Shown here: positions 1-64,000 of the stretch, one piece after another | Layout of the letters: each line of letters starts with the position of its first letter | How positions within the stretch are numbered: the stretch's first letter is position 1 | IMG/VR virus record: IMGVR_UViG_3300033121_001553 | Span: 96,001-160,000 of that record | Source of the DNA: a virus | Lineage: Duplodnaviria > Caudoviricetes | DNA: 64,000 bases | Direction: 5' to 3' (one strand) | Position numbers and translations under genes: made by a program | The notes under the pieces: generated by a model | Told to the model about the DNA's origin: nothing | Databases searched by the model: none | Seen by the model: only the letters and a program-made list of their open reading frames with translations

Positions 1-921
1 TCGTATCCAATGTCTACCGTGAGTGTTTATAGACGCGTACGGTATGTTAGTTCTAAATGGAATATCGTGCGGACCAGTGACAGAACCAGAGATGCTCTGA
101 TCATCGTACGAAGGTTCAAGCGGATGAGACGCGTAAGCAACACGCATGTACAGTCGATCACCGTTTGGCGAGAATGTACTACCCGTTACTGGTATTGGGA
201 AGATCCTTATCTTTTTACCTATTATCTCATAAGAATATTGTGATCTGCGAACTTTAAACGCTTCTTCAAGCATGCCTCTACGTAGCACGTCTTCAAACAC
301 GGGCAACACGTAAAAAACTGTTGAATTTACGTACGATTCGTAGTTAAAGTTTGTAGCAAGAAAGTTTGTAACGTTACTTGCGTTGAGCAAGAACTGCTGA
401 GCTGCTATTGGATTAAAGTGAAATACATCTATGATACGAAGCTTTGTCTGCGAACCGCTTGGCTGAGATCTGAATATATTTGTTCCAGACGTTGCATGCA
501 CAAGCGTATCGTAGATATCGTAGTCTTGCTGTCCGGACACTAGCGGTATGTAACCGAGTATTGGATCTTGCGAGCCCATAACGTTCGCCATCTCAGCGTA
601 CGGCTCAGCAAGCCTCATGAGATACTCGAGACTGCTGCGAGGGTATTTGTTCGTCATGTCGCCGATGCTCGCTGTAGACACGCCAAGCATGTTCACAAGT
701 TGACTTGCAATTTGTGTTTGCTGTACAAGCATGCTGTACTTTAGCGTTGCTTCTTCAAAACACGCCCATATGTCTTTCTTCGACAGTTCAACGCTAAGTG
801 TGCTATCGCCAAGCTTCAGCTTCACAAAACGTACCATGGCGTCAGCTTCAGTCTGAAATGCTGTTTCTGCGTCGAAGACACCAAACGGCGTTGGATTTAT
901 TGTTTGAGCGAACGTTGCCAT
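1..921 (-). CDS. Putative neck/head-tail connector protein (T4 gp13-like), runs off the window edge
   Basis: Open frame from ATG 921 (MATFAQTINPTPFG...VKLKLGDSTLSVELSKKDIWACFEEA...) to base 1; KLG...VEL motif typical of gp13-like neck proteins; not in the ORF track because truncated. Confidence 0.65.
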   Translation of the reverse strand, partial: MATFAQTINPTPFGVFDAETAFQTEADAMVRFVKLKLGDSTLSVELSKKDIWACFEEATLKYSMLVQQTQIASQLVNMLGVSTASIGDMTNKYPRSSLEYLMRLAEPYAEMANVMGSQDPILGYIPLVSGQQDYDIYDTLVHATSGTNIFRSQPSGSQTKLRIIDVFHFNPIAAQQFLLNASNVTNFLATNFNYESYVNSTVFYVLPVFEDVLRRGMLEEAFKVRRSQYSYEIIGKKIRIFPIPVTGSTFSPNGDRLYMRVAYASHPLEPSYDDQSISGSVTGPHDIPFRTNIPYASINTHGRHWIR

Positions 922-937
922 GCGATGATAAATAGCG

Positions 938-2830
938 TTACTTGGCGTAAACGATTACAGGTTCAGTCCTTACGCTACCGTTTCCCATGTACGAGTTACC
1001 GCAGCTCATCTGCTCAGTGCATACATGCTTGAAGCCAACATCAACTGCAACTGCATTGAATACATCAACGTATTTGTTTGAAACGTTAATAACAAACTTC
1101 GAGTTCTGCTTCAAACAAACGTATGCATGTTTTACTGTTGGTTTTACGTAACTGTCTACCCATTCCTGATATGTTTTGTATTCTTTCCATGCTTGTCCCG
1201 ACTCATCATAATATTTCTCAGTATCATAATATGGCGGCGATGTGAATACAAAGTCAACTGTGCATTCGTCAGGCGCCATCATCTCAGATCCGGCTGAGTT
1301 TACGATGATATCATAACCATACGATACGATATCTGACGCTAGGTTAGACAAGTCAGCTCTGGTACGTGATGATGGCTCGTTGCATATATAAGTTCCGCCG
1401 CTAAAGGACGATACAAAACCGAGCATTCTAGCACCGAACCCAGCAGAAGGATCCCAGACAGTTGGACACTCAGCTGTACAATATTTGCTGTAGATATACT
1501 TTGCGTAAGCGGGTCTAAACCAAGATACAGCTTTCTTTTGAACACGCAAACCGCGTCTAATAGATCTAAATGTTATGTCAATGCCTTGAGCTAGCCTTGT
1601 ACGTAGTACATTCGACAGTACGGCATCATTATAAAATGCGTTGCGTGGCCCATCGTTCGTATCCCAGTACGAACGAAATATCGACTGAAGATATGCTGAA
1701 CCTGCGTGCGAGTATTTTCTTGAGTTAGCAAGCTCAGCGATAGCATCAGCAAAACTTGAAGAACGAACTGGGTATATCCAACCGTAAGTCTCTGCGTATT
1801 GCTTGAGATAATTCAGCAGACATCTTACTGTCTGCTGCTGAACTTCGACAACTCTGCTGGCTCGCGTTATTATCGTTTCATCGTCAATAGACGGCAATCC
1901 ATTCTTGATAATCTTACCATCAATAACGGCTGTATGAGCACATGCTAGAAGTGATTCGTAGTCTCTGCATGAACACCAGTCTGCGTCTTCTGCTATTTTG
2001 ATGTATGAACTACGCGTTAGAACAGCTGAACGTAGTTTACGTAGATCTGAAGTCATTGTAGCGAGTTGTTGATCAGACCAGTCAGATGATCTGTCTAGTC
2101 CGTGCCAGTACGTTCCGTCAAATTCGACGTAGGTTCCACAGCTAAGTTGCATGTCGTAGCATGCCGTCATTCCATCTATTGATTTCCACACTTGCGTTTT
2201 TGCGTCATGATCAAATGTTTTTACGTGTTCAATGAACTTCTGCTCAGCAAAAGATGACTTCGATACTTCTCTCGTCATGTTCGATGACGAAATTTTTGAT
2301 CGCATCTCATCAGTAAATATTTTGCTCATAAGCTCAGAACGTTGCTCAGCCCATACACGTTTTCTAATACTGCTTAGTTTCTCATGCATTCCGTCAGCAT
2401 TCAACGAAGCAGATACTGCTGCTGCATGTCTACGGCTAACATCAGGATTACTAAATGCATCTTTTACGCTCAACGCTATTTTTCGTTTGATTTCATCACC
2501 ATGTTCAGCGTACGCAGCTCTGATCGCTGCATTTCTTTTTTTTACAGCATCTTGTGATGGCGAACATCTTGTTGCTGTTGACTTATTATTATGACCAGTT
2601 ATATATCTGTTGTAGCAGTACTTTGTTTTGTGCCACAATGTTAGCTGACCGCAGCCGCATAGACACTCTGGCTGACGTAGAGAAAAATATTTCTCAACAT
2701 ATCCCTTGATACCCTCAATGTCAGAATGACATTTTGAGATGTGAATACCAAGCTGCTTACGTGTCGCTATAACGGCATCGCATGCTGCACAACGATGCGT
2801 AAAGCTAATGTTACCGTAGCTATCTACCAT
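938..2830 (-). CDS. Zn-finger/homing-endonuclease-like domains fused to an amino (N4C/N6A) DNA methyltransferase
   Basis: CAAC..H..H and CLCGCG Zn motifs; YVEFDGTYWHG (Vsr/DUF559-like nuclease); C-terminal WDPSAGFGAR (SAM binding) and FTSPPYY (catalytic motif IV). Confidence 0.7.
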   Translation of the reverse strand: MVDSYGNISFTHRCAACDAVIATRKQLGIHISKCHSDIEGIKGYVEKYFSLRQPECLCGCGQLTLWHKTKYCYNRYITGHNNKSTATRCSPSQDAVKKRNAAIRAAYAEHGDEIKRKIALSVKDAFSNPDVSRRHAAAVSASLNADGMHEKLSSIRKRVWAEQRSELMSKIFTDEMRSKISSSNMTREVSKSSFAEQKFIEHVKTFDHDAKTQVWKSIDGMTACYDMQLSCGTYVEFDGTYWHGLDRSSDWSDQQLATMTSDLRKLRSAVLTRSSYIKIAEDADWCSCRDYESLLACAHTAVIDGKIIKNGLPSIDDETIITRASRVVEVQQQTVRCLLNYLKQYAETYGWIYPVRSSSFADAIAELANSRKYSHAGSAYLQSIFRSYWDTNDGPRNAFYNDAVLSNVLRTRLAQGIDITFRSIRRGLRVQKKAVSWFRPAYAKYIYSKYCTAECPTVWDPSAGFGARMLGFVSSFSGGTYICNEPSSRTRADLSNLASDIVSYGYDIIVNSAGSEMMAPDECTVDFVFTSPPYYDTEKYYDESGQAWKEYKTYQEWVDSYVKPTVKHAYVCLKQNSKFVINVSNKYVDVFNAVAVDVGFKHVCTEQMSCGNSYMGNGSVRTEPVIVYAK

Positions 2831-2837
2831 TTTGCAT

Positions 2838-2866
2838 ATTTTAACAATTTCTTATGATTAGTTCAA
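2838..2866 (-). promoter_or_regulatory. Sigma70-like promoter for the nuclease-MTase gene
   Basis: TTGAAC-N17-TAAAAT, 7 nt before ATG 2830 (near-leaderless). Confidence 0.5.
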
Positions 2867-2871
2867 ATGCA

Positions 2872-2901
2872 GAAAGGGAGGCGATAATTCGCCTCCCTTT
2901 C
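2872..2901. terminator. Intrinsic terminator hairpin after MCP
   Basis: GAAAGGGAGGCGA-TAAT-TCGCCTCCCTTTC, perfect 13-bp stem. Confidence 0.8.
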
Positions 2902-2923
2902 AGTCGATTACTTATCTAATCGA

Positions 2924-4813
2924 TAAGATGATGTTCATATTCAGAACCGTTACAGTTCCGAAGTAGTCAGAACGGATCATCTTCTTGCCGTACCGCGTCA
3001 TCACGCCCTTGGTTGGGGTGAAGTCCTGCGGATTGTAGATTGTCTGCGTCATGATGAGTGGCACATATGGCGCGTAGACATATCCCGTCTCAAGATAGTT
3101 ACCGCCCTTGTAGCCAACAAGGATGCGGTTCCTTGGGAAATAAGGATCCTTATAGACGGTAAATCTATTGTTCAGTGTACCGATTGCCTCTGCGCCCATC
3201 TGGAATGGAGAAGCTACCTGACCGTTGCCGTCAATCGACAGCTTGGCCTTGTACGCGATTGCGCTCTCGATAATCGTGCAAACATCTGGCGATGTCACGA
3301 TAAAGTTTGCGCTACCACGCAGGGTCTTACGGTGGATGGTGTTCGCAACGTCGTTGATTGTCTCAACAAGCGTCTGCGCCCACTCCATCGTGTTGCCCGT
3401 GAACTGTGGTCCGATCGACAAGCTCGTTGAGAGATCTCTCTGAGCACCGGTCAGCTTGTTCACGAACACGCCTGGAGCACGGCTCCAGTACAGGTTTGCA
3501 CCATTTGCCTGCGTTAGCAGATCCTGGAGGATCTCGCGGTCAATCTCAAGTGCGATCTGCTCCGACAGTACCTGCGTCAGCTCGACCTCTGCGTCGATGT
3601 TGTGGTACGCGTTCAGATCCTGCGCGAGCTCTGGAGACCAGCGAGCGCGCAGCTTGCGTGATGTTGCAGTGATTGCAATCGACTCAACCTTGATGTTGAC
3701 CTCTGCGATCACTGGGCTTGATGACGAGCCAAAGTCAGACTCGTAGCTTGGCAGCGTCAGAGTCGAACCTGTCGATGAATCGACCTGGAGCTTGTCGCTT
3801 ACGACACCAGACATCTTCATCGAGCCGCCGAGCACAGGTACTGAGCCTGCATTCGAGAGTCTCACGACGAACTGGATGTGGTCACCATTCAGCGCGTCTG
3901 GCGTAAACGTGGTGCCGTTGAAGTTACCACGCTTGTTCAGCTTGCGCAGGTTAAGCACACCAGTACCTGCCTGGAAGCTCTCGCCCCATGCCGTTGCACC
4001 GTTTGCCGTCGAGAACGCTGTGATTGCGAGCTGATCAACCTGGAGCAAGTCGACGTTTGCAATCGCGCTTGTGATCTGCGCAGTTGGAACGTGCACGAAG
4101 CACACGTCAAACGTACCAGCCTCGATACCAGCCTCAACGTCTGGATCGAAGTTGCAGAAGCGAGCGTTCGAGCCAGAGAAGTCAGTCGATGATGCGACTG
4201 TACCAGCTGATGTCCATGCGCCGTTCACTCCCGTGAATGCACCGACCTTCGTCTCAGCCGAAGCCGAAACAGAGTTGCTACCGCTGTGAACCTTCGAGAA
4301 GCCTGAGCCAACGAGGTCGTACATACCACCAGCCGCAAGCGAGCCCGACTGAACTCCCTTACCTGGCGGGTTGTTGTACAGCGACTGTCCAACGGTGTAA
4401 GTCTCATTTGCTGATGATGATGACAAGCTCACGCCTGCATCGCCACCAACGTTTGAGCCGTAGCCATAGTCGATGTAGAACACAAGACCAGATGGCAGCG
4501 ACATTGGCTGAACCGAAACGAGCTCGTTGGCAACGAGGCCACCGAAAACTCTACGTACGATTGGGAACGCAATGTTCGCGAAACCTGCGATCTGACCCGA
4601 CGTTGTAACGTTACCGCCACCTGTCGAGAGCGCGTTTGCCTCCTTTATGAGGCCTACTGCCTGGTTCTCAAGCAGACGGGCCATATGGCTACGGCGCTGT
4701 CCCTCGAGACCCTTGAGCAAGCCCGTCTTCGTCCACTTCTTGACGATGCGTGCTTCCTCTGCACTTCTATTGGGATCCTGGATCCCTTCCATAATATCCT
4801 GATATGTCAACAT
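2924..4813 (-). CDS. gp23: Major capsid protein (T4 gp23-like), 629 aa, TTA stop
   Basis: PIVRRVFGGLVANELVSVQPMSLPSGLVFY, RKLRARWSPELAQDLNAYH, EIDREI, YAPYVPL, GVMTRYG; own ATG 4813; ends ...NMNII-TTA. Confidence 0.93.
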
Positions 4814-4843
4814 TTTTACTTTCCAATCTCCTAAGTTGTGAGC

Positions 4844-6295
4844 TAACTTGATACCAGCCAAAATGCTCCAGCGATCTAGCTCAGCAGACTCTGACAGAGT
4901 CTCCTTCGATGCTGTTGCTGCTCCGCTTTTCACCGTGCGTGATGACGACCCGAGCAGCTGACCGCCGCTCTTGCCTTCTGTCATCGGCTTCTTGTCAGAC
5001 ATTGCCGTTGAAACTGCTGTCTCGTAAACGAGGCGTAGCTCCTTCAACGAGCTTGCTTCATTGACACGCTTGCACGCTGATGCTTTCTGTGCCTTGGTCA
5101 GATTGTCATTCGTGACGATCTTATTCGCGACCTTTGTCTTGGCTAGCATGAGATTCGTCTCACGCAGTTGATTGTAAAGTTGACGTACTTTACGCTCTGC
5201 GACGATAGAGGTATTAAGCTCTCTCATACGGCGTCGCGCCGGTGATGCTGACTCACGCATACGAAGCGCTCTGCGGAAGCGCGACTCGCGTGTTAGCATC
5301 TCGTCATCTTCTTCGGCCTCTTCAGCCATTGGCTCTTCGCCCTCAAGACCCTCAGTCGTAACGTCAGCGTCAAGCCATGGATCACCCATGTCTTCTCCAC
5401 CGCCGAAGTCATCAACTGGCATCTTCTTTGACTCTGCAATTCTTGCACGTACTCTCATAATCTCACGACGAAGCATACGCTCATCAACCTCAACGATTGG
5501 ATCAGCGTCTTTTCTGCCTCTGCTTTCGCCCTGCTGCGTTGGCTTCTTCTCTTCTTCGCCAGCAGCTGCACCGCCAAGAATCGAGTCTAGTTCTGCGTCT
5601 GATGTATCATCACCAGAGCCGTCGGAAGGAGCAGCAGCATCAACATCAGCCTGTTCCTCGTCGCCCTCAGGTGCGCCACCTTCTTCATCTGCAACAATTG
5701 ATACACCGAGCGCTCCAAGATCAAGATCATCTGGCAGCGCCTCGCCGCTAAGCTCGAGTGTAACTTTACCTTCCGACATACGCTTCTTCATTTTTATTTC
5801 CTCTGATGTTTCCTTATTCTTGATCTTTGAGAATGCATCTTCCAGCGCCTCTATTAGAGGCTTTTTCTCCGCTTCACTTGAAGAACTCTCTTTTACGCTT
5901 CTATACATATCGTCGAGACGAGCGACTGCACGCTCACTCATACGAAAAATTGCGCCTACACGCTTTATTTTTGCTGTACGCTTTACGAACTCATCAACAT
6001 TTTCGCAAAGCGACGTAACTTCTGCCTTAAGCTTGTTGAATGATTCATTCTTTGAATCATCATCCGTTAGCACATTTTCTTCGTCTTTATCATCTTCAGT
6101 TGACTCGACGAATTCTTTTTCCATATCATCGCCGCACTCAGTGACGTCAGCTTCATCCGACTCCAACAGAGTCTTTTCAATGAAACTACGTATAGCTGGC
6201 AACGCCGACTCTACGATCTCTTTCTTAGCGCTGTCTTCTGCAAGCTCACGCAATTTTTGCACGTCTGCAAGCGCTTCTTTATAAAGATTCGACAT
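4844..6295 (-). CDS. Prohead scaffolding protein, 483 aa, TTA stop
   Basis: Acidic coiled-coil between protease and MCP; LRETNLMLAK segment; ends RWSILAGIK-TTA, a typical scaffold C-terminus; fused to MCP in the ORF track only because TTA was read as Leu. Confidence 0.8.
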
Positions 6296-6299
6296 TTTT

Positions 6300-6914
6300 T
6301 AAGTCCTGATTTGTAACGTTGAATTTAACGTATTCTGTGCCGTCAGGCGTGCCTGGACGTGAGCCCTTCTTCAACGCGCGTGGAGGAGCGGCAATCGCGT
6401 CTGTGATCTGAGCGCTAGTGCTACTTGGGTTCGCAGTGTTCTCGGAACGTGGCTTTGCGTGCAGCTCATTACGTAGCTCTTCTGGAGTTGCGGGCTGCGA
6501 CAGTGGATCAACACCAACTGTTGGCGAACCAAGATTTGGTGACCACGCTGTTGATGTGCTACCGACGCCACCCGCTGCTTCATCAAGCGCATTAATGTCT
6601 GGAGCTGCGCCATAACCAGGCTTGTACTCAGACTCAAAGTTCCAGTAGGCCTTCGCATCATCAACATCGCCCTCTGTTACAAGTAGCTTGCTGATCATTG
6701 CATCGCCCTGACCGTTAATGTACTTTGGTGGCAGCTGACCTTTGTGAATAGGCGAAGCAGTGTATAGTCCTTTTAGTACATTTTCATTTGATAGTGACTT
6801 TGGTGGACCAGAGAATGACTCTTCGTACGCTTTAGTGTCAGGAGTCGTTACAGTCGAACCGTATCGATTCCCGTCTATCTGCGTTTTTGGATCTGGATCT
6901 ATTGGTTTTGGCAT
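6300..6914 (-). CDS. Hypothetical head-module protein, TTA stop
   Basis: AGGTGA SD; first in-frame TTA seen is 4 nt before the scaffold ATG. Confidence 0.65.
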
Positions 6915-6953
6915 CTTGCTTCACCTGCTCACGAATAAATACACAACGAAATG

Positions 6954-7208
6954 TAAAAGCAGATCATTAACTGCTTTTACAGCCGCTTTCTTTGCTTCTC
7001 TAATCTTCTGCAGCGCTTCAATAATCTTTGCTTCCTTGACGCGAAGATCTTTCATATGATTAACCTTCTTCTCAAGCGTATCTGCAAGTTCATCTGCATC
7101 TACTTCTTTTGCTTTGACGCTGCTTGGCTTCTTTGCCTTCTCATTCTTTTTCTCGTTCAGCACTTGCTCAACAAGCTTTTCAAGCATCTCACTCGTAAGT
7201 TTCTTCAT
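6954..7208 (-). CDS. Small charged prohead-associated protein, TTA stop
   Basis: GAGG SD; MKKLTSEMLEKLVEQVL N-terminus; the Leu-read extension HFVVYLFVSR runs over the next promoter and SD. Confidence 0.7.
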
Positions 7209-7236
7209 CTGGATCCTCTCATCTTATATATCACTC

Positions 7237-7659
7237 TTAAACGCCTTTCTTGTCTGAAAATGCGAGTGCAGACCACAAATCTGCTTTTCCAGCGAGCATG
7301 TCTGCGAATGGATCATTTTCTTCAGATGCTTGTTGCTGCATACTTTCTTGGGCCATCGTTCTGTGCTGAACATTTGCCAGCGGTCCCTCAGCGTTTAGTT
7401 GTTCTTGCAACGTTGTTTTTGCAGTATCGGCCAATATGCTGCTAAGCGTCGGATCTTTTGTTAGCAAGCTTATTGCATTTTTTGCTGCGCTGTCTGCCTT
7501 CTGCTTCGCTTGCATTTGCTGCGCAGGTTGAACCTGTCTGTAACCTGTAGAAGGAACAACACGTTTTTTTACTTCTGTAACTGTTGAAACATCAGAACCA
7601 TCTAGCAAAATTTCTACAAGACATTCTTTGATCAGCTTCTTTAGTTCACCACGTGTCAT
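7237..7659 (-). CDS. Hypothetical head-module protein
   Basis: ELKKLIKECLVEIL N-terminus; ATGA coupling to the protease gene. Confidence 0.7.
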   Translation of the reverse strand: MTRGELKKLIKECLVEILLDGSDVSTVTEVKKRVVPSTGYRQVQPAQQMQAKQKADSAAKNAISLLTKDPTLSSILADTAKTTLQEQLNAEGPLANVQHRTMAQESMQQQASEENDPFADMLAGKADLWSALAFSDKKGV

Positions 7660-8282
7660 GCCGCTACTCCCTTGTGAGCGTTCAACGCATCTATAACAAA
7701 TCCAGCAGTTCGATAAATTCTATCAGACTTTGTAAATGTATTTCTCATCTCAACAAGATCAACGCGTTTACCTTCTTGCAAAAATGCTCCTGGCGTCGAC
7801 GGCTCAGATACGATATCCCAGCAAATGAGCTGGAAGTCATCTTGCACAACTTGCTTATCGCCTTCTTTTTTTGTCGTTCCAACACCACGAGATGATATAC
7901 CAAGTTTTACTCCACCAGCAAGCAGCTCTTGTAGTATTTTTCCGCTTGGTGTATTGAGTATCTCAACAACGCCGTGCACGATTCCGTTGTTAAACGTTGC
8001 TTCTCTGATTATGTGAGAAACGTTCTTTAGATTTACCACGCTCGACTCTGGATGATCGCATTCACCGCATGCTCGATTCTCATTAATAAATTTTTGATAG
8101 TTTCGTACTTCTCTTTCAAGTACAGAGTACGGATACACTCTACCATTTTGATTGAGCGTATCTGCCCGTTGCAGTATGCCACGTAGCAGTATCTTACCAC
8201 CCTTACTAATTGTTTCGTTAATCTCACTCGGAGTTAGCTCCAGAGGCTCCCAGCTTGTGATCAGTTTTTTATATTCGCTCAT
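7656..8282 (-). CDS. gp21: Prohead core protease (T4 gp21-like)
   Basis: NQNGRVYP, GECDHP, VSHII, LGISSRGVG, WDIVSEPSTPGA motifs. Confidence 0.92.
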   Translation of the reverse strand: MSEYKKLITSWEPLELTPSEINETISKGGKILLRGILQRADTLNQNGRVYPYSVLEREVRNYQKFINENRACGECDHPESSVVNLKNVSHIIREATFNNGIVHGVVEILNTPSGKILQELLAGGVKLGISSRGVGTTKKEGDKQVVQDDFQLICWDIVSEPSTPGAFLQEGKRVDLVEMRNTFTKSDRIYRTAGFVIDALNAHKGVAA

Positions 8283-8286
8283 GGTA

Positions 8287-9144
8287 TAACTTGCTCTCTA
8301 TCTCATTTATCAATTTTTCATAAAGCAAATGTTCGATCACCGCTGAGTCTTCTATCTCGTTGATCGTTTTGCCTCTCGCGAATGTTTCATTTTTTACGAT
8401 ATCAAGTCTTTCGTTTGTCATGATATCTCTGGGATTGTGAGATACGTAATTGTCTATCGCGTTGACAAGTCTATCTCGCGTTTCTGCGAAAAGTTTTTTT
8501 ACGTCTTCTTTGTTACCGTTCACGCAGCTCAAAGCATAAGTACGCACCAAACTCCGCTGTGCGTCTGTCAGTTCACCGTCGTATCGCTCGTTGATCTTGT
8601 TTGTCATTACCTTGATCAGCATACGCAGCGTGCCAGGCGACTCTGCTGGAATCGTTACTGTCTTTTCATCATCACTAGATCTCGTAAGGTGCTCACGCAG
8701 CGTATTCTCGTACTGCACAACCCTACCGAAGTCAGCTGCTGCTGGATTTCTCCAGTCATTTATAAGTGACTGTATCGTCGCATAAAGCTTGTAGTTCTCA
8801 AACTGCTGATCCCAGAAATATGGAAAATTTAGATGAGATATCGACTTAATAAGTGCTGTCTTCTCTTGCTCAAGCAGCGTAATATCATAGTTTGCAGATG
8901 CTTTTCGAGCTTCTGTTAGAACGGCTGCTGCAGCAACTTCTGACATTTTTTCATTCACGAGTGCCTTGAAGAGCCGAAATTCTCTGTAGATTTCAGTTCC
9001 TGGCTTGTAATGACGCTTCAAAATTTTAAGAGCACGACGTGCAACATCGTTGTTATTCTCAACGACAGACTTTGATATAACTCTTACCAGCAGCTCATAC
9101 GTTAGTCCAACGTTTCGCTTTTTATTGTGCTTTGCCATTCTCAT
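8287..9144 (-). CDS. Conserved head-module protein between portal and protease, TTA stop
   Basis: KHNKKRNVGLTYELLVR N-terminus; TTA followed by TACC-ATG of the protease gene. Confidence 0.75.
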
Positions 9145-9198
9145 TCCTTACCGCAAAAAATTCATTTTTGCCGTCGCTTATAACTATCAACATTAAAA

Positions 9199-11295
9199 TC
9201 ACTCGTCTGTAGCATCAACGTTTACGTCTTCAGACAGAAGAACATTTTCAGCGCTTGCATCAGCTGTTTCTATCTGCCAGTTATGACGCTCACAAAACTT
9301 TTGTAGCATCTTATACATATCGCTTCCAAACGCAGGCTTGTAATATCCCTCTGCAAGTGGTTTCTTATCAACACCTGCAGTCGAAAGACTATTGAGCCAT
9401 TTGATATCCGATGGATCATCTTCTGTTGCTGTTTTAACAGTTGGCGTTGGAGTTGTTATCTTTTTCTTGTACCGACGTCTTCTTATTGCATTTCCGCGCC
9501 ATTTTCTTTCAGCTTTTGACTGTGCTTCTGAGAATCTTCTTATTTTGCTTGACGCAGATATCGGTCTATCGAGTTCCTTAAGCTGAAATTGTGGTGGTGC
9601 GAAGTCATCAGCGTCAGTGAGTATATTTTCTTCGTCTTCATCATCTTCAACGCTTGCATTAACTTCTCCGCCTGGTTCTCCACCTGCGGGTGGCGCTCCA
9701 CCGCCACCCTCACCGCCAGCTGGTGGAGCGCCACCGCCAAGATCTCCGCCGCCAAGCCCACCTAGCTCTTCACCGCCACCGCCTCCCGTAGGATTCGTAA
9801 AGTCGAATCCACCACCGCCACCTCCGCCGCCGCCGCCCATACCGCCGTCAGCTGTTTCAAGTCCAACGCCGATTTTTTCAAGTTCTGCATCTCGTGCACG
9901 ATCTTTCTTTCTACCCTCTTCTATGGCTGCTATCTGATCTTCTGTTAGCGAAAGTATATTTGTTCTTACAAAGTCACGATCAAGCATGCCTTCTGGTGGG
10001 CTACCAGCTATCTCAAACTTTGCGCGCCATAGCTCAAGCTTCTGCTGCTCAGCAACTGTTGATGGATTCGACAAACGAAGAGCAAAGTTGATCAGATCTT
10101 CGCCAGAAAATCCATGCACGAATAGATGCATAATCGCAAGCTTGTTGAGCTCTGATAGTATCGTCTTCTGTATAACGTTTATTGTACGAGCAAATCTAAT
10201 GTCGACTTGCGCAAGCGTTGACTTGCTTCCAAGTAGCTCTTCGTATCCCAAGTAAGCGCTTGGTACACCCAACGCTGTTACAAGTTTTCTTCTTATGTAT
10301 TGAACGTCTTCGACGGCAGCGACATTTTGACCACCAGCAAGCGTGTCTATCTTCGTTGCAGACGTCGAACCTCTAACGGGCATGATGTAGTCTTCTTCTA
10401 CGCTCATAGCTCCATAACGCAAGTCGACTCTACCAGTCGCTCTATCAACGACAGATGCCGTACGAAAATTGTTCTTTACGCTTTCAATGTGTGCTGGTAT
10501 AGCTTCGTTTGGCATATTACCAACGTCGATGTAGATCACACGACGCTCGGGCGCTCGTACGATACGATAGACAAGCATCGCGTCTTCGATCAGTATGAGC
10601 TGTCTCCACACTCTTCTTGCTCCGTCTAGAACTGATGAACCGTACGGCAAGTAGTTATCATTTCCGAGCAGACGCATGTGAACAATCTCCCAGTTTTCTA
10701 GCACACGTGCACCAAGCGTATTCCATCTGAACCTGACGGCTGCTGGATCTGCTGGATCGAAATTTTCTTCGCGATCGATTTCATTAACTGGTATCGGTAT
10801 CAGGCCTTGCACACCGTACTCTGGTGATACGTCTACATACGCAAACCAGTCACCGTTCTTGCACAAGTTACGTGCCCAAGGCCTCATGTTGAACTCAACG
10901 TTCAATACGTTGTAAAAAAGATCTTCCAAGATCTCTTGTATCTTCGGATTATCGCTATAGATGTGAAATGATCGTCCTTTATCGTCCTGAGCGCATGACT
11001 CATCTGCGTACAAGTTAAGCGCTGTAGCGATCTCAGGCATCTGCTCCATCTCGATAAAGTCTTGGAATCTCATCAGTCGTTCTGATGAGTTGAACGAGTT
11101 GGCTGTTAGCGCAGTGTATGTTGGTGATATTGTTTTTGAAAACAACTGTGCTGCAGATGAATACACAGAATTGCCAGACGCTACAACCGTGTCTTGTGAC
11201 TTTACTTTTCTTCTTACGACAGGCCCGCTCTTAAAAAGACGTGTGAGTTTTTTGAAGAAACTGTCGTACTGATTATCCTGTGTTGCCATCAGCAT
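9199..11295 (-). CDS. gp20: Portal vertex protein (T4 gp20-like) with Gly-rich C-terminal tail
   Basis: PEIATALNLYADE, LIEDAMLVYRIVRAPERRVIYIDVGNMP, EEDYIMPVRG, IDTLAGG, DIRFARTI. Confidence 0.93.
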   Translation of the reverse strand: MLMATQDNQYDSFFKKLTRLFKSGPVVRRKVKSQDTVVASGNSVYSSAAQLFSKTISPTYTALTANSFNSSERLMRFQDFIEMEQMPEIATALNLYADESCAQDDKGRSFHIYSDNPKIQEILEDLFYNVLNVEFNMRPWARNLCKNGDWFAYVDVSPEYGVQGLIPIPVNEIDREENFDPADPAAVRFRWNTLGARVLENWEIVHMRLLGNDNYLPYGSSVLDGARRVWRQLILIEDAMLVYRIVRAPERRVIYIDVGNMPNEAIPAHIESVKNNFRTASVVDRATGRVDLRYGAMSVEEDYIMPVRGSTSATKIDTLAGGQNVAAVEDVQYIRRKLVTALGVPSAYLGYEELLGSKSTLAQVDIRFARTINVIQKTILSELNKLAIMHLFVHGFSGEDLINFALRLSNPSTVAEQQKLELWRAKFEIAGSPPEGMLDRDFVRTNILSLTEDQIAAIEEGRKKDRARDAELEKIGVGLETADGGMGGGGGGGGGGFDFTNPTGGGGGEELGGLGGGDLGGGAPPAGGEGGGGAPPAGGEPGGEVNASVEDDEDEENILTDADDFAPPQFQLKELDRPISASSKIRRFSEAQSKAERKWRGNAIRRRRYKKKITTPTPTVKTATEDDPSDIKWLNSLSTAGVDKKPLAEGYYKPAFGSDMYKMLQKFCERHNWQIETADASAENVLLSEDVNVDATDE

Positions 11296-11304
11296 TAAAA
11301 TAAA

Positions 11305-11333
11305 CGAAAGGGACGAATGTTTCGTCCCTTTCG
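11305..11333. terminator. Hairpin terminator
   Basis: CGAAAGGGACGAA-TGT-TTCGTCCCTTTCG, 13-bp stem. Confidence 0.75.
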
Positions 11334-11359
11334 CGTTTTAGCTGACTGAATGTTACAAT

Positions 11360-11767
11360 TTAAAAATTGATTATGCGTCGTTTTTTACTAATTGAACTGC
11401 TACTGCCGTAGTCTGATGAACGCACTCTATCACGTGGTATTTTTAGTTGTGAGTCTAGCTCACCCTCTGGTCTACCAAGATACTTTTTTGGATTTTCATT
11501 CATATCTTTTAGCTGTTCTGCGCATTCACTTATTTTTTTTGACATCTCATCAATGAAGCTATTCACACGTGGAGAATCTTTGAACTTATCGCTTTCTTTG
11601 ATCTTTTGAACTATCGTAGACAGCGCGCCGATCTTGTTAAGCAAGTCACTTGAAAGTTTTGTAATGTCAGAAATCTTACGATGCTTTTCTTCTTCGCCCT
11701 CTGCAAGAACATTATCGATAAGCTTCTTTATCTCATTTACGTTTATGACGTTTGTCTTCTTGTCCAT
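11360..11767 (-). CDS. Hypothetical protein
   Basis: AGGTGAG SD, ATATTTA upstream motif, 135-aa ORF. Confidence 0.65.
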   Translation of the reverse strand: MDKKTNVINVNEIKKLIDNVLAEGEEEKHRKISDITKLSSDLLNKIGALSTIVQKIKESDKFKDSPRVNSFIDEMSKKISECAEQLKDMNENPKKYLGRPEGELDSQLKIPRDRVRSSDYGSSSSISKKRRIINF

Positions 11768-11785
11768 GTCAGCTCACCTTAAATA

Positions 11786-13381
11786 TCATCTCAATAGCAA
11801 CCACGAGAAATTTGGATCCATTATCGCTTTCGATGTTCGAAGCAGCATTTCTCTTCTACGCGCAAGCACTGGATCATCTACTGACTTTAGTCTGTATCCA
11901 ACGACCATTTCGTCTACAGAAGGCAACGTTTTACGTTCGCATCTCAGCAGCTTGTTGAGTTCGTAGTCTTCTGGCTTTTTCTCATACGACATAAGATTTA
12001 GCTCGTAATACACATACGACATAACTGCCAAAGACATCACAAGATCGTCTGTAAATCCTTTAAGCGCTAGAGCTTTCTGACCTTGCCATACAAAACTTCG
12101 TATTTCATGCAAAAATCTTGATGAACGTATAATCATACGTTTCGTTCTTAGCAACTCTTCGAGACGCGTTAGCATGATAACACGTGTTTTTGCAGATGTT
12201 GTTAGACCCGGCAGCGCTTCGTACTCTGTAACATCAACATCAGACAACGATGCAACGCCAACGTCTTCGTACCACAAAGCCGGATATTTCATATCACGTA
12301 GTTTAATACACGTTGTGTAACCAAATCCGTTGTTTTCTGGTGCAACTACGGCATTGTTATACTTTTTGCCAGTGTCTGCTATCATATCTGCAAGAATGTC
12401 TGGCGTTACCTTTCCCATGAATTCGACTACAACTTCGCCTGTTCGTTGATTCATGACGTGAAATGTTGAAAAGTCACCTGCATCGCCTCTCGAAACATCT
12501 GCACTAAGCATGTACTGCTCATTTTCCGACGGTTCTTCCCAAATCCATACGCTAGAGTCAGGTCCTGTTTTTCTAAGTGGCTCTGAGATACAGCTAGTGA
12601 TAAATGAGATTGTGTCATATTGAAGGTATGTCTCACCGCTTGATATGAAGTCGCACATTAGCTCTTGCGCTATTTGACGCTTCGTCATATTTCTGGTTTC
12701 ATTTTCAAACCATGCAAGATCATGTTCAGGATGCACGTCCCACTTGAGCTCTATCGCGTTGAACTCATTCGACTTCGCAAGCGCTCCTGCGTACAGGTCG
12801 TAGTACTGCCCTCCAACACCGTTTGGAGTCGAAATTAGAATTGCTTCACCACCGGTAGACAACGTTGGATAAAGACCAGTCCAAAGAACATCAAAGTCTC
12901 TAATGTGCGCTGCTTCATCAACTATCAGCAGAGAAAGCGCCTCAGAACGTCCAGCGTCTTCAGACGTCGGTACAGCATGAACCTTGCTGCCGTTGTCGAA
13001 TGTTATAGTCTGCTTTGTAATGTTTGCTTTCGTTATCTTTATCCAGTCGGGTAGATTATCGTACATAACCTTTACCTTCTTGATAAAGTTGATCGCAGTC
13101 GGGAGCTTAGTTGCAATGATCAGTATGTTTTTATCACGTCTAAAAATCGCTAGCCACAAAGCATAAGCAGCTGTGACCGTAGAAAGTCCCAGCTGCCTTG
13201 CTTTCGCTATGATGTTGAAACGATGTTTTCTAAACGATTCAATTACGTCATTTTGAAATTTATACGTTTTGAAATTCAACAATCCACGCTTTGGGTGCTG
13301 AATTTTGCAATACGAATTCATAAAGTACGTTGGATCTTTTCCACAACGTACTATCTCTCTATAAATTTTTTCTTTATCCAT
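11786..13381 (-). CDS. gp17: Terminase large subunit (T4 gp17-like)
   Basis: KARQLGLST Walker A, LLIVDEAAHI Walker B, ISTPNG motif III, nuclease ADVSRGDAGDFS and DDLVMSLA. Confidence 0.95.
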   Translation of the reverse strand: MDKEKIYREIVRCGKDPTYFMNSYCKIQHPKRGLLNFKTYKFQNDVIESFRKHRFNIIAKARQLGLSTVTAAYALWLAIFRRDKNILIIATKLPTAINFIKKVKVMYDNLPDWIKITKANITKQTITFDNGSKVHAVPTSEDAGRSEALSLLIVDEAAHIRDFDVLWTGLYPTLSTGGEAILISTPNGVGGQYYDLYAGALAKSNEFNAIELKWDVHPEHDLAWFENETRNMTKRQIAQELMCDFISSGETYLQYDTISFITSCISEPLRKTGPDSSVWIWEEPSENEQYMLSADVSRGDAGDFSTFHVMNQRTGEVVVEFMGKVTPDILADMIADTGKKYNNAVVAPENNGFGYTTCIKLRDMKYPALWYEDVGVASLSDVDVTEYEALPGLTTSAKTRVIMLTRLEELLRTKRMIIRSSRFLHEIRSFVWQGQKALALKGFTDDLVMSLAVMSYVYYELNLMSYEKKPEDYELNKLLRCERKTLPSVDEMVVGYRLKSVDDPVLARRREMLLRTSKAIMDPNFSWLLLR

Positions 13382-13420
13382 GCTTAATAATATATGTTAA
13401 GCATAGACAAAAATTTATGA

Positions 13421-13864
13421 TAACGTAAAATCATACGTTGCTGTACGAATCACATACGCAATTCTGCGTGGATTATGTTGCATCGCAGAAATCGTTTGCA
13501 GAGTATCCTCAGCGCCAACAAACTTGATCTTCAAGTCTTCATCGGCTATCTTCTTGTACTCACGTTTGATTCGTGCTACCTCTGAGTCTATAACGCTATC
13601 AGCTTCATGTATTGCACGCTCTTTAAGCATGTAGCGTTCATTTACGCTGCTGTAATTAACGACTGCAGTGTATGTAATAACAAGTCTTTCACCGACTATT
13701 TTTGACTTCACGGATGGACCGACAAGATTAGCAGACGTTGACGGTCTTGTGAAAGTTGTGTCGATTACTTGTCCAAGCGCATACACATCGTATCCAGCGT
13801 TAGCGCGTACTGTAGCTTTTTTCTTATCAGGCATGTCAATATGTATCTCCAAATGATGCGCCAC
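13421..13864 (-). CDS. Hypothetical protein, TTA stop
   Basis: Fills operon gap; ends ATYDFT-TTA-TCA-TAA. Confidence 0.65.
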
Positions 13865-14087
13865 CGTTCATTTTACAACGATAACATACGCTGTACTCTT
13901 CGTATGTATCATAGTCTTCCCTACTAAGCATAATTTTTTTACAGCTTGGGCAATCAAGTGGTACTTCGCATGTGTTCTTAAGATCATCAATAACACAGTG
14001 AATACCCTTGTATTTCGTTACTAGCTTACCATCGTAACGATTTTTCCACGTTGCGTTTCTCAGACAACGCTTTGTTTCATTTATCAT
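13836..14087 (-). CDS. Small Zn-ribbon protein
   Basis: CPSC...CYRC; likely ATG at 14087 just after the Mre11-Rad50 stop. Confidence 0.6.
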   Translation of the reverse strand: MINETKRCLRNATWKNRYDGKLVTKYKGIHCVIDDLKNTCEVPLDCPSCKKIMLSREDYDTYEEYSVCYRCKMNGGASFGDTY

Positions 14088-14088
14088 C

Positions 14089-17000
14089 TCATGAAAATTG
14101 AACGTAGGAGTTGTTTTGTTCATCTTTAACCACCTCTATCTGCTGATCTGCAATATCTTTGATCGCATCAACATGACTTATTACGAGAATAAATCTAAAG
14201 CTGTTTCTCAGCGAAGACAGCAAACTACATATTGACGGTAGCTGAATCTCGTCTAGTGTACCGAAACCTTCGTCTATGATGAAAAAGTCTGGTTTCGGTA
14301 GCACAGAAACTTTATGCAACGCTACTCTTATCGCTATCGATGCTATCGTTTTTTCCATGCCACTGCATAGTTCGATAATGCGTTTTGAGTCATTGTAGTT
14401 GATGAACACTTCAAGACTCGTTGAAGCTTCGTCTTCAAACTCAAGCTCGATCGTAAAGTCAACGTTACCTGCAAGAATTCCAGCAATTTGTCGATTGATG
14501 TAATGCAGCTTCGAACGCATCAAATACGCAGGCAAACCCTTTTTCGAGAATGCTTGCATCAGAAATTCAACAGCTCCGATACGCTTTGAAACATCAAGCT
14601 CAGATATAAGTTTGTCGTTGCTATCTCTTAGCGTATTCTCATCTTTAGCTTTACGCTGTATGATTTGAACAAGTCGCTTTTGAAGCAATTCAACTTTGCT
14701 TTTTTCTGCTTCAAGCTCATTTTTTAGCTTTAGTGCCGCTTCATCATCTTTGCTATGCTCATCATCGACGCTCAGCACTGCTAGTTGCTTTGTAATTTCA
14801 ACTATCTTCTCATTTAGAGAATCGATCTTTGATGCATGTCTTACAACATTTTCTGCGCTCTTCGATAGCTGCACATTTGCTGATGCTATACCTCTTGTAA
14901 GCTCATCTCTTTTCTTGATTTTTTTCGATATTTCTGACTCTTTTTCATCTGAGCACATTGCGGCTGTCGTTTCTATGACAGTCTGCAATTTTTCTATTTT
15001 TGCTGCAAGCTCTGTTAGCTGCATCGAATCTTCAGCAGCGTCCTTTATGTACATGCAGCTTGGGAACGTTCCGCCGCAAGGAACATCTGATAGCTTCAAA
15101 GCATTTTTTTTCTTTGATGAATACGATGCTTCAGTAACACGCTTCTCTGACTTCAAATTCGCCAGTTCATTAGAAAAAATCTTTAGCTGCTTTAGTTCGT
15201 CTGTAAGGGTATCAATGTTGTGCTTATCAACAACACTCTGAGCAACTTCTATTTTTTTCTTTAGTTCATCGCGTACTGCAGTTTCAGCCGTAAGCTGTTC
15301 TTGCACTTCTGCCAGTTGACGCTTTGCTGTTTCAAGTTGCGCTGTTAGACGTTTTCTTTCTAGTATTGTCTGAGCTGTATTCGATACGCCTGCGTATGCT
15401 ATGCTTAGTCGTAGAACATCATCCTCAGCAGATTTCTTTTGCGATTCGCATTCTTCGATTTCTCTGTTAGCGTCGTTTAGTCTATGCTCAAGTGCTGTTA
15501 TTTGTTTCTTTAGCTCATCGATAGAAATACCACCCGACTTTGCTTTGAGCAGTTGTAGCTCTGACTTCATCGTTGCGTGATACGTTTCAAATATGTTGAG
15601 TCCTAGACAACGCGTTACTATCGCTTTGCGCGCTGCTGAACCTACATTTATGAAATTCAGCATGTCGCCTTGGGCTGACAACGCTGTTAGCGCAAAGTCT
15701 TCTCCTGTGCCGATGAACGTTCTAAGCGTACGATCTGTGTCAGATCTCTGCTCAGCAGAAAGTGATACAAGCTCATCGTTAACGTAGCTGTACAATTCAA
15801 GAGTCGTTGGAGCTCCAACAACACCTCGCTTTTGATTCTCAATCTTGCGTGTTTTTCTTTGAAGCGCGTAAACACCATTCGAGCATGTAACAATCGCGCT
15901 TGCACCGCATTCTTGCTTGTTGACGTTAATGTAGCTAATGTTCTTCAGAGAACCACGATCAGACGAGTTATATAGCGCGTACGTTATTGCACCAACGATA
16001 GACGACTTACCAATCCTGTTTCGTCCAAAAACGCCGACTATACCGTTTAGCTTGTTGAAGTCTATTTTGTTATCTCCGCCGTAACAAAACAAATTATCAA
16101 ATTCAAGCTTGTTTATCGTCCAATTTCCGGTGTTTATTTCAACGTTGTTAGTTTGATCAATACAATTTTTGAGTTCATGCGTAATAAGATCACGATCAAA
16201 TTTTGAGTACGACTTTTCATCGTAGTTTCGCAAAAGCTCATGTAGATCGTTAACAGATCTAATGTTTGTTTGCTTATCACCACCGTCAGAACTCAGTTCT
16301 ACTTTCTTGATCTCATCTTGAGATTCATCTTCTATCTTGAATGCAACTTCAAGTCCACCGTAACGTTTTAGCTGATTCGTAATCGTCTGAATTGCCGACT
16401 GTGTCGGTCGTGACGAGCAAAGAACTCTAAATCTAGACTTCGCGGGATACTTTTTGTAGTCTGACAGACCATTCACATCATCCCAATAGAGCGTAACAAA
16501 TGGATTGATAGTCGCAATTTCAACAAATTTCGCTGAAAAGTTTTTCTTTCCTACAATATCCCAGACGTAATATCCGTGCTCATTGATCGATTCACCATGA
16601 TTCTGCTGAATAAACGAGCCTGGATACGCTATCCGTGGTGTAACGACGCCATCTTGAATCGCTACATAGTCAAGACATTGACGCTTGTGAATGTCACCGA
16701 GAAGCGCAATATCGTAGTCATTAAAATAGTCTGTTGTAACATGCCCGTCAACAGCCCATCCAACGTCTGTCTTTGATCCATCAACTGGACCGTGATAGCA
16801 CCCTATCGTAAAACAGTTTGTTTGATCAAACGGCGCTTTATGAGTGTTCCAGCTATCTTGATCAAACAAACTGTAGATGTAAAGCCAAATACCATCGTGG
16901 CTTGCAAACTTATTATCGCCAGTCAGTTTATACCAACCAGACTTTTTGTAGAGACATATTCTAGGATTGTTCAGAGCCTCTACAATTGGTGATATCGCAT

Positions 17001-17286
17001 CCATACGTGTTAGATTCACGATATTACCATCGTGATTTCCGAGCATCATATGAACGGGCGCGACATCAGCCAGCTTCGTTAGCCATGTATTCATTACGCT
17101 AACGAATTCAGGACTTATTCCAGCTGTCTTAGTATGAAAGATATCTCCAGCAATAAAGATGTAATCTACAAGATGATCTTTTGCTGACTTGTAGAATTTT
17201 TCAAACGTTTCTAGGTACTCTTCATGACGAGAAAGTCCACGCCAATGAATATCAGCAAGATGCGCGATTCTAATATTTGATTTCAT
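14089..17286 (-). CDS. Fused Mre11/SbcD nuclease - Rad50/SbcC ATPase (gp47-gp46-like)
   Basis: HLADIH, AGDIFH, GNHD, GDIH phosphoesterase motifs; GRNRIGKSS Walker A; coiled coil with PCGGTFPSC hook; CSGME signature; IIDEGFGTLD Walker B; ISH. Confidence 0.9.
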   Translation of the reverse strand: MKSNIRIAHLADIHWRGLSRHEEYLETFEKFYKSAKDHLVDYIFIAGDIFHTKTAGISPEFVSVMNTWLTKLADVAPVHMMLGNHDGNIVNLTRMDAISPIVEALNNPRICLYKKSGWYKLTGDNKFASHDGIWLYIYSLFDQDSWNTHKAPFDQTNCFTIGCYHGPVDGSKTDVGWAVDGHVTTDYFNDYDIALLGDIHKRQCLDYVAIQDGVVTPRIAYPGSFIQQNHGESINEHGYYVWDIVGKKNFSAKFVEIATINPFVTLYWDDVNGLSDYKKYPAKSRFRVLCSSRPTQSAIQTITNQLKRYGGLEVAFKIEDESQDEIKKVELSSDGGDKQTNIRSVNDLHELLRNYDEKSYSKFDRDLITHELKNCIDQTNNVEINTGNWTINKLEFDNLFCYGGDNKIDFNKLNGIVGVFGRNRIGKSSIVGAITYALYNSSDRGSLKNISYINVNKQECGASAIVTCSNGVYALQRKTRKIENQKRGVVGAPTTLELYSYVNDELVSLSAEQRSDTDRTLRTFIGTGEDFALTALSAQGDMLNFINVGSAARKAIVTRCLGLNIFETYHATMKSELQLLKAKSGGISIDELKKQITALEHRLNDANREIEECESQKKSAEDDVLRLSIAYAGVSNTAQTILERKRLTAQLETAKRQLAEVQEQLTAETAVRDELKKKIEVAQSVVDKHNIDTLTDELKQLKIFSNELANLKSEKRVTEASYSSKKKNALKLSDVPCGGTFPSCMYIKDAAEDSMQLTELAAKIEKLQTVIETTAAMCSDEKESEISKKIKKRDELTRGIASANVQLSKSAENVVRHASKIDSLNEKIVEITKQLAVLSVDDEHSKDDEAALKLKNELEAEKSKVELLQKRLVQIIQRKAKDENTLRDSNDKLISELDVSKRIGAVEFLMQAFSKKGLPAYLMRSKLHYINRQIAGILAGNVDFTIELEFEDEASTSLEVFINYNDSKRIIELCSGMEKTIASIAIRVALHKVSVLPKPDFFIIDEGFGTLDEIQLPSICSLLSSLRNSFRFILVISHVDAIKDIADQQIEVVKDEQNNSYVQFS

Positions 17287-18218
17287 CACTTTAGCAGTTT
17301 ATTCAAGAATTGAGACTTCCAAACGTAAGGCTTCGCTTTTGCAATTGCAGCATGCAATGCAAAACGTTCGGTGTCGCCCGGATCTTTTTTTAGCGTTGCG
17401 TATCTTACGTTTACACCGTAGTCAACAAGTTCAGCGCAAATTTTATTACTTTTCTCAGCAGCATCTGGATCTAGACAGACACAGACAGGTGTATTATTTT
17501 CAACTATTTTGCAGAACAAAGCGTAAGTGTAGTCAAGCTCTGATCCAAGCAGACACGTAGCATTCAACGAACCAACACGCATAAGATCAAACGGTCCTTC
17601 AACGAGAATAAGTTCAATATTCCAGTCAATGTTCAATTCGTTGAATATGATTTCTGTCTTTTTTATGTTGCTATTAACATATTTGTTTTGAATTTTTTGT
17701 TGTCCATAATATCTTCCAACGTAATAGTTCAACTCTCCATTTGCGTCATACGATGGAAAACAAACGTAGTCACGATGCTCTGGACACACAAATAGTTTGT
17801 ACCTGTAAGCGTCATTGATCGTGTATTTTCTTTTAACGATGTAGTCGTACGCTTTGTTTGCTTCATTACTTGCAAGTTTATACACAAGCTCAGAATGATT
17901 TGGCATGTACACAGCTGCATCATTTGCATGTGTACTTGTTCGAAACTCATCGCTTGTGTAGTACCCTGCACTAAAATTTGTGTTGTATTCATGGACCGCT
18001 TGCTTACCAAAGCATTTGTAAAGAAGCGGTCCAAGACTACGTGATCCCCATCCACAGATCCAACAATGCGTTTTATCGTTATCGAGTCTGATCGATAGCT
18101 TCTTTTTATTTGTACCGCATATCGGACATGCTACAACTACGTTAACATGATTCCTCGAGAATTCGATCGAGCCAAAATACTTTTTGATAAAGTTGATTTT
18201 GTCGTCTACTGTAGGCAA
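17286..18218 (-). CDS. DNA primase (Zn finger + TOPRIM)
   Basis: CPIC...HCWIC; LVEGPFD; CLDPDA; KDPGD. Start placed at TTG 18218 because TTA TTA lies at codons 9-10 of the track ORF. Confidence 0.85.
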   Translation of the reverse strand: MPTVDDKINFIKKYFGSIEFSRNHVNVVVACPICGTNKKKLSIRLDNDKTHCWICGWGSRSLGPLLYKCFGKQAVHEYNTNFSAGYYTSDEFRTSTHANDAAVYMPNHSELVYKLASNEANKAYDYIVKRKYTINDAYRYKLFVCPEHRDYVCFPSYDANGELNYYVGRYYGQQKIQNKYVNSNIKKTEIIFNELNIDWNIELILVEGPFDLMRVGSLNATCLLGSELDYTYALFCKIVENNTPVCVCLDPDAAEKSNKICAELVDYGVNVRYATLKKDPGDTERFALHAAIAKAKPYVWKSQFLNKLLK

Positions 18219-18247
18219 ATGTAATAATACATTAATCAATTTTTTCA

Positions 18248-18820
18248 TCACTTACAATATGTTTTTTTAGCAACAGCAGCCATTACAACAGCGTCTGACT
18301 CATCATAAGCCCACGAATATGGTTTTTCTGTCTTCTTATTTATCCAGTCATCGACTTTGCTGGGATAGCGTTTCAAGTTATCGTCGAATACGTCTTGTTT
18401 CTTATTCTTTGATCCTTTAATATTTGGATAACCACATTTTTTTCTGCCATGCGACACTGACACATGACAAAACTTGTAGTCGTATGATGAGTGCACCTCT
18501 GTAAACAGCTTATGCAGACCGTACGTTATCATACCATTGAAAAACTGCAGCTTGGATATTGTACCTGCCGATGTTCTACCTTGCGCGTACGCTTTTGCTG
18601 GTTCTTCAATGCACAATGATAGTTTTAGCCTACGCGTTGATAGATTCATCAGTGAAAGCATGAACTCTGCAATGACACGATCAGCAAAATTTACAAGTTC
18701 CTCATCTTTACTTCTGCTCACGTGAGTTGTCACAAGCTTATCATCGCAAAAGAAAGCAATGCCAACTGTCGTTGTTGATATGTCAAACCCGGCGTAAACC
18801 GTCGCGTATTCCGCATTCAT
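18248..18820 (-). CDS. RuvC-like Holliday junction resolvase
   Basis: GFDISTTTVG, CIEEP, YDESDAVVMA acidic catalytic pattern. Confidence 0.75.
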   Translation of the reverse strand: MNAEYATVYAGFDISTTTVGIAFFCDDKLVTTHVSRSKDEELVNFADRVIAEFMLSLMNLSTRRLKLSLCIEEPAKAYAQGRTSAGTISKLQFFNGMITYGLHKLFTEVHSSYDYKFCHVSVSHGRKKCGYPNIKGSKNKKQDVFDDNLKRYPSKVDDWINKKTEKPYSWAYDESDAVVMAAVAKKTYCK

Positions 18821-19196
18821 TCTTCGCGATCATACCATCTGTCGCAAAAATGTACACTGCATTGTTCCAACGACACCAAGCTTCTGCGAACTTTGACTTT
18901 TTGATAACACCAACTTTTTTCAATCTTGAAGTTGGTTTAATTTCAACAATGTAAAGTTTACCTGCTTTCGTTAGAACAGCAACGTCTGGCCAGTACACTC
19001 TAGTTCTTTTACCTACTCTGTACGGTATACCAAACGGTTCGTAAACGTACGCTGCGATACAGTCATTTGAGTCAAGTAGCTGCATGTAATCGTATTCTAG
19101 CTTAGAACGTGTTAGACACTCAAATCCAACAAGCTTCCTTGACACATGCTTACATCTTTTTGGCGTTCTATTGCTTTTTTTTCTCTTTGCTGCCAT
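18795..19196 (-). CDS. TnsA-like endonuclease / head-completion nuclease (gp4-like), TTA stop
   Basis: RSKLE, YEPFGIPY, YWPD, VEIKP motifs; starts at TTATG coupling. Confidence 0.75.
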
Positions 19197-21517
19197 AAGT
19201 AATCTATTCTTGGCTTAAACACAATTGACTGACTGAATCGTTTTTCTATCGGTTGCGCAAGATGAGCTCTGATCACGACATTGAAATTCGAGTCATGAAA
19301 ATTGATTCGCGATATCTTCACGATGGGCTCATCTTGAGCTGCGTATCTGTAGCTAGATGTACCATAGACAAAGTTTGTATTTGAAGATGTGTTGTAATGT
19401 CCCGCAGGAGCAATAGCTGTTAGCTTTACAACGTTAACATCACGTGAACCTTCAAATTCCATACCATAGCTATCATTACCAAATGGGTAAAGATGCGGTG
19501 ACTTTACGAATACTATACCTTGCTCGTAAAAGATATTACCAACGCTGTTCCAAGCTGATGCTGATGTTACGCAGTTCGCTCTGTAAAGATTACCGTTACC
19601 ATCGTCACGTAGCAGAACGCTTAGCGCTCCGTTCGTTCCAGAAAGGCTGCTGCTAAGCTTGAACGTACCAGGCGTTATCTTGTCACCGTAGTACAAATTG
19701 CTAATGCTAAAAACAGTGATTTGATTTGAATTACTATCTTTTGTTCTGTTGAATATCGTTAGAGCGCTACCTGGAGCATTTTTGATGTCTCCTGTTTCTG
19801 GCGCAACACCACCTATCACCTTGTCTATGCTAGATGTTGCTTGTATAAATCTTCCAGCAAGCAATGAAGAAGTAGATATCAAATCACGAAGATTTATCCA
19901 GCTGCCATCTGATGTGTCTGTGGAGTCACGGTAGTGGTTGTTGGCAGCTGTTACGTACGTTGATATAACACCAAGATTCGGTATGTAGTTACCGTCATCG
20001 CATGGTAGAATCAAAAGATTTCTCGCGATGAAACTCCCGCTTTGGTACAGAAGATCGTTAGCTGGAGCTGCAGCTGTTGTAGTTGAAATCTCATGAGCTA
20101 GCATGTTGTATGCTAGCGGATATCGTTTTGAACCAAAGTCATACAGAAAATTTTCGATATTTATTAGATGTCCGCCAACAGAAAACGCCAGCGATGTGTT
20201 AAAAGGTGTTTCTGTAGATCCGTCTGACGCGTAGAAAGGCGTTTCGAGAATGCCGCCGTAACCATCGACTGCGCTTCTCGTTGGACTCGTTGGAATGAAA
20301 TAAGGTGGAAGATAGAAGGCAACATCACGCATGTCGCTGCTACCAGTGCACGTCATTTCTTCAATTTCACGATTTGTTACGTATCGTTTGATGATCTTCA
20401 AATCATGAATTTCAGCACGCAGTCTGTGTCTAAAGTTGAAATTTGCGGGCTCTTCTGTCGCTGGCGTTGTAGTGACATTTATAAGTCCCTCACGCGTTGA
20501 TGGATTTGTCGCAAACCACAGTGCTTGAGCATTTCCACCTGTATTATTACCCTCATAAAAATTTCCAACAAACAACGCGTTTGAACTCAAACTGTTCAAC
20601 GATGACGATGGAACAACGAATGTTCCTCTTAGCGTACCATCTACGTAAAAACTACCAGTTCCACGATCACGTGAATTCGTACCCCATCGTACAAGCACAT
20701 GATGCCACGCGTTAAGTTTCAAACAGTCATCTGAGTAAAATGCTAGATCACGTGGATACGCTGCCGCAACGCTTGGGTTTAGCTCGCTTGGTCTCTTTTC
20801 TGCTGTACGTTCTAGCTGAAGTGCTACGCGAAACGTATTTGCTCTACCGTACTGATCACGTCCAGATCCAGTTATAAGAGACAAACAGTAGCTAGACGAT
20901 ACATGCACAATAGCGCCAGCAGTAATTGGCACAGATGAATCATCAGCTGAATTTGGTTTTATGTACGTTTCTATTGTGAATGCACCAGTGACGGTGTACT
21001 CGCTACCGGTCATTGGGTAGATAAGAACAGACGCAGTTGGTACATTCGAGCAAGAAAAGAAATTAAGACAGTTGTAATTCGTATAAGCATACTGCGCTGC
21101 ATTCGAGTATAGTCTCTGTTCACGCAGCAAGCTATTCTTTACAAGTGACTTAACAGCAAACTTATCATTGTACACAAATCCTGGTACAATTCTATCAATC
21201 AACTGCGTTGCTGAATTTCTTCTGCTTTGGTTACGACGATTTACTTCGCTCATATAAGCAGACATTACGCTTGCGTTACTGCTGCCAACACGACCGAGCA
21301 AAGACGCCTTCTTCAGTATATCGTCTATCGACTGATCGTTAGCTGCGCTATCACCGAGGCTCGACGATAGAGAAATGTCTTTCTCTATCGTCGAGCTTCT
21401 ACCGAGCACAGTCAGAGAGCCAGTTACACCAGTTGAGCTGCTAACGTAGACGCGCTTTGGATTTACGCGCAGCGCGTAGATCTCAACATCGTTTTGCGTC
21501 AAACGTTGCGTTGTCAT
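19196..21517 (-). CDS. Virion structural protein with LamG-like domain, TTA stop
   Basis: FTIETYIKP, WHHVLVRW, EIHDLKI LamG-like strands; C-terminal domain paralogous to 21530-22720, ending PRIDY-TTA. Confidence 0.75.
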
Positions 21518-21529
21518 AAGCGAAAGCTC

Positions 21530-22720
21530 TCAGTAGTCGATCCTTAGACGTAGCGACAAGTCTTTCTCTGGATTCTTTTCAACTGGACGAGAAAGCTTAC
21601 CAACTGCTAGCAAGTTATCGTTTGCATCGTACAGTCCAACTGTCGTAACCATCGTAAACGACTGCTGCGTATCTTCCTGTCCCTCGTCGATCACAACGAT
21701 TCTATTGTTACTGTCAATAAATGTTGGGTTAGAAGAGTAGTTGAACTCATCTGCGCTTGCTCTGCAGAATACAAGTGTTGAGTTGATGTTTGTAACATTC
21801 TGGAATGTCATGGCTGTAATCGAACCAGACGAGAATCTAACTCCACAGATATGATCAAGAATATTGTCGATAGAACCGCTTACAACAAAGTCTGGTATAA
21901 ATGCAGCATTTGCATTACCAGATCCAGCGCGGCCAATAACCATCTGCCCAGTTGAGTTAACAGCGTCAACTGTACCTGTCATGAACTGACTTCCTGACGT
22001 AATTCTGTTCAAGTCAAGAACAATGATGCCGCGATCATAAAAAACCAGACCACCGTAATTTGCAGTGTTTGATGAATTTACGATATTACCGACCTGACCA
22101 CCGTATGTAGTAATCTTATTCGTTGATGAACCAACATCTGTGTAAACTGTCGCTCCAAGCGTTGTTGGGGCACCAAGGTTCGACTGCGCTGCTGTCGTAG
22201 ACGCCGTCTGATAGAACTGCAACGCGAGTGTCTCTCTCTTTATCTGATCACGTGAAAAGAGACGTTTCATGCAAATGAAAAGCGCACAGTCTATTTTTTC
22301 ATTTGCGTTAGTTGAATCGAACGGAGAGGCAAATTGCAGATCCTTATCACCAAGCAATGTTTGCGCAAACTGCTGATATATCGACATCTTCTCTCTCATC
22401 ATCAAGCTTGACGACGGGAAAAGTGGCTTACCAGCAGCATCTTCGCTTAGTTTCGATGAGCTAACGGTTGAACCGTTCGGATAAAGCCCAACTGTAATAT
22501 CAAAGATCGGATTTGCAGTTTGATAAGTAAAATCCTGATCGTAAACTGTCTGAAACAAGCTTGACGTAACGCCGGGTCCGAGCCCACCAGTAACGAATAC
22601 TTGATATTTCTTACGTGATGTGCTACCAGAAACGTCTTCCTGTATCACGTCGATAATCTGTGATAGAGAAGAACGCTGAACTTTTATATCGTTGCTGTTA
22701 ATTTCTTTAAATGTTGCCAT
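21530..22720 (-). CDS. Virion (baseplate/tail) structural protein
   Basis: EFNYSSNPTF...TTVGLYDANDNLLAVGKLSRPVEK...LRIDY-TGA C-terminal domain. Confidence 0.75.
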   Translation of the reverse strand: MATFKEINSNDIKVQRSSLSQIIDVIQEDVSGSTSRKKYQVFVTGGLGPGVTSSLFQTVYDQDFTYQTANPIFDITVGLYPNGSTVSSSKLSEDAAGKPLFPSSSLMMREKMSIYQQFAQTLLGDKDLQFASPFDSTNANEKIDCALFICMKRLFSRDQIKRETLALQFYQTASTTAAQSNLGAPTTLGATVYTDVGSSTNKITTYGGQVGNIVNSSNTANYGGLVFYDRGIIVLDLNRITSGSQFMTGTVDAVNSTGQMVIGRAGSGNANAAFIPDFVVSGSIDNILDHICGVRFSSGSITAMTFQNVTNINSTLVFCRASADEFNYSSNPTFIDSNNRIVVIDEGQEDTQQSFTMVTTVGLYDANDNLLAVGKLSRPVEKNPEKDLSLRLRIDY

Positions 22721-22722
22721 TC

Positions 22723-23439
22723 TCAGTCGCCCTTGCGGATATTAACTCTGAATTCTGAAACTGCGCCGCTTTGAGCGCCAGTGACCCTAACATACGTTGC
22801 TATCACGTTTTTGTCAGCTGTTGTACCGTAGATCGTAAATTGAGCGTCTGTTATCGACTTTACTGAAAGAGCAAATTGAAGTATGCTACCTTGATAGCTA
22901 TTTTCTGTTGGTGATCTCGACAAGATGTAAGTTGCACGTTGCTGAGCGTCTATGCTGTCTGGCGTCTGTCTCAATATCTGAAGGAAAATGTTTGAAAGCT
23001 CAACGATGAATACCTGATCTCTTAGTTCTGGATCTATCGTAGGCTCGTTTATGATCGTCTGCTCACATGTTATCGATGCTGTGAGCTTACGTACACTTCC
23101 AAGCGAAACAACAGATGTAGAACTTGAAACGTTTGAATCTCCAGAAAGCGAAAGCGACGGCAAGCGAACTAGATTTGGATTAGACACGCTGATCATTTTG
23201 TACTTCAACGCGTTGCCTGCCGATGTTATTCCTTCGAAAATCGGAGTATTCTTCTCTATTTTTTCTTTTCCAACTGATCTACCGTATCGTTTGATCACAG
23301 TATAGTCAACTTCATCATCGCCAAACGCAAATTTTGCTATAGCGAAGCTACCATCATTTTTCGCTAGAAGTTGTCTGCCAACATCAGTTAGCACTGTATC
23401 AAGAATTATGTTATTGGTCGAGCCGTCAAGAAATCCCAT
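22723..23439 (-). CDS. Virion structural protein
   Basis: MGFLD...ILDTVLTDVGRQLLA...KFAFGDDEVDY; N-terminus paralogous to 31134-31988. Confidence 0.7.
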   Translation of the reverse strand: MGFLDGSTNNIILDTVLTDVGRQLLAKNDGSFAIAKFAFGDDEVDYTVIKRYGRSVGKEKIEKNTPIFEGITSAGNALKYKMISVSNPNLVRLPSLSLSGDSNVSSSTSVVSLGSVRKLTASITCEQTIINEPTIDPELRDQVFIVELSNIFLQILRQTPDSIDAQQRATYILSRSPTENSYQGSILQFALSVKSITDAQFTIYGTTADKNVIATYVRVTGAQSGAVSEFRVNIRKGD

Positions 23440-23488
23440 TGTTTCTTCCTACGATTATAGCTAGCTAGTAACGTGCGTATTTCTACGT

Positions 23489-25261
23489 TCAAACTTTTAT
23501 TTTTGACTGTGCCTTGAACGAGTCGTTCAGCTCAATGTTGAACGAGTCGCTGTCACCATTTTTAACATCTATGATTCCAACGACGTAATAACTACCATCA
23601 GACGTAGTTGCTGCGTGTTTAATTTGCATATCATCTGTATCTGTTAGCGTAAAAGCGTCTGGTGATAGTGTAACTGTCATCTGATCGCAGTTTTCATCGA
23701 TATTATCGACAAACGCGTTTGTTTCAACGTAAACATTTGGGTACACACGTGGTGCACCAGATCTTGAGATACGCTTAACGAGCAACTTATTTTTGAATAC
23801 ATCGAATGTCACGCTGAACTGTTCGGAGTAATTTGATATGAAGCCGTGAGCATCAACGCAGCATACAGCGTAGATAAATTTGCTTGTTTGTGTTGTAATA
23901 CCAGCCGTATCTACGTACGACACAACAAATTCATCATCAATGTAATAACACAGTGGTGAGTTAAGTTTTTGAACGATGCTACTTGGTATACCCTCAACGT
24001 CTGATACCTTAACAGCAGATTTATCAAAATCGTAAATTTTCAATATTTCATATGGTTCTGTTATCGACCTTCTACGCATTATTTGAAATTTTACAATATC
24101 ACGTTGCTTGTTTACCGGCAGCGTCCAATGCACCATAAGCCTTTTGTGCTCGTAATCCCAATTGAAGCTTAGATCATTCACAGCTGGCGGTGGAGTTTCT
24201 TCGACAGTATCAACGTAGCTTCTTACTGGTTTTGACGCAATCAAATAACGAGAAAGTACGCGTTTTCCATCTTCGTCAATCGTTGGTATAGCCACGCTAC
24301 AAACGGCTCTAATTGAGTAAACGTATGTTTTTCCATACAGAATATTCACGTCAGCGTAGTTGTAAGACTTGTAACCAGAAACACAGATTGTTTCAACATA
24401 TCTTGTGTCGCCAGAAGGCAAGCACTCGTGCTTATCAATGATGTATCCGATCATATAAGAAGTGCTTGCTGTGGCTGACTTTGCGTCAGTCGACAAAATA
24501 GAATTTGTATTTGTGTCGTACGTCTGACTTAGATGCGCGTACGGATCTGTTTTAGAGACAGACGTAAATTTTGCAGCTTCAGTTGCTGTTGCGATTAGAT
24601 TTGTCGAAACGAATGATGATGGATCTTTACACGCCTCGTGCAGCAGCTGCGCTGAGAACTTCGTCTTCATCGACATCGTTAGCTTAACATCGTCAATACC
24701 ACGCACTGCAAACTTTTTATTTGCACTATATCTATATCCACTCTGACTAGGATTTTTTTTCATTGACGCTGTTTTAAGCTTACCACTTTGATCGTAGATT
24801 GGAGCGCCGCCAATCGTCTGATTCAATGAATGAGAGCTTGATACTGTCGTCTGGACTCTTGACGCAAGCTCATTATCGTCAAAAGACACTGTCGTGTATT
24901 CAGAGTAAGAAAAGTCATCTTCTGACAGTATGAACTTCAAATTTCTTTTCAAGAAATCTGCATCAAATGTCGCTGCTGCTTCTTGTGTAGGCGAATATCC
25001 ATTAGTTTCGTCGTATCTATTTGTAAAAATTATAGGACGCCATGCAAGCTTTACGTAACGTGGCACTCTTGATGACGCGTAGTCAAAATACGCGTCTGAT
25101 ACATTCGCTCCAAGCTTTTTTACGATCGTCTGACTGTATTTTGGTTTTTCATTTACTGACTCGTCTTGCACGTAAAAGTCATAAACGAAGTTTGATGTGA
25201 ATCCTCTGACTTCTGGTATATCGACGACCGTTGCTTTTATAGATGGGAAAGTACTTGTCAT
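23489..25261 (-). CDS. Hypothetical virion protein (FN3-like segments)
   Basis: 590-aa ORF; YADVNILYGKTYVYSIRAV, PPAVNDL, YAVCCVD. Confidence 0.6.
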   Translation of the reverse strand: MTSTFPSIKATVVDIPEVRGFTSNFVYDFYVQDESVNEKPKYSQTIVKKLGANVSDAYFDYASSRVPRYVKLAWRPIIFTNRYDETNGYSPTQEAAATFDADFLKRNLKFILSEDDFSYSEYTTVSFDDNELASRVQTTVSSSHSLNQTIGGAPIYDQSGKLKTASMKKNPSQSGYRYSANKKFAVRGIDDVKLTMSMKTKFSAQLLHEACKDPSSFVSTNLIATATEAAKFTSVSKTDPYAHLSQTYDTNTNSILSTDAKSATASTSYMIGYIIDKHECLPSGDTRYVETICVSGYKSYNYADVNILYGKTYVYSIRAVCSVAIPTIDEDGKRVLSRYLIASKPVRSYVDTVEETPPPAVNDLSFNWDYEHKRLMVHWTLPVNKQRDIVKFQIMRRRSITEPYEILKIYDFDKSAVKVSDVEGIPSSIVQKLNSPLCYYIDDEFVVSYVDTAGITTQTSKFIYAVCCVDAHGFISNYSEQFSVTFDVFKNKLLVKRISRSGAPRVYPNVYVETNAFVDNIDENCDQMTVTLSPDAFTLTDTDDMQIKHAATTSDGSYYVVGIIDVKNGDSDSFNIELNDSFKAQSKIKV

Positions 25262-28200
25262 TTTTTAGCACCATACGTTTCTACAACAACAAAATACTCT
25301 TCCAACGCAGCTTCTGAGTTCTTTCCACGTCTTTCTACTAGCTTGTACGTTCTATCTGACGATAGCTGATTAAACTGTTCGCTGTTTTTGTAGCTCCCGC
25401 TTCCACCCGACGTTTGCTTTTTCTCTTCAACAATTTTACCAGACTTTAGCAATGCTTTGTATATCGCTTTGCCTTCCTCTGTCTTCAGAGTTTCATCGAT
25501 ATCAATTTCATAGTCATCTGGATCAACAGCTATGTGAAAAACACGATCAAATGCTTTCGGCATCACAGCAGCGCTAATCAACGTTTCACTTGTTGAAAGT
25601 GAATTATACGTTTTGTTTATATACGAGCACGCCTCTGCCAACGATAGCAACTTTTCTTTTTGCTTATTGGTTGCACCGTCAAATGTTGACTTCACATTTT
25701 CTGTTGTTGTCGTTTGAGCGATCTGCTGACTTGCTTTATTTTGCGACACTGCTCCAGCTGATGCGATACCAACATTCTGTATTTTAACAGCTTGTGCCAG
25801 CTGGTTCCACGTTGTCTGTGCGACGTTATTAAACGTTTCTATTGGATCCATTATATAAAGTGAATTTTCATTCACTTGCAAACCTGTCATTAGTCTGATA
25901 TACAACTCTAGTATAAAGCTCATTGAATGATTATCGAGTATTTCGTTCTTATCTTTTTGCGATAGAAATGAATACGAAGTGCTTGTTCTGATGTCGTCGC
26001 CGTTTTCATCGTAAACATCGATTTCAAGTGATTTTCCGGCTCCCTTGAAACGTTCATTTCTTGAGAGTTCAAACAAGAATTTTTTTGGCTTAAAAACGAT
26101 TTCTTGGTATTCAAGATCATTTTTATATACGCTAATGCTGATGATGTCGGTTTGCTGTTTCGTAGACTCAGTTCTTAGCAGCCTACGTAGCATAGCTGAC
26201 ATTCCATGTGTTATACCGATAGAAAGCAAACGTATGTTATCTCCGTCTGGACTCTTGAATTTTGACGTTGATAGCTTTTTTTCAACAAGAGAGAATGCTT
26301 CATCAAGCTTTGTAATCTCTACTTCGTCACCAAGCATAAAATAATGCTGATTTCTTTTTTCTGTGAATTCACTATCAAACTGTTTCAATGCGTTATTCGC
26401 AAGCCTCAGCTGCTCAGCATTGTACAGAAAGGGTAGCGCTGCGCCAACATAAGAACGCAAACTCGCAACAGAAGTTTTGTAGTCGTTATCATTGATGATC
26501 GACAAAACTTCTGATATTGAATTCTTTAGCGTTAGCAAATGACCAAGCAATGCTGTTATACATTTTGAAGTTTTGATCTCTTCAGATCTCATTCGTTTCA
26601 AACAAGCTGTGCCGATCTCTGATGACTTATCGCCTTGATCAACTTTTATCGTAAATTTGCTGAACCAGTCATTCTGCGGTATGAAATTTGTATACGTTAC
26701 GTTTGATATCGCGCCATACAAAGAAATCATTGCTGAGAATATCATGTACGACAGCGTTGTCTGCTTCAGCCCGGTGTATCTCGTACGTCCATCTATGAAA
26801 ATATTCTCAACGCTATCATTGCTGTACGCGTAGTTGATCCAGTCGTACAACGCTTTCATTACGACGTTATTCTCTGTTGAGTCATGCTCAAGTATCTTGA
26901 ACAGAGACTCATCTGTTATTTCAACTGTTTGAGAGCTTATAACGTTATTTGTTCCAACAGCTTTTCTTATTGCGAATACTAGCTGAACTGATGCCCTCTC
27001 TATTGCAGCCATAACTGGTGATTGAGAGTTATTCTTTGATGCAGCACTCTTGTATTTGAGCCTCAAGAGAGAAAAATACGTAAACAATGCTGCGAGCACG
27101 TTATCGTTTCTTGATGCTATTTCTATCATTGCAAGAGCATGAGCGATAACATTCGTTGGCATAGACGACTCTACAAACCCAGTCTTTGTAGACTTTACTG
27201 GTTTCTTGATCCTCGTCTCTCCAATAGTTCCAGCTGTAAAATCAACAACAGCGAGATGATCTAGCAATGACAAAAACAACGTATCATGTTCTTTTGCACT
27301 TGTTGCTTGATCTTTAGGATCTGCGGTTATTGCGTATGCATCGATGTACGACAAGAAACTAAGCATACCGCCGAATGTACTTGTCAGCAGCTTAAAAAGC
27401 GCATTGAGACGTTCAGGATTTGGCTCGCTTGTACCATCGAATCCAGCGAAATAATAGTCTGCTCCTGGTACAAAATCAATATTTGCGCCGACTGTATCAT
27501 TTCTTTCAAACAATGCAACATTTGCATTAGCGCGTCCTTCTGTGTAATTTTGCATACGCAATGAAGTCATTGCAGTATAAATTTGCGTCGTTGCATTCTG
27601 CTGATTATCGAACACATTCGACGGAAACTGCCCAAACACAGTATCAAACATCTTTCTATTACCTGCGTCTATTGGTGCGTACCCGTACTTCTGTAGTTCG
27701 CTAACGAATGATTCATTTTGCAATGCTGTCGAATATCTAACTTCCTTAGCAACTGAGTATAGCATCAATGCGCAATACTGCACTCTGTCAAGCGAGCCAA
27801 CATATTTTTTGATTTTTTGGCTCTCTGCTGTAATCGTGCTTATGACTTGTTCAACTGTTTCTGAATTTGTAGCTGATAGCTCTCGATCAGAGAGAATCAT
27901 ATCAGACATTCTAATGAATTTTGCAATATCAGAATTTGGTGTAACGAGCAGCTTATACTGTTCAGTATCATTTTGACGTGTTGTTGTATTACTACCAGCG
28001 TACTCTTGACTATGTCCAGCGAGCAAGTCACGTAGCTCATAAGCAAGCTGCATAAATTGTTTTGTTCCACTGAACTTTTGTATGTTCTGCTGCTTATAAC
28101 CAAGTTCCTTCAACGCATCAGCGTACGTAATAGTTTCACCCAACAACTTTACTAGCGCTGAGTATTCTATATCTGCATCTGCTGAATTTACGCCAGCAGA

Positions 28201-28890
28201 CTTCATGTACGAAAATACAGTCGTAAGCGTGTCTTTAACATTTATTTTAGCAACAGCCGGATCAAACAACAGCATCGTTGACTCAGACTTATCAACGTAA
28301 TTTCGCAAATAGTTGACATGTCTTCTGCTAATGATGCATTGCGAAAGATTATCTTTCTTTACTGTGTTATACAGTAGTTCAACAGCTTCGTTGTTAGCAG
28401 CAGCAACGCATACGTTATTTGTAAGCTTTTCTTGCATGCCAGCATACTCAGAGCTAAGTTTCATGCGATCGTAAGCGGGTGTTTCTCCGTGAACGCCCAC
28501 GATTGGCAAAAAATTTGTGATGCTAATAATTTCTGGTACGTAATGCGAAATACCGAGCTTCACCTTATACGTATTTTTTGGTGATTCTGCTACAGTCTGT
28601 TGAGGTTGTGATTTTGCTTGTGACTTTTGCTGTGGTGGAACTGCATTTTTAAATGCTGTGCTTGAATTTGCAACTTGCGTAGACTTTACGTTTGTCGCAA
28701 CAATGGACTTTGCAGTCATTCCATTGAGCGTGCCAACAACAGCGTCTGCGACTCCACCAACACTTGTTGCGTAGCTGCCCGGCGAAGTTGACTTCACTAC
28801 TGTAACAGTATCTGTAACTTGCGCTGTTGGCTGCGTGCTTACGCTGCTAGCTGGAACAGCTTCTGTAATTTTCTTTATCAATGAAGTCAT
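25258..28890 (-). CDS. Large hypothetical protein (1210 aa), probable virion component
   Basis: Long ORF with ATGA coupling at both ends. Confidence 0.65.
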   Translation of the reverse strand: MTSLIKKITEAVPASSVSTQPTAQVTDTVTVVKSTSPGSYATSVGGVADAVVGTLNGMTAKSIVATNVKSTQVANSSTAFKNAVPPQQKSQAKSQPQQTVAESPKNTYKVKLGISHYVPEIISITNFLPIVGVHGETPAYDRMKLSSEYAGMQEKLTNNVCVAAANNEAVELLYNTVKKDNLSQCIISRRHVNYLRNYVDKSESTMLLFDPAVAKINVKDTLTTVFSYMKSAGVNSADADIEYSALVKLLGETITYADALKELGYKQQNIQKFSGTKQFMQLAYELRDLLAGHSQEYAGSNTTTRQNDTEQYKLLVTPNSDIAKFIRMSDMILSDRELSATNSETVEQVISTITAESQKIKKYVGSLDRVQYCALMLYSVAKEVRYSTALQNESFVSELQKYGYAPIDAGNRKMFDTVFGQFPSNVFDNQQNATTQIYTAMTSLRMQNYTEGRANANVALFERNDTVGANIDFVPGADYYFAGFDGTSEPNPERLNALFKLLTSTFGGMLSFLSYIDAYAITADPKDQATSAKEHDTLFLSLLDHLAVVDFTAGTIGETRIKKPVKSTKTGFVESSMPTNVIAHALAMIEIASRNDNVLAALFTYFSLLRLKYKSAASKNNSQSPVMAAIERASVQLVFAIRKAVGTNNVISSQTVEITDESLFKILEHDSTENNVVMKALYDWINYAYSNDSVENIFIDGRTRYTGLKQTTLSYMIFSAMISLYGAISNVTYTNFIPQNDWFSKFTIKVDQGDKSSEIGTACLKRMRSEEIKTSKCITALLGHLLTLKNSISEVLSIINDNDYKTSVASLRSYVGAALPFLYNAEQLRLANNALKQFDSEFTEKRNQHYFMLGDEVEITKLDEAFSLVEKKLSTSKFKSPDGDNIRLLSIGITHGMSAMLRRLLRTESTKQQTDIISISVYKNDLEYQEIVFKPKKFLFELSRNERFKGAGKSLEIDVYDENGDDIRTSTSYSFLSQKDKNEILDNHSMSFILELYIRLMTGLQVNENSLYIMDPIETFNNVAQTTWNQLAQAVKIQNVGIASAGAVSQNKASQQIAQTTTTENVKSTFDGATNKQKEKLLSLAEACSYINKTYNSLSTSETLISAAVMPKAFDRVFHIAVDPDDYEIDIDETLKTEEGKAIYKALLKSGKIVEEKKQTSGGSGSYKNSEQFNQLSSDRTYKLVERRGKNSEAALEEYFVVVETYGAKK

Positions 28891-31118
28891 ATGTCAACCT
28901 GCGTTGTTATCTTTTTTCCGCTGCTGTAGTCAAGATAGAATGGTTTTACGCTGTATGTCATTGCACCGTCGTCTTCAGCATCAATGACGTAAACGTATTT
29001 TGATGTTCCGTACCCAGTAAGAACACGTGCGTGAGAAATTCCTATTACTTCATATGTTCCATCGTCATCGCACAGTCTTTCAAGAACGCATGAGTCAATG
29101 TCTGACGGTGACTTATCGTATCCCCACTCGAACATAAGCGTTGAGCTTGTGAGTCTTTTGACTGAGAAGTTTTTTAGACTTGTTCTCTGTTCTGCGAAGT
29201 CGACAGCAACTGACGCATAGACTCCTATCTTTCCAAACGCGAATTGCGAACCAACATATTTTTGTTTTTGCGTTTCTGGTGTGCTTATAACGCCAGCTTT
29301 TAGAGCCGTCGGATGCTTGAATTTGCTAATCGGAAATGTATATTGCTTACCTGTAGTCAAATCAGTCTTTTGAACTCTAAGATTTTCTACCATGGTTTCT
29401 GTATCACGTAGCATTGGTCTTACAGTATAGACGTACCTTACACCATTTGCTAGTCTTTGCGCGCCAGATGAGTCAGCGGCTGCTTTATCGCTGTACGTTC
29501 CAGCAGGAAAAATTCCCATGCTCTCTCTTTGACCGGTTGAAAGATTATGTCTTTCAACATCATAAACTATAACGGAACGCAATTTTTCACGGTTTGTAAG
29601 AAATTCATCACCGAAATATTTTTCTATATCGTATGACTTCAACGCAGCTCTAAATTTATCGTAGTCAGAATCTTCAAACGCAAATGAGATGCCGAACGTG
29701 ACTTCCGGGCTTCCATTTACGATCGATGTTTGCTGATTTTCAATCAAAACGCGCCCTATCTTTTTTGCATCGTCAAAATACTGAATTATTTCATTACCGA
29801 CGATCATGCTATTTCCGTACGTGTCATACGCTCTTAGCACATATTCGTATATGTGACCATTTTTCATTGACGTATCGACAACGTCAAGAGAAGCTACACG
29901 TGATGTTGTTGGTAGCTGTATGATTGAATTTTGTCTTGTTTTCGGAAAGCTAAATGACTCTACGATATCTCCAACTGCTACACGATCAGTTGTTTTCTCA
30001 TTCAACGTAAGATCACGTTTAAGAACCTGATATGACATAAATTCTTTCGACAGCTTCTCAACATTGATCTTCATGCCAAGATCTGTTTGAAATGCTCTTA
30101 TAACAACGTGCGAATCATGAAAATTTTTATTCTTGCCTGGTACGATAACTGATGTGTATTGACCACAAGAATTTTTCATTGAGTCTATTGCGACAATTTG
30201 AAAATGAGTTTCTCTATCTTCTGCAACAGATATCTTCGTTGTGATATCATCAGAAAAAAATAGCAGTTCAGACACAAGAGAATACTGCTCATTATTTCCA
30301 CGTTTGTAGATACGTACGCCCGTTGTATTCCTATCGCCACGTGTTATGTACAGTTTTGCTTGTCCGCATCCTATGCGGACAACTTTTGCTGCTGGTCTCG
30401 ATGTACGTTCAATAAACGCTGTTTTAGCGGATAGTATGTCAACGCTCTTTGTGATACTCTGTATCTTTTTTTCATTTGCATCACGTAGCGTAAATGTTAC
30501 AACAAGCTGATCTACCCTGTCAACAGAATTTGTTGTGAAAAAATACTCTGTTGGAAGATTTACTTTAACATCTCTCTTTATCGTATTGCTTTTTTCAACT
30601 CTGTCAAAAATTTTTGGTTTGATCAGCTGTTGTTTGTCTGTTACGATATTCTTTACGTCAGATAGCTTTTTCAACTTTACAGCTGATCTAACAGATGATT
30701 CTTCTGACGTTACTGTTTTTGTTAGACTGAAGTTTCTTACTGGTAGATGCGTGATCTTTGATCCAGTCGACTGACTGGATTTCATCTTTGAACGTGCTAT
30801 GTCTAGCAACGACACACGAGCGTCTGCAAGCGATGTAAGCTGATTTACAGTTTCTTGCTTGAAAGACGCAAATCCCTTTACGATGCTTGACGCATTCGTA
30901 ATCTGCGGTTTAAGTTGCTGTTTTGCTGCTTTTTGCGAGTCAATCTTAGATATTTCTATGCTAACAGTTGACGCTCCATACGCAGACGTTACATTGGCAT
31001 CAACATAAAACGTGATATTCGCTACGACAGATGAATTATCGTAACGTATAAAGTCAAAAAAATATTCTTCAACAGATACAGCTGGTATATCAAGTTTCTG
31101 TACTCTTGTAAGCATCAA
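28887..31118 (-). CDS. Hypothetical virion protein
   Basis: 743-aa ORF; FN3-like VDTSMKNGHIYEYVL. Confidence 0.6.
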   Translation of the reverse strand: MMLTRVQKLDIPAVSVEEYFFDFIRYDNSSVVANITFYVDANVTSAYGASTVSIEISKIDSQKAAKQQLKPQITNASSIVKGFASFKQETVNQLTSLADARVSLLDIARSKMKSSQSTGSKITHLPVRNFSLTKTVTSEESSVRSAVKLKKLSDVKNIVTDKQQLIKPKIFDRVEKSNTIKRDVKVNLPTEYFFTTNSVDRVDQLVVTFTLRDANEKKIQSITKSVDILSAKTAFIERTSRPAAKVVRIGCGQAKLYITRGDRNTTGVRIYKRGNNEQYSLVSELLFFSDDITTKISVAEDRETHFQIVAIDSMKNSCGQYTSVIVPGKNKNFHDSHVVIRAFQTDLGMKINVEKLSKEFMSYQVLKRDLTLNEKTTDRVAVGDIVESFSFPKTRQNSIIQLPTTSRVASLDVVDTSMKNGHIYEYVLRAYDTYGNSMIVGNEIIQYFDDAKKIGRVLIENQQTSIVNGSPEVTFGISFAFEDSDYDKFRAALKSYDIEKYFGDEFLTNREKLRSVIVYDVERHNLSTGQRESMGIFPAGTYSDKAAADSSGAQRLANGVRYVYTVRPMLRDTETMVENLRVQKTDLTTGKQYTFPISKFKHPTALKAGVISTPETQKQKYVGSQFAFGKIGVYASVAVDFAEQRTSLKNFSVKRLTSSTLMFEWGYDKSPSDIDSCVLERLCDDDGTYEVIGISHARVLTGYGTSKYVYVIDAEDDGAMTYSVKPFYLDYSSGKKITTQVDI

Positions 31119-31133
31119 CGTTAATAATCATTG

Positions 31134-31988
31134 TAACTCGAATTTGATGCTAAACAACTTACAGAAACACGTAACGTCACTTGAATTTACATACAATTTT
31201 CCAACAATGTACGTTGACTTAGCAACCCTATACGCACTAAGCTTTTTTATTTTACCACCAGACACTTCAAAAAATTGAAATAGCAAACGCTTTTTTTCAT
31301 CTTGGCTGAAGTATACTTTTTTTGTTGCAATGTCAGTACCATCAGTCATTAGCACATTTTTGTAAATTACACCTGTGCTTTTTTTTGTATCGCCATCTCT
31401 ATATGTCGGTGGAAGATAAGAAAAATTCACAAGTTTCGCAAAACGTTTATCTTCTATCAATGTAGGTAGATCGTCGATAGACATACCATCGTACTTTGAC
31501 TTTACGTCATCGTTGATCTTAAAAATCACTTTTTGATCAGATGTATTAAGATCATTTTCGCTTGAAAATTCATCATGCGTGTACAGCAGCTGAAGCTTTC
31601 TGAAAGCTTCAGCTGAAGATTCTACGATATCGCCTACAATCGCTCCGAACGCTGCAGATGATGTAACGGGTGAGTAGACGCCATCTGACCCTGATAGTAT
31701 CTCTCCGGACCTCACTGTGTACGAGTTAAGCGACTTGAATGGCTGCAAGCTTCCAAAGTCATCTGTCACGTATGTAATAAGATCGTGTGGTTGCGATGTC
31801 GACGCTTCAAGATGAGGATAAGTCGTAGTATCAACTGTTCCGCTTACAAGATCTTTAGCGTACACAACATCAGCATCACTAAACGTAACGTAAGCTAGCT
31901 CCATAAGCCCTGATGCCATCTGACGTCTTCCCTCGTCAGTAATAACGACATCCATCACTCTTGTCTTTGGATCTAGTATACCGCTCAC
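31134..31988 (-). CDS. Virion structural protein, TTA stop
   Basis: GTG start in GTGA overlap; SGILDPKTRVMDVVITDEGRRQMA..FSDADVVY paralogous to 22723-23439; ends KFE-TTA. Confidence 0.7.
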
Positions 31989-32254
31989 GATGTTTCTCTT
32001 TGGCTTATTATTGTTATTCCGGTAAGCGAGTGCCCAGAGTCTGGTGGACCTTCTGGATTCGTTGTTTGCCAATACTCGTGTTCACCGCCGGCAGTGTACC
32101 ATCCACGCTTCAGATAAGTGACAGTTCGTGCAACTGATACATAAACTGTCACTGTTGACGTAAACGTAGGACGATCATTCTCAGAAAATGTTTGTATGTC
32201 TGATATGCCTGGTGTTACAGCTGATACGTCTGATGGTGTTTCTATTTGAGCCAT
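31985..32254 (-). CDS. Small hypothetical virion protein
   Basis: Fills operon gap; coupled to the next gene. Confidence 0.55.
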   Translation of the reverse strand: MAQIETPSDVSAVTPGISDIQTFSENDRPTFTSTVTVYVSVARTVTYLKRGWYTAGGEHEYWQTTNPEGPPDSGHSLTGITIISQRETS

Positions 32255-32266
32255 ATCATCTATGTA

Positions 32267-33463
32267 TCACGGTGTTCTAGTAAACTGTAGTCCCGCTCTC
32301 GTACCAACAGTACCAGGTGCGCTTCCAGACCACGGCACGCAGACACGTGACGAGTTTGCAGAAGTCGTACCAAAAAATGCGTGTCTGTCGCTCCAGTCAA
32401 GATTGTTGCTAAATAGTGCAACACCATAGCTATGCGATGTAAATTCAACAGTTCCGCAGTACCCGTACGTTGGCGCTTCATTGATGCAAAGACCAACTGG
32501 CCAGATATCGTATCTTGTTGAACCAGAGCCATGCTGCATATTTGGCTGCTGTGCTAGCGTACCTAGCACTGTCGTTGACATCATCGCTGTTAGACCAACC
32601 TTTGGGCAGTCGTTACCAACATTTACGCGTGGATAAACACCACCTTCGTACGTAGAATTACCAGCAGTAGCGCCAATTGTAGTATTGTCAGCAGTTAGCG
32701 TTTGTCCACTGACTGTTCCTGTATAACCGAACATCGCGAATGGCAGCGTATGACTACTTGTAAATGCTTGAAGCGGTTTGTAAACACCCGCATAAAGAAC
32801 ATTATATCCGCTGCCAGCACCAGCTGGCGTAAATACGCTAATGATGCTATCTCTCATGACGTAGAAAGAATAACGTGATCCACCCACAACGCCACCAGCA
32901 GCAGATGCAAAGTAAGCACAATTTTGCTTATTAGCTGCATGAGTTCCACCAGCATTATTTGAGCGTGGCAATACATGTGATCCAGATGCCCACACTGACG
33001 AGCCTTTCGTATCTGCTCCATTCGCGTTTGTTGTACCATTCCACGGTGATGTTCCGTTTGCCATCCACGCCAGCTGAATTCCTACAACGTTTGTTGGTGA
33101 TGCAGCACCGATAGCTAGTGGGTTACCAGGCGTAGAACCATACGAAGTTGTACCAGCGTGCTGCAGCAAAATGTAAAAATCTACATTTCGTTCTGATGTT
33201 GAACCGCTGATTGAACCTGATGGAAATTTCCATACGCTGAACGCACCATCTCCTGTGAATCTAGGCTGATCGTAATGGTTTGTACCGCCAACGTTCGCGC
33301 CACCTGCAACGCCCGTACTATACGCGATCAACTGGACATAACTTGCTGATCTTGCAGAGTTTAGTAGCTTGAACGCGTTTACGTACATATCATTCGTGTG
33401 CTGCCACGCGTTTGCTGTATTGCTGTAGTGGTCTATCGACATATAGATGTTGCTGTTGGCCAT
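32267..33463 (-). CDS. Gly/Ser/Thr-rich virion or tail-associated protein
   Basis: GGTGA SD then ATG 33463 (MANSNIY...). Confidence 0.65.
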   Translation of the reverse strand: MANSNIYMSIDHYSNTANAWQHTNDMYVNAFKLLNSARSASYVQLIAYSTGVAGGANVGGTNHYDQPRFTGDGAFSVWKFPSGSISGSTSERNVDFYILLQHAGTTSYGSTPGNPLAIGAASPTNVVGIQLAWMANGTSPWNGTTNANGADTKGSSVWASGSHVLPRSNNAGGTHAANKQNCAYFASAAGGVVGGSRYSFYVMRDSIISVFTPAGAGSGYNVLYAGVYKPLQAFTSSHTLPFAMFGYTGTVSGQTLTADNTTIGATAGNSTYEGGVYPRVNVGNDCPKVGLTAMMSTTVLGTLAQQPNMQHGSGSTRYDIWPVGLCINEAPTYGYCGTVEFTSHSYGVALFSNNLDWSDRHAFFGTTSANSSRVCVPWSGSAPGTVGTRAGLQFTRTP

Positions 33464-33473
33464 TATTTCACCG

Positions 33474-34592
33474 TAAATACGTAACATCAATCCATGCTCC
33501 GCGGCATGAAACGGATGATGTGACAGATCCTGATATTGTTTTCCAAAGTCTCGCTTCAATAATTACTGAAGCTGTAATTGCGCTAAACACTGACGTTAGA
33601 TCGGCCGATACATACGCCGTCGTCTGCGATGTTGATGTTAGTATCGAACTCTCTATTGTTCCAGGCGAACCGTACACATGTCCATAGACATCGTACAGAT
33701 CAACAGCGACAGGCACTGGCGTTTCAGAAGTGTCTACTAGCGCTTTCCACGTATAGTTCGTAGCTGTTACATTGAACAACGATGGATTGTAGTGGAACGT
33801 TCCTATTGACTGCTTGCTACCCGTAAGCGCTGTTGATGTTGTTGATACACCGCGTAGAATATCAAATGTCAACAACATTGGTTTCGATTGAACAGTTATC
33901 TGTCCATTCGATGCAGACGTTATATCTACGTTCTTCCCAGCGACAAGATAACTTAGTCCGCTAACAAGCCTTTGTAGTGAACCAGACAAGTTTGATGCAT
34001 TCACTTGACCAGTAAACGTTGTTCCACTGACTGTTGCGACAACGTTATTGTCTATAGCAACATCGAAGTCAACGCCAGCGCCTGTATCTGTGAACTTGAT
34101 ACCCGTACCTTGCTGTATCGCTCTACTACCAGGAAGCGGAGAACCTTCGCTGTTAACAGTCAAATACGACGAAAATCTATCTGCATAAACAGAACCAGAT
34201 ATTTGAACTTGTCCATTCGACGCTGTTGTTACAGCGACTCCACCAGTTCCTGCAAATGCAGTTTCGCCTGTTGATAGTCGTTGTAGCGAACCGGTTAGCT
34301 TTGGCGCTATGACTGGGCCAGTAAACGTAGTACCGCTAACAGTCGCAACAATATCGTCATCGATTGTAAGCGTATAGCTTCCGCCAGCCCCACCATCTGT
34401 AGCAGATATGCCTGTACCTGGTACGAACAGACGCTCATTCGTCAATGAAGCTGTAAGCGCAAGTACAAGGTACTGCGCTCCTGGATCACCGCCAGCCACG
34501 ATAATACCTACTTCTTCCGTATTTATGACGACAGGCCTGGCCCTGAATGCGCCGTATACTTTCCTGAACCTTGTGTTGTCTCTTATAGACAT
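33474..34592 (-). CDS. Tail-fibre-like protein with internal repeat, TTA stop
   Basis: Two copies of ID..VATVSGTTFTG.V.A..L.GSLQRL..G...V..T.ASNGQ; ends IDVTY-TTA. Confidence 0.7.
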
Positions 34593-34623
34593 TCATTCGC
34601 ACCAATCCTGTCTAAGTAAAAAG

Positions 34624-36027
34624 TAAAAGTATTTTTGACGCCAAAGTAGCAAGCTGTGAACGCTCGCCCTTAATCAGCGTAACATGACCTGCGATATCGT
34701 AATCTTTGAATTTTTCAATCGCGTAGCTTAGACCATTTGTATACATGTCAACGTGCGTATTGTCGATCTGCTCGATATCGCCTGTCAAAACTATCTTCGT
34801 GCCATCACCAACACGTGTCACTATTGTCTTTAGCTCGTGCATCGAAAGATTCTGCGCTTCGTCTATGATTACGAACGATCCTGGAATAGATCTGCCACGT
34901 ATGTAAGATATCGCTTGTATCTCTATGATTCCACGCTCGTACATTGTGTTCAGATACGAATTTTCGAATACAGCCGTTTCGTTGCTGTTCTTGCTTGAAC
35001 CGCGCTTTTTTGTTTTCGTTGATGTTTCACAGTCATTGTTGATCAAGAAATTAAGATTATCTCTTATGGGTGCCATCCATGGATCAAGCTTTTCTTCTAT
35101 TGTACCAGGCAAAAAGCCAATATCGGCTCCAACAGACTGCGTTGGTTTAGCGATGATAAGCTTCTTGTAGCGTTGCTTCTTTTGATCACCGAGTCCAGTA
35201 AGCTGCTCAAGTCCAGCTGCAAGCGCTATAAGCGTTTTACCGCAGCCTGCTTGCCCAAGCAACGTAACAAAACTGATTTTCGGATCTAGCAAGATATCAA
35301 AAGCAAAATTTTGCTCTTTATTACGTGGTTTAAGTCCGTAAACGTTATTAACACTTTCGATAAACTTGAAACGCTCATCTGTGTATCTTGTGATCACTGA
35401 CTTTAGCGTTCTGTCACCTTCAACACTTTTTATTACAGCAATCTCATTTGGATAAAATTTTATATCTACTGGTAGCGTATCTCTTGGTATGCTACCATTA
35501 TTGTAGATCTCATCCACTATGTGCTCTTCAACTTCAACAATTTTTACGCCTGTGTAAAGTCCACGCTTGTCGTCTGTAACGCGTATCTTTCTGTACTCTT
35601 CGCTTTGAATTCCAAGAGCATCGCATTTGATACGTACATTTGTGTCATTTGATACGACAACGACATTTTCATGCGCATTCGACTTAAGCTTGTATGCTGT
35701 CAGAATGATAAGATTGTCGATCTTACCATCCTTAATTTCTACTGGCACAGACGCGTATTGCGCCTCTTCTATATTCGGTGAAGAACATACACGTATGATG
35801 CCACCAGACTCTAGCTTGATACCATCGAATAGTTTACCTTCCTTACGATAGTGATCAAGCTTACGCGAAATTTCTCTCGATGATTCACCAACTTCATCTT
35901 TTCTGCTTTTAAGCTTGTCTAGCTCTTCAATAACAGCCAGTGGTATTACAACTTCGTTATCATCAAACGAAGTTAGACAATTTGTATCGCTGATTAGAAC
36001 GTTTGTATCAAGAACGTATATCTTCAT
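34624..36027 (-). CDS. phoH: PhoH2-type protein (PIN + PhoH ATPase), TTA stop
   Basis: YVLDTNVL PIN motif; GQAGCGKT; IGFLPG; YIRGRS; IDEAQN; GDIEQID; ends RSQLATLASKIL-TTA, the canonical PhoH end. Confidence 0.92.
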
Positions 36028-36064
36028 TTTGTATTCTCGTGCTTGTTTATTTTACATTTGCCGT

Positions 36065-36334
36065 ATGAAAGAACGCAAGCACCTCAACATTATCGCACAT
36101 GACAAAATTACAACATGTTACGATACAATAAAGCAAAGAAATGAAAGCTGCAAAAATTCTAGCTGTAGCTACTGGGTTGAACATCAGCAAGGAAGAAATT
36201 GCGCAATTGTTATTGCTGAGTCTGGTTCAGCTATGACTCTTGCAGCTGTCGGTGAATTGTTCAATTTTAGTCGTATGAGAATCTGTCAACTTGAAAAATC
36301 TGCAATTCAGAAACTGAGCTCTATCATAAAGTAA
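36065..36334 (+). CDS. Sigma70 region-4-like HTH protein
   Basis: MTLAAVGELFNFSRMRICQLEKSAIQKL; Cys-rich N-terminus. Confidence 0.75.
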   Translation: MKERKHLNIIAHDKITTCYDTIKQRNESCKNSSCSYWVEHQQGRNCAIVIAESGSAMTLAAVGELFNFSRMRICQLEKSAIQKLSSIIK

Positions 36335-36743
36335 CATTTTGATTCTTTGGTGGACGTCCTTTTCTTTTTGCAGTATGCGGAACTTCATCTTCTTTTACAG
36401 TAGTGACATGAGTAGTATCGTTTACTTCTTCTGACACGCTGATAACGATATCAGGTTTAATTTCTTCGACGACTAGTTGCCCTACCAAAGCTGCTGTAGA
36501 TTGCACATCAAGCGTAATTTCTTCGACGACTAGTTGCTTTGCTACAGTTGCTGCTGTTGTAATTTCTTCAGCAACGACAACTTGTTCTGGCAGTTCTTGT
36601 TTTTGTTCTGCTGTCTCTACGCTAGCTGCATCAGCTTGTACTTCGTTTTGAACCCTAAATGTTCCGTTGACGCCTATTGTTTTCCACGCTTTTTTTGGAT
36701 TCAAACCCTTTTGCGCAATATCTCTTAGTATCGCTTTACGCAT
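36327..36743 (-). CDS. Hypothetical protein with C-terminal AT-hook-like KRKGRPPK, TTA-TGA stop
   Basis: QLVVEEI repeats; tandem TTA TGA. Confidence 0.6.
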
Positions 36744-36791
36744 AAAAAAACCCTCGTACTCTGCATTATATAGAGAGTACGAGGGTTTTTT
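36744..36791. terminator. Bidirectional hairpin with TATAAT loop and the next gene's SD in its stem
   Basis: AAAAAACCCTCGTACTCT-11 nt-AGAGTACGAGGGTTTTTT. Confidence 0.8.
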
Positions 36792-36808
36792 CTACAACGT
36801 AGTGTTTT

Positions 36809-37141
36809 TAACTTCGCTGTCTCTACAGCCTTAACTTCGCCGTCTTTACTGCCTTCTTCAGTCGCTGTCTCTACAGCCTTCTTCAGGCTCTTCTTTGCCT
36901 TACGCTCCGACTTAAGCTTCTTGTTATTCGCAAGAATCTCATCAGAGAAATTCTTGGCCTTCTTACGAAGATCTCTAAGCGATGCTCTTGCTTCAACGCC
37001 AGCCGAAACAACGCCAGCATGATTCTTTGCGACATTATTTTGAAACTCAGTCGCTGTTGCTGCGCTCATGAGATCATTCAGCAGCGTTAGCAGCGAGGTG
37101 GCGACAGTAACTTCAACGGTTGTATTCTCTACATCAGACAT
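36809..37141 (-). CDS. Histone H1-like (Hc1-like) basic protein, TTA stop
   Basis: GVVSAGVEARASLRDLRKKA; Lys-rich; KAVETA repeat; GGAG SD; TTA precedes the terminator. Confidence 0.55.
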
Positions 37142-37199
37142 ATTTTTTCTCCATTTAGCTCGTTTTTAGATTTTATCCAGGTTTGAAGATAGTAAATCA

Positions 37200-37829
37200 T
37201 TATCTTCTTTTTGTCACAACATTTTTCTTTGCAGGGACATCTTTTGTATCGCCGATAATCTGATCAGCAAGACCCAGTCTAACTGCATCTTCAGCATGAA
37301 TGTAATGATCCTTCTGAACATTCATGATTGAAATCAATTCTTCACGCTTAAACTTTCCTTGCGTTTCCTTAAGCAAAAGATCTACCATAAGCTGTTGCTT
37401 GTATTTTAGCTCGTCTGCATCATTAATGATGTCAAAAATCTTTCCGAACATTCCAGAAGAGATTGGATGAATCATCACAGAAGTTGAACGCCCTATCATA
37501 CGCTTACCTTTAACTCCTGCCGCTAGAAGCAAAACACCAGCTGACATTACTTTTCCGATGCCAACGGTGATTATCGGGCATTTAACGTACTTCATAACGT
37601 CATAAAGCCCAAACATTTCATCAATCGCACCTCCGTACGTAGAAAGGATCAAAATTATTGGATCGTTAGACATGCTAGCATATCCAAGTATTTGAGCGAT
37701 TGCCACGGATATGCTTTGCTCATTTACGTCGCTCGCAATGTAAACATACCTTTCTTGCGGTTGCTGCAGCGCAATTTGCGGTTGATCCATCATTACATCA
37801 TTTTTTGGCTGTATAGCTGATCTGCCCAT
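37200..37829 (-). CDS. clpP: ClpP-like protease subunit
   Basis: LSTYGG, GKVMSAG (catalytic Ser), VMIHP (His), DHYIHAEDAVRLGLADQII. Confidence 0.88.
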   Translation of the reverse strand: MGRSAIQPKNDVMMDQPQIALQQPQERYVYIASDVNEQSISVAIAQILGYASMSNDPIILILSTYGGAIDEMFGLYDVMKYVKCPIITVGIGKVMSAGVLLLAAGVKGKRMIGRSTSVMIHPISSGMFGKIFDIINDADELKYKQQLMVDLLLKETQGKFKREELISIMNVQKDHYIHAEDAVRLGLADQIIGDTKDVPAKKNVVTKRR

Positions 37830-37832
37830 GAT

Positions 37833-38084
37833 TCACTTATTTTCTATTGTATCAATAAAAACCAAGCTATTACTAGTGTAGTGCAATTCAGCTTCTCGAA
37901 TAGACTCAGTAATGTCTCTTGACATTTCGATATTATCAAGATTCAGCGCGATGAGACGCATGATGAACGTAAGCTGCTGCTGACTCAGATTCATGTCAAT
38001 AATTCTTCGAACTATCTCTCTGCAGACAAGTAGATCTTGTGCCTGTTTATCAGCTTGTGATTCACCGTAAATTTTTTCGCTCAT
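37833..38084 (-). CDS. Hypothetical protein
   Basis: ATGA-coupled 83-aa ORF in operon. Confidence 0.6.
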   Translation of the reverse strand: MSEKIYGESQADKQAQDLLVCREIVRRIIDMNLSQQQLTFIMRLIALNLDNIEMSRDITESIREAELHYTSNSLVFIDTIENK

Positions 38085-38545
38085 TCTACAATCTCTTTTG
38101 TCGACTTATCAACAATTTTTAGCAAAGTTTTACCTATTACATGCAAAAGTTTTACGTTGACATCAGATTCGAATTTTTCTTTTGTTAGAACAACAACAGA
38201 ACCCCATAGCTCATTTTCGAGTATGAATGATACCTGTTGCCACGTTGCAAGATCAACATCATACTTCTCAAGAATGCTTGCATATTTCTCGTTCATTGTT
38301 TGCTTGATATCATCAACTGTTATTGACGACTTCAAGTCTTCATTCGCTAGTATTTTAGATTTATTGATTTCTATAATTTTATGAACAATACCGCAATTAT
38401 TGCATTGCGCGTATGACTGCTGTACGTTACCATCGTCATCTATTACTGAGAATACGGCGAACTGATGTGCTGGCGGTGACGACTTCCCAACGTACTGACG
38501 CATAACGCATCTACATTGAACATGATGCTTTACACCTGATGGCAT
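38081..38545 (-). CDS. Hypothetical Zn-binding protein
   Basis: CRC...CNNCG; upstream TTGAAC-N18-TAAATT. Confidence 0.6.
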   Translation of the reverse strand: MPSGVKHHVQCRCVMRQYVGKSSPPAHQFAVFSVIDDDGNVQQSYAQCNNCGIVHKIIEINKSKILANEDLKSSITVDDIKQTMNEKYASILEKYDVDLATWQQVSFILENELWGSVVVLTKEKFESDVNVKLLHVIGKTLLKIVDKSTKEIVE

Positions 38546-38587
38546 GTTACAAATTTACGAAATACATTCGTATACGTTCAAAGAAAT

Positions 38588-38845
38588 TTACTTTTTTTTA
38601 GCTTGCTGTTGCGCAGCCTTCTTTTCTGCTGCAACCTGTTTCTGGTAGTGATTCACGGCTTTAGAAGATGTTTCATCAAGTGAAGCGTTAATCATCAAAA
38701 GTAGCTTCTGCAAATCATTTTTTGTCATTTTACTTTCATTGCTAAAAGCTTCTGAGACGCACTTAATCACTGCACGCCCTACGCCATCTTTCGCGCTCTC
38801 GAATGCATCTACAAACTGACGTTCTACTGAGTTATTTTTTGCCAT
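38588..38845 (-). CDS. Hypothetical protein
   Basis: 85-aa ORF with genome-typical codon use. Confidence 0.55.
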   Translation of the reverse strand: MAKNNSVERQFVDAFESAKDGVGRAVIKCVSEAFSNESKMTKNDLQKLLLMINASLDETSSKAVNHYQKQVAAEKKAAQQQAKKK

Positions 38846-38889
38846 ACGTTATATGTAATCTTTGTTACGAGACAGTAAAGGTCGCATTG

Positions 38890-39957
38890 ATGAAAAACGC
38901 ATCTAGTTTGCACGAAAGATACAGCATGTCAAAACCTGTGACGCTTGCTGAACGACACAACGCTATTACGCTGATTGAAGCTATAGACAAGCAGAAAATT
39001 CAAATGATGAATTCTTCACTTGCAAAACTTGAAACAGCAACAAAAAATGTAAAAAGCGATGAACTTACATCGCTTATCAACTTGTGTAGACAGCGAATGA
39101 TGTCAACGATAAATTCACAAAAAGAATTTGGCAACGCGTACAATAGCACACTACGTGCCCTTGAAGTCGTAAAAGATCTAATGTCTAGTTACGTAGAAAT
39201 CATAAAGCCAATCGTTCAAAAATTCCCAGACTCAGAAACTGTTGCTGCTGCTCTACAGTCGGCAGGACAATCGCCAGAACAGCTGACGCAGATGCTTACA
39301 CAGGCATATCCGAAGTTCAGCGGTTTCAACGATGGTCCTGTTAGCAAAATAATGAATTTTCTTCGCGGTATTGGAAAAGATTCGCAGATCGAGACAGCAA
39401 TACAATCGCTAACGAACGATCTAGGCGGATTCGTAACGGGTCTCATGCAGCTAGGTCCACAAGATGCTGCAAATTTGCTAAAGGTCGCATCTGACGTTGA
39501 AACTGCTGCTGCTAGCGCTGCTTCTGGAGCTCAGCCGACTACACCTACAAATCCAACAGCATCAACTACGAGCGCAACAACAACAGCTGGAACAACTGGA
39601 ACTGAACAGACTACTGGGGCAGCTCAGCAAACTGGTACCAGCGCTAGCGCTGCCCCAGCGTCTGCAGAAGCTCCCGCTGCGGGCGGTGGCGGTCAACAAA
39701 CTTTGATGCAAAGATTCGCCGCTAGACAAGGTACGCAAGGACCAGCTGCTCCTGCTGCAGGCGGTGGTACAGCGCAACCAGCCGCAGCTGGTCCCGACAA
39801 TCAAAAAATTTCTAGCATTGTTAAAATGCTGAATGATGGTAATGGCATTACTCCATCTACGCTTGGAATAGCGATCAACAGTGGCGCAACTGATGCAGAA
39901 CTTGGTGCGGCTATTAAAGCTTACATTAAGGAAAAGGGAAGACAGAAGCGTCGCTTA
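38890..39957 (+). CDS. Hypothetical protein with Ala/Thr/Gly-rich linker, TTA stop
   Basis: Likely ATG 38890; in-frame TTA at 39955 shortens the convergent overlap. Confidence 0.6.
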
Positions 39958-40910
39958 CGTAGTTCATTTGCAAGAACGCGTAGCCCTTTGTCTAGCTGGC
40001 CTCTTCTGTATATGTGAAGAGGTCCGCTTTTAATATCTATTTTTACACGTCTTGTTGACAAGTTGCGTATTCTTGATGTTAGGATCTCGTCTGTGCCATC
40101 GTTGCATTCACGTAGTCTGCTGATGAGTCTTGCAACAAGCTGTTTTGCATTACGTCTACAGTCGTAACTTGCAAATGTTACAGTTCCATCTGGTACCAAA
40201 ATAACATCTTTGACAGCAACAGCTGTCTCTGGATCCCAAGATGATACAAGCTGGCCTGTCGCAGCTGTTACTGGTTCAATTTTCGTAACCTCGCACAGAT
40301 CATGTAGATCGTTCAATCGCAAAGCTTCTGGCAAAAATGTCATCGGATACACAAATGTTGTGCCACGAGCGTTATTAACATGGGCTGTCTGAAATACGTC
40401 TGGATGTATTGTGTGAGCAACTATCACGACAGCGTCTCTTGTCGCGCTAGAATACTGGAATGCTCTATCGACTTCTGACACTGACTCTATCGCGCCGTCA
40501 ACGATCAAAAATTTAGCTGATGTTAGCGTTCGTTTTTCTTGCTGTGTACTAATGAATTTCAGCGTTAGCCCGTCAGCAACTGTGACCATGTCGCCCACCT
40601 TTGACTCGCCAACCTCAAAGATAGCGTGTAGACCACCCAGAGCCAATGCAGAAAAAAATAGATCGCTGACTGTGTCATCAACCTCATACTCTGCTTCAGA
40701 ATTTTTTCCCGTTATATTCTGAAGCAGAGTGCCAGGGTGTAGCTGCTCAATTGAAAATGCATCAGCGATTTTCATTTTCCACTCGTTTGTGTCTTCGCTG
40801 AATGGACCTGTGAGAAGCAGAGCATTGTCTGCGGTGCGTATAGCACCGCGAGCGTAAATTCCGTTTGACTCACTGATAAGTTCGAGTGCAGTTTTTTTCT
40901 GTTCATTCAT
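39927..40910 (-). CDS. Divergent GroEL/chaperonin-like protein (apical-domain-like)
   Basis: FLIVDGAIESVSEV...AVVIVAH..HPDVFQT..VN..RG...LHDLCEVT resembles the GroEL apical domain; no GDGTTT. Confidence 0.55.
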
Positions 40911-41275
40911 TTTCCGTAGAATTTGAATATAACCTGAACAAGTATCGAGATCACAACATTTGCCATAACGGCGAATACGATTCCTTGCGCATGAAATTTT
41001 TCAACAACTCTCATTCGCTGCTCATGTTCTTTTATCGTTTCATCATGCTTGTTAACGTCATGTTCAATACTATTATGTGATTTCTCAATTTTACGTATAC
41101 GCTCATCGATGTCATCGACTTCGTCTCTGATCGATGGCCAATCGTTCTGCAAGAACATTTGAACGCGTATACGTTGTTCTTCATTCTGTGAGACAAGCTT
41201 ATCGATCGATTCTTTTATACCAACGATCGATCTTACAGCGTCCTTGATCTCATTAATGTCTTTGTCTTGTGCCAT
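40907..41275 (-). CDS. Coiled-coil protein with C-terminal TM helix (holin/XhlA-like)
   Basis: GGAG SD; GIVFAVMANVVISILVQVIF hydrophobic segment. Confidence 0.5.
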   Translation of the reverse strand: MAQDKDINEIKDAVRSIVGIKESIDKLVSQNEEQRIRVQMFLQNDWPSIRDEVDDIDERIRKIEKSHNSIEHDVNKHDETIKEHEQRMRVVEKFHAQGIVFAVMANVVISILVQVIFKFYGK

Positions 41276-41482
41276 CCGTACGCGCTCCAATTTCGATCTA
41301 CGAAAATAGATAGCGGCATTAAATTAGATAGATCACAAGCAATTAAATTATTCTTAAGATCTTAAGATAGACGCATTTTCTATGTTGTAAAATTGAATTG
41401 ATCAACTTCCGCTTAAGCTTTAAAGAAAATGATCTTGAATTAAGTTGTAAACATTTAAGAGAATTGATTAAATCTCTCTTAA

Positions 41483-43375
41483 ATGAATTCTGAAATTGTA
41501 TTCGTTGCTGACGTTTTCGCAAACGAATTTATCGGTGGAGCTGAGTTGACAACGCAAGCGTTGATCGACAGCTGTAAATTTACTTACACACGCGTACACG
41601 CTAAGGATGTAACAGCTCAGCTAATAGAGCTAAATAAGCACAAATATTGGATTTTTGGGAACTGCTCATCACTTAATTTTGACTTGTTTCCATTGATTAT
41701 CTCGAATCTGAGATATTCAGTTCTCGAGTACGACTACAAATATTGCAAGTACAGAAGTCCAGAAAAACATCAAGCGACAGAAGGACGTTACTGTAACTGT
41801 CATGACACGATTCACGGGCAAACAATTGCAGCATTTTTTTACGCTGCAAAGTCAACATTTTGGATGAGTGAAGCGCAGCAAGACAGGTATACAACGAAAT
41901 TTCCATTTCTAATGGAAAAGAAAAATATCGTACTATCGTCAGTATTCGATGATGAGTTTTTCGCTGCTGTTAAAATTCTAAATGAAAGATACAAAGATCA
42001 CAATAGAACCAAATGGATCGTGCTAGGCTCAGATTCCTGGGTGAAGGGGTATTCAGCAGCAAAGCAGTATTGCGATTCAAGGTCACTAGATTACGAAGTC
42101 ATATCTGGAGTAGCTCCAGGAACGATGCTAGATATTCTTGCGCGTGCAAAAGGGCTCGTGTACCTACCAAATGGCCCAGATACATGTCCAAGACTCGTAA
42201 TAGAAGCAAAATTGCTTGGATGCGAGCTAGTGCTAAATGACTACGTTCAGCATCGATACGAGAGTTGGTTCGATACAGACGATAAGCTAGCAATTACAGA
42301 GTATCTGTACTCAGCAAGAGATACTTTCTGGAAGCAGATCGAAACTGACATGAGCTGGCAGCCAAAACTCAGTGGTTACACCACGACGTACAACTGCATC
42401 AAACAGAATTACCCATTTGTTCAAAGCATCGACTCGATGCTAGGATTCTGTGACGAGATCTGCGTCGTCGATGGAGGATCGACGGATGGTACGTACGAGA
42501 CGTTGCTCAGGCTAGCTGCGGAGACAGTCGTACAGGATCCTAAGACAGGTGAGCCTGTCCTCAAGATCAGGGTCAAACAAATCGAACGTGACTGGAAATC
42601 ACCAGGATTTTCAGTTTTCGACGGTATGCAGAAGGCAGAAGCACGCGCAATGTGCAAAAATGAATTTCTATGGCAGCAAGATGTCGATGAAATCGTTCAT
42701 GAAGATGACTACGATAAGATCAAGAAGCTAGCAGCATCAATGAATGCTGGACTAGAGCTTGTTTCGTTGCCTGTTATTGAATACTGGGGCAGCGCTGATA
42801 AAGTCCGTATCGATGTTACTCCGTGGAAATGGCGTCTCAGTAGAAATAATCGTAACATAACGCATGGCGCACCTGCAAATTTGCGTGTTTATGGAAAAGA
42901 TGGCAAGCTTGAGAAATTTTTGCCCGGAACAGACGGCTGCGATATGATCTACGCTGATACAGGTCAGCCGGTGCCGCATGTAACATTTTACGATGCAAAA
43001 GCAAACTCTTTGCGTAGTCATGCATTGTCTGGTAATGGAATGGCGTTGAAGCAGTATGAAGAATGGTTCAACAGCGCAGTAAATGAACTTCCATGTGTAT
43101 TTCACTACAGCTGGTTTGATATCAAAAGAAAAATAAAGTTGTACAGAGACTACTGGCTAGATCACTGGTCAGATATGTACGAACGTCGCAAGGGCGATAA
43201 TCTTTTCTTTGATAAACCATGGAATGAAGTAACAGACGAAGAGATACACGAACTTGCAATTAAGCTTGCAACTGAAACTGGTGGGCATGTGTTTCATTCT
43301 CGTTGGAGTGGTAAACGTACTCCTCACATTAAAGTGAACAGAACGCAGCCAGCGATTATGTTGTCAAGTAAATGA
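41483..43375 (+). CDS. Two-domain glycosyltransferase (GT-B-like + GT2)
   Basis: DTCPRLVIEAKLLGC; EICVVDGGSTDGT; QQDVDE. Confidence 0.8.
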   Translation: MNSEIVFVADVFANEFIGGAELTTQALIDSCKFTYTRVHAKDVTAQLIELNKHKYWIFGNCSSLNFDLFPLIISNLRYSVLEYDYKYCKYRSPEKHQATEGRYCNCHDTIHGQTIAAFFYAAKSTFWMSEAQQDRYTTKFPFLMEKKNIVLSSVFDDEFFAAVKILNERYKDHNRTKWIVLGSDSWVKGYSAAKQYCDSRSLDYEVISGVAPGTMLDILARAKGLVYLPNGPDTCPRLVIEAKLLGCELVLNDYVQHRYESWFDTDDKLAITEYLYSARDTFWKQIETDMSWQPKLSGYTTTYNCIKQNYPFVQSIDSMLGFCDEICVVDGGSTDGTYETLLRLAAETVVQDPKTGEPVLKIRVKQIERDWKSPGFSVFDGMQKAEARAMCKNEFLWQQDVDEIVHEDDYDKIKKLAASMNAGLELVSLPVIEYWGSADKVRIDVTPWKWRLSRNNRNITHGAPANLRVYGKDGKLEKFLPGTDGCDMIYADTGQPVPHVTFYDAKANSLRSHALSGNGMALKQYEEWFNSAVNELPCVFHYSWFDIKRKIKLYRDYWLDHWSDMYERRKGDNLFFDKPWNEVTDEEIHELAIKLATETGGHVFHSRWSGKRTPHIKVNRTQPAIMLSSK

Positions 43376-44274
43376 TAACGATTGCAATAGTCTCGCACAA
43401 TAGAGCAAAATACTTGCTAGCATTGCTTCGCAGCCTTGATCCAAAGTATCTCGTTGATCAAGGCTGCGAAGTGATCGTGGTTGATAACGCGTCAGTCGAA
43501 AAAGAGATCGAAGCAGCACTTTCATTCGAATGTGTGAATGTGATCAGGAGAACAGACACCCCAGACTGGATCAACGATGAGTACATTGCAAAAAATATTG
43601 CGATTAAGGCTGCAAAGCATAAAACAATTTTGTTTTTGCAAGATGACATGCAACTGTTGTTTGAGCCAAGAGCGCTCCTGTTCGCTGCGCAGCAATTTGA
43701 ACAGTTGAACGTGAATTCTGTTTCGCTTACTGCTGCGAGAGGTACGACAACAGACGCGATGCTAGACTATAACGACGTAAAGAAGTACAAGAATTTCGTT
43801 ACATATCATATAGCAGACGATCATATATGCACAACAGGATTCTTCAGAAAAGAGCTATTTGACAAAGTTGGGTTGTATGTTGAAGATCATGCAACGTCTG
43901 CAACTAACTGGGGGAAGTCAGAAGATGAGTTTAATTTCAGAGCTCATCAGATACTGGGAACTGGTCAGTCGTATCATGCTAAAGTCCCGCTGTTCGCATC
44001 CGTATGGAACGATCCACGTGGCGGTTACGCTATTATGAGAGATGGTAAGCGTCATGGACACTACACCGATCCAGTAAGCGAAACAGGTCTTTACTACAAG
44101 CAGCACACCATAAATAACTGGATTTTCATGAATGCGTACACAGGTCAAAAACGTTACACATTTACTAGTGTTGCATCTCCGCTTGGTTGGACATACAAAA
44201 CTGACTCTAGCGGAGAACAGTACAAATTTCCACAAAAACAGCTTATAGTAGAAGGCCCGTCAACGCTACCATGA
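43372..44274 (+). CDS. Glycosyltransferase family 2
   Basis: IAIVSHNR, VIVVDNAS, LFLQDD, WGKSED. Confidence 0.8.
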   Translation: MITIAIVSHNRAKYLLALLRSLDPKYLVDQGCEVIVVDNASVEKEIEAALSFECVNVIRRTDTPDWINDEYIAKNIAIKAAKHKTILFLQDDMQLLFEPRALLFAAQQFEQLNVNSVSLTAARGTTTDAMLDYNDVKKYKNFVTYHIADDHICTTGFFRKELFDKVGLYVEDHATSATNWGKSEDEFNFRAHQILGTGQSYHAKVPLFASVWNDPRGGYAIMRDGKRHGHYTDPVSETGLYYKQHTINNWIFMNAYTGQKRYTFTSVASPLGWTYKTDSSGEQYKFPQKQLIVEGPSTLP

Positions 44275-45026
44275 AAAATAATAGATTTGTTTTTATTGCA
44301 CCAATGTATAATGCGTCGAAAACGCTTCCACGTATGCTTCATTCGATATGTGGACAGTCGTACAGCAACTGGAAGCTTTTTCTTATTGATGACGTATCAA
44401 ACGAAAACGAATGTCGAAAAATAGAAGCGATAATTGACTCTTTTGAAGATACGCTTATTACATGTAATGAAGAAATAAAAATTAACGTATACTGGAACGG
44501 TAAAAATGGACGTGGTAAGCAATGGGAAGTTTCAAATGTGCTGTACGGCGTATCGATGTGCGAAGACGATGACATCGTATGTAGAATAGACGCAGATGAC
44601 TGGCTAACAGATCTGGACGCTCTTCACATCATAAATTACTTCTACAATGAGCTATCATGTGACACGTTGTGGACATCACATCGTTGGTCATACACAGATA
44701 AAAATATTTCTGCCCCAATGCCAGATACAGCCGATCCATACAGCTATCCATGGGTAACAAGTCACCTAAAAACGTTCAGAAAGCATCTTCTGAATAGCGT
44801 AAATGACGTTAATTTTCGTGGACAAGACGGTAAATACATAAAAAGAGCAGGTGATCAAGCGATTTATCTGCCAGCATTGAAAAATTCAAAAAAACGTGTA
44901 TATTTGCCAAGAGTAATGTATCATTACACAATAGATGAACAAAATGGTGCTGTTTATCAAACAGATGACGCAAAATTTCAAAAAAGCGAAGCTGACTTCA
45001 TAAGAGCCAGGGGATACGTCAAATGA
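44271..45026 (+). CDS. Glycosyltransferase family 2
   Basis: IAPMYNA, LIDDVS, RIDADDWL. Confidence 0.85.
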   Translation: MKNNRFVFIAPMYNASKTLPRMLHSICGQSYSNWKLFLIDDVSNENECRKIEAIIDSFEDTLITCNEEIKINVYWNGKNGRGKQWEVSNVLYGVSMCEDDDIVCRIDADDWLTDLDALHIINYFYNELSCDTLWTSHRWSYTDKNISAPMPDTADPYSYPWVTSHLKTFRKHLLNSVNDVNFRGQDGKYIKRAGDQAIYLPALKNSKKRVYLPRVMYHYTIDEQNGAVYQTDDAKFQKSEADFIRARGYVK

Positions 45027-45943
45027 AAATTTACGTTCTTGCGCCAAAAGAAGATTGGATCTGTGATAGATTCGTAAAAGAGTGGTCGCAAGATAATACT
45101 GATATCACAACCGACAACATTCATGATGCAGATATCATATGGCTGCTTGCTGACTGGTGCTGGAATCAAATCAGTCCACACATACTTAGATCGAAAATCG
45201 TCGTAGCGACAGTTCATCATCTTGTTCCATCAAAGATGACATATCGAGCACGTAAAGAATTTGCTGAACGTGATGAATACATTGATCTATACCACGTACC
45301 GAATGTTCATACTAGACTTCAAATACTTGAGCTTACAGAAAAATCGAAATGCACAATTCCATTTTGGGCAAATCAAAAAATCTGGAAACGCACTAACGAT
45401 AAAAAGACACTTAGAAAAAAGTATGGAATTGATGAAGATGCGTACATAGTCGGTTCATTTCAACGAGATACAGAAGGTAGCGATCTCGTAACTCCAAAAT
45501 ATGAAAAAGGTCCGGACCTGTTGGCTGACTATCTTGAGAAGATAAAGTCAGATAATCTTCATGTGCTTCTTAGCGGTTGGAGAAGGCAATACATCATAAA
45601 GCGCATCGAAGATGCGGGAATAAACTACACATATATTCAGCTTCCACAGCAGCATGTGATCAATGAACTTTATCAAACGCTTGACCTGTATCCTGTCACT
45701 GCAAGATACGAAGGTGGACCACAGTCACTTGTAGAATGCGGAATGCTTAATGTTCCTGTCGTATCAAGAGACGTAGGCATTGCAAGCGTTGTGCTGCCAA
45801 AAGAAGCAATTAACGATGATGTTTCGCTTGCTACACCAGCCATACCAAATGTAGCTGAGCTTTTGCTTCCGCTTGGATACGACAAATTCAGAGAGATGTT
45901 TTACAATCTTTACTCAAGTACTACACGATATGAAAAGATTTTA
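45023..45943 (+). CDS. Glycosyltransferase family 4-like, TTA stop
   Basis: KGPD, ARYEGGPQSLVECG, VVSRDVG; TTA removes 144 nt of overlap with the next gene. Confidence 0.8.
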
Positions 45944-46172
45944 TCTTCAAAGAGACGCAGATCACTCAGGCGTATCTGGCACCGGGAAAGTAGCAGAAGG
46001 CTGTCAGTTCGATACAAAGTGGTGTGCGTTGATATGGCTTACAGAGAAGTCATCCATGTGTTTCTACCCAGACATAGAAACGCTTGAGCATATTCATGGT
46101 CACAGCGGAAAAACAAAGATTGTCTGGATAGATGATGAATCTTCTAACGTGGTGATTCAAAATGATAATTTA
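45930..46172 (+). CDS. Small conserved phage protein, TTA stop
   Basis: FYLQRDADHSGVSGTGKVAEG...HIHGHSGKTKIVW. Confidence 0.65.
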
Positions 46173-47109
46173 CGTGAATAGAGAAACGATAAGAAAACCG
46201 TGGGGCGGCGGTGCACATTACGTTAATGCGATATTCGACAACTGTAATGAAAACGTTGTTATCGACGATATAAGAACATTTCACTCTTACTCGTCTCTTC
46301 AAGCTCGTGGTGATGCTGTGATGCTGTGCTGTGGACTCGATGGAGATGATAAGCATCCAGTCGTAGAAGAGATGATAAACTACAGAAATTATGTTCGTGA
46401 TAATTCTAGCACTTCGATAAAATTCTGTATCAGAGTTAATGAATGTGATGCACGAAAAGGTACGGTTGGCGTTGACCAGCGTGTTATGAAAGCGATAGCA
46501 GAAGCTGATGGTGTAATTTTCGTATCAGAATGGATGCGCGACTACTACACGTCACTCGGCGCTGCTCCAAAGCAATATGCTGTTATTTACAATGGTGTAG
46601 ACAACGAAATTTATCATAAAAATGATAAGCCCAAGTCTTCAAACATTAGCGTTGTAACTCATCATTGGTCGAATAACCAAATGAAAGGATTTGATATTTA
46701 CGACGAACTTGACAGAGCACTTGGTGGTGAGCTTGGCAAAAAAATTGACTTTACGTACGTTGGACGTGACAGAGGAACATTCAAAAATACAAAAGTTGTT
46801 CAACCGCTGTACGGAGATGCACTCGGTAATGAACTACGCAAGCACAACGTATACATCTCAGCGAGCAGATTCGATCCGGGACCAAATCATATCATCGAAG
46901 CGCTCGCTTGCTTCGATAATGTGTACGTCCACGCTGACGGTGGTGGATGCGTTGAATTTGCGGGAAATGATGCTACGTACAGAACGTTTGAAGAACTAGT
47001 TAACATGATACTGTCAAGAAAGTCAAATGCTAACGCAAAAAGTTTTGGTAGCTGGGAACAATGCGCAAAACAAACCTTCGAATTTCTTAAATTGGTATCT
47101 ACGAAATGA
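46162..47109 (+). CDS. Glycosyltransferase family 4-like
   Basis: PWGGG, VIYNGVD, KGFD, SRFDPGPNHIIEALA. Confidence 0.8.
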   Translation: MIIYVNRETIRKPWGGGAHYVNAIFDNCNENVVIDDIRTFHSYSSLQARGDAVMLCCGLDGDDKHPVVEEMINYRNYVRDNSSTSIKFCIRVNECDARKGTVGVDQRVMKAIAEADGVIFVSEWMRDYYTSLGAAPKQYAVIYNGVDNEIYHKNDKPKSSNISVVTHHWSNNQMKGFDIYDELDRALGGELGKKIDFTYVGRDRGTFKNTKVVQPLYGDALGNELRKHNVYISASRFDPGPNHIIEALACFDNVYVHADGGGCVEFAGNDATYRTFEELVNMILSRKSNANAKSFGSWEQCAKQTFEFLKLVSTK

Positions 47110-47540
47110 AAACAGCAAAAGTACCAGTTACAGACTACTACGGTTATCCACCAAGCAAGTTCGAAGGTCTTGTTGAAGATCTGATAGCGAAGAGGCTACA
47201 AGAGCTTGTCGAAGATGGAGTTACATTCGATGTAAACACGTCAGCCGTAATATCAAATCGTGAGTTGTGCAGCAGGGTTTATCTGATCATTCATGGCGTT
47301 ATAGAAGAATGCCTGCAGATCTGTAAGCTTGAGTCAACACGTGAATGCGTAGGTTACATCGTTCAGTCGTATTACAGCTCAATGCAAATAAACGATGCAT
47401 TTTATTTTGATAAATCAATAATAGAGCAACGTATTACAGTTGAAGATGTTCAAACTGCAGAGCTTAAAAAATTCGGTCCACTGTTTAGAGATGCTGACTT
47501 TGGAGTCGACATGATAAATGAGCTCAAGAGACGTAACTGA
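47106..47540 (+). CDS. Hypothetical protein
   Basis: ATGA-coupled 144-aa ORF. Confidence 0.6.
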   Translation: MKTAKVPVTDYYGYPPSKFEGLVEDLIAKRLQELVEDGVTFDVNTSAVISNRELCSRVYLIIHGVIEECLQICKLESTRECVGYIVQSYYSSMQINDAFYFDKSIIEQRITVEDVQTAELKKFGPLFRDADFGVDMINELKRRN

Positions 47541-48283
47541 CGTAGCAAACCGTTTCCATTCGAACATTCACTTATCAACGCTGCTGTATCTATCCATCCC
47601 ACTACAACGCGTGTGCCAAGTCCAGCAGCGCTAGGACCTGTATCTGTAGCAGATAGATACGGCAAACCATTTTTTTCTATTAGCTTACGTTTGCGTATTT
47701 TTACGCACTGCCCGCCATCGTCAACTTGACCTGCGTCTACGCTTGTTAGAACGTTATCATCCCACGAACATGCTATTAGTACATGTTCTAGGCCACCCTC
47801 TCCTATGATTACGATATCTCCAGGACGTGGCTTTATATCAAGTGTACGCTTAATCCAGAATTGTTTGCCGTGCTTTTTCTCTAGCGCAGGTGCTCCGTAG
47901 ACTAGCTTTGAAACGTTTACAGACACTTTCCACGCACTCATTTTTTCGTCGTCTTCGATATAGCCATTCCAGTTGTCGTCATCGCGGTTGACAATAACTG
48001 GATCTGTTACTCCGTTCATCGACAAGATACAGTGCGCAAGATCTGCGCATGTTGAGTATCCCTTCCAGACATGTCTCCCTTCTGTAACAAAAAATAGTTT
48101 ACAATTTTGATCGTATGATGCATTTTTTGACTGAGATGCATCACTAAAGTACATTGCAGTATTGATAACATTCTCTGAGATTCCTTCACCTGAAAGCGAA
48201 CGCGGATCGACATGATCAAATTTCGATGTAACATTTTCAACTATTTCTTGACGTTTCGCTATCCAGTCATTGTACGTTATCAT
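47534..48283 (-). CDS. CHAP/NlpC-like Cys-His hydrolase (possible peptidoglycan amidase), TTA stop
   Basis: YSTCADLAH...PRPGDIVII....HVLI...SVDAGQ; ATACTTA motif and AAGGTGATC SD upstream. Confidence 0.55.
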
Positions 48284-48309
48284 TTGATCACCTTACCTTT
48301 AAGTATTCA

Positions 48310-49254
48310 ATGAAGATACTCTTTTCAAACGTAAATTTTGGATCTCGCACAGGACCAAATACATTTGCAATGCGACTTGCGCTGCAGCTAGGTAATATGG
48401 GTCATGTTATCGCAGATCCAAATGACTATGATGTTGAGCTAACATTTATAGAAAATTCAGCCGGTAGGCTGAGTAGACCAGTTGTGCAAAGACTGGACGG
48501 TATCTGGTTTAAGCCCGATGAGTATCATCTTAATAGCAGAATACAGTCGCTTTATAAGTCTAGTGACTATGTCGTGTGGCAGTCAGATTTTGATCGTCGC
48601 ATGACAATAAAGCATTTTGGTGAAAAAATTTCCGGTGTCGTCATCAGTAATGGGTATCCGCTAAATAATGTGTCTTCGACTGTATACGAGATACACGAAG
48701 AAATTTTCAATCTAAAAAACGAATATGACGTTATCTTCTGTTCATCTGCGAATTGGCATCCACAAAAACGTCTTACTGCAAACTACGATCTTTTTAAACT
48801 ATGCGAAAAGCAGCTACGTAGCAACGGTAAGAAAGCTGCGTACATCATCATGGGTTCATCACCAGATATACGCATATCAGACAAAAATGTATTTTTTACT
48901 GGCAATGTAGAGCACGATGTGTGTTCATCTGTATACAGAGTGTCAGACTACATGATACATCTAGCGTGGCTTGATCACTGTCCAAATACAGTCGTCGAAG
49001 CGATAGCGCATGAATGTCCTGTCATATGTTCAAGCAGCGGTGGTACTCATGAGATTGTTAGTCCGTCTGGCGGTATAGTGATACAAGATGCAGACTACGG
49101 ATTCGAGCTAATGAACTACGATCGACCACCAAACATAGACATATCAAATTTCGTACTTCCAGCAGAAAAACCAAAAATCAACGCTGCATGCATTGACATT
49201 GTGAATGTCGCTAAGAAATATGAGCTTGTGTTCAATAAATTGTGTAATAAGTGA
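48310..49254 (+). CDS. Glycosyltransferase family 4-like
   Basis: QRLDG, VISNG, DHCPNTVVEAIAHECPVI..SSGGTHEIV. Confidence 0.8.
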   Translation: MKILFSNVNFGSRTGPNTFAMRLALQLGNMGHVIADPNDYDVELTFIENSAGRLSRPVVQRLDGIWFKPDEYHLNSRIQSLYKSSDYVVWQSDFDRRMTIKHFGEKISGVVISNGYPLNNVSSTVYEIHEEIFNLKNEYDVIFCSSANWHPQKRLTANYDLFKLCEKQLRSNGKKAAYIIMGSSPDIRISDKNVFFTGNVEHDVCSSVYRVSDYMIHLAWLDHCPNTVVEAIAHECPVICSSSGGTHEIVSPSGGIVIQDADYGFELMNYDRPPNIDISNFVLPAEKPKINAACIDIVNVAKKYELVFNKLCNK

Positions 49255-49279
49255 ACAAAACTTATATATTGTGATAATA

Positions 49280-50404
49280 ATGCAAAAAAAGTACGACTAC
49301 GCGATTGTTGGCGCTGGACTATTTGGCGCAACGTTCGCTGAACGTGTGAAGCATTTCAACCCGTCTGCTAGAATTCTTGTAATCGACAAAAGAGATCACA
49401 TCGCTGGAAACTGCTACACTAGACGTGAAGATAACTACGATGTTCATGTTTACGGACCGCATATATTTCATACCAGCTCTGAGCGTATTTGGAATTACGT
49501 TAATAAATTTTCAAAGTTTAATAACTTTACGCTTAGAACAAAAGCGATGTACAAAAATCGCATTTATTCACTTCCTGTAAATTTGATGACGTTTCACCAA
49601 GTGTTCGGTGTGACTACGCCAAGCGAAGCAAAGAAACGCGTTGAATACGAAATACGTGCAGCTGCATCAAAAGGATACGACACTACAACATTCGAAGGAT
49701 GGGCACGTACACAAGTAGGCGATACGCTTTACGAGATGTTCTACGATGGGTACACAAGAAAACAGTGGGGTAGACACCCAAATGAGCTGCCAGCTAGTAT
49801 TGCAAAACGTCTCCCGATACGTTTTATGTACGACGACAATTACTTTAACGATACGTATCAAGGGATACCTGTCGATGGCTACACAGCTATCGTAGATAAG
49901 ATGCTGAGAGATACAGACGTACAGCTGAACACAGACTTTTTCGCTGAGCGCACTTTGATTGAAACGTTGGCTAATAAGATTGTCTATACTGGTCCAATCG
50001 ACGCACTACTCAACTATAAACACGGCAAGCTTGAGTATAGATCGCTGAAATTTGAACACAGCACGTTCAAAGGCGATTATCAAGGCAATGCTATCATCAA
50101 CTATACAGATGTCGCTCAAAAGTGGACTCGTATTGTTGAGCATAAGCACTTTGTCGGCTCAACGTCAGAAAATTCGATATTCACAAAAGAATTTCCTGCA
50201 TCGTACGAAAGTACGAATGAGCCTTATTATCCCGTAAATGACACAAAAAATAACGATATCGCATCATTGTACGCTGAAGATGCAAAAAAATTGAGCAATT
50301 ATATCGTTGGTGGACGACTTGGAAGTTATCGTTATTATGATATGCATCAAGTGATTGCTGAAGCTTTGACAGCTGCACAAAAAGAAGGCTACTATGAAAA
50401 ATGA
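49280..50404 (+). CDS. glf: UDP-galactopyranose mutase
   Basis: IVGAGLFG, HIAGNCY, YGPHIFHT, YTRKQWG, YFNDTYQGIP, LEYRSL, EPYYP, GRLGSYRYYDMHQ. Confidence 0.95.
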   Translation: MQKKYDYAIVGAGLFGATFAERVKHFNPSARILVIDKRDHIAGNCYTRREDNYDVHVYGPHIFHTSSERIWNYVNKFSKFNNFTLRTKAMYKNRIYSLPVNLMTFHQVFGVTTPSEAKKRVEYEIRAAASKGYDTTTFEGWARTQVGDTLYEMFYDGYTRKQWGRHPNELPASIAKRLPIRFMYDDNYFNDTYQGIPVDGYTAIVDKMLRDTDVQLNTDFFAERTLIETLANKIVYTGPIDALLNYKHGKLEYRSLKFEHSTFKGDYQGNAIINYTDVAQKWTRIVEHKHFVGSTSENSIFTKEFPASYESTNEPYYPVNDTKNNDIASLYAEDAKKLSNYIVGGRLGSYRYYDMHQVIAEALTAAQKEGYYEK

Positions 50405-52055
50405 TTCTTACGTACTTGGGTTCTGGTCGGGTCATGATGCGTCTTACTGCGTTCTTGATGGTAGAGGCAGTATCGTTAGACACGTCGAGCTTGAACGTTA
50501 CGTACGCCAAAAAGAGTGCGCAGGAGACATAGTTGAGTTTTTTCTTAACAATCACGCTAGCTCATTCGATCTTTCGAAAGTCGTTGGAATCGCGTTGTGT
50601 CACAATTCAAAAAATGTGACAGAAAAATACGCTGTGTCTTGGAACAAGTTGCTTTCACTTATCCCACCAGATGTCGTAATCTCAACGTACGGTCATCACG
50701 AGGCTCACGCTGCGCATGCATATTACAGCTCGCCGCATGATTCTGCGCTTGTTGTAACATGCGATGGAGGTGGATACGAAGATGAAAGCTGCGGAGAAAC
50801 CGTAACAGGTACATGGTGGAAAGCAAAAAATAACGTTATCGAACGTGTGAAGCGTTTTGAATCAAATACGATAAATGTTGGTGGTCTATGGACACGCGTT
50901 ACAAGATATGTTTTTAGATGTGAAAGCGGATGGCCGCAAGGACATCAGGCTGGCACAATAATGGCAATGGCAGCATTGGGTAATTCAAGTCTATGGAAAG
51001 ATGACTTTAGACTGATGTTTACACGTGATCATGCTGCAGCATGTTCAACGCCAGCTGGACATGTGAAGGGAATGAGCGCAAAAGATCCTCGTTCGCCAAA
51101 GCATAGCTTTCTACATAAGTGGGAAGAGCTAGCAAAAGATGAACAGACAAAATTTGATCTAGCTGCAGCATTTCAAGAGTGCACAGAAGAATATCTAGTC
51201 AAGCATTTCTCAGAGCTCGTGAATACTGTTGGCATTGGAGACAGCTACGATTGTGTATGTTTTGCTGGTGGTGTAGCGTTGAACTCTGTCGCAGTTGGCA
51301 AGCTTGAACGTGCAATAGGAAAGCAAATTTTTGTTCCACCTGTTCCTTACGATGGTGGGCTGTGTATAGGAGCCGCTCAGATACTGCTGCATAGACACTT
51401 TGGTGTTCCAAAGCTGAACTCGTTTTGTAGTCCGTACATGGGAGCAACATACAGCACCATCGAAATTGAGCAAGCCATCACATCAGCTCAACTTGAAAAT
51501 TACGTGATTAAACACAATGTTGAACTTAACGATGTAGTCAATGCACTTGCCGATCAAAAGATTGTTGCAGTATTCAACGGTAGCGCTGAAAGCGGTAGGC
51601 GCGCGCTTGGCAATCGTTCGATTCTTGCAGATCCACGCATGCATGCAATGAAGGCAAAGATAAACGAAAATGTGAAACATCGACAGTGGTTTAGACCATT
51701 CGCTCCATCGATACTACAGAAGCACGTTGCTGACTGGTTTGAACACGTCGTCTACAGCCCGTACATGACTCATGTCGTAAAATTCAAACATGACGCTGCA
51801 AAAAAAGTTCCCGCTGTTGTTCATTACGACGGATCTGCAAGACTGCAGACAGTGAATACATTCAATCAGTTTTACAATACGCTGCTTGAACTATGGAATG
51901 AAAAAACAGGTGTACCGATATTGCTTAATACATCTTTTAACGATCGAGAACCGATATGCGAAACGCCAAAGCACGCAATCGATTGTTTTCTTCGAACTGA
52001 TATAGATGCGCTCTATTTTAACGATGCTAATATAATGATCGAAAGAAAATCATGA
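50394..52055 (+). CDS. NodU/CmcH-family O-carbamoyltransferase
   Basis: GHDAS, HHEAHAA, AGGVALN, RALGNRSILADP, RQWFRPFAP, HYDGSARLQ, LLNTSFN. Confidence 0.92.
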   Translation: MKNDSYVLGFWSGHDASYCVLDGRGSIVRHVELERYVRQKECAGDIVEFFLNNHASSFDLSKVVGIALCHNSKNVTEKYAVSWNKLLSLIPPDVVISTYGHHEAHAAHAYYSSPHDSALVVTCDGGGYEDESCGETVTGTWWKAKNNVIERVKRFESNTINVGGLWTRVTRYVFRCESGWPQGHQAGTIMAMAALGNSSLWKDDFRLMFTRDHAAACSTPAGHVKGMSAKDPRSPKHSFLHKWEELAKDEQTKFDLAAAFQECTEEYLVKHFSELVNTVGIGDSYDCVCFAGGVALNSVAVGKLERAIGKQIFVPPVPYDGGLCIGAAQILLHRHFGVPKLNSFCSPYMGATYSTIEIEQAITSAQLENYVIKHNVELNDVVNALADQKIVAVFNGSAESGRRALGNRSILADPRMHAMKAKINENVKHRQWFRPFAPSILQKHVADWFEHVVYSPYMTHVVKFKHDAAKKVPAVVHYDGSARLQTVNTFNQFYNTLLELWNEKTGVPILLNTSFNDREPICETPKHAIDCFLRTDIDALYFNDANIMIERKS

Positions 52056-53350
52056 TAACGGATACACCCGACAAGTCACGTCATAAGGCAACGATAACAA
52101 AAAAATTGCGTGAGCAGATAGCTTCGTACGCTGGAAGCGATAAAGTTTTTTTGGAGCTGGGGTGCGATGTTGGTTACACATCTATTGCGCTTGCCGACAG
52201 TTTTGGTAAGCTACATGCTTACGATATTGAGCGATGGAAAATAGAAGAATGCAGAAAAAATGCTTCTAAATTTAACAAAGCAAATATTGAATTTCATAAC
52301 AAGAAAACGACCGACATATCGACAGGTCATTACGACGTTATTCTGATAGATGCGAATCACGAGTACAAAAATGTAAAACGTGACTATGAAGCAGCACTTT
52401 CTGCAAATACGTCAAATGACTACATCGTCATATTTCACGACTACGGACTTGTTGAAGCAGGCGTAAAAAAATTCGTTCAAGAAATTGGCGGATATGAGCT
52501 GATCGGAGAAAAAGAAAATTGGAATCCTCATGGCGGTAAAGTCAATGACTATGAGGCAGCCATTGTAAAAGTAAAAAAAAAGATTGAAGTCGTTACAGAC
52601 GGTGGACCAAAAATATTTGTCGGTACAGCATATTCGTGTGAAAATGAATTTGACGAGTGCGTCAAAAGAATTAATTCGCAAGAGCAGGTAACGATAGTTG
52701 AACATAAAATTGTTAGTGGCCAAGGCGTGCTAGAAGCTCTTAGCGCTCTCTACAGTAGATGGAATGAGCTAAAAACTGAATGCGACATGTTTGTACAAGT
52801 TGACGCAGACATGGTTATTAAAAGAAATGATCTATTCAAGTGCGCTTGGCAACAGTTTAAACACAATACGCAAGGCTGCAACTACATGCAGCTAACAGTC
52901 TACGATCATTTCACTATGTCTGAGATAGGCGGAATGAATTTCTACAGACCAAGCGTTGTGTTTCCGCAACCTAAAAATCGTCTTGGACCAGATAAAGAAA
53001 CGCTAGATAAAAAGCAGCTGCGTAACTCTAACAATCTGATCTCGTCTGCAGCCGATCATTGCCCGAATCCAAACGAAATTCAGTCATTTCATTATGGCTG
53101 GCATCGTCGACTAAGACAAAAGTACGAGATTGAAAATTCGATTCAAAATGCTGTAAAACGTCATAAAACAGACAAACTTGTAGATATGCGCATTTGGGCA
53201 TTGCTCGGTATAAAATTTGCAGCAGCTCACGCAAAGTCAAAAATAGAAAATAAGCTTGAGCACGTCGACTACTCGAATCAGCATTTCATGAATGCATTTG
53301 AAGAAGCAAAATCGCAGTTTGACTCGTTCAAGAAAGAGATGCTAAAGTGA
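52052..53350 (+). CDS. Class I SAM methyltransferase fused to a GT2-like domain
   Basis: LELGCDVG, ILIDANHEY, IFHDYG; second domain VQVDADM. Confidence 0.75.
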   Translation: MITDTPDKSRHKATITKKLREQIASYAGSDKVFLELGCDVGYTSIALADSFGKLHAYDIERWKIEECRKNASKFNKANIEFHNKKTTDISTGHYDVILIDANHEYKNVKRDYEAALSANTSNDYIVIFHDYGLVEAGVKKFVQEIGGYELIGEKENWNPHGGKVNDYEAAIVKVKKKIEVVTDGGPKIFVGTAYSCENEFDECVKRINSQEQVTIVEHKIVSGQGVLEALSALYSRWNELKTECDMFVQVDADMVIKRNDLFKCAWQQFKHNTQGCNYMQLTVYDHFTMSEIGGMNFYRPSVVFPQPKNRLGPDKETLDKKQLRNSNNLISSAADHCPNPNEIQSFHYGWHRRLRQKYEIENSIQNAVKRHKTDKLVDMRIWALLGIKFAAAHAKSKIENKLEHVDYSNQHFMNAFEEAKSQFDSFKKEMLK

Positions 53351-54447
53351 GCGATAGAGAACATCACGAAGAACTTACACAGCTGTATTCTACGTGGGGA
53401 GACAAGCTGCTGCAGCACGCAGATCGCTTGAATGAAATTCAAAATGAACGTGTTATCAGACCAATAACAATTCAGATATCTCCGACAGAAGGCTGTCAAA
53501 GTAGCTGTCCATTCTGCAGCGTTTCTGGTCGACCGTTGAACGCGTACATGCCATACGCAAAAATTGTCAAGCTGCTCGAAGACTTCAAGTCGCTTGGTGC
53601 AAAAAGCATTGAGCTAACGGGCGGCGGTAATCCGCTGCTTTACAAAGATCGTGTAACGAAACAAAACATTAATGACGTTATTTCTACAGCACATTCACTT
53701 GGCTACGAAATAGGAATAATCACAAATTCAGAAAAACTAACTGTTATCGACAAACAGCATTATGATAAAATAAGTTGGATACGCATTAGTCTAATACGAC
53801 TAGATGAAGGATGCGAACCAGAAGACTACGACTTTAAAGATTTTCCATACGAGAAGCTAGGATTTTCTTACATCGTTTACGATGAATGTGCGAGTGATCC
53901 TGTAAGAAAGCGTTACTACGAAGGCACATCTGAGTCTACAATTGCAAAAATAGCGAAGCTAGTAGAGCTTCATAGTGGAAAGATAAAATTCGTACGTTTT
54001 GCTGGCGACTGTCTCATAAAGGGAAATAACTCGCTTGTACGACGTAAGTTCGGCGATGTCATTCAGTCGAATGACACATACAAGAAATTTTTTCTAAAGA
54101 CCATTGATACGAATGACGATGCATTTAAACATGGATGCTATGTGGGTATGATACGACCGTACATTGCACCAGCACCAGATGGTAGCGGATACAATGTTTA
54201 CATCTGTACTTCGCATGTTCTTAACAGTAGAACTTACGACAAAGACTACTCATTGTGCAGCGTAGATAACGTGATTGAAGCGTGGAATGATATGAATAAG
54301 TCGTTCCGTAGCAATGGTTACCCATACAGCGTACGTGGTAACTGCGGCAAAAATTGGAATGAAACATGCAAGTATTGTTATTACTCAAATAACAACAAAT
54401 TGTTGCATACTGTTGCAAACGAAATGCCAGATAAAAATTTCCCATGA
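53347..54447 (+). CDS. Radical SAM protein with SPASM/Twitch-like C-terminus
   Basis: CQSSCPFC, LTGGGNP, ITN; C-terminal Cys cluster (GCY, ICT, CKYC). Confidence 0.85.
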   Translation: MSDREHHEELTQLYSTWGDKLLQHADRLNEIQNERVIRPITIQISPTEGCQSSCPFCSVSGRPLNAYMPYAKIVKLLEDFKSLGAKSIELTGGGNPLLYKDRVTKQNINDVISTAHSLGYEIGIITNSEKLTVIDKQHYDKISWIRISLIRLDEGCEPEDYDFKDFPYEKLGFSYIVYDECASDPVRKRYYEGTSESTIAKIAKLVELHSGKIKFVRFAGDCLIKGNNSLVRRKFGDVIQSNDTYKKFFLKTIDTNDDAFKHGCYVGMIRPYIAPAPDGSGYNVYICTSHVLNSRTYDKDYSLCSVDNVIEAWNDMNKSFRSNGYPYSVRGNCGKNWNETCKYCYYSNNNKLLHTVANEMPDKNFP

Positions 54448-55055
54448 GCCCATATAACGAATCTTACTACACTCAAAAAAACTACATTAGCTATCTTGAA
54501 CGACGAGAACGTTACACAAGAATGATAAATGAGCTCAACGATAGACTAATAAAGCCACTTGCGCTCGATAAGTTCTTGAAGCATGGTACGATCGTCGACT
54601 ATGGCTGCGGCGTTGGATTTTCAACAAAAGCTCTTATTGAAATCGGTTACAAGGCTATTGGCTACGATCCTTCTGTGTGGGCTGTGGAATGGGGTAAAAA
54701 AAATCTTGGTCTCAAGGGTACAGAGATAACAGATAAAAAAAATGAGATTCCTGGTCATTGTTCACTTATGCTTTCATTCGACGTATTTGAGCACATGTCC
54801 AGCGACGAAATAGCTGATACATTGGCGTACTTTTCGCCGATATACTTGCTTGTTCGCATACCTCTTGCAAATACCGACAACGGAGATTATGTTCTGAGTG
54901 TATCAGAAAATGATCCAACGCATATTATGCGTCTAACGCGTAGCTCGTGGAATCTTCTGCTACGTGAATGTAGATACGAATGGCTCTACGACGTAAATCT
55001 TACAATGTTTTACGATAGCGACGGTGTAATGTGTTCAATGTACAGAAAATATTTA
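54444..55055 (+). CDS. Class I SAM methyltransferase, TTA stop
   Basis: VDYGCGVG, GYDPS, FDVFEHM. Confidence 0.8.
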
Positions 55056-55075
55056 AAGTGATGCAAGAGGTAAAA

Positions 55076-56149
55076 ATGTCGAACGTCAAACCATCTATTG
55101 CTGTTATTGGTCAAGGCTTTGTCGGAGGTTCTCTTGCGACTGTTTTCGCTGAACGTGGATTCGATGTCTACGTTTACGATATCGCAGGAAAGTCAGCACC
55201 TGGCGCAGTAGAAAAAAAGTTCAATTCTGTACATGAGCTTGTAACAGCTTGTATCGCTACACCAGGTTTTAGCGGCGTTTATTTTCTTTGCGTTCCGACT
55301 CCAATGAATGTAGATGGCAGTGCAGATCTCAGCATTGTACAGTCAGCGCTTTACGAAGTTGTAGCATCGAATAAGCATCGTGCAGACGTCTGTAAGACTG
55401 TTGTTATCAAGTCAACGATACCGCCCGGAACAACAGAAACATTTAATCGTGATCTTGAAGTCACAAATACAAAAGTAGTCTTTAGCCCAGAATTTCTGAC
55501 AGAAGCTAACGCGCTTGACGATATGAGAGAACAGTCAAGAATTATTCTTGGTGGACCGCGACCGTATATCAATACTGTAAAACAAGTATTTTTGAAGGCT
55601 TTTCCAACACGTCCAATTATTAAAACAAATAGCACAACTGCTGAAATGGTAAAATATTTCACCAATATACAGCTCGCCGCAAGAGTTGTATTGAGTTGTG
55701 AACTTGCTGAGATTTGTGAGTTGCTCGATAAGCGCGGATACAACATCGACTACGATAAGGTTCTAGAGTATGCGAAGTACGATGAGAGACTAGGTAATAG
55801 TCATATGAATGTCCCAGGAAATGATGGAATTCCTGGTGCACGTGGCCACTGCGTAATTGCTGGTACAGTTGTTAAAATGCGTAATGACGTAAACGGTAAA
55901 AATGTAGAAAATTTGAAAGCACTAGATGAAATTGATAGCTGCGATGCGTTGCTTACGCAGAATGAATCGAAATATGTAAAATCAGCATCAATGCGAAAAT
56001 ACAATGGTATGGTTTATACATTTGTCGTTGGCGATAAACGTGTAACATGCACACCAGAGCATATACTGCCAGTATATAGAGACGGTAAGATCGTTCTATC
56101 ACGCGCCGAAGACATTACAACATCTGATGAACTATTTGTTGCAGAATGA
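55076..56149 (+). CDS. ugd: UDP-glucose 6-dehydrogenase N-part + N-terminal split intein
   Basis: IGQGFVG, CVPTP, IKSTIPPGT, FSPEFL, AEMVKY; then GH|CVIAGTVV (block A) and TCTPEHIL (block B); GAGG SD. Confidence 0.9.
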   Translation: MSNVKPSIAVIGQGFVGGSLATVFAERGFDVYVYDIAGKSAPGAVEKKFNSVHELVTACIATPGFSGVYFLCVPTPMNVDGSADLSIVQSALYEVVASNKHRADVCKTVVIKSTIPPGTTETFNRDLEVTNTKVVFSPEFLTEANALDDMREQSRIILGGPRPYINTVKQVFLKAFPTRPIIKTNSTTAEMVKYFTNIQLAARVVLSCELAEICELLDKRGYNIDYDKVLEYAKYDERLGNSHMNVPGNDGIPGARGHCVIAGTVVKMRNDVNGKNVENLKALDEIDSCDALLTQNESKYVKSASMRKYNGMVYTFVVGDKRVTCTPEHILPVYRDGKIVLSRAEDITTSDELFVAE

Positions 56150-56980
56150 AAAATTCACAAGTCGAAATTACATGTAAATTCTGTAATACTATTTTCTCTG
56201 TTGAATACAAACATAGAAAAAAAGTATTTTGCAATCGCAAATGCATGAATCTTTATTACAGAGGTGAAAATTCAACCTCGTTTGGTAAAACGTATAGAAC
56301 AAAAGAAACACATCCAGAATGGGCAAAAAAGGTATCAGATACGCATAAGCTGCGTAGAACATTGGTCGATAACAATCCAATGAAAAATCCTGATATTGCA
56401 AAAAAAGCAAGCGAAACAAGAAAAAAACTTTTGCAAGATCCTGCAAAACGTAAAATCATTGCAGATGCAATGAGAAAAGCGTGGGCAGACGGTAAATTTG
56501 CAAATGTTAATGTTGGAAAATGTAAATGGTTTTCATTCACAAAACGCAACGGTGAAATATGTAAAGTTCAGGGCAAGTGGGAATTGGCTTATGCAAAATG
56601 GCTTGACGAAAATCATATCAACTTCAAAACGCATATTGGAAGATTTCAATATGCGTTTGATGATGGTACGATAAGAAATTACTACCCTGATTTTTATCTT
56701 GTTGATGATGATCGTTACGTTGAAATTAAAAATGCATATCATCATAGCATCAATAAAAATAAAATTGATGCTGTTCGTTCGATGAATCCTAACGTTAGGA
56801 TTGATCTATTGTTTAAAGATGACTTGGTAGAGCTAGGTGTATTCAATGATAACAAAGAAAAAAATTGAAAAAATTTTGATAGAAAATTATGTTGGTGATG
56901 TTTACAACATAGAAGTTGTATCAAATGATGACGCAAATGATGATCTGTACTGGATTTGCAACGGTATCGTTGTGCATAAC
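55850..56980 (+). mobile_element. Split intein (IntN 55850-56146, IntC 56846-56980) with intervening free-standing endonuclease
   Basis: C1 at 55850; VYNIEV...NGIVVHN|C at 56980/56981. Confidence 0.88.
56146..56868 (+). CDS. Free-standing homing-type endonuclease (Zn finger + NUMOD-like + PD-(D/E)xK)
   Basis: CKFC..FCNRKC, NPMKNP, QGKWE, YYPDFYL...YVEIK. Confidence 0.8.
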   Translation: MKNSQVEITCKFCNTIFSVEYKHRKKVFCNRKCMNLYYRGENSTSFGKTYRTKETHPEWAKKVSDTHKLRRTLVDNNPMKNPDIAKKASETRKKLLQDPAKRKIIADAMRKAWADGKFANVNVGKCKWFSFTKRNGEICKVQGKWELAYAKWLDENHINFKTHIGRFQYAFDDGTIRNYYPDFYLVDDDRYVEIKNAYHHSINKNKIDAVRSMNPNVRIDLLFKDDLVELGVFNDNKEKN

Positions 56981-57139
56981 TGCTTTCCCAAAGACCTTAA
57001 TGCGCTTATCGCAAAAGCAAAAGAAGTTGGCCATAGCGCAAAATTGCTAAGTGCAATAAATGAACGTAATCTTGAAATTGTAAAACCTGAGCATCGTGAC
57101 TGGGAACGTATGCTTGGTAGAGCAGTCACAAAAAAATAA
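56846..57139 (+). CDS. ugd: C-terminal split intein + UGDH C-extein
   Basis: AGGTG SD; MITKKKIEKI...VYNIEV...VVHN|CFPKDLNAL (UGDH catalytic Cys motif). Confidence 0.9.
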   Translation: MITKKKIEKILIENYVGDVYNIEVVSNDDANDDLYWICNGIVVHNCFPKDLNALIAKAKEVGHSAKLLSAINERNLEIVKPEHRDWERMLGRAVTKK

Positions 57140-57508
57140 CTTATCTATCTCGTTCATAAATGATTTCGCAATTTGTTGAGGGGAAAGTTCGAATAGTTCT
57201 ACTTCATCAAATTGCGAAATGTATCTCATAAGATCGTTTACGTTGAATGACTTACCTGACTTACTAAGGTAATTTCTTACTTGAACGAATTTATTTCTTT
57301 TTGGATCATTTCCGCGAAGATTGATTTCTTCTTCATCTGCTTCTATATTTGCAGCGCTGTGAGCCCAACCGATTGGTTTTCTACCGTAACTTGGTGGCAG
57401 CATTGTTGCTTTTGATGGTGGAACAGTTGGGTCATCTGATGCTTCCATATAAAGCTGGACGTATTCTTTGATAAGCCTTCTGATTTTTGCTTTGTCATTT
57501 GTAAACAT
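57137..57508 (-). CDS. Hypothetical protein, TTA stop shared with the opposing TAA
   Basis: GAGG SD; IRRLIKEYVQ N-terminus resembles the head-module proteins. Confidence 0.65.
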
Positions 57509-57620
57509 TTTAGCTACCTCTTATATTTATGGTCATGCATTAGGTTCATTCAAGAGGCCCTCCAAATTTTTGCGCCGTAAAGTTGTGTATAACTTGTTGT
57601 TGTGAATTTTGGAGGATAAG

Positions 57621-57932
57621 ATGAAAAAGTATGAATATTTGTATGCGTATGCTAGAAATTTGATTAGAGCAGAACTACGTGGTATTGAATTGACTGCAAA
57701 GTCAATAAAACGACGTAAAGCAAAAAAAGATTTGTTGCTCTCATGCCGTGCTAGGAATTTGATTCTTGCTCGAGCATTTTTGCTTGGTAAGAATTATTTG
57801 CAAGCAGAACGTAAAGCAAAAATCTCTCCAGTCCCTGAGGAAATATCAAAAACGATTAGAAGCTATTTCCCGAATGCTGTAATGTGTCCAACAAGCGAAG
57901 AGATACGGCAATGGATGAAAAGCTGTATATTA
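57621..57932 (+). CDS. Small basic phage protein, TTA stop
   Basis: GGAGG SD; ARNLILARAFLLGKNYLQAE; TTA removes 135 nt of overlap with the Pth gene. Confidence 0.65.
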
Positions 57933-58225
57933 TCGTTCGTAAGGATCTGCCATACGGCGCGCAGTTTGCTCAAGCGATACACGCTGTTGCAGAATTTGCA
58001 ATTGAGCATAACGATCTTTATCGCGAATGGCATTCGACAACAAATACAGTTGTTGTGCTTAGCGTAAAAGATGAAACAGAATTGTTGAAAATTCAACAGC
58101 TTTCTATTGAAAATGGAATCGCGCATTCTCTTTTTAGAGAACCAGACTACTCTGGTTCTGCGACTTCAATTGCGTTGAAATCAAAGAAAATAAAATTTCT
58201 AAACAGACTCAAGCTCGCAAATTTA
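57911..58225 (+). CDS. Peptidyl-tRNA hydrolase 2-like protein, TTA-TGA stop
   Basis: KLYIIVRKDL..GAQFAQAIHA...VVVL...FREPD...TSIAL. Confidence 0.75.
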
Positions 58226-58236
58226 TGAGTCTGATA

Positions 58237-58307
58237 GCGTCATTTGCGTAGTGGCAACGCAGTTGATTCTAAATCGACTTACGCGGGTTCGATTCCCGCA
58301 TGACGCA
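58237..58307 (+). tRNA. tRNA with CUA anticodon (amber suppressor)
   Basis: Acceptor GCGTCAT/ATGACGC, D stem GCGT/ACGC with AGTGG, anticodon stem GTTGA/TCGAC with loop TT-CTA-AA, T arm GCGGG-TTCGATT-CCCGC, discriminator A, no encoded CCA. Confidence 0.9.
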
Positions 58308-58309
58308 CG

Positions 58310-58768
58310 ATGAACTACATCGAACTAATTGTTGGCGATCCATTTAAACGTGGTCATGCGATGAAGTCAACTGTTCGTGTTGAATGCACGCAAGATGCAT
58401 TCGCTGTCTCGTCTGCATATAAAGAAGGATGCGCAGTAGTGGGATTCGATATAACAGAAGAATACAGTTCAGATGACTCGAACGAAGTTATATCTGAAGA
58501 GCGCGTTGAAATACTCAAGTCGATAGATTTTGCTGGCGTTATCTTTCACGATAAAGATGGATTGTATCGACTGTCACCACGCAGTTACGCAGAAATTTAT
58601 ATGTTTATCGCTAACATCGGAGACAGTAGCATAAAGTACAAAGTTCTGAATGATCCTGACTACAAACTTGAAATTGGCGGTTACGGAATTTTTAACAAAG
58701 TAGCACGTCAAGAAAATGTAGAAGTTGAATTCAAAGATCCAGAACGATCGAAAAAACGTAACAAATGA
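58310..58768 (+). CDS. Hypothetical protein
   Basis: 152-aa ORF; LIVGDPFKRGH...IGGYGIF. Confidence 0.65.
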   Translation: MNYIELIVGDPFKRGHAMKSTVRVECTQDAFAVSSAYKEGCAVVGFDITEEYSSDDSNEVISEERVEILKSIDFAGVIFHDKDGLYRLSPRSYAEIYMFIANIGDSSIKYKVLNDPDYKLEIGGYGIFNKVARQENVEVEFKDPERSKKRNK

Positions 58769-58923
58769 TGAATGTTCATGTTCACTGCAACGACTGCGGT
58801 CGTGCTGTTGAACAACGCGATACGTGGCGTTGTTTGTGGTGTTATCGTACGATCTGCGCGTATTGCTATATTTTTCACAGTACAGAAATGCATGGTGACA
58901 AATACATAAAACGCGATAAATTA
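58765..58923 (+). CDS. Small Cys-rich Zn-finger protein, TTA stop
   Basis: CNDC..CLWC..CAYC..H; in-frame TTA at 58921. Confidence 0.5.
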
Positions 58924-58929
58924 ATATGC

Positions 58930-59178
58930 GTGAATTGGACCGTTAGCGACAATTACGCAAAAGCAGCTGTTGCTGCGTGTAAAGCTACTCCTGATGCTGT
59001 TGAATCGATACTACGAGAAAAACACGGCGGTTGGAGTAGACTGATAGCGAAGATGCAAAAAGAGAATCAAGAGCTAACATGCGTTGCTAGCTGTTGGATG
59101 GCCATTCGCGATGTTATAGAAGAAATCAAACGAATAAAGGCGATGAATGCAACAACAGACAACGGAAAAAAAACTTAG
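58930..59178 (+). CDS. Hypothetical protein; only TAG-ending gene seen
   Basis: In-frame GTG after the TTA; second half of the track ORF 58765-59178. Confidence 0.4.
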   Translation: MNWTVSDNYAKAAVAACKATPDAVESILREKHGGWSRLIAKMQKENQELTCVASCWMAIRDVIEEIKRIKAMNATTDNGKKT

Positions 59179-59938
59179 AGTACTACCAACGCTAAAGTCG
59201 CACATCTCATTCAGCGAAATGAGAGAGTGGAATGAGTGTCCGCACAGACATTACATTTCTCAAGTGAAAAAACTCATGCCACCTCAAAATTCTGAGGAGC
59301 TTGTAGTTGGTAAACTCATACATGCTGCGATTGAAAATAAGTTTACGAATGGTACTAAGTCGATCTCAGAGCTTGTTCAAGAGTGCATTGAGTTGAACAA
59401 AGAATACGAGCTAGACTACATAACGCTTACAGAGTCTTGCGAAAAAGCGACAACGTCTGCTTACAACTGCATAGCGGAAAAAATAAAGAATTTTCGTGTT
59501 CACTCTGTTGAAGAACAGTTGTATGAAATAATTGATGATGAAAAATACAATGATGTAGCATTCAACGGTTACATTGACGCTGTATTTTACGATGTTGATA
59601 ACGATGTGTATTGGATAGTAGACTGGAAAACAACTCGTAGTGGCTGGAATTCGTACAAACGACTTGACGAAAAAACACATGCGCAGCTTGTCTACTACAG
59701 AAATTACTGGTCAAAAAAGCACAACGTGCCAGAGCATAAAGTACGTTGTGCTTTTGTGTTGCTATCAAAGTCTGGTTGGACAACAGAATTTTTCGAGATA
59801 CAGATGTCCGTACCAAAAACAGAACGCTGTCTATCAATGCTTAGAAGCACTGTTAATGGTATATCACGTGGGCTTGTTTTCAAAAACAAGCATTCATGTA
59901 CTTATTGCCCAATACGTTGGACAGAACTCTGCCCTTAA
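59147..59938 (+). CDS. PD-(D/E)xK RecB/Cas4-like exonuclease
   Basis: ISFSE..WNECP, GKLIHAAIE, GYIDAV, IVDWKT, QLVYY, CTYCP..ELCP. Confidence 0.85.
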   Translation: MQQQTTEKKLRVLPTLKSHISFSEMREWNECPHRHYISQVKKLMPPQNSEELVVGKLIHAAIENKFTNGTKSISELVQECIELNKEYELDYITLTESCEKATTSAYNCIAEKIKNFRVHSVEEQLYEIIDDEKYNDVAFNGYIDAVFYDVDNDVYWIVDWKTTRSGWNSYKRLDEKTHAQLVYYRNYWSKKHNVPEHKVRCAFVLLSKSGWTTEFFEIQMSVPKTERCLSMLRSTVNGISRGLVFKNKHSCTYCPIRWTELCP

Positions 59939-59981
59939 ATATCTTTGTACATTTGCTGCGCTTGCATTAAAAAGTAGATAA

Positions 59982-61247
59982 ATGCTACTCAAGCCAGCAA
60001 CGCAGCAACAGAAGTACAAGATAATGATGCTATCAGACCACCCGCTTTCTGTAAGCGGTGTTGGATGTCAAGCACGTTATCTGTCGATGGGACTAATCAA
60101 TACAGGAAAGTACACATTTCGTTGTCTTGGCGGCGCAATTAAGCATGAAAATTACGAAGTTGTAGCGCCGCATCCAGATATGATTATTAAGCCAGTCGAT
60201 GGATTTGGTACTCGCGAGATGCTACGTGTCTTTCTTGCGACTGAGAAACCTGACGCGGTTCTGCTTTTTACAGATCCGCGTTTTTTTATTTGGGTTTGGG
60301 AGATGGAAGACGAAGTGCACCAAGTCTGCCCGATAGTCTATAACCATCTCTGGGATAACTATCCGTGGCCAGACTTCAATAGAGTGCTCTATGAGTCTAC
60401 TGACTTGCTGAACTGTATAAATTGGCCGACGTATCAAATGTTGAAGGAGCGCTTTCCAGAGAAAACGCATTACGCGCCGCATGCGCTACCAACAGAGATA
60501 TTTCACACTATTCCAGATGAAGATGCTGCAGCTGTGCGTGATAGAATACTGAACGGGAAGAAAACAGAATTTCTGCTTACATGGGTTAGCAGAAACGCAA
60601 GAAGAAAACTTCCGTCGGATGTTATCGCATCTTGGAAACTATTTCTCGACGATCTTGAGTCAAAATACGGTCATAGAAACGCAAAGCTTCTTATGCATAC
60701 CGATCCGTACGATCAGGAAGGACCGAACCTTATTCATGTCGCTGGTATGCTAGGTGTTAATGACTCTGTTATTTTTTCAACAGAGAAAGCTTCATTTCAA
60801 GACATGAATGCGTTGTATAACGCATCAGATGCTTGCATCAATATTTCAAACGCAGAAGGATTCGGTCTTGGCATACTTGAGTCTCTGTATACTGGAACGC
60901 CGGTCATCGCTATCAAAACTGGCGGGCTAACACGACAAGTTGTAAATCCATACGATGGATTCATAAATGGCGTTGCACTAGAACCAGAAGTAAAGTCGCT
61001 AGTAGGCTCTCAGCTTGTGCCGTACATCTACGAAGACTACGTAAGTCATCGCTCTGTTGCTAACGGCATCATGCAGATGTACGAGTACGGTCCTGAAAAA
61101 CGAAAAGAGATCGGTAAGCGTGCAAAAGAATACGTCCTATCAGAGTACAGCATGAACAGACTCATAGAAACTTGGGACACGACGCTAGAAAATACAATAC
61201 TAAATTGGCGAGCGAACAGCAAGCGTTGGGAGATGATTAAGCTATGA
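59982..61247 (+). CDS. Glycosyltransferase family 4
   Basis: RNARRK, LYNASD, EGFGLGILES..GTPVI. Confidence 0.85.
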   Translation: MLLKPATQQQKYKIMMLSDHPLSVSGVGCQARYLSMGLINTGKYTFRCLGGAIKHENYEVVAPHPDMIIKPVDGFGTREMLRVFLATEKPDAVLLFTDPRFFIWVWEMEDEVHQVCPIVYNHLWDNYPWPDFNRVLYESTDLLNCINWPTYQMLKERFPEKTHYAPHALPTEIFHTIPDEDAAAVRDRILNGKKTEFLLTWVSRNARRKLPSDVIASWKLFLDDLESKYGHRNAKLLMHTDPYDQEGPNLIHVAGMLGVNDSVIFSTEKASFQDMNALYNASDACINISNAEGFGLGILESLYTGTPVIAIKTGGLTRQVVNPYDGFINGVALEPEVKSLVGSQLVPYIYEDYVSHRSVANGIMQMYEYGPEKRKEIGKRAKEYVLSEYSMNRLIETWDTTLENTILNWRANSKRWEMIKL

Positions 61248-62419
61248 AAAAGATATTGCTCAGAGGTCCGTTTCTAACACAGAGCGGGTACGGTGTTCAT
61301 GCGCGTCAAATTTTCAAGTGGGTTAAGTCACTTGGCGTAAATTTTGATGTTCAAGTGCTACCATGGGGCGACACAAGCTGGTACACAAATCCGTCAGAGC
61401 TCGATGGCATGATCGGCGAGATAATGATGAAAACAAAGCCGATAGAAGGTCAGTACGATGTATCCATACAGCTACAGCTACCAAATGAGTGGGACACAAA
61501 ACTAGCAAAATTCAATGTAGGTGTAACTGCTGCTGTTGAAACAGACAAATGCAATCCACGTTGGATAGAGTGCTGTAATGCTATGGATGTTGTTGTTGTT
61601 CCATCGAAATTCACAAAAAACGTTATAATGAACACAGCAACGGCGTTCGGACTGAAGGTACGTGAGCCTCACGTCGTTGGCGAAACATTTAACGAAGCAG
61701 CGTATCACAGCAATTACGATACAGGCATCGACTTTCAAACAACATGTAACTTTCTCATATTTGGTCAGCTAGTGGCTAGAGATGATGACATGGATCGTAA
61801 AAATGTTCTAAGAGCGATAAAGCTTCTGTCAACAACATTCAGCGATGATCCAGACGTTGGTATCGTTATAAAAACAAACTCTGGACGTAACTCTTTGATC
61901 GATCGAAAAGTGACAATTGGCTCGCTAAAAACCGTACTAGATAAGATACCGCATCCAAGACCGCCTGTCTATCTGCTACACGGAAATATGTCTGATGAAG
62001 AAGTGTATAGTCTCTACAAGTCAAATAAACTAACAGCGCTTGTAGCGCCAACTAAAGGTGAAGGTTTCGGATTGCCGATACTAGAAGCAGCAGCATGTAA
62101 TCTACCTGTTATCGCGACAAATTGGTCTGGTCATCTTGATTTCCTTGAAAGCGGAAAATTTAGTCCAATTGCATACAAGCTAAAGCAAATAGCTCCACAG
62201 CGAGTTGACAACAACATATTCATGACTGGAACACGTTGGGCTGATATCGACAACGATGACTTTGTTAAACGTGTTAAGCGCATTCGTGCAAATAGCGCTG
62301 AGGCTCGAAGCAATGCACTCGCGCTCGGAGAAAACGTTAGAAAGAAATTCTCAGAGCATGCTATCTTTACGCAGTGGAGCAGCGCAGTCGGTTACGCTCT
62401 TGCTGATTCTGCGAAATGA
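61244..62419 (+). CDS. Glycosyltransferase family 4
   Basis: SGYGVHAR, RKN, KGEGFGLPILEAAACNLPVIATNWSGH. Confidence 0.85.
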   Translation: MKKILLRGPFLTQSGYGVHARQIFKWVKSLGVNFDVQVLPWGDTSWYTNPSELDGMIGEIMMKTKPIEGQYDVSIQLQLPNEWDTKLAKFNVGVTAAVETDKCNPRWIECCNAMDVVVVPSKFTKNVIMNTATAFGLKVREPHVVGETFNEAAYHSNYDTGIDFQTTCNFLIFGQLVARDDDMDRKNVLRAIKLLSTTFSDDPDVGIVIKTNSGRNSLIDRKVTIGSLKTVLDKIPHPRPPVYLLHGNMSDEEVYSLYKSNKLTALVAPTKGEGFGLPILEAAACNLPVIATNWSGHLDFLESGKFSPIAYKLKQIAPQRVDNNIFMTGTRWADIDNDDFVKRVKRIRANSAEARSNALALGENVRKKFSEHAIFTQWSSAVGYALADSAK

Positions 62420-62721
62420 TTTACGTATTTATCGCTCTACTTGTGATATTCGCCGTATGGGCATGCATTGCGAGTTATTTTTGTTACAAATTTGCAAAAA
62501 AGATATTTGAATTTGAAACAGCGTTTGAAAATGCAATCGATATGATCGATGCAAGTGTATTGAAAATACAAGCGCTGTCTTCAAGACACGTGCTTTTTGA
62601 TGACTACGTCACACGAGAAGTTGTGCATGAAATAGCAGAAACGCAAAAATCGCTTATCGTGATAGCACGCTCTCTAACTACTATTAATGAAACGAGAAAC
62701 GATGAGCGAGAAACGAAATAA
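62416..62721 (+). CDS. Small membrane-anchored protein
   Basis: N-terminal TM helix then coiled coil. Confidence 0.6.
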   Translation: MIYVFIALLVIFAVWACIASYFCYKFAKKIFEFETAFENAIDMIDASVLKIQALSSRHVLFDDYVTREVVHEIAETQKSLIVIARSLTTINETRNDERETK

Positions 62722-63430
62722 AAAGATAGTAAGACGTAAGAGTACCGATCCAAACAAGTACTACTTTACGAAAGATACGCATGCTGCTGTTGTTGAATTC
62801 AAAGAATGTGATATCAACGACAAGAAGAGACGTAATCAAATTTACGTTGAGCGTATCAAACCAGCATTCGATAAGATCGCTGAAAATCTTATTAACATAC
62901 ACAAATTTACTGGTGCTTATATAACTCACGAAGAGTTGCAAGCCGGGTGTACTAATCATCTATTCGAAGCAATCTCGAAATTCAATCCAGAAAAATGTAC
63001 GAATGCGTTCAGTTACTTTAATGTTGTTGCGAAGCGTTGGCTAATCATCCAAACAAGAAATAGCAGTAAAGTACGCAGAGATGTAGCAATCGATGACTAC
63101 GAAAGACTTGTTACGAAAGATCGTAATAGCATCGAAGAAAAAAATACTATTCTTACACCAGAGCAAGAAATAAGAAAAAAGACATCTATTAATGATGTGA
63201 CATTGCTTCTAGAAGAGATGAAAAAACTCGCTGTCTCAGAAGATGAGATCAAATGCATCGAATCAATAAAGCTTTTGATCGATGCTCAAGGTGAACTAGA
63301 TCTGCAGAACAGAGCGGCTGCTGTTATATACATACGTGAGCTTATGGGCGTAAACCATAAAAACGCATTGTTTGTGATTTCAAAACTAAAGCATACGTAT
63401 AGAAAGCTTAGGGACGATATTCTATGCTAA
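62702..63430 (+). CDS. Late-transcription sigma-like factor (gp55-like)
   Basis: YYFT, KIAENLI, KFNPEK..NAFSYFNVVAKRWLI region-2 pattern. Confidence 0.7.
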   Translation: MSEKRNKKIVRRKSTDPNKYYFTKDTHAAVVEFKECDINDKKRRNQIYVERIKPAFDKIAENLINIHKFTGAYITHEELQAGCTNHLFEAISKFNPEKCTNAFSYFNVVAKRWLIIQTRNSSKVRRDVAIDDYERLVTKDRNSIEEKNTILTPEQEIRKKTSINDVTLLLEEMKKLAVSEDEIKCIESIKLLIDAQGELDLQNRAAAVIYIRELMGVNHKNALFVISKLKHTYRKLRDDILC

Positions 63431-63768
63431 ACGAAGAACAGATAACAGAACAGACGAAATCATTTGAAAAACTTCTCGAGGGCATCGAATCAATAAACGA
63501 TAGAAAACGTCAGCTGTGGGTTGAAATATATAAGAATGCGCTTCAAGACAGAGTGAACGCATACGCAATGTACGTGCAACTTGCAAAAATAGTACGCGAT
63601 GACTCACCAGAGCACGCAGTGCACGGTCAGAATATCGCAAGGTACATTGAACGTATGAGCAGAGCAAACGATCAGCTGACAAAACTCGCAGAGCTAATCG
63701 CAGAAGCAGAGAAAAAGTCAGAAGACATCGACGTTAGCCAGATATACAAGGATATGACGGACGACTTA
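63424..63768 (+). CDS. Hypothetical helical protein, TTA stop
   Basis: Ends MTDD-TTA overlapping the next ATG (TTATG). Confidence 0.65.
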
Positions 63769-64000
63769 TGTCAAGCCAACACGATATAGCAAGGCAGCTT
63801 GCAGAAGGTGTACCATACAGCGAAATTATCTCTCGTTTGACGAGAGATATTGCTGTTGGTGCTGTTCAAACGGCTTCTTTCACTCTCATAGAGCGTTACG
63901 TCGTACTTGAAGTTTTTTCAAATGCGAAGATGCTAACAGAGGAGAAATTCGATGAACTTGCAAAGCTATACGGCGTAAATGCTCCATCAGAAGACTTGCT
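63768..64000 (+). CDS. Hypothetical protein, truncated at window end
   Basis: ATG TCA AGC CAA... open to 64000. Confidence 0.6.
   Translation, partial: MSSQHDIARQLAEGVPYSEIISRLTRDIAVGAVQTASFTLIERYVVLEVFSNAKMLTEEKFDELAKLYGVNAPSEDL

What the first reader, a model, noticed from the sequence alone, without database searches (positions are those of the whole stretch)
1..64000. Novel phage genetic code: TTA (UUA, Leu) appears reassigned to STOP
Seen: despite an AT-leaning genome, TTA is missing inside genes. Hand counts gave 0/20 Leu codons in glf, 0/12 in the AT-rich endonuclease 56146-56868 and 0/19 in the sigma gene, while CTA, CTT and TTG are abundant. In-frame TTA occurs at or near the end of about 24 genes: 2924, 4844, 6300, 6954, 8287, 13421, 18795, 19196, 31134, 33474, 34624, 36327, 36809, 39927, 39955, 45941, 46170, 47534, 55053, 57137, 57930, 58223, 58921, 63766. 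Reading TTA as stop restores family-typical C-termini (MCP NMNII, scaffold LAGIK, PhoH LASKIL) and removes long overlaps and read-through into promoters, SDs and terminators. Established: UUA as stop is known from the Thraustochytrium mitochondrial code (table 23); recoded phages I know of reassign stop to sense (UAG, UGA), not sense to stop. Inference: the working stop set is UGA/UAA/UUA (all U-N-A, though UCA stays Ser). This could reflect an RF2-like factor with relaxed second-position reading plus a missing or destroyed tRNA-Leu(UAA), in the phage or its host.
Basis: partly seen in the sequence, partly recalled or inferred. Interest (0 to 1): 0.97.

Follow-up and report, generated by a model that had tools for sequence, protein, structure and literature searches.

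The report
Phage uses TTA as stop codon
A T4-like giant phage from wastewater never uses the leucine codon TTA inside its genes and instead ends about a third of them with it, a genetic-code change that I found published only for a few mitochondria and plastids.

Summary
The window lies in a 186.8-kb IMG/VR phage contig (T4-type capsid and portal, 43% GC). About 60,650 codons of the contig hold 4,587 Leu codons, and none inside a gene is TTA. TTA is common out of frame (996 and 442 in the two other frames).

All 24 listed sites are in-frame TTAs that close an ORF. At the capsid gene, 75 of 76 relatives whose locus reaches the gene's end stop at the same residue with TGA, TAA or TAG. This phage and its sister lineage have TTA there. 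Scaffold, PhoH and several other genes behave the same way. No homologue alignment runs more than 4 residues past a TTA.

The other 60 sense codons read as standard. TAG is almost unused, and the phage carries an amber-suppressor tRNA. Its 32 known tRNAs include Leu-UAG, Leu-GAG and Leu-CAA but no Leu-UAA. About 223 kb of phage sequence holds no release-factor gene.

The phage recurs in wastewater and sludge runs of seven studies, some of them RNA libraries, with the TTAs unchanged wherever differences were listed.

The mechanism is unresolved. Most likely the host lacks a UUA reader and has an RF2-type factor that reads UUA.

This scan had already noted TTA=stop in other, unrelated phages.

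The parts
2924..2926 (-). TTA ending the gp23-like major capsid gene (2927-4813)
   Evidence: Pfam Gp23, E 3e-79. 75 of 76 relatives whose locus reaches the gene's end stop at this residue (...MNII) with TGA/TAA/TAG. A hairpin terminator lies about 30 nt downstream.
4844..4846 (-). TTA ending the scaffold gene (4847-6295). A second in-frame TTA at 4832-4834 lies in the 30-nt spacer before the capsid ATG.
   Evidence: Homologues end ...LAGIK/LAGLK plus their own stop, with 0-2 residues left. Table 11 would give an 1127-aa scaffold-capsid fusion.
6300..6302 (-). TTA ending the 204-aa ORF 6303-6914
   Evidence: The next gene's ATG follows 5 nt later. The homologue alignment is only partial.
6954..6956 (-). 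TTA ending the 84-aa ORF 6957-7208
   Evidence: Homologues of 79-85 aa end 2-4 residues after the aligned part. A terminator-like hairpin at 6981-6952 spans the TTA.
8287..8289 (-). TTA ending the 285-aa ORF 8290-9144
   Evidence: Homologues end 0-5 residues from the TTA position. The next ATG lies 5 nt downstream.
13421..13423 (-). TTA ending the 147-aa ORF 13424-13864
   Evidence: The alignment to L014 ends exactly at the TTA and at the homologue's stop.
18795..18797 (-). TTA ending the 133-aa ORF 18798-19196
   Evidence: The G005 homologue has a similar length.
19196..19198 (-). TTA ending the 773-aa Laminin_G_3 protein gene (19199-21517). It overlaps the next start (TTATG).
   Evidence: Three homologues (G005, G004, G002) all end exactly here. 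Table 11 would add 28 codons.
31134..31136 (-). TTA ending the 312-aa ORF 31137-32072
   Evidence: Three homologues end 0-1 residue from this position.
33474..33476 (-). TTA ending the 372-aa ORF 33477-34592
   Evidence: The homologue comparison is inconclusive because the domains are repeated.
34624..34626 (-). TTA ending the PIN-PhoH gene (34627-36027)
   Evidence: Pfam PhoH and PIN_4. The G005 and G002 homologues end exactly here.
36327..36329 (-). TTA ending the 138-aa ORF 36330-36743 (followed directly by TGA)
36809..36811 (-). TTA ending the 110-aa ORF 36812-37141
   Evidence: Table 11 would add 28 codons and overlap the next gene.
39927..39929 (-). TTA ending the 327-aa ORF 39930-40910 (convergent with 38803-39957)
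   Evidence: Only weak homologues were found.
39955..39957 (+). TTA ending the 384-aa ORF 38803-39954
   Evidence: TTA=stop cuts the convergent overlap from 97 nt to 31 nt.
45941..45943 (+). TTA ending the glycosyltransferase gene 45023-45940
   Evidence: Pfam Glycos_transf_1. The 300-aa G005 homologue ends here, and the 48-codon table-11 extension matches nothing.
46170..46172 (+). TTA ending the doubtful 99-aa ORF 45873-46169
   Evidence: only. The gene itself is uncertain.
47534..47536 (-). TTA ending the 249-aa ORF 47537-48283 (weak CHAP match)
   Evidence: Table 11 would add 28 codons running into gene 47106-47540.
55053..55055 (+). TTA ending the 203-aa methyltransferase-like ORF 54444-55052
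   Evidence: The G004 homologue ends within 4 residues. Pfam Methyltransf_23 is recorded for strain copies.
57137..57139 (-). TTA ending the 123-aa ORF 57140-57508
57930..57932 (+). TTA ending the 107-aa basic ORF 57609-57929
   Evidence: Table 11 would add 45 codons across the Pth2 gene.
58223..58225 (+). TTA (followed by TGA) ending the PTH2-domain gene 57884-58222
   Evidence: Pfam PTH2, E 1e-11. Homologues also occur in standard-code relatives.
58237..58308 (+). tRNA with anticodon CUA (amber suppressor), 11 nt after the Pth2 gene
   Evidence: ARAGORN. Rfam tRNA, 62 bits. The anticodon loop TTCTAAA is canonical. Its amino-acid identity is unknown.
58921..58923 (+). TTA ending the 52-aa ORF 58765-58920
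   Evidence: Table 11 would add 85 codons.
63766..63768 (+). TTA ending the 114-aa ORF 63424-63765. It overlaps the next start (TTATG).
   Evidence: Homologue ends lie within a few residues. One alignment runs 4 residues past the TTA.

Best explanation
In this T4-like wastewater phage and its sister lineage, UUA (TTA) is not a leucine codon. It ends translation, so the working code is table 11 with four terminators in principle: UGA, UUA and UAA in use, and UAG almost abandoned. UAG is probably read through by the phage's own tRNA(CUA).

Shown:
- TTA is absent from sense positions.
- TTA sits exactly at homologues' stops.
- TTA swaps with TAA/TGA between sister phages.
- The phage tRNA set reads every Leu codon except UUA.

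Inferred mechanism: no tRNA in the infected cell reads UUA, and a class-I release factor of RF2 type recognises it. That would parallel the organelles in which a substituted RF2 residue (Ser204) goes with UUA termination.

I think the factor and the missing tRNA-Leu(UAA) most likely belong to the host (about 50%). The host is probably a G+C-rich bacterium in which UUA had first fallen out of use. A factor encoded in the unsequenced part of the phage is less likely (about 20%). AT mutation pressure in the 43%-GC phage would then have turned many stops into TTA.
For: 1. Absence of sense TTA. There are 0 TTA among 4,587 Leu codons under the TTA=stop model, and 9 against 996 and 442 (in frame against the two other frames) in ORF cores. 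TTA has 0 of about 90,000 aligned codon columns, while all 60 other sense codons align to their standard residue.

2. Position. At the capsid gene, 75 of 76 relatives whose locus reaches the gene's end stop at the same residue with a standard stop. Scaffold, PhoH, the 773-aa and 312-aa proteins and others end exactly where homologues end. By my reading of the table, about 24 of 31 TTA-ended genes with homologues agree within 5 residues. Unmatched table-11 extensions reach 144 codons.

3. Gene architecture. Overlap bases halve. TTATG stop-start overlaps occur in 10 of 67 genes, much as for TAATG and TGATG. The distance to the next in-frame stop after TTA is the same as after TGA or TAA.

4. Phylogeny. 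Only the sister phage L002/G001 shares the trait, and the two form one clade (SH-aLRT 97, branch lengths 0.33 and 0.39). Orthologous gene ends switch between TTA, TAA and TGA.

5. tRNAs. The 32 phage tRNAs include Leu-UAG, Leu-GAG and Leu-CAA but no Leu-UAA. For Gln, Glu and Lys both the U34 and the C34 isoacceptor are present. A Sup-CUA tRNA is also present.

6. Reality of the sequence. The phage is held by runs of 7 studies. In the four runs laid (X2, X6, X10, X17) its contigs differ from the window by under 1%, and no listed difference falls on a TTA stop. Patchy RNA contigs bridge the scaffold-capsid TTAs without A>T or A>C changes. Among 10 strains there are 184 coding SNPs, and none creates or removes a TTA. 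There are 7 TTG<->CTG changes but no CTA<->TTA change.

7. Precedent. An RF2 Ser204 substitution accompanies UUA=stop in labyrinthulean mitochondria and peDinoflagellate plastids (PMC12574857).

8. Host hint. The capsid gene has GC3 0.64 against a median of 0.39.
Against: There is no protein-level or ribosome-level evidence.

No release-factor gene was found in about 223 kb of this phage or in four relatives. The terminating agent is therefore unknown.

The contig is only about 52% complete by CheckV.

The host is unidentified. A standard host tRNA-Leu(UAA) would read through every TTA.

My search for RF2 genes with Ala or Gly in place of the SPF serine found only two, and both sit in DNA that uses TTA as sense.

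One short gene (63424-63768) has a homologue alignment running 4 residues past its TTA.

Some small TTA-ended ORFs may not be genes.
Confidence: 0.85

Rival explanations
1. UUA is an unassigned ('hungry') codon rather than a true stop. Nothing decodes it, ribosomes stall there, and the finished protein is freed without a codon-specific factor. Release could occur by peptidyl-tRNA drop-off followed by hydrolysis (the phage has a Pth2-type hydrolase), by ArfB-like rescue, or by slow near-cognate RF2 action.
For: No release factor was found in the phage. The phage tRNA set lacks a UUA reader. A PTH2-domain gene sits next to the suppressor tRNA. An RNA ligase of the tRNA-repair type is present.
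Against: A third of all genes, including the capsid and scaffold genes, end on TTA. These are presumably the most highly expressed genes, which argues for fast and clean release.

There are no extra back-up stops after TTA compared with TGA or TAA.

Pth2 homologues also occur in relatives that use TTA as Leu.

Stalling would invite tmRNA tagging and degradation.
Confidence: 0.1
2. TTA is an ordinary but very strongly avoided leucine codon (host codon bias, or bldA-like regulation). The TTAs near gene ends are translated, giving short C-terminal tails.
For: Some bacteria of 46-48% GC have only 1-2% TTA among Leu codons (L142, L175). TTA is the classic rare regulatory codon of G+C-rich actinomycetes (my own knowledge).
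Against: Bias does not place TTA at the exact codon where 75 relatives have a stop. It does not make TTA about 30 times denser in ORF tails than in cores. It does not explain the in-frame run-on into the next gene's ribosome-binding site and ATG, or the apparent 1127-aa scaffold-capsid fusion. No extension has any homologue.
Confidence: 0.03
3. Artefact or RNA-level correction. The TTAs could be assembly or base-calling errors. Alternatively, the mRNA could be edited from UUA to UAA or UGA.
For: None was found. Contig data cannot exclude partial editing.
Against: The same letters stand in independent assemblies from several studies, and in JGI and Logan contigs of at least 10 strains. A frame-blind error cannot remove TTA from one frame only. 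The RNA-library contigs of X17 show only A>G, C>G and G>A differences, none of them at TTA sites. The sister phage from another sample has the same pattern.
Confidence: 0.02

Closest known systems
NCBI translation table 23 (Thraustochytrium / Labyrinthulea mitochondria): UUA = stop
   Same: The same codon changes from Leu to stop and the rest of the code is standard. UUA is absent inside genes and present at gene ends.
   Different: That case is an organelle with a handful of genes and its own imported mtRF2a carrying a Ser204 substitution. This case is a >220-kb phage translated by bacterial ribosomes. No RF gene was found, and it is unknown whether phage or host supplies the factor.
peDinoflagellate plastids (UUA and UCA = stop; pRF2 Ser204 substituted) and Marsupiomonadales / Pseudoscourfieldia mitochondria (UUA and UUG = stop; altered mtRF1a)
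   Same: These are sense-to-stop changes of UUA in bacterial-type translation systems. A cognate tRNA is missing. The non-standard stop closes a large share of genes (PMC12574857).
   Different: Here UCA (956 core codons) and UUG (564) remain normal sense codons. There is no sign of RNA editing.
Stop-codon-recoded phages (TAG->Gln 'code 15', TGA->Trp 'code 4'; crAss-like, Lak and others)
   Same: This is also a phage with a non-standard code. It carries a suppressor tRNA(CUA) and a large tRNA set, and it avoids TAG as a terminator (bioRxiv 10.1101/2021.08.26.457843; PMC9523058).
   Different: The direction is opposite: a sense codon becomes a stop. No in-frame TAG or TGA interrupts any gene. 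The change affects genes all along the contig, on both strands, and the small early-type ORFs beyond its end, not one block.
Unassigned codons in bacteria (CGG in Mycoplasma capricolum; AGA/AUA in Micrococcus luteus; my own knowledge, not checked here)
   Same: A codon disappears from genes and its tRNA is lost. This is the likely first step here as well.
   Different: Those codons are simply unused. Here the codon has been taken up again and ends 33% of genes.

Membership tests
UUA = stop genetic code (table-23-like) | UUA absent from conserved sense positions | tested here: met
   TTA has 0 of about 90,000 aligned codon columns. There are 9 core TTAs in 41,103 codons, all at gene junctions.
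UUA = stop genetic code (table-23-like) | UUA falls where homologues have their stop codon | tested here: met
   Capsid: 75 of 76 relatives whose locus reaches the gene's end. Scaffold. PhoH and at least 10 further genes match exactly.
UUA = stop genetic code (table-23-like) | No tRNA able to read UUA | tested here: inconclusive
   The phage's 32 tRNAs have Leu-UAG, Leu-GAG and Leu-CAA but no Leu-UAA. The host's tRNA set is unknown, and about 40% of the phage is unsequenced.
UUA = stop genetic code (table-23-like) | Release factor (RF2 type) altered in its codon-reading region (Ser204 in organelles) | not testable with these tools
   About 223 kb of phage holds no RF gene. The host is unknown. 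The pattern search for [AG]PF RF2 variants gave no linked candidate.
Stop-to-sense recoded phages (code 15 / code 4) | In-frame TAG or TGA inside conserved genes | tested here: not met
   Table-11 ORFs are intact and densely packed. Reading TAG as sense does not improve the gene model.
Stop-to-sense recoded phages (code 15 / code 4) | Phage-encoded suppressor tRNA | tested here: met
   tRNA(CUA) at 58237-58308.
Rare-codon regulation (bldA/TTA type) | TTA rare but translated as Leu at homologous Leu positions | tested here: not met
   No TTA aligns to any residue.
T4-like phages (gp23 capsid, gp20 portal) | Gp23-family capsid protein and T4-type portal protein | tested here: met
   PF07068, E 3e-79. 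PF07230, E 2e-66. Cultured relatives are distant, under 50% identity.

The most novel reading that the evidence does not exclude
UUA = stop is the code of a free-living bacterial host lineage. That host would be G+C-rich, and earlier unchecked notes of this scan point to a group of myxobacteria with an altered release factor. Several unrelated phage lineages, this T4-like one included, would have adapted to it. That would be the first sense-to-stop genetic code in cellular, non-organellar life. Here it is combined with a phage-driven release of UAG from its stop role through a suppressor tRNA.
Probability: 0.45. Interest if true: 0.95.

Novelty: new variant of a known kind. Interest (0 to 1): 0.9.

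Why it matters
All phage code changes published so far, as far as my four literature searches reached, turn a stop into a sense codon. Sense-to-stop changes are described only for organelles.

A phage, and probably its host, that ends genes with UUA would show that a working bacterial translation system can add a terminator.

It would also give a tractable system for asking how release factors read the second codon base.

There is a practical cost today. Standard gene callers mis-annotate about a third of this phage's proteins. The public gene calls for its strains already show extended ends, such as the 121-aa call against 114 aa, and a table-11 reading gives the scaffold-capsid fusion.

Such a code is also a natural barrier to gene exchange, of the kind engineered into recoded organisms.

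Tried and rejected
1. +1 slip at a hungry UUA onto UAA or UAG. TTA is followed by A or G in only 27 of 67 cases, which is no enrichment.

2. RNA editing or sequencing artefact. See the rival explanations.

3. Phage-encoded release factor. Pfam RF-1 gave no hit and PCRF only an 18-bit hit in the contig. That hit lies in the portal gene and is spurious. There was none in relatives G002-G005. No GGQ-type small protein was found. An HMM of my own, built from 10 fetched RF1/RF2 proteins, found nothing in the contig plus about 36 kb of extension.

4. RF2 with Ala or Gly replacing the SPF serine (pattern HRLVRx[AG]PFD). In IMG/VR there were 3 chance hits. In metagenomes there were 48 hits, of which only 2 were real RF2 genes. 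Both lie in DNA with internal TTA codons. A Cys variant and other sequence contexts were not searched.

5. Host from glf homologues. The best identities were about 50%, scattered over Bacillota, Bacteroidota and Planctomycetota, so this was uninformative.

6. Host from cultured relatives. These are only distant: Microcystis and Flavobacterium phages and cyanophages.

7. Host from the Atlas. The carbamoyltransferase clusters are mostly viral, with one structural neighbour cluster from Myxococcota. This is a lead only.

8. Exact-word searches for the contig ends in IMG/VR found nothing.

9. Pfam scan of 40 clade-specific ORFs outside the window found no translation factor.

10. Walking along strain contigs. 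This gave 20 more tRNAs and about 36 kb of mostly small ORFs, but no factor.

11. Origin of the suppressor tRNA. It is not clearly derived from any other phage tRNA.

12. Myxobacterial genomes could not be reached with the scans left.

13. Literature. Four searches found no phage or bacterial TTA/UUA stop.

Full report
WHAT THE SEQUENCE IS

The window is bases 96,001-160,000 of a linear 186,819-bp IMG/VR virus record. It has 43% G+C, and CheckV rates it about 52% complete. It encodes a T4-type major capsid protein (PF07068, E 3e-79), a T4-type portal, a PIN-PhoH protein and a 20-kb block of sugar-modifying enzymes. Cultured relatives are remote.

The phage is real and widespread. Near-identical sequence is held by wastewater, activated-sludge and bioreactor runs of seven studies, eight of them RNA libraries. 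JGI and Logan assemblies of at least ten strains are 99.4-99.5% identical to it.

THE OBSERVATION

In 58 long standard-code ORFs of the window, TTA occurs in frame 30 times in 20,616 codons. CTA, CTT, TTG, CTG and CTC occur 144-495 times each. Most TTAs lie 1-48 codons before the standard stop. The rest lie before the likely true start, or in the 30-nt spacer of an apparent 1127-aa scaffold-capsid fusion, with one (58921) 85 codons before the standard stop.

Over the whole contig, the cores of 136 long ORFs (41,103 codons) hold 9 in-frame TTAs, against 996 and 442 in the other two frames. All 9 lie where two same-frame genes abut. The last 60 codons of these ORFs hold 50.

With TTA as stop the contig has 206 genes: 95 end in TGA, 67 in TTA, 38 in TAA and 6 in TAG. 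Overlapping bases fall from 2,498 to 1,232.

Relatives of equal G+C use TTA for about a fifth of their leucines. A sample of bacterial loci shows that plain bias can push TTA down to 1-2% of Leu codons, but not to zero and not to gene ends.

COMPARATIVE TESTS

I fetched 80 loci related through the capsid gene and three large standard-code relatives in full.

- Capsid. Of 76 relatives whose locus reaches the end of the gene, 75 stop at the same residue (...MNII, with small variations) using TGA, TAA or TAG. This phage and one relative, L002, have TTA at that codon. In L002 the standard frame would run 35 codons further.
- Scaffold. It ends ...LAGIK, exactly where homologues end.
- Other genes. 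I read the phage's TTA-ended genes through to the next standard stop and compared them with the relatives' ORFs. Thirty-one have homologues. About ten end exactly at the TTA and at the homologue's own stop, and by my reading of the table about 24 agree within five residues. No alignment continues into the extension, which can be up to 144 codons long. The one exception is a 4-residue overrun in a 114-aa gene.
- Codon table. A table inferred from these alignments gives the standard residue for all 60 other sense codons. TTA has no aligned column among about 90,000.

PHYLOGENY AND POPULATION DATA

In a capsid tree this phage and L002 are sisters (SH-aLRT 97) on long branches. The trait therefore arose once and is old.

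L002's 23-kb contig (47% G+C) has 9 TTA, 7 TAA and 4 TGA gene ends. Between orthologues the terminator switches among TTA, TAA and TGA.

Among ten strains, 193 variable sites over 21 kb include 150 synonymous and 34 non-synonymous changes. None makes or removes a TTA. TTG<->CTG changes occur seven times but CTA<->TTA never. The sample is small, so this is only supportive.

Contigs from four runs show no listed difference at any TTA stop. Patchy RNA-library contigs over the capsid and scaffold genes bridge the two spacer TTAs with no change that would make UAA or UGA. Contigs cannot exclude partial editing.

HOW TTA BEHAVES AS A TERMINATOR

The distance from a TTA stop to the next in-frame standard stop has the same distribution as after TGA or TAA, so there is no sign of selected back-up stops. 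TTATG stop-start overlaps are as common as TAATG or TGATG.

TTA stops occur all along the contig, on both strands, and in the small early-type ORFs beyond the contig end.

A hairpin terminator follows the capsid TTA by about 30 nt.

A +1 slip onto UAA or UAG is not supported.

TAG AND THE TRNAS

Only three credible genes end at TAG, and each has TTA or TAA 0-3 codons later. The window carries a canonical amber-suppressor tRNA (anticodon CUA) 11 nt after a PTH2-domain gene. Its amino-acid identity could not be inferred.

I walked along strain contigs beyond the right end of the record. This uncovered a second tRNA array of 20 genes, for a total of 32. The phage has Leu-UAG, Leu-GAG and Leu-CAA. 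These three are unusually short, mutually similar tRNAs, and together they read CUN and UUG. There is no Leu-UAA, although for Gln, Glu and Lys both the U34 and the C34 isoacceptor are present.

The phage's own decoding set is thus fitted to a code without UUA-Leu and with readable UAG.

MECHANISM

No release-factor homologue exists in the contig, in about 36 kb of extension, or in four relatives. Pfam scans of 40 clade-specific ORFs found an RNA ligase, methylases, a protease and similar genes, but nothing for termination.

The literature offers a precedent. In labyrinthulean mitochondria and peDinoflagellate plastids, UUA termination goes with substitution of a conserved serine (Ser204) of the RF2-type factor. 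In two green-algal lineages, UUA and UUG termination goes with an altered RF1-type factor (PMC12574857).

I confirmed the RF2 motif GVHRLVR[IK]SPFD on real bacterial genes. I then searched IMG/VR and JGI metagenomes for Ala or Gly variants of the SPF serine. I assumed, without confirming it, that this is the residue the paper numbers Ser204. Only two true RF2 genes turned up, both in DNA that uses TTA as sense. This route therefore failed.

The capsid gene has by far the highest third-position G+C (0.64 against a median of 0.39). This suggests a host whose tRNA pool favours G/C-ending codons. In such a host UUA would be the rarest codon and the easiest to lose.

My best reading is as follows. 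The host lacks a UUA reader and has an RF2-type factor that accepts UUA. The AT-richer phage, which brings tRNAs for most A-ending codons, must avoid UUA as sense and has drifted to using it as its second most common stop. I give this about 50%. A factor in the unsequenced part of the phage gets about 20%, and factor-independent release at an unassigned codon about 10-15%.

RELATION TO EARLIER NOTES OF THIS SCAN

Four other first-stage notes on this same contig report the same pattern.

Follow-up notes on other genomes report TTA=stop in a 435-kb soil megaphage, a 150-kb high-GC soil phage and others. Two of them claim the same code in a small group of myxobacteria with an altered release factor. 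Another describes a frameshift-gated short RF1-type factor in huge phages and myxobacteria.

These are unchecked AI notes. I could not reach myxobacterial genomes with the scans left, so I use them as leads only. By capsid sequence, none of those phages appears to be a close relative of this one.

VERDICT

Within the literature library searched, I found no phage or bacterial case of UUA or any sense codon becoming a stop. The nearest published parallels are organellar.

What remains open is who terminates at UUA, and whether the code belongs to the host.

Noticed in passing
L221:5571-5646, 5822-5895, 6512-6587 (strain contig beyond the right end of the record): The three phage tRNA-Leu genes (anticodons UAG, GAG, CAA) are only 74-76 nt long. 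They have a 3-bp D stem, a 6-bp anticodon stem and a short variable loop, and their D and T arms are nearly identical. They lack the long variable arm of bacterial tRNA-Leu. A 75-nt Leu-CAA also occurs in the standard-code relative G004.
   Followed up: partly
window 57884-58308: A PTH2-type peptidyl-tRNA hydrolase gene lies directly upstream of the amber-suppressor tRNA, away from the main tRNA arrays. Pth2 homologues also occur in relatives with the standard code.
   Followed up: partly
window 55031-57139: The UDP-glucose dehydrogenase gene looks split. ORF 55031-56149 carries the N-terminal and central domains. ORF 56837-57139 again hits the central domain (E 5e-5). Between them lies the 33%-GC ORF 56146-56868 (weak DUF7487 match). 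This could be a mobile insertion (homing-endonuclease or intron type) in the gene.
   Followed up: no
window 41483-63430: A block of roughly 20 kb, mostly on the plus strand, encodes sugar-modifying enzymes. It includes at least seven glycosyltransferases, UDP-galactopyranose mutase, a carbamoyltransferase, a radical-SAM enzyme, methyltransferases and UDP-glucose dehydrogenase.
   Followed up: partly
window 2927-4813: The capsid gene has GC3 0.64 and 54% G+C, against a gene median GC3 of 0.39. It is the strongest codon-bias outlier of the contig. This may reflect adaptation to a host that prefers G/C-ending codons.
   Followed up: partly
L288:7745-17385 (contig 27.7-37.4 kb, outside the window): Eight ORFs of 305-381 aa and one of 136 aa lie in a row on one strand. 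The eight long ones have no Pfam family above threshold, and none of the nine has a homologue in the three large relatives. A papain-family protease gene adjoins them.
   Followed up: no
L294:1-15200 and L298:1-20393 (beyond the right end of the record): Beyond the tRNA array lie about 25 kb of tightly packed 50-130-aa ORFs in two divergent blocks (early-region style). Reading TTA as stop fills gaps that the public gene calls leave empty.
   Followed up: partly
L246:826-1899 and L254:3623-4750 (metagenome contigs): Two bacterial RF2 genes carry APF instead of the near-universal SPF codon-reading motif, yet their neighbourhoods use TTA as an ordinary codon.
   Followed up: partly

Follow-up and report, generated by a model that had tools for sequence, protein, structure and literature searches.

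The 64,000-nt stretch of viral DNA analyzed here (the window), part of the 186.8-kb record of an uncultured T4-like phage, contains at positions 2924-6295 what appears to be a single fused gene for a scaffold-like protein and the major capsid protein (MCP). We propose that this is very probably a pair of separately translated head genes, whose apparent fusion results from UUA, conventionally a leucine codon, acting as a stop. Where the genes end, how TTA behaves across the genome, and that it stands in for the canonical stops of relatives are established by the comparisons presented below; the separate translation of the two genes is inferred, there being no protein, ribosome-profiling or transcript data.

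Gene boundaries at the scaffold-capsid junction

Under NCBI table 11 the locus reads as one ORF of 1,127 aa on the minus strand (window 2912..6295), whereas ORF calling under table 23, in which UUA is a stop, splits it into genes of 483 and 629 aa. The minus-strand junction between the two reads AAG TTA GCT CAC AAC TTA GGA GAT TGG AAA GTA AAA ATG, with the first TTA at 4846..4844, a second, in-frame TTA at 4834..4832 and the MCP ATG at 4813..4811. At its 3' end the MCP gene reads AAC ATC ATC TTA (2926..2924), followed by TCG ATT AGA TAA, with the table-11 stop at 2914..2912. The features of the locus are:

6300..6914, minus strand: upstream gene of unknown function, 204 aa, ending on TTA at 6300-6302
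4844..6295, minus strand: scaffold-position gene, 483 aa plus TTA terminator
4844..4846, minus strand: TTA closing the scaffold-position gene, right after ...RWSILAGIK; stops of relatives align here, and it is kept in the related contig L100
4814..4843, minus strand: intergenic spacer of 30 nt, with the second in-frame TTA (4832-4834), AGGAGA (4827-4832) and GGAAAG (4819-4824)
2924..4813, minus strand: MCP gene of the Gp23 type (PF07068, PHROG 138), 629 aa plus TTA terminator
2924..2926, minus strand: TTA closing the MCP gene after ...VLNMNII; canonical stops here in about 75 relatives, TTA in the related contig L002
2912..2923, minus strand: the four codons TCG ATT AGA TAA, added to the MCP by table 11 and read here as 3' untranslated
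2872..2901, minus strand: 13-bp hairpin downstream of the MCP gene, terminator-like, with only a weak U-tract

The TTA of the 204-aa gene lies 4 nt ahead of the scaffold ATG, and table 11 prolongs that gene by seven codons into the scaffold gene. The head module as a whole runs in the order terminase, portal, S77 protease, small genes, 483-aa protein and MCP.

The C-terminal 629 residues of the table-11 product constitute a Gp23-type MCP, matching Pfam PF07068 (267.7 bits, cut-off 24.4, E 2.8e-79) and PHROG 138, the major head protein, with an E-value of 1.8e-76. Relatives align to it from residue 1-2 through 629. What is to be expected of a stand-alone MCP gene, namely a length of about 520-660 aa, a start of its own and head-module neighbors (here protease, portal and terminase), is met.

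The 483-aa protein (53 kDa, pI 4.7) is 38% charged, with 23% D+E, 16% K+R and a GRAVY of -0.75, and its AlphaFold model (pTM 0.26) consists of helices only, with disordered acidic linkers between them. It satisfies two tests for a gp22-type scaffold: that of position, as its gene lies between the S77 prohead protease, which it follows as gp22 does in T4, and the MCP; and that of composition, being acidic, highly charged, elongated and helical without a globular domain, the fold being that of the model. Its homologues likewise sit directly upstream of the MCP in relatives. Similarity to T4 gp22 was not detected when an 11-sequence alignment was compared with gp22 using hhalign (probability 0.7%, E 0.08), nor did searches of Pfam and PHROGs return a match. 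As there is no gp22, Pfam or PHROG match, we term it the scaffold-position protein rather than a member of the gp22 family; its scaffold role is inferred from position, composition and fold type, without support from sequence similarity. Among GenBank phages its sole match is in Flavobacterium phage immuto, where the homologue bears the apparently spurious name 'DNA polymerase phi-like'.

The ends of these genes in relatives coincide with the TTAs. Scaffold homologues from 56 relatives end in RW[AS]xLAG[IL]K followed by 0-6 residues and a stop (TAA in 29, TGA in 23 and TAG in 4); in 14 of them the canonical stop falls exactly at the aligned position of the scaffold TTA, and in the remaining 42 within 1-6 residues of it. 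In all relatives in which the MCP frame was checked (n=39), it is shut by a canonical stop lying 3-57 codons ahead of the match, and none is fused. Downstream, the MCPs of about 75 relatives end in ...[LM]D[ML]N[IV]I with a canonical stop at the position of the MCP's TTA. The spacers preceding the MCP ATG in relatives measure 17-71 nt and contain AGGAG. The MCP lies in the frame of the scaffold gene in about 15 of the 56, roughly the third that chance predicts, and a run of ten codons free of stops is nothing out of the ordinary. In immuto, which shares the gene order of the head module, the two are distinct CDSs separated by 28 nt. TTA likewise occurs at the ends of neighboring genes where their homologues stop. 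As for fusions elsewhere, in a collection of 5.8 billion proteins the only MCP relative exceeding 1,100 aa was the cluster of this phage's own mis-called ORF, which we regard as weak evidence.

Two further contigs bear directly on the junction. L100, an independent contig with 94.3% nucleotide identity across 9.3 kb, has both junction TTAs, which are therefore not a sequencing error; it retains all four TTA ends of this module, and the one indel whose length is not divisible by three falls between genes. L002, whose MCP is 68% identical, is sister to the phage of this record in a quick MCP tree (SH-aLRT 98). Its scaffold and MCP genes both end on TTA, with 36 further table-11 codons after the latter, and its spacer has a TAA four codons past the scaffold TTA; hence, no fusion is possible there. 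Between orthologues of this phage and L002, TTA is exchanged with TAA or TGA at the aligned C-termini of four pairs, and genes have kept their TTA ends in lineages 0.3-0.4 substitutions per site apart.

A preliminary description, made from sequence alone, had claimed that the fusion resolves into two genes at a TTA, that the 30-nt linker is intergenic with two in-frame TTAs, and that the MCP ends NII-TTA. All three claims held: the termini of relatives agree with the split, as do L100 and L002, and the MCP end corresponds residue for residue to the C-termini of the approximately 75 relatives. The check which it suggested, a comparison with scaffold/MCP pairs of relatives, found no fusion among 39 MCP frames and 56 scaffold ends. 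Its claim of a Shine-Dalgarno-like sequence in the linker held only in part: AGGAGA is present but lies 14 nt from the ATG, as against about 6-9 nt in relatives, and the motif is AAGAGA in L100. Strong motifs of this kind are rare in the genome generally. The claim of a terminator after the MCP gene also held in part, as the hairpin present there is strong but has no classic U-tract: it begins 22 nt past the TTA in a region folding at -31 kcal/mol (z -6.3), and a scan for consensus terminators did not call it, no clean U-tract being present.

Distribution of TTA across the record

The distribution of TTA departs from chance far beyond what random variation allows. Only 95 of the 58,635 codons in the 186.8-kb record are in-frame TTAs (~1.6 per 1,000), as against 1,440 and 665 TTAs in the two remaining frames; within the window TTA accounts for 29 of some 20,400 codons. 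Its frequency in relatives with a GC content of 42-44% is 10-24 per 1,000, and TTG stands at 15 per 1,000 codons in this record. The last ten codons of ORFs hold 38% of the in-frame TTAs, compared to at most 7% for any other codon. The TTAs lying deep in the 'interior' of table-11 ORFs are gene junctions in every case, with new starts 2-63 nt later; at one of these a CN_hydrolase domain finishes three residues earlier, and at another both a metallophosphoesterase and its best phage match come to an end.

With TTA counted among the stops, 62 of the 191 ORFs close on it, the remainder using TGA (90), TAA (34) and TAG (5), and the overlap between neighbors falls from 2,966 to 1,185 nt. A backup stop within three codons follows 0.42 of TTA ends, much as for TGA (0.43) and TAA (0.47), without enrichment, and the base following TTA ends shows no distinct bias, being A or G in only 42%. 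Thus, two expectations of a table-23-like code are fulfilled, as UUA is absent from gene interiors despite a composition favoring it and is found where homologues stop.

Three other accounts of this pattern were considered and rejected. Plain codon bias does not reproduce it, given that the rare TTAs of the TTA-poor relatives L025 and L064 (TTA being a sense codon in L025) lie within genes rather than at their ends. Neither is TAG a compensating sense codon read by the phage tRNA(CUA), for TAG never occurs inside genes when allowed as sense. Slippage by +1 at TTA, bringing an overlapping TAG or TAA into frame, in analogy to what has been proposed for human mitochondrial AGA/AGG, was rejected as a general mechanism because it fits the scaffold end (AAG TTA G) and not the MCP end (TTA T), A or G following at too few ends overall.

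Proposed mechanism and competing explanations

In our proposal, ribosomes would end the scaffold-position protein at the UUA at 4846..4844, MCP synthesis would be initiated independently at the ATG at 4813 and end at the UUA at 2926..2924, ahead of the strong hairpin, and the 30-nt spacer would by chance keep the MCP in frame without a canonical stop. The bolder reading, which we consider likely, is that a T4-like phage lineage comprising the phage of this record, L100 and L002, and presumably its bacterial host too, has in UUA a genuine fourth stop codon, recognized by an RF2-type reader with a relaxed second base. The usage of TGA, TTA, TAA and TAG as stops fits an RF2-type reader of U-[A/G/U]-A. 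Nevertheless, that the reader is an RF2-type class-I release factor with relaxed second-base reading is inferred solely by analogy with organelles, no such factor having been identified. RF-1 (PF00472) had no match in the record, which CheckV places at ~52% completeness, and PCRF (PF03462) only a sub-threshold match of 31 columns inside the portal gene; neither domain was found in five related fragments, all records being partial. There is no leucine tRNA among the 12 tRNA genes of the partial record, the tRNA set of the host being unknown, and neither a tRNA nor a rescue factor to which termination at UUA could be ascribed was detected in it. Since no gene class retains internal TTAs and the record lacks a release-factor domain, the UUA-reading factor is more likely to be encoded by the host than by the phage. 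A search for the host via the MCP in GTDB genomes recovered only standard-code phage contigs in unrelated MAGs, for example of Phycisphaerae, Halobacteriovorax and Methylococcaceae. A gene for a PTH2-like protein adjoins that for tRNA(CUA) at 57.9-58.3 kb of the window.

The closest competitor is that UUA is a hungry codon, unassigned and without a tRNA, at which ribosomes stall until rescued by ArfA/ArfB, by tmRNA, or by peptidyl-tRNA drop-off and then Pth; this would leave the gene boundaries as they are, with release being slow and not effected by RF1/RF2. The absence of a release factor gene from the (partial) record, the PTH2-like gene beside tRNA(CUA) and the lack of a distinct base preference after TTA ends could be cited in its favor. 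However, TTA closes a third of the genes, those of the two most abundant head proteins among them, and exchanges freely with TAA and TGA between orthologues; moreover, lineages retain their TTA ends, there is no surplus of backup stops, and tmRNA rescue would mark the products for degradation. We hence consider this explanation unlikely. The preliminary description had argued for efficient termination rather than stalling; this remains a reasonable inference only, drawn from the 62 of 191 genes, scaffold and MCP among them, that end on TTA and from the TTA/TAA/TGA exchanges, there being no protein-level data.

A genuine scaffold-MCP polyprotein comparable to that of HK97, in which TTA is a rare leucine codon and the prohead protease later separates the parts, could draw on the frame being open for 1,127 codons under table 11, on the S77 prohead protease encoded nearby, and on [LI]xE motifs in the scaffold and MCP parts alike. 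It is all but ruled out by the absence of any fused relative (0 of 56, so that the conservation expected of an HK97-type fusion is not met), the exact alignment of scaffold and MCP termini with the TTAs, the TAA that precludes fusion in L002, the absence of TTA otherwise from gene interiors genome-wide, and the likeness of the spacer to the untranslated spacers of relatives, including TTAGGAG. A related possibility is a leaky UUA, with a few ribosomes passing both TTAs to yield a minor fusion with some role in head assembly, for which the in-frame layout without a canonical stop leaves room. Yet the MCP is in frame in relatives at a near-chance rate, the spacer of the sister L002 has a canonical stop, RNA folding of the junction spacer reveals no unusual or read-through-promoting structure (z +0.39), and read-through would be rare with two TTAs placed four codons apart, rendering such a role very improbable. 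A minor fusion product as such cannot be excluded under our reading of UUA as a stop, since, with the MCP in frame and no canonical stop in the spacer, read-through of UUA would fuse the two.

Relation to known systems

The same change, with UUA a stop and UUG and CUN still leucine, defines NCBI table 23 of Thraustochytrium and other labyrinthulean mitochondria. However, table 23 is an organelle code with a dedicated mtRF2a bearing a Ser204 substitution (PMC12574857), whereas the phage relies on a bacterial system, its factor has not been identified, and it makes next to no use of TAG. UUA and UCA are stops in plastids of pedinophyte-derived dinoflagellates, presented as the first sense-to-stop change outside mitochondria, and UUR is a stop in the mitochondria of Marsupiomonadales and Pseudoscourfieldia; altered RF2 has been tied to UUA and altered RF1 to UUR, and organelles with UUA as a stop carry the RF2 Ser204 substitution (PMC12574857). 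These cases rest on the same two criteria as ours, absence within genes and presence where homologues end, but are organellar, unlike the phage. Our search of the literature found no phage or bacterial case of UUA as a stop, the published ones being confined to mitochondria and plastids. If true, the reassignment would be the first of sense to stop outside organelles, with the implication that translation machinery of the bacterial type is able to treat a sense codon as a stop.

The head genes 22 and 23 of T4 have the same order (portal, small core proteins, S77 protease, scaffold, MCP) and are separate, with an 18-nt spacer; the 483-aa protein differs from gp22 in having nearly twice its length and no detectable similarity to it, and in this phage both genes end on TTA. 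The HK97-type capsid with its fused scaffold (delta) domain is what the locus resembles under table 11, though here it is the code table that creates the fusion. Recoded phages (code 15, TAG to Gln; code 4, TGA to Trp) are also mis-called under table 11, and this phage too has a tRNA(CUA); but in them stops have become sense codons and genes look fragmented, whereas here a sense codon has become a stop and genes look fused or extended. Coding-density surveys have not looked for sense-to-stop changes (PMC13037316): alternative-code phages are sought only as stop-to-sense cases, and the opposite class would be missed. In consequence of the code, standard pipelines mis-annotate two key head proteins as one of 1,127 aa, and about a third of the phage's genes are similarly extended or fused under table 11. 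The junction is the cleanest single illustration of the change of UUA from leucine to stop and, the scaffold-position protein and MCP being very abundant, the case most easily tested, by looking for chains of 53 kDa and 67 kDa, the latter possibly shortened by cleavage after LIKE58, as against a 121-kDa fusion. A large public protein collection already contains exactly this mis-called fusion.

Organization of the scaffold/MCP locus

The source record is a linear IMG/VR virus entry of 186,819 bp (GC 43%; CheckV-estimated completeness ~52%), of which the window represents bases 96,001-160,000. Under the standard bacterial code (table 11), a single ORF of 1,127 aa is called at 2912..6295 on the minus strand; its last 629 residues constitute a Gp23-type major capsid protein (MCP; Pfam PF07068, E 2.8e-79; PHROG 138), and its first 483 residues match no family in Pfam or PHROG. 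In all likelihood this single ORF arises merely from applying table 11, and the locus, with comparable confidence, is an ordinary T4-type pair of scaffold and MCP genes.

Head genes and junction sites in the window
11786-13381, minus: large terminase
9199-11295, minus: T4-type portal
between portal and protease, minus: 285-aa gene
7656-8282, minus: S77 prohead protease
between protease and 483-aa protein, minus: three small genes
end of the head-gene series, minus: 483-aa protein, then MCP
4846..4844, minus: first TTA
4834..4832, minus: second in-frame TTA
4813..4811, minus: MCP ATG
2926..2924, minus: TTA terminating the MCP
2914..2912, minus: table-11 TAA closing the ORF

This order is that of T4 (gp20, gp67, gp68, gp21, gp22, gp23). 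The 483-aa protein (53 kDa, pI 4.7, 38% charged residues) is modeled as long helices and disordered acidic linkers with nothing else; hence, from its position and character, including this predicted structure, we infer that it is the scaffold. As similarity to T4 gp22 is undetectable (hhalign probability 0.7%), we term it the scaffold-position protein rather than a member of the gp22 family. Immediately 3' of the MCP lies a 630-aa gene (938-2830, minus), roughly where T4 has its vertex protein gene, with a short N6_N4 DNA-methylase-like stretch near the C-terminus (residues 525-600, E 2e-6).

At the junction, ...GGT ATC AAG TTA is followed by the spacer GCT CAC AAC TTA GGA GAT TGG AAA GTA AAA and then by ATG. 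UUA closes the scaffold gene, a conserved ATG of its own opens the MCP gene, and UUA closes that gene too. The preliminary description had resolved the apparent fusion into two genes split at a TTA: its coordinates were right, the TTA at the junction of a table-11 ORF is confirmed, and the two-gene interpretation is supported. Its appeal to a Shine-Dalgarno (SD) sequence is only weakly supportive, because the AGGAGA lies 14 nt from the ATG and strong SD motifs are rare genome-wide (GGAG within 25 nt 5' of the start in just 16 of 185 ATG starts in the whole record); the start is better supported by the conservation of the MCP N-terminus. Leaders throughout the record are A-rich, and this, with the rarity of SD motifs, might be informative on the host's mode of initiation. 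The junction RNA shows no unusual structure (z +0.39). A 13-bp hairpin (z -6.3) lies 22 nt past the MCP TTA; it lacks a clean U-tract and was not called a terminator by a consensus scan.

The gene pair in related phages

A search of IMG/VR with the MCP recovered 80 loci at 53-68% identity. In all 39 loci checked, a canonical stop closes the MCP frame 3-57 codons 5' of the match, and therefore none of them is fused. Homologues of the 483-aa protein lie directly upstream of the MCP in related loci; in the 56 whose alignment extends to the protein's final residues, they terminate in RW[AS]xLAG[IL]K plus 0-6 residues and a canonical stop (29 TAA, 23 TGA, 4 TAG), 14 of them stopping right at the K, the position of the TTA in this phage. 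The relatives' spacer before the MCP ATG measures 17-71 nt, with AGGAG, and the MCP is in frame with the scaffold in ~15 of the 56, as expected by chance; thus, the in-frame layout in this phage is an accident. At the other end, the MCPs of ~75 relatives have their stop directly after ...[LM]D[ML]N[IV]I, matching ...LNMNII-TTA here. The cultured, standard-code Flavobacterium phage immuto encodes the homologues as two CDSs 28 nt apart, and 18 nt separate the T4 gp22 and gp23 genes. Among proteins >1,100 aa in a large collection, the sole MCP relative is the mis-called ORF itself, whose cluster holds 6 sequences from 9 contigs. Fusion in standard-code relatives would have refuted the two-gene reading, and none was found.

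An independent copy is furnished by L100, a 9.3-kb contig from a separate sample spanning terminase to MCP at 94.3% identity to the window: all four TTA-ended genes, the scaffold included, keep their TTA, every within-gene indel is a multiple of three, and the spacer has AAGAGA in place of AGGAGA. In L002, a phage with 68% MCP identity and a GC of 48%, the scaffold ends ...LAGLPAK-TTA and the MCP ...DMNII-TTA; the scaffold TTA is followed 4 codons on by a canonical TAA, and hence no scaffold-MCP fusion appears. L002 has an apparent fusion of its own (7938-10850, plus), of 668 aa and 298 aa with TTA between, the parts matching window 938-2830 and 45023-45943. In four orthologue pairs from L002 and this phage, the C-termini align but one member ends on TTA and the other on TAA or TGA; UUA is interchangeable with the canonical stops. 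A quick maximum-likelihood tree of the MCP places the two TTA-ending phages as sisters (SH-aLRT 98) nested in standard-code phages; their terminal branches measure 0.3-0.4 substitutions per site. The tree implies that TTA-ending is old and stable in the lineage. Three further IMG/VR contigs (L101, L102 and L103; terminase ~50% identical, GC 50-51%) have just 2-5 in-frame TTAs per 3,000-5,000 codons each, and are possible additional TTA-stop phages outside the immediate clade.

TTA across the genome

The 56 long ORFs of the window contain 29 in-frame TTAs in ~20,400 codons, as against 10-24 per 1,000 codons in relatives of similar GC, and nearly all fall in the final 1-7 codons, in tails that run into the following gene, or in 5' extensions of doubtful validity. 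Across the record, TTA occurs 95 times in frame versus 1,440 and 665 times in the remaining frames; the final ten codons hold 38% of the in-frame TTAs, and no more than 7% of any other codon. Wherever a TTA lies deep in an ORF "interior", two genes meet there, as at scaffold/MCP. Two such table-11 "fusions" are the minus-strand loci G000:C1:43243-44724 and G000:C1:59267-60526 of the whole record (handles L096 and L095). The former joins a CN_hydrolase, whose domain stops 3 residues short of the first TTA, to a 223-aa ORF beginning 63 nt on; the latter joins a metallophosphoesterase, which finishes at the TTA together with its best phage match, to a 140-aa ORF. With TTA counted as a stop, 191 ORFs end in 62 TTA, 90 TGA, 34 TAA and 5 TAG, and overlap between neighboring genes falls from 2,966 to 1,185 nt. 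In the merely TTA-poor relative L025, the few TTAs are dispersed within genes, with none at gene ends; therefore codon bias alone does not produce the picture in this phage.

The stop signal, not the locus, is the extraordinary feature, and the scaffold/MCP pair is the easiest place for an experimental test. In a full-text literature search, UUA (or UUR, UCA) stops turned up in mitochondria and plastids only, and none in a phage or bacterium; the codes tested in a 2026 survey of 10,754 jumbo phages were limited to 15, 90 and 91 (PMC13037316).

Possible readers of UUA and accessory genes

We infer that a class-I release factor would perform release at UUA. The stops that this phage uses (UGA, UUA and UAA, with hardly any UAG) are those that an RF2-type factor with relaxed second-base reading would serve; by analogy, a model for it may be found in labyrinthulean mitochondria and certain plastids, where UUA=stop accompanies an RF2 Ser204 substitution (PMC12574857). 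That the phage itself encodes the factor is unlikely, as RF-1 or PCRF domains were detected neither in the ~52% complete record nor in five related fragments, all partial. This, with the absence of an encoded Leu tRNA from the incomplete record and of any gene class retaining internal TTA, favors a host-encoded factor, an inference toward which we lean only modestly. Stalling of the ribosome at UUA followed by rescue is a still more remote prospect. A +1 slip at TTA onto TAG or TAA was considered and rejected as not general.

A PTH2-like ORF (PF01981, E 2.4e-12) is followed directly by a tRNA with anticodon CUA (58237-58308), the two together spanning 57884-58308 on the plus strand; a role for the PTH2-like gene in UUA termination has not been shown. 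In this genome with tRNA(CUA), TAG is the stop of ~5 of 191 ORFs and is never found within a gene. The record ends in an array of 11 tRNA genes (G000:C1:179890-186019; Ser x2, Val, Gly, His, Glu x2, Lys, Gln, Met x2), none for Leu, which possibly runs past the contig end. Elsewhere in the window, a plus-strand run of sugar-modification genes (41483-61247) includes several GT2 and GT1/GT4 glycosyltransferases, a SAM methyltransferase, a radical SAM enzyme and a carbamoyltransferase (50394-52055, plus), and might constitute a cluster for glycan or cell-surface modification.

Follow-up and report, generated by a model that had tools for sequence, protein, structure and literature searches.

UUA as a probable fourth termination signal in a tailed phage: a gene that ends in TTA where its relatives carry a standard stop

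Gene P0001 of a tailed phage very probably ends at a TTA codon that directly follows ...KPRIDY, so that UUA would serve in this phage as a fourth termination signal and not as a leucine codon. The gene is encoded in the window, the whole stretch of 64,000 nucleotides that was analysed (positions 96,001 to 160,000 of IMG/VR record IMGVR_UViG_3300033121_001553), between the gene of its paralogue P0002 and that of a small endonuclease, P0003. The coordinates of all features discussed below are collected in Table 1.

Table 1. Features around the TTA-closed end of P0001 (coordinates in the window)
Feature	Coordinates	Strand	Description
P0002	21530..22720	-	396 aa, ends ...LRLRIDY + TGA (21532..21530)
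P0001, standard-code (table 11) form	19112..21517	-	801 aa
P0001 as read here	19196..21517	-	773 aa, ends ...KPRIDY + TTA
Shared C-terminal beta domain, P0002 residues 295-396	21533..21838	-	BLASTP, HMM
Shared C-terminal beta domain, P0001 residues 675-773	19199..19495	-	BLASTP, HMM
TTA codon ending P0001	19196..19198	-	standard stop at the same place in 82/82 homologues; next ATG begins at its A (19196)
Table-11 tail of P0001	19112..19195	-	27 sense codons + TAA (19114..19112)
P0003	18783..19196	-	137-aa TnsA-like (PD-(D/E)xK) endonuclease; ATG 19196..19194 overlaps the TTA

The original prediction described two adjacent paralogous virion proteins, one closed by ...LRLRIDY-TGA and the other by ...KPRIDY-TTA. 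Both ends read as described, the P0001 frame running through ...KPRIDY into the TTA at 19198..19196. The paralogy is real but confined to the C-terminal part of the two proteins: BLASTP aligned 95 residues (E = 3e-7) in an alignment that stops at IDY in both, and a 99-position HMM of the shared domain matched, within this genome, these two genes only (E = 2e-34 and 1e-27), the match reaching residue 396 in P0002 and residue 773 in P0001 and finishing there. Elsewhere in P0001, a Laminin_G_3/ConA-like domain occupies residues 177-323. The AF2 model of P0002 (pLDDT 76) places the final beta-strand at residues 388-395, and the P0002 homologues found at 31 loci are aligned over residues 1-396 and end there.

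The TTA after IDY had been taken for the place where a stop belongs, and this was supported by the ends of the homologues. In a set of 82 loci representing 60 distinct sequences, the protein ended in every case (82/82) at the residue aligned with Y773 and was followed by TAA, TGA or TAG; none of the 82 loci was extended by the LWQQREKK tail. This tail beyond the TTA does exist under the standard code, with 28 residues (L774-V801) and not the 29 originally given. Scored by codon log-odds, it has -0.148 in frame with P0001 and +0.072 in frame with P0003, and we read positions 19112..19195 as probably untranslated in the P0001 frame and as coding, in the other frame, for the basic residues with which P0003 begins. 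A reciprocal case is provided by the P0002 orthologue, which ends in RLDY-TTA at locus L018 and in RLDF-TTA at locus L037, both belonging to phages in which TTA is missing inside genes. Because the sister gene has TGA at the same residues and all 82 relatives stop there, the TTA appears to act as a stop, and the comparison shown here, a homology test whose scope is this gene pair and its neighbours, places the predicted end of the P0001 gene at the TTA.

The A of this TTA doubles as the first base of the following gene's ATG, as originally noticed, the minus strand reading TAC TTA TGG (19201..19193). The product of that gene, P0003, matched the TnsA-like endonuclease N-terminal domain of Pfam (PF08722) with 36.5 bits (cut-off 26.5) and endonuclease and "head closure" families among the PHROGs. 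When P0003 was aligned with six homologues, the alignment began at M1, a basic N-terminal tail was common to all sequences, and D71, E85 and K87 were invariant, the PD-(D/E)xK residues thus being present. The start at the TTA overlap is backed by these six Met1-aligned homologues and by locus L007, in which the same junction reads IDY-TGATG and is followed by a homologous TnsA-like gene; at L006 and L033 the junction consists of TAA, one base and ATG. The geometry shown here for the TTA junction is that of a relative (L007) with TGA at the same place. Since UUA shares its A with AUG, the two genes appear to be joined in the manner of a TGATG or TAATG overlap. One-base overlaps of this kind were found in this genome at 6 of 57 TTA junctions and 4 of 34 TAA junctions. 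The count of TTATG against chance that had been proposed came out above background, but weakly: 10 of the 67 TTA-ended genes against 8.1% (p = 0.04), and seven of these ten read TTATGA and are ambiguous, as an ordinary ATGA overlap fits them too.

Other origins of this junction were considered and rejected. A recent mobile insertion of the TnsA-like gene that destroyed the stop of P0001 is at odds with the position of this gene in about half of the viral loci, where it is a conserved neighbour just downstream of the P0001 homologue and the stops are intact. Fusion of P0001 with P0003 by programmed frameshifting at a hungry UUA was rejected because the neighbouring codons do not allow re-pairing and the pattern recurs in 67 different contexts.

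The use of TTA was then considered over the whole genome. Counted by frame, TTA occurs 97 times in frame versus 1473 and 669 times in the other two frames, and 55 of the 97 in-frame TTAs fall within the final 30 codons of an ORF called with the standard code, against an expectation of 14.3 (maximum 29 in 5000 permutations). The places of in-frame TTAs are ORF ends, ORF starts, gene junctions with a start codon after them, or a spurious ORF over tRNA genes; by frame counts, positions and Pfam, protein-coding genes lack UUA at conserved sites in their interior. A gene model with four stops comprises 210 genes ending in TGA (97), TTA (67), TAA (39) or TAG (7), with TTA-ended genes on both strands and a distance to the next gene that is alike after TTA and after TAA. 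In a test on tails of 3-60 codons, codon log-odds of +0.30 ahead of TTA give way to -0.03 beyond it, compared with -0.06 beyond ordinary stops. No Pfam domain was found to cross a TTA in seven ORFs with long tails. As far as gene models and codon statistics can tell, TTA as a gene end is shown here to hold genome-wide and not at P0001 alone.

The TTA at 19196..19198 was unchanged in contigs from four runs of four studies, which are 99.6-99.8% identical over 4.1 kb. Ten of the 11 SNPs among the four strains fall on third codon positions of the P0001 frame in its 773-aa reading, and none was found in the 85-nt tail. The phage occurs in wastewater and aquaculture metagenomes. The same TTA pattern was observed in the records carrying L002 (104 kb) and L018 (42.5 kb), and in the P0001 gene tree the trait is found in at least two separate branches. 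A metagenome scan yielded no P0001 relative closer than about 40% identity, and neither tblastn with P0001 nor blastn with the region gave a match among 50,697 phage records.

The description of P0001 and P0002 as virion proteins draws support from the gene order of one annotated cultured phage but none from a family or fold match. In Flavobacterium phage immuto, a homologue is flanked by one gene annotated as baseplate wedge and another annotated as tail fibre, and P0002 is probably a protein of a baseplate or tail-periphery module. By sequence (Pfam, PHROG, NCBIfam, PDB), neither P0001 nor P0002 matched a known virion protein; the PDB profile search gave no matches, and P0002 retrieved only distant "hypothetical protein" matches. 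A Foldseek search of the P0002 model against the PDB returned nothing at E <= 0.001, VIA-align reached Z <= 4.8 on small beta domains (the best, Z = 4.8 over 77 residues, with a phi812 baseplate chain), and BFVD and the ESM Atlas contributed uncharacterised phage proteins only.

We propose that ribosomes finishing P0001 would stop on UUA, whose last base also opens the AUG of the TnsA-like gene, and that the terminating ribosome could then start the downstream gene, a translational coupling suggested by the overlap. The chain would be freed at UUA by a class-I release factor with widened specificity, as in the organelles in which UUA is a stop. Neither this contig (CheckV completeness 52%) nor the contigs of two relatives yielded a release factor (RF-1 or PCRF domain); a sub-threshold PCRF match (E = 1.8e-4) of 31 residues inside the portal gene was taken as noise. 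The same contig, at its completeness of 52%, carries 12 tRNA genes, none for Leu; one tRNA has the anticodon CUA, and TAG is hardly used as a stop. Since none of the contigs analysed encodes a release factor, the UUA-reading factor most likely belongs to the host. More tentatively, and at somewhat less than even chances, the phage may mirror its host: a free-living bacterium would read UUA as a stop by means of an altered release factor and would have no tRNA-Leu(UAA), and unrelated branches of this phage family infecting it would each have eliminated UUA from within their genes and put it to use as a terminator. With such a host, a sense-to-stop code would for the first time be known from a cellular genome that is not an organelle's.

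The same gene ends could be produced by another mechanism if UUA were an unassigned (hungry) codon without a tRNA, at which stalled ribosomes are released by rescue of the ArfB, Pth or tmRNA type. We regard this as unlikely. The contig does encode neither a Leu tRNA nor a release factor, but about a third of the genes (67/210) would have to rely on a slow rescue that in bacteria usually tags its products for degradation, and in organelles the same change accompanies an altered RF2 (PMC12574857). Moreover, the TTA junctions share their tight stop-start geometry with the TAA junctions, and this sameness suggests normal termination.

It is highly improbable, in our estimation, that the TTA encodes leucine and that P0001 carries a lineage-specific 28-residue extension, overlapping the endonuclease gene by 85 nt, which arose when an ancestral TGA or TAA became TTA. 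A single substitution in a TGATG like that of L007, giving TTATG, would suffice for this, and the table 11 frame is indeed open for 27 further codons; yet the extension occurs in 0 of 82 homologues, the codon usage of the tail is off-frame, and the conserved basic N-terminus of P0003, read in the other frame, accounts for its sequence. Furthermore, 67 genes would need the same event, yet gene interiors are without TTA. Slighter still is the chance of an artefact, with a TAA or TGA turned into TTA by faulty assembly or base calling, or of mRNA editing that converts UUA to UAA. In the plastids of dinoflagellates such codons are removed or created by editing (PMC12574857); nothing specific points to an artefact or to editing here. 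One of the TTA contigs comes from a wastewater metatranscriptome library, weak evidence against editing as the library may also hold DNA. Errors, for their part, would not clear TTA from all gene interiors, the TTA is present in the contigs of all four runs from four studies, and the pattern recurs in relatives from other metagenomes. Termination at UUA remains the reading that we prefer.

If UUA truly ends translation in this phage, the known genetic codes would gain a sense-to-stop change outside organelles, and gene callers using table 11 would mis-annotate about a third of the phage genes, producing false C-terminal tails, long overlaps and fusions. The codon could then serve as a marker for phage-host matching, and the UUA-reading factor would become a concrete target. 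The gene pair offers a compact test case, with one domain present twice side by side, closed once by TGA and once by TTA, and a relative with TGATG.

The mitochondrial code of Thraustochytrium is NCBI table 23. UUA is a stop in labyrinthulean (Thraustochytrium) mitochondria, in peDinoflagellate plastids (UUA/UCA) and in the mitochondria of Marsupiomonadales and Pseudoscourfieldia (UUA/UUG), the plastid case having been described as the first sense-to-stop change outside mitochondria, and in organelles the change is linked to alterations of RF2 such as a Ser204-type substitution (PMC12574857). Literature searches retrieved no phage or bacterial case of UUA as a stop, and the UUA-to-stop change has so far been published only for mitochondria and plastids. 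As in these organelle codes, UUA in the present phage is missing from conserved interiors and located where homologues have a stop, and a large share of genes end with it while the standard stops are still used; in contrast to them, the genome is that of a tailed phage of bacteria, and an altered release factor is putative here. In the stop-codon recoding described for phages such as the crAss-like and Lak phages, an amino acid is inserted at TAG or TGA and suppressor tRNAs are involved (PMC7886860, PMC8346664). Our phage resembles these in that table 11 miscalls its genes and in the anticodon-CUA tRNA of its contig, but the change proposed here goes in the opposite direction, from sense codon to stop, and what it would call for is a factor for termination, not a tRNA. 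The genes concerned lie on both strands and are not confined to a late block. In bacteria and phages, overlapping stop-start junctions (ATGA, TAATG, TGATG) lead to translational coupling or to termination-reinitiation. The P0001-P0003 junction is like TGATG and TAATG overlaps in that a single base belongs to both stop and start, L007 has TGATG at the orthologous junction and the overlap rates of TTA and TAA match; it is unlike them in that the stop member is TTA, the coupling being putative here.

Every gene of the region is encoded on the minus strand. The original prediction held that the adjacent genes P0002 and P0001 end in IDY-TGA and IDY-TTA and that the TTA merges into the next start codon, and this is what we observed: the junction between P0001 and the TnsA-like gene P0003 reads TAC TTA TGG, its ATG opening P0003. 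Read by table 11, P0001 overlaps P0003 by 85 nt; the predicted extension beyond IDY exists under this code, although it measures 28 residues and not 29. Contigs from four runs of four studies, among them a wastewater metatranscriptome library and an aquaculture metagenome, cover 18700..22800 at 99.6-99.8% identity and display no differences at 19194..19201 or 21530..21532, and SNPs occupy third codon positions in 10/11 cases in P0001 and 5/6 in P0002. The TTA at the gene end is not an artefact. The TnsA-like gene has an eight-A run (AGAGAAAAAAAAGC) among its first codons that might permit slippage. This gene also overlaps the next 190-aa ORF by 38 nt under either code, and the true start of that ORF may lie further inside it.

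Coordinates of the features discussed (window positions unless stated)
Feature	Position	Strand	Description
P0002	21530..22720	-	396 aa; C-terminus ...LRLRIDY, then TGA
P0001, table-11 ORF	19112..21517	-	801 aa; ...KPRIDY, TTA 19198..19196, 27 further codons, TAA
P0003	18783..19196	-	137-aa ORF opened by ATG 19196..19194
Eight-A run	19160..19175	-	
190-aa ORF	18248..18820		
P0003/190-aa ORF overlap	18783..18820	-	38 nt
1127-aa table-11 ORF	2912..6295	-	TTA at codons 483 and 487, then GGAG and ATG opening 629 codons
1066-aa ORF	14089..17289	-	no in-frame TTA
tRNA, anticodon CUA	58237..58308	+	amber suppressor type, 72 nt
Nine-tRNA cluster	genome C1:185083..186019 (outside window)		Gly, Ser, His, Glu x2, Lys, Gln, Met x2

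The last 95 residues of P0001 and P0002 align (BLASTP, E = 3e-7), the alignment ending at IDY in both. Within the 187-kb contig, a 99-position HMM made from the C-terminal domains of homologues of both families matches these two proteins alone, and its last position corresponds to P0002 residue 396 and P0001 residue 773. We retrieved 36 viral and 55 metagenome loci encoding P0001 relatives; the C-terminus is present in 82 of them (60 distinct sequences). In 82/82 the codon right after the residue aligned with Y773, the last before the TTA, is TAA, TGA or TAG, and the tail extension was found in 0/82, so that the expectation that homologues would stop at this residue was borne out. P0002 homologues likewise align up to residue 396, then stop. 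At the same junction, the related locus L007 carries ATC GAC TAC TGA TG and then a TnsA-like homologue (MPKKRKRRR...), IDY-TGATG there corresponding to IDY-TTATG in the phage under study; loci L006 and L033 have TAA, one base and ATG. Six P0003 homologues align from Met1 and all share a Lys/Arg-rich N-terminal tail, which explains the bases that would spell the extension in the P0001 frame.

P0003 matches Pfam PF08722 (36.5 bits, cut-off 26.5) and PHROG endonuclease families, with D71, E85 and K87 invariant in it and its homologues, and is a TnsA-like PD-(D/E)xK endonuclease. P0001 contains a Laminin_G_3/ConA-like domain (residues 177-323). P0002 had no match in Pfam, PHROG, NCBIfam or PDB, and searches with its AF2 model (pLDDT 76) returned solely uncharacterised phage proteins and weak small-domain matches. 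In the cultured Flavobacterium phage vB_FspM_immuto, a distant homologue is flanked by genes with baseplate wedge and tail fibre annotations, and a tail-periphery role is therefore plausible. A T4-type portal and large terminase are also encoded in the window.

Across the contig (186,819 bp, GC 43%), the in-frame count of TTA is 97, compared with 1473 and 669 in the two alternative frames. Of these 97, 55 fall in the final 30 codons of table-11 ORFs (expected 14.3; maximum of 5000 permutations, 29), where control codons place 5-16%. The remaining in-frame TTAs are found upstream of a likely start, between table-11-fused genes or in a spurious ORF that covers tRNA genes. A simple gene model with TTA as stop yields 210 genes, closed by TGA (97), TTA (67), TAA (39) and TAG (7). 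Codon log-odds of in-frame vs off-frame usage were +0.316 for gene bodies in frame and -0.157 off frame, +0.298 for stretches just before TTA, -0.031 for tails after TTA and -0.056 for in-frame continuations past ordinary stops; the P0001 tail itself scored -0.148, and its bases +0.072 when read in the P0003 frame. No Pfam domain spans a TTA in seven long-tailed ORFs. The 1127-aa ORF looks like two genes joined solely by TTA codons. The 1066-aa ORF, with a Metallophos (Mre11/SbcD-like) N-terminus and AAA_23/SMC_N (Rad50/SbcC-like), seems to be a genuine fusion of the two nuclease subunits, unlike T4, where these are separate genes.

TG follows directly in 10/67 TTA-ended genes (15%), 6/39 TAA-ended genes (15%) and 9/97 TGA-ended genes. 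TTATG is weakly enriched over the out-of-frame TTA background (8.1%; binomial p = 0.04), and the motif count by itself is weak evidence. Of the ten ATGs, seven start an ORF of >= 45 codons; among these, three are unambiguous (TTATGG x2, TTATGT x1) and four are TTATGA. One-base overlaps occur at 6/57 TTA and 4/34 TAA junctions of the gene model; given these similar counts, TTA acts like TAA at junctions.

Three related loci, L002, L018 and L037, also avoid TTA (4-5 in frame per ~2,000-3,000 codons vs 45-84 in the next frame). By frame, the source records of L002 (104 kb) and L018 (42.5 kb), taken in full, hold 57/519/323 and 40/214/127 TTAs, and each 'interior' TTA in them precedes the start codon of a long ORF. 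The P0002 orthologue ends RLDY-TTA in L018 and RLDF-TTA in L037, and the gene preceding it ends DKNL-TTA (regions L018:73-2124 and L037:1667-2977, covering both genes); their P0001 orthologues end with TGA or TAA. In L002, a near-twin of L018, this orthologue extends 10 more residues to TAA, and since the DNA of the two diverges from there onward, a rearrangement breakpoint at the gene end is suggested. In a maximum-likelihood tree of P0001 homologues (loci L001-L063), the phage under study falls outside a 100/99-supported clade in which L037, L002 and L018 are nested amid phages using TTA as an ordinary Leu codon. Given these nested, separate placements, the tree requires the trait to have changed at least twice, by gain or loss; as it rests on a single tail-type gene, gene exchange could also have produced the split distribution.

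Among 12 tRNA genes in the contig none is for Leu and one has anticodon CUA. TAG closes just 7/210 genes in the four-stop model, and an in-frame TTA lies shortly before TAG in 10/14 table-11 ORFs ending with TAG. The spurious 119-aa table-11 ORF over the nine-tRNA cluster contains six in-frame TTAs. No RF-1 or PCRF domain was found in the contig (CheckV completeness 52%) or in two relatives' records. We conclude that TTA at the gene end is confirmed and its interpretation as a stop supported, the P0001/P0002 pair serving as a clean internal control for a phage code in which UUA means stop. By analogy with organelles, the reader of UUA would be a release factor of broadened specificity, probably that of the host. 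In the literature, we found UUA-to-stop in mitochondria and plastids only, and in organelles it is accompanied by alterations to the part of RF2 or RF1 that reads the codon (PMC12574857).

What the first reader, a model, noticed from the sequence alone, without database searches (positions are those of the whole stretch)
58237..58307. Amber-suppressor tRNA(CUA) plus near-absence of TAG stops
A clean 71-nt cloverleaf has anticodon CTA at 58269-58271, G1:C72, A73 and a short variable loop. It is not Pyl-like (canonical GG and TTC) and lacks the U1:A72/G73 typical of bacterial Gln. Once TTA is a stop, only one gene in the window ends in TAG. I saw no gene interrupted by TAG here, so UAG looks vacated or ambiguous rather than commonly used as sense. 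Inference: a double recoding in which UAG leaves the stop set and UUA joins it.
Basis: partly seen in the sequence, partly recalled or inferred. Interest (0 to 1): 0.8.

Follow-up and report, generated by a model that had tools for sequence, protein, structure and literature searches.

The report
Phage amber-suppressor tRNA operon
A large uncultured phage that ends a third of its genes with TTA also carries a genuine UAG-reading tRNA, which sits in a small operon with a peptidyl-tRNA hydrolase gene. That operon's own short leader holds the only in-frame UAG found, so the tRNA most likely overrides UAG and switches on its own operon rather than making UAG an ordinary sense codon.

Summary
Window 58237-58307 is a canonical tRNA with anticodon CUA (ARAGORN; Rfam 62 bits). 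It is identical in three independent assemblies except for one pair-preserving change.

My first dismissal of "TTA stop" as TAA on the minus strand was wrong. In-frame TTA is almost absent and sits at gene ends.

With TTA counted as a stop, TAG ends 1 of 64 ORFs in the window and 6 of 204 in the 187-kb contig. Relatives use TAG for 16-24% of stops. No ORF of 40 aa or more has an internal TAG, so this is not a code-15 phage.

The tRNA is the last part of an operon:
- a promoter-like site;
- a 31-codon leader (M-V-M-H-UAG-V-H-S-R-G-P-P...);
- a 103-aa basic protein;
- a PTH2-like peptidyl-tRNA hydrolase;
- the tRNA(CUA).

The Pro-Pro codons of the leader's RGPP arrest-type motif pair perfectly (8 bp) with the next gene's Shine-Dalgarno site.

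PTH2 followed by tRNA(CUA) recurs in mycobacteriophages Yucca and Myrna and in a MAG contig. Earlier notes of this scan describe similar amber-gated cassettes on other DNA.

The tRNA body is most like tRNA-Lys.

"UAG has left the stop set" is not shown: no release factor evidence was found, the host is unknown, and the contig is about 52% complete.

The parts
57499..57527 (+). sigma-70-like promoter match (TTGTAA, 17 nt, TATATT) directly before the leader
   Evidence: Consensus scan. The number of sites found in the region (9) is not above the shuffle mean (6.9), so this is weak.
57529..57624 (+). Leader ORF M-V-M-H-UAG-V-H-S-R-G-P-P-N-F... (31 codons). TAG lies at 57541-57543 and the RGPP codons at 57553-57564. 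Its TGA (57622-57624) overlaps the ATG at 57621 of the next gene.
   Evidence: Sequence; scans. R[AG]PP occurs only twice in the six-frame translation of the whole 186.8-kb contig. Strains L012-L014 keep the ATG and TAG but read RDPP. RDPP is reported as a partially permissive RAPP-like arrest motif (PMC12992588).
57559..57615 (+). RNA stem in which CCUCCAAA (57559-57566, the Pro-Pro codons) pairs with UUUGGAGG (57608-57615, the Shine-Dalgarno site of the next gene)
   Evidence: Present in both the MFE and the centroid fold. Whole-region z-score is only -0.46. The 8-nt complement appears in 33 of 200,000 shuffles, and only 2 of 210 genes have a comparable pairing. Both arms are invariant in four assemblies.
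57621..57932 (+). Gene for a 103-aa basic protein of unknown function, ended by TTA (57930-57932); it overlaps the PTH2 start
   Evidence: ORF reading. No Pfam or PHROG family. No similarity to the roughly 100-aa genes upstream of PTH2 in Yucca or L059.
57911..58228 (+). PTH2-like peptidyl-tRNA hydrolase gene (104 aa), ended by TTA at 58223-58225 and then TGA; it has no early in-frame TAG
   Evidence: Pfam PF01981, E 8.8e-12, 45.7 bits against a cut-off of 23. phrog_1866, E 1e-19. 40% identity to the Yucca hydrolase, E 4e-20. N-terminus compared.
58237..58308 (+). tRNA with anticodon CUA (58269-58271), A73 at 58307, no encoded CCA; it starts 11 nt after the PTH2 TTA stop
   Evidence: conserved in L012-L014.
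58310..58768 (+). 152-aa ORF of unknown function whose ATG lies 1 nt after the tRNA call; no Shine-Dalgarno sequence is visible. Whether it belongs to the operon is not established.
   Evidence: No family or look-alike found.
58930..59178 (+). The only ORF in the window that ends in TAG (82 aa, unknown function)

Best explanation
This is a functional phage amber-suppressor tRNA and the last element of a small self-sensing operon: leader, basic protein, PTH2-like hydrolase, tRNA(CUA).

Shown:
- a canonical tRNA with a CUA anticodon;
- its gene order and spacing within the operon;
- a UAG at codon 5 of the leader, followed by an RGPP (RDPP in sister strains) arrest-type motif;
- perfect pairing of the Pro-Pro codons with the next gene's Shine-Dalgarno site;
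- near-absence of TAG at phage gene ends and none inside genes.

Inferred:
- The transcript is cut by RNase P and 3' nucleases, and the host adds CCA.
- A host synthetase charges the tRNA. LysRS is the best guess (Lys-like body, A73, U35); GlnRS is the alternative.
- The A36-A37-A38 loop would make it a MiaA substrate.
- The charged tRNA competes with RF1 at UAG.
- While suppression is weak, ribosomes stop at leader codon 5, the stem hides the Shine-Dalgarno site, and little basic protein or PTH2 is made.
- When UAG is read through, the ribosome reaches R(G/D)PP, stalls on the 5' arm of the stem, frees the Shine-Dalgarno site, and the two proteins are made. The hydrolase would recycle peptidyl-tRNAs produced by read-through.

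The rest of the genome has shed TAG stops, so the phage's own proteins are largely immune to its suppressor. UAG is therefore a nearly vacated, leaky stop used as a one-codon switch, not a general sense codon.
For: - tRNA quality and conservation.
- Standard reading of TAG. Coding density is 0.945 under code 11 and 0.950 with TAG as sense. No internal TAG in ORFs of 40 aa or more.
- TAG depletion. 6/204 in this contig, 14/86 in G001-G003 and 29/119 in G004. Six orthologues that end in TAG in relatives end in TGA, TTA or TAA here. TAG and TGA have the same base composition, yet TGA is used about 16 times more often.
- PTH2 family.
- Recurrence of PTH2 followed by tRNA(cta). Yucca 250 nt apart, Myrna 130 nt, and MAG contig L059 600 nt. 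Lak-B5 has a tRNA(tta) 580 nt upstream of its homologue.
- Early in-frame TAG in the PTH2 genes of Yucca, Myrna and LR756511.
- Leader, motif rarity, stem and strain comparison.
- RGPP gives the strongest arrest and RDPP is partially permissive (PMC12992588).
- Lys-like body. 50/69 identity to E. coli tRNA-Lys against 42/69 or less for 20 other isoacceptors. The closest phage tRNA is a Lys(UUU).
Against: - Nothing is experimental. Expression, charging, the amino acid inserted and ribosome arrest are all untested.
- The fold of the leader region is no more stable than shuffles (z -0.46).
- The leader differs at 5-6 of 96 nt between strains that are 99.4% identical overall, so most of the peptide is not constrained.
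- The R[AG]PP motif lies 19 codons before the leader's stop. Published arrest peptides carry it near the C-terminus.
- No R[AG]PP leader was found in the flanks I fetched for Yucca, Myrna, LR756511, L059 or Lak-B5.
- PTH2 here lacks the early TAG seen in those phages.
- Four PTH2-bearing phages have no suppressor tRNA within 4-6 kb: LR756511, CM1, XacN1 ORF364 and D479.
- The isotype method named only 3 of 8 of the phage's own tRNAs correctly.
- The contig is about 52% complete.
Confidence: 0.55

Rival explanations
1. A plain accessory suppressor. The tRNA(CUA) and PTH2 are ordinary accessory translation genes of a large phage, as in XacN1, with no dedicated target. The leader ORF, its TAG and the stem are coincidences. 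TAG depletion simply reflects tolerance of a leaky suppressor or drift.
For: - XacN1 has two CUA tRNAs and 18 amber stops, and its authors found no targets (PMC5852040).
- The leader fold z-score is not significant.
- The leader peptide varies between strains.
- No matching leader was found in five other loci.
- About 8 other ORFs have an early upstream TAG by chance.
Against: - R[AG]PP occurs only twice in six frames of 187 kb, and one occurrence sits 3 codons after a TAG in the 100 nt before this operon.
- The 8-nt anti-SD match has p about 2e-4 and is seen in only 2 of 210 genes.
- The leader's stop overlaps the next start codon.
- The strain variant RDPP is also an arrest-type motif.
- Early TAGs recur in PTH2 genes of three other phages.
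Confidence: 0.2
2. True double recoding. In infected cells termination is carried out by an RF2-type factor that reads UAA, UGA and UUA, as proposed for organelles with a Ser204-substituted RF2. RF1 is absent or disabled, UAG has no release factor, and the tRNA(CUA) with PTH2 keeps ribosomes from stalling at the few remaining UAGs.
For: - All frequently used stops have the form U-N-A: TGA 94, TTA 66 and TAA 38 of 204.
- TAG, the only RF1-specific stop, is 16-24% of stops in relatives but about 3% here.
- UUA = stop in labyrinthulean mitochondria and peDinoflagellate plastids is linked to RF2 Ser204 substitutions (PMC12574857).
- One residual TAG stop belongs to a mobile HNH endonuclease gene and is followed directly by TTA.
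Against: - No RF-1 or PCRF domain gene in the contig.
- The host and its RF1 are unknown.
- TCA is a normal sense codon.
- The same cassette sits in standard-code phages.
- TAG still ends a complete UvdE gene.
- Back-up stops after TAG are no commoner than after other stops.
Confidence: 0.12
3. UAG is a sense codon, as in code 15, in genes on the missing half of the genome, and the tRNA serves them.
For: - CheckV puts completeness at 52%.
- Recoded phages often carry CUA tRNAs (bioRxiv 10.1101/2021.08.26.457843).
Against: About 200 genes, including portal, terminase, other structural genes and replication genes, show no internal TAG. In recoded phages the late genes are the ones that carry in-frame stops.
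Confidence: 0.05
4. The tRNA does not decode. It is a decayed tRNA-Lys copy, a decoy for a host anticodon nuclease, or only an RNA-processing signal that releases the downstream mRNA.
For: - Lys-like body.
- The next ORF starts 1 nt after the tRNA without a Shine-Dalgarno sequence.
Against: - All cloverleaf and tertiary positions are intact, with a high Rfam score.
- The one strain difference preserves a base pair.
- The CUA anticodon is fixed in four assemblies.
- CUA tRNAs recur next to PTH2 in unrelated phages.
Confidence: 0.05

Closest known systems
Orphan amber-suppressor tRNAs of standard-code large phages (Xanthomonas phage XacN1, PMC5852040; Bixzunavirus and Myrnavirus mycobacteriophages)
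   Same: A CUA-anticodon tRNA in a phage whose genes are not interrupted by TAG. TAG stops are rare (18 of 592 genes in XacN1). In Yucca and Myrna a homologous PTH2-like gene lies just upstream of the tRNA.
   Different: Here the tRNA is isolated from the main tRNA cluster, which lies 25 kb away. The PTH2 gene has no early TAG; the gate sits in a separate leader. The phage also uses TTA as a stop.
Stop-codon-recoded phages with suppressor tRNAs (code 15, TAG = Gln; Borges et al., bioRxiv 10.1101/2021.08.26.457843)
   Same: A phage-encoded CUA tRNA. Loss of the stop codon from gene ends is proposed there as a precursor state to recoding.
   Different: No in-frame TAG in about 200 genes, and coding density is already 0.95-0.97 with TAG as a stop. 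The tRNA is not Gln-like: G1:C72, A73, and 48% identity to E. coli tRNA-Gln.
RAPP/RGPP ribosome-arrest leader peptides (ApdA, ApdP, ApcA; SecM-secA) (PMC7897499, PMC10951233, PMC12992588)
   Same: A small upstream ORF with an R-G-P-P motif, a downstream gene in the same direction, and a Shine-Dalgarno site paired with leader codons, so that a stalled ribosome would expose it.
   Different: Entry to the arrest site would be gated by a UAG codon and the operon's own suppressor tRNA rather than by protein export. The motif is 19 codons from the leader's end, and the nascent chain at the arrest point is only about 11 residues. Arrest is untested.
prfB (RF2) autoregulation through an in-frame UGA (from my own knowledge)
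   Same: An early in-frame stop codon in a translation-factor operon reports how efficiently that stop codon is being read.
   Different: Here the logic would be read-through by a tRNA followed by arrest, not a +1 frameshift. The regulated products are a hydrolase and a basic protein.
UUA = stop codes of organelles, with RF2 Ser204 substitutions (PMC12574857)
   Same: The genome around this tRNA uses UUA as a stop.
   Different: That concerns the neighbouring finding. No altered release factor is visible here, and those organelles are not reported to carry amber suppressors.

Membership tests
Canonical elongator tRNA (Rfam RF00005) | Full-length cloverleaf scoring above the family gathering score | tested here: met
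   62.2 bits against 29, model positions 1-71 of 71; ARAGORN cloverleaf.
Canonical elongator tRNA (Rfam RF00005) | Conserved tertiary positions: U8, A14, G18G19, G15:C48, U33, G53:C61, T54-Psi55-C56, A58 | tested here: met
   Read directly from the sequence.
tRNA-Pyl | Atypical core: short D-loop without G18G19, no T-Psi-C consensus, 3-nt variable loop, with pylS/pylBCD in the genome | tested here: not met
   G18G19 and TTCGATT are present. The pyl genes were not searched. ARAGORN's 'Pyl' is only its label for the anticodon.
Gln-type amber suppressor (supE-like; code-15 phages) | Weak 1:72 pair (U1:A72), G73, G2:C71, and TAG aligned with Gln in conserved genes | tested here: not met
   G1:C72, C2:G71, A73. 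33/69 identity to E. coli tRNA-Gln. No in-frame TAG in conserved genes. Mischarging by GlnRS through U35 cannot be excluded.
Lys-derived amber suppressor (CUU to CUA) | tRNA-Lys-like body with A73 and U35 | tested here: inconclusive
   Closest of 21 E. coli type-I tRNAs is Lys(UUU), 50/69 against 42/69 or less. The closest phage tRNA is a Lys(UUU). The control recovered only 3 of 8 known isotypes.
Stop-codon-recoded phage (TAG as sense) | Low coding density under code 11, restored by reading TAG as sense, with many genes holding in-frame TAG | tested here: not met
   Density 0.945 against 0.950. No internal TAG in ORFs of 40 aa or more.
PTH2-tRNA(CUA) cassette of large phages | PTH2-like gene and CUA tRNA close together on the same strand | tested here: met
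   11-nt gap here. Same order in Yucca, Myrna and L059.
PTH2-tRNA(CUA) cassette of large phages | Early in-frame TAG within the PTH2 gene itself | tested here: not met
   The gene starts M-D-E-K-L-Y-I-I. The nearest in-frame TAG is 18 codons upstream with no start codon before it. Yucca, Myrna and LR756511 do have the early TAG.
PTH2-tRNA(CUA) cassette of large phages | Early in-frame TAG in a short leader ORF of the operon | tested here: met
   TAG is codon 5 of 57529-57624. That other phages have such leaders rests on unchecked notes of this scan.
RAPP-like arrest-peptide regulator | R-[AG]-P-P (or a permissive variant) in a small upstream ORF | tested here: met
   RGPP here and RDPP in three sister assemblies. 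RDPP is partially permissive.
RAPP-like arrest-peptide regulator | Ribosome arrest at the motif that exposes the downstream Shine-Dalgarno site | not testable with these tools
   Only the 8-bp anti-SD:SD stem is shown. Arrest needs toeprinting or profiling.

The most novel reading that the evidence does not exclude
The phage, with its host, has rewired the stop set. UUA joins it through an RF2-type reader, and UAG leaves it because RF1 is absent or inactivated. The tRNA(CUA)/PTH2 operon is then the sensor and effector that keeps UAG readable, and it measures suppression through its own UAG-plus-RGPP leader. This would be a virus running a stop-codon set of UAA, UGA and UUA with UAG as a regulatory sense codon.
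Probability: 0.12. Interest if true: 0.92.

Novelty: new variant of a known kind. Interest (0 to 1): 0.66.

Why it matters
Suppressor tRNAs in standard-code jumbo phages have been puzzling orphans; the XacN1 authors, for example, found no target. Here the tRNA has a concrete, testable target a few hundred bases away. That target is a UAG followed by the strongest known ribosome-arrest motif, and the motif's codons mask the next gene's ribosome-binding site.

If this works as proposed, it is a natural one-codon translational switch that senses suppression. It would also explain why a peptidyl-tRNA hydrolase gene travels with these tRNAs.

The operon sits in a phage that also ends genes with TTA and has nearly purged TAG. 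The locus is therefore a good place to test experimentally how stop-codon sets change in viruses.

Tried and rejected
1. I first read "TTA stop" as TAA on the minus strand. Codon counts and C-terminal alignments with relatives refuted this.
2. Code 15, or any TAG-as-sense code: rejected.
3. Read-through fusions at TAG (AAA ATPase to UvdE; gp32-like to RecA-like): rejected. The partners are complete separate domains, and the upstream genes end at a TTA a few codons before the TAG.
4. Back-up stops after TAG: 3 of 5 lie within 3 codons, but 36-40% of all other stops do too, so there is no signal.
5. Searches for relatives of the locus found nothing:
 - megablast, blastn and tblastn against phages;
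 - PTH2 and the downstream ORF in viral contigs;
 - exact tRNA patterns in viral contigs and genome contigs.
6. The only distant PTH2 relative from the protein search (L015) has no tRNA nearby.
7. Release factor domains and the GlnRS/GluRS, LysRS/AspRS and TrpRS/TyrRS families: none in the contig. One 18-bit PCRF hit inside the portal gene is below the cut-off.
8. blastn of the tRNA against E. coli genomes was uninformative because of database size, so I fetched 21 K-12 tRNAs instead.
9. The roughly 100-aa proteins upstream of PTH2 in the window, Yucca and L059 share no similarity.
10. The ESM Atlas gave nothing for the downstream ORF.
12. Walking off the contig end with the look-up of encoding contigs failed.
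13. My count of "NTGA overlaps" only tested the base before TGA. It is not used.

Full report
**The tRNA is real**

- ARAGORN finds a single tRNA in the 64-kb window, 58237-58308 on the + strand, with anticodon cta.
- Rfam's tRNA model matches 58237-58307 full length at 62.2 bits (gathering score 29, E 1.7e-12).
- The sequence shows G1:C72, C2:G71, G3:C70, A73, U8, A14, G18G19, a G15:C48 pair, a 4-nt variable loop, T-loop TTCGATT and anticodon loop UUCUAAA. No CCA is encoded.
- It is therefore a canonical elongator-type tRNA that would read UAG. The "Pyl" label is only ARAGORN's name for the anticodon.
- Three independent Logan assemblies from different runs (L012-L014), 99.3-99.4% identical over 6.3 kb (L012, L013) and 98.6% over 1.5 kb (L014), carry the same gene with CTA. 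The only difference, U29 to C29, turns a U.G pair into C-G. A sequencing error is excluded.

**Genome and code**

- The window is bases 96001-160000 of one 186,819-bp IMG/VR virus record, linear, with CheckV completeness about 52%. It encodes portal, large terminase, PhoH, a late sigma factor, RecA/UvsX-like and gp32-like proteins.
- It has 12 tRNAs. Eleven cluster at 179.9-186.0 kb, and the CUA tRNA stands alone 25 kb away.
The lead came from earlier notes of this scan, and I tested it myself:
  - In code-11 ORFs, in-frame TTA is 110 of 59,356 codons, against 1465 and 679 in the other frames. The other Leu codons number 525-1531 each. The in-frame TTAs sit mostly in the last few codons.
  - Thirteen genes ending in TTA align end-to-end with relatives' genes that end in TGA, TAA or TAG.

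**Status of TAG**

- With TTA as a stop, the contig has 204 ORFs of 60 aa or more: TGA 94, TTA 66, TAA 38, TAG 6.
- The window has 64 ORFs: TGA 30, TTA 23, TAA 10 and one TAG, at 58930-59178.
- Relatives with about 50% TerL identity (G001-G003) use TAG in 14 of 86 stops, and G004 in 29 of 119. Fisher p is 1e-4 and 5e-9.
- Six orthologues that end in TAG in relatives end in TGA (4), TTA or TAA here.
- TAG and TGA have the same base composition, so composition does not explain the loss.
- Reading TAG as sense barely changes coding density (0.945 to 0.950). No ORF of 40 aa or more has a TAG away from its extreme ends.
- Two cases where a TAG-ended ORF is in frame with the next gene are separate complete proteins.
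- The residual TAG-ended genes include a complete UvdE and an HNH endonuclease whose TAG is followed by TTA.
- Back-up stops after TAG are not enriched.
- So UAG is nearly vacated as a stop and is not a general sense codon.

**A conserved neighbour**

- The gene ending 11 nt before the tRNA (57911-58225, TTA stop, then TGA) is a PTH2-family peptidyl-tRNA hydrolase: PF01981, E 9e-12; phrog_1866, E 1e-19.
- Its homologues occur in 241 phage records.
- A CUA tRNA lies close to the homologue on the same strand in several of them:
  - Mycobacterium phage Yucca: homologue 40% identical (E 4e-20), tRNA(cta) 250 nt downstream.
  - Myrna: tRNA(cta) 130 nt downstream.
  - The single hit of a profile scan of bacterial and archaeal genome contigs (L059, a MAG contig): a CUA tRNA 600 nt downstream.
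  - Lak-B5: a tRNA(tta) 580 nt upstream.
- LR756511, CM1, XacN1 ORF364 and D479 have no suppressor tRNA within 4-6 kb.
- The PTH2 genes of Yucca, Myrna and LR756511 begin ATG-TAG-GTG, GTG-TAG-GTG and M-T-H-TAG-V. This matches the "amber-gated Pth2" cassettes described in unchecked notes of this scan on other genomes.
- In this window the PTH2 gene has no such TAG.

**The local UAG target**

- A short ORF lies 382 nt upstream of PTH2, after a promoter-like site: M-V-M-H-UAG-V-H-S-R-G-P-P-N-F..., at 57529-57624.
- Its TGA overlaps the ATG of a 103-aa basic-protein gene (57621-57932, TTA stop), which in turn overlaps the PTH2 start.
- R[AG]PP occurs only twice in the six-frame translation of the whole contig.
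- RGPP is reported as the most robust RAPP-like arrest motif. RDPP, the variant in the three sister assemblies, is partially permissive (PMC12992588).
- The Pro-Pro codons, CCUCCAAA, pair perfectly with UUUGGAGG, the Shine-Dalgarno site of the basic-protein gene, in both the MFE and the centroid folds.
- That complement appears in 33 of 200,000 shuffles, and only 2 of 210 genes show anything comparable. Both arms are invariant across strains.
- Weak points:
  - The region's fold energy is not unusual (z -0.46).
  - The rest of the leader varies between strains.
  - I found no such leader in the other loci I fetched.

**Which amino acid**

- No GlnRS/GluRS, LysRS/AspRS or TrpRS/TyrRS family gene and no release-factor domain is encoded in the contig. 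A host synthetase must charge the tRNA.
- The short variable arm excludes bacterial Leu, Ser and Tyr types.
- With the anticodon masked, the closest of 21 E. coli K-12 tRNAs is Lys(UUU), 50/69. The next is His at 42/69; Gln scores 33/69 and Trp 30/69.
- The closest phage tRNA in my set is a Lys(UUU).
- A73 and U35 fit LysRS recognition, and A36-A37-A38 fits MiaA (both from established knowledge).
- The method named only 3 of 8 of the phage's own tRNAs correctly, so Lys is a lead and not a result.

**Reading**

- Most likely (about 0.55): the tRNA is a working amber suppressor in a self-sensing operon. Read-through of the leader UAG lets ribosomes reach R(G/D)PP, stall on the stem's 5' arm and open the ribosome-binding site for the basic protein and the hydrolase. 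The phage has purged TAG stops and so tolerates its own suppressor.
- Rivals:
  - a plain orphan suppressor as in XacN1 (PMC5852040), about 0.2;
  - true double recoding with an RF2-type reader of UAA, UGA and UUA and no RF1, in line with organellar UUA = stop and RF2 Ser204 changes (PMC12574857), about 0.12;
  - TAG as sense in the missing half of the genome, about 0.05;
  - a non-decoding role, about 0.05.
- Loss of a stop codon before its reuse is the path proposed for recoded phages (bioRxiv 10.1101/2021.08.26.457843).

**Novelty and caveats**

- Phage amber suppressors, arrest leaders and stop-codon sensors are each known. I did not find their combination in the papers I searched. This scan has noted similar cassettes before on other DNA.
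- Everything here is computational, the host is unknown, and half of the genome is missing.

Noticed in passing
window 55031-57139 (+): The UDP-glucose dehydrogenase gene is fractured. ORF 55031-56149 covers the NAD-binding domain and positions 2-64 of the central domain, followed by an intein-splicing-like end (PF14890, E 4e-4). ORF 56146-56868 is a free-standing endonuclease-like gene. ORF 56837-57139 reads ...NGIVVHN|C and resumes the central domain at position 62. This looks like a split intein with an intervening homing endonuclease gene.
   Followed up: partly
whole contig; e.g. window 57930-57932, 58223-58225: TTA behaves as a fourth stop. It is almost absent in frame, ends about 32% of ORFs, and aligns with ordinary stops of relatives. 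TCA is a normal sense codon, and the contig has no tRNA-Leu and no release factor gene. Relatives G001-G003 do not end genes with TTA.
   Followed up: partly
window 58765-59178 (+): One continuous 137-codon frame holds an in-frame TTA at codon 53 (58921-58923) and ends in TAG. It is either a 52-aa Cys-rich ORF followed by an 82-aa ORF, or a recently acquired standard-code gene that would be truncated in this phage.
   Followed up: no
window 58308-58312: The ATG of the 152-aa downstream ORF lies 1 nt after the tRNA call, there is no Shine-Dalgarno sequence, and an in-frame TGA sits inside the tRNA. 3' processing of the tRNA could leave a nearly leaderless mRNA.
   Followed up: no
L039 (Prevotella phage Lak-B5, MK250024.1) 3347-3419 and 4001-4294: A tRNA with anticodon UUA (ochre type) is the only tRNA within 4 kb of the Lak-B5 homologue of the PTH2-like gene, 580 nt upstream on the same strand.
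   Followed up: no
genome 54664-55224 (-), outside the window (L058 665-1225): An HNH homing endonuclease gene is one of the few genes ending in TAG, and its TAG is followed directly by TTA. This fits recent acquisition from a standard-code source.
   Followed up: no
L059 130-200 (MAG contig CAZNER010000073.1): Upstream of the 99-aa ORF that precedes the PTH2-like gene, CCTCCTA lies about 50 nt before TAGGAGG, the Shine-Dalgarno site. This is a possible anti-SD pairing like the one in the window. No leader ORF was worked out.
   Followed up: no
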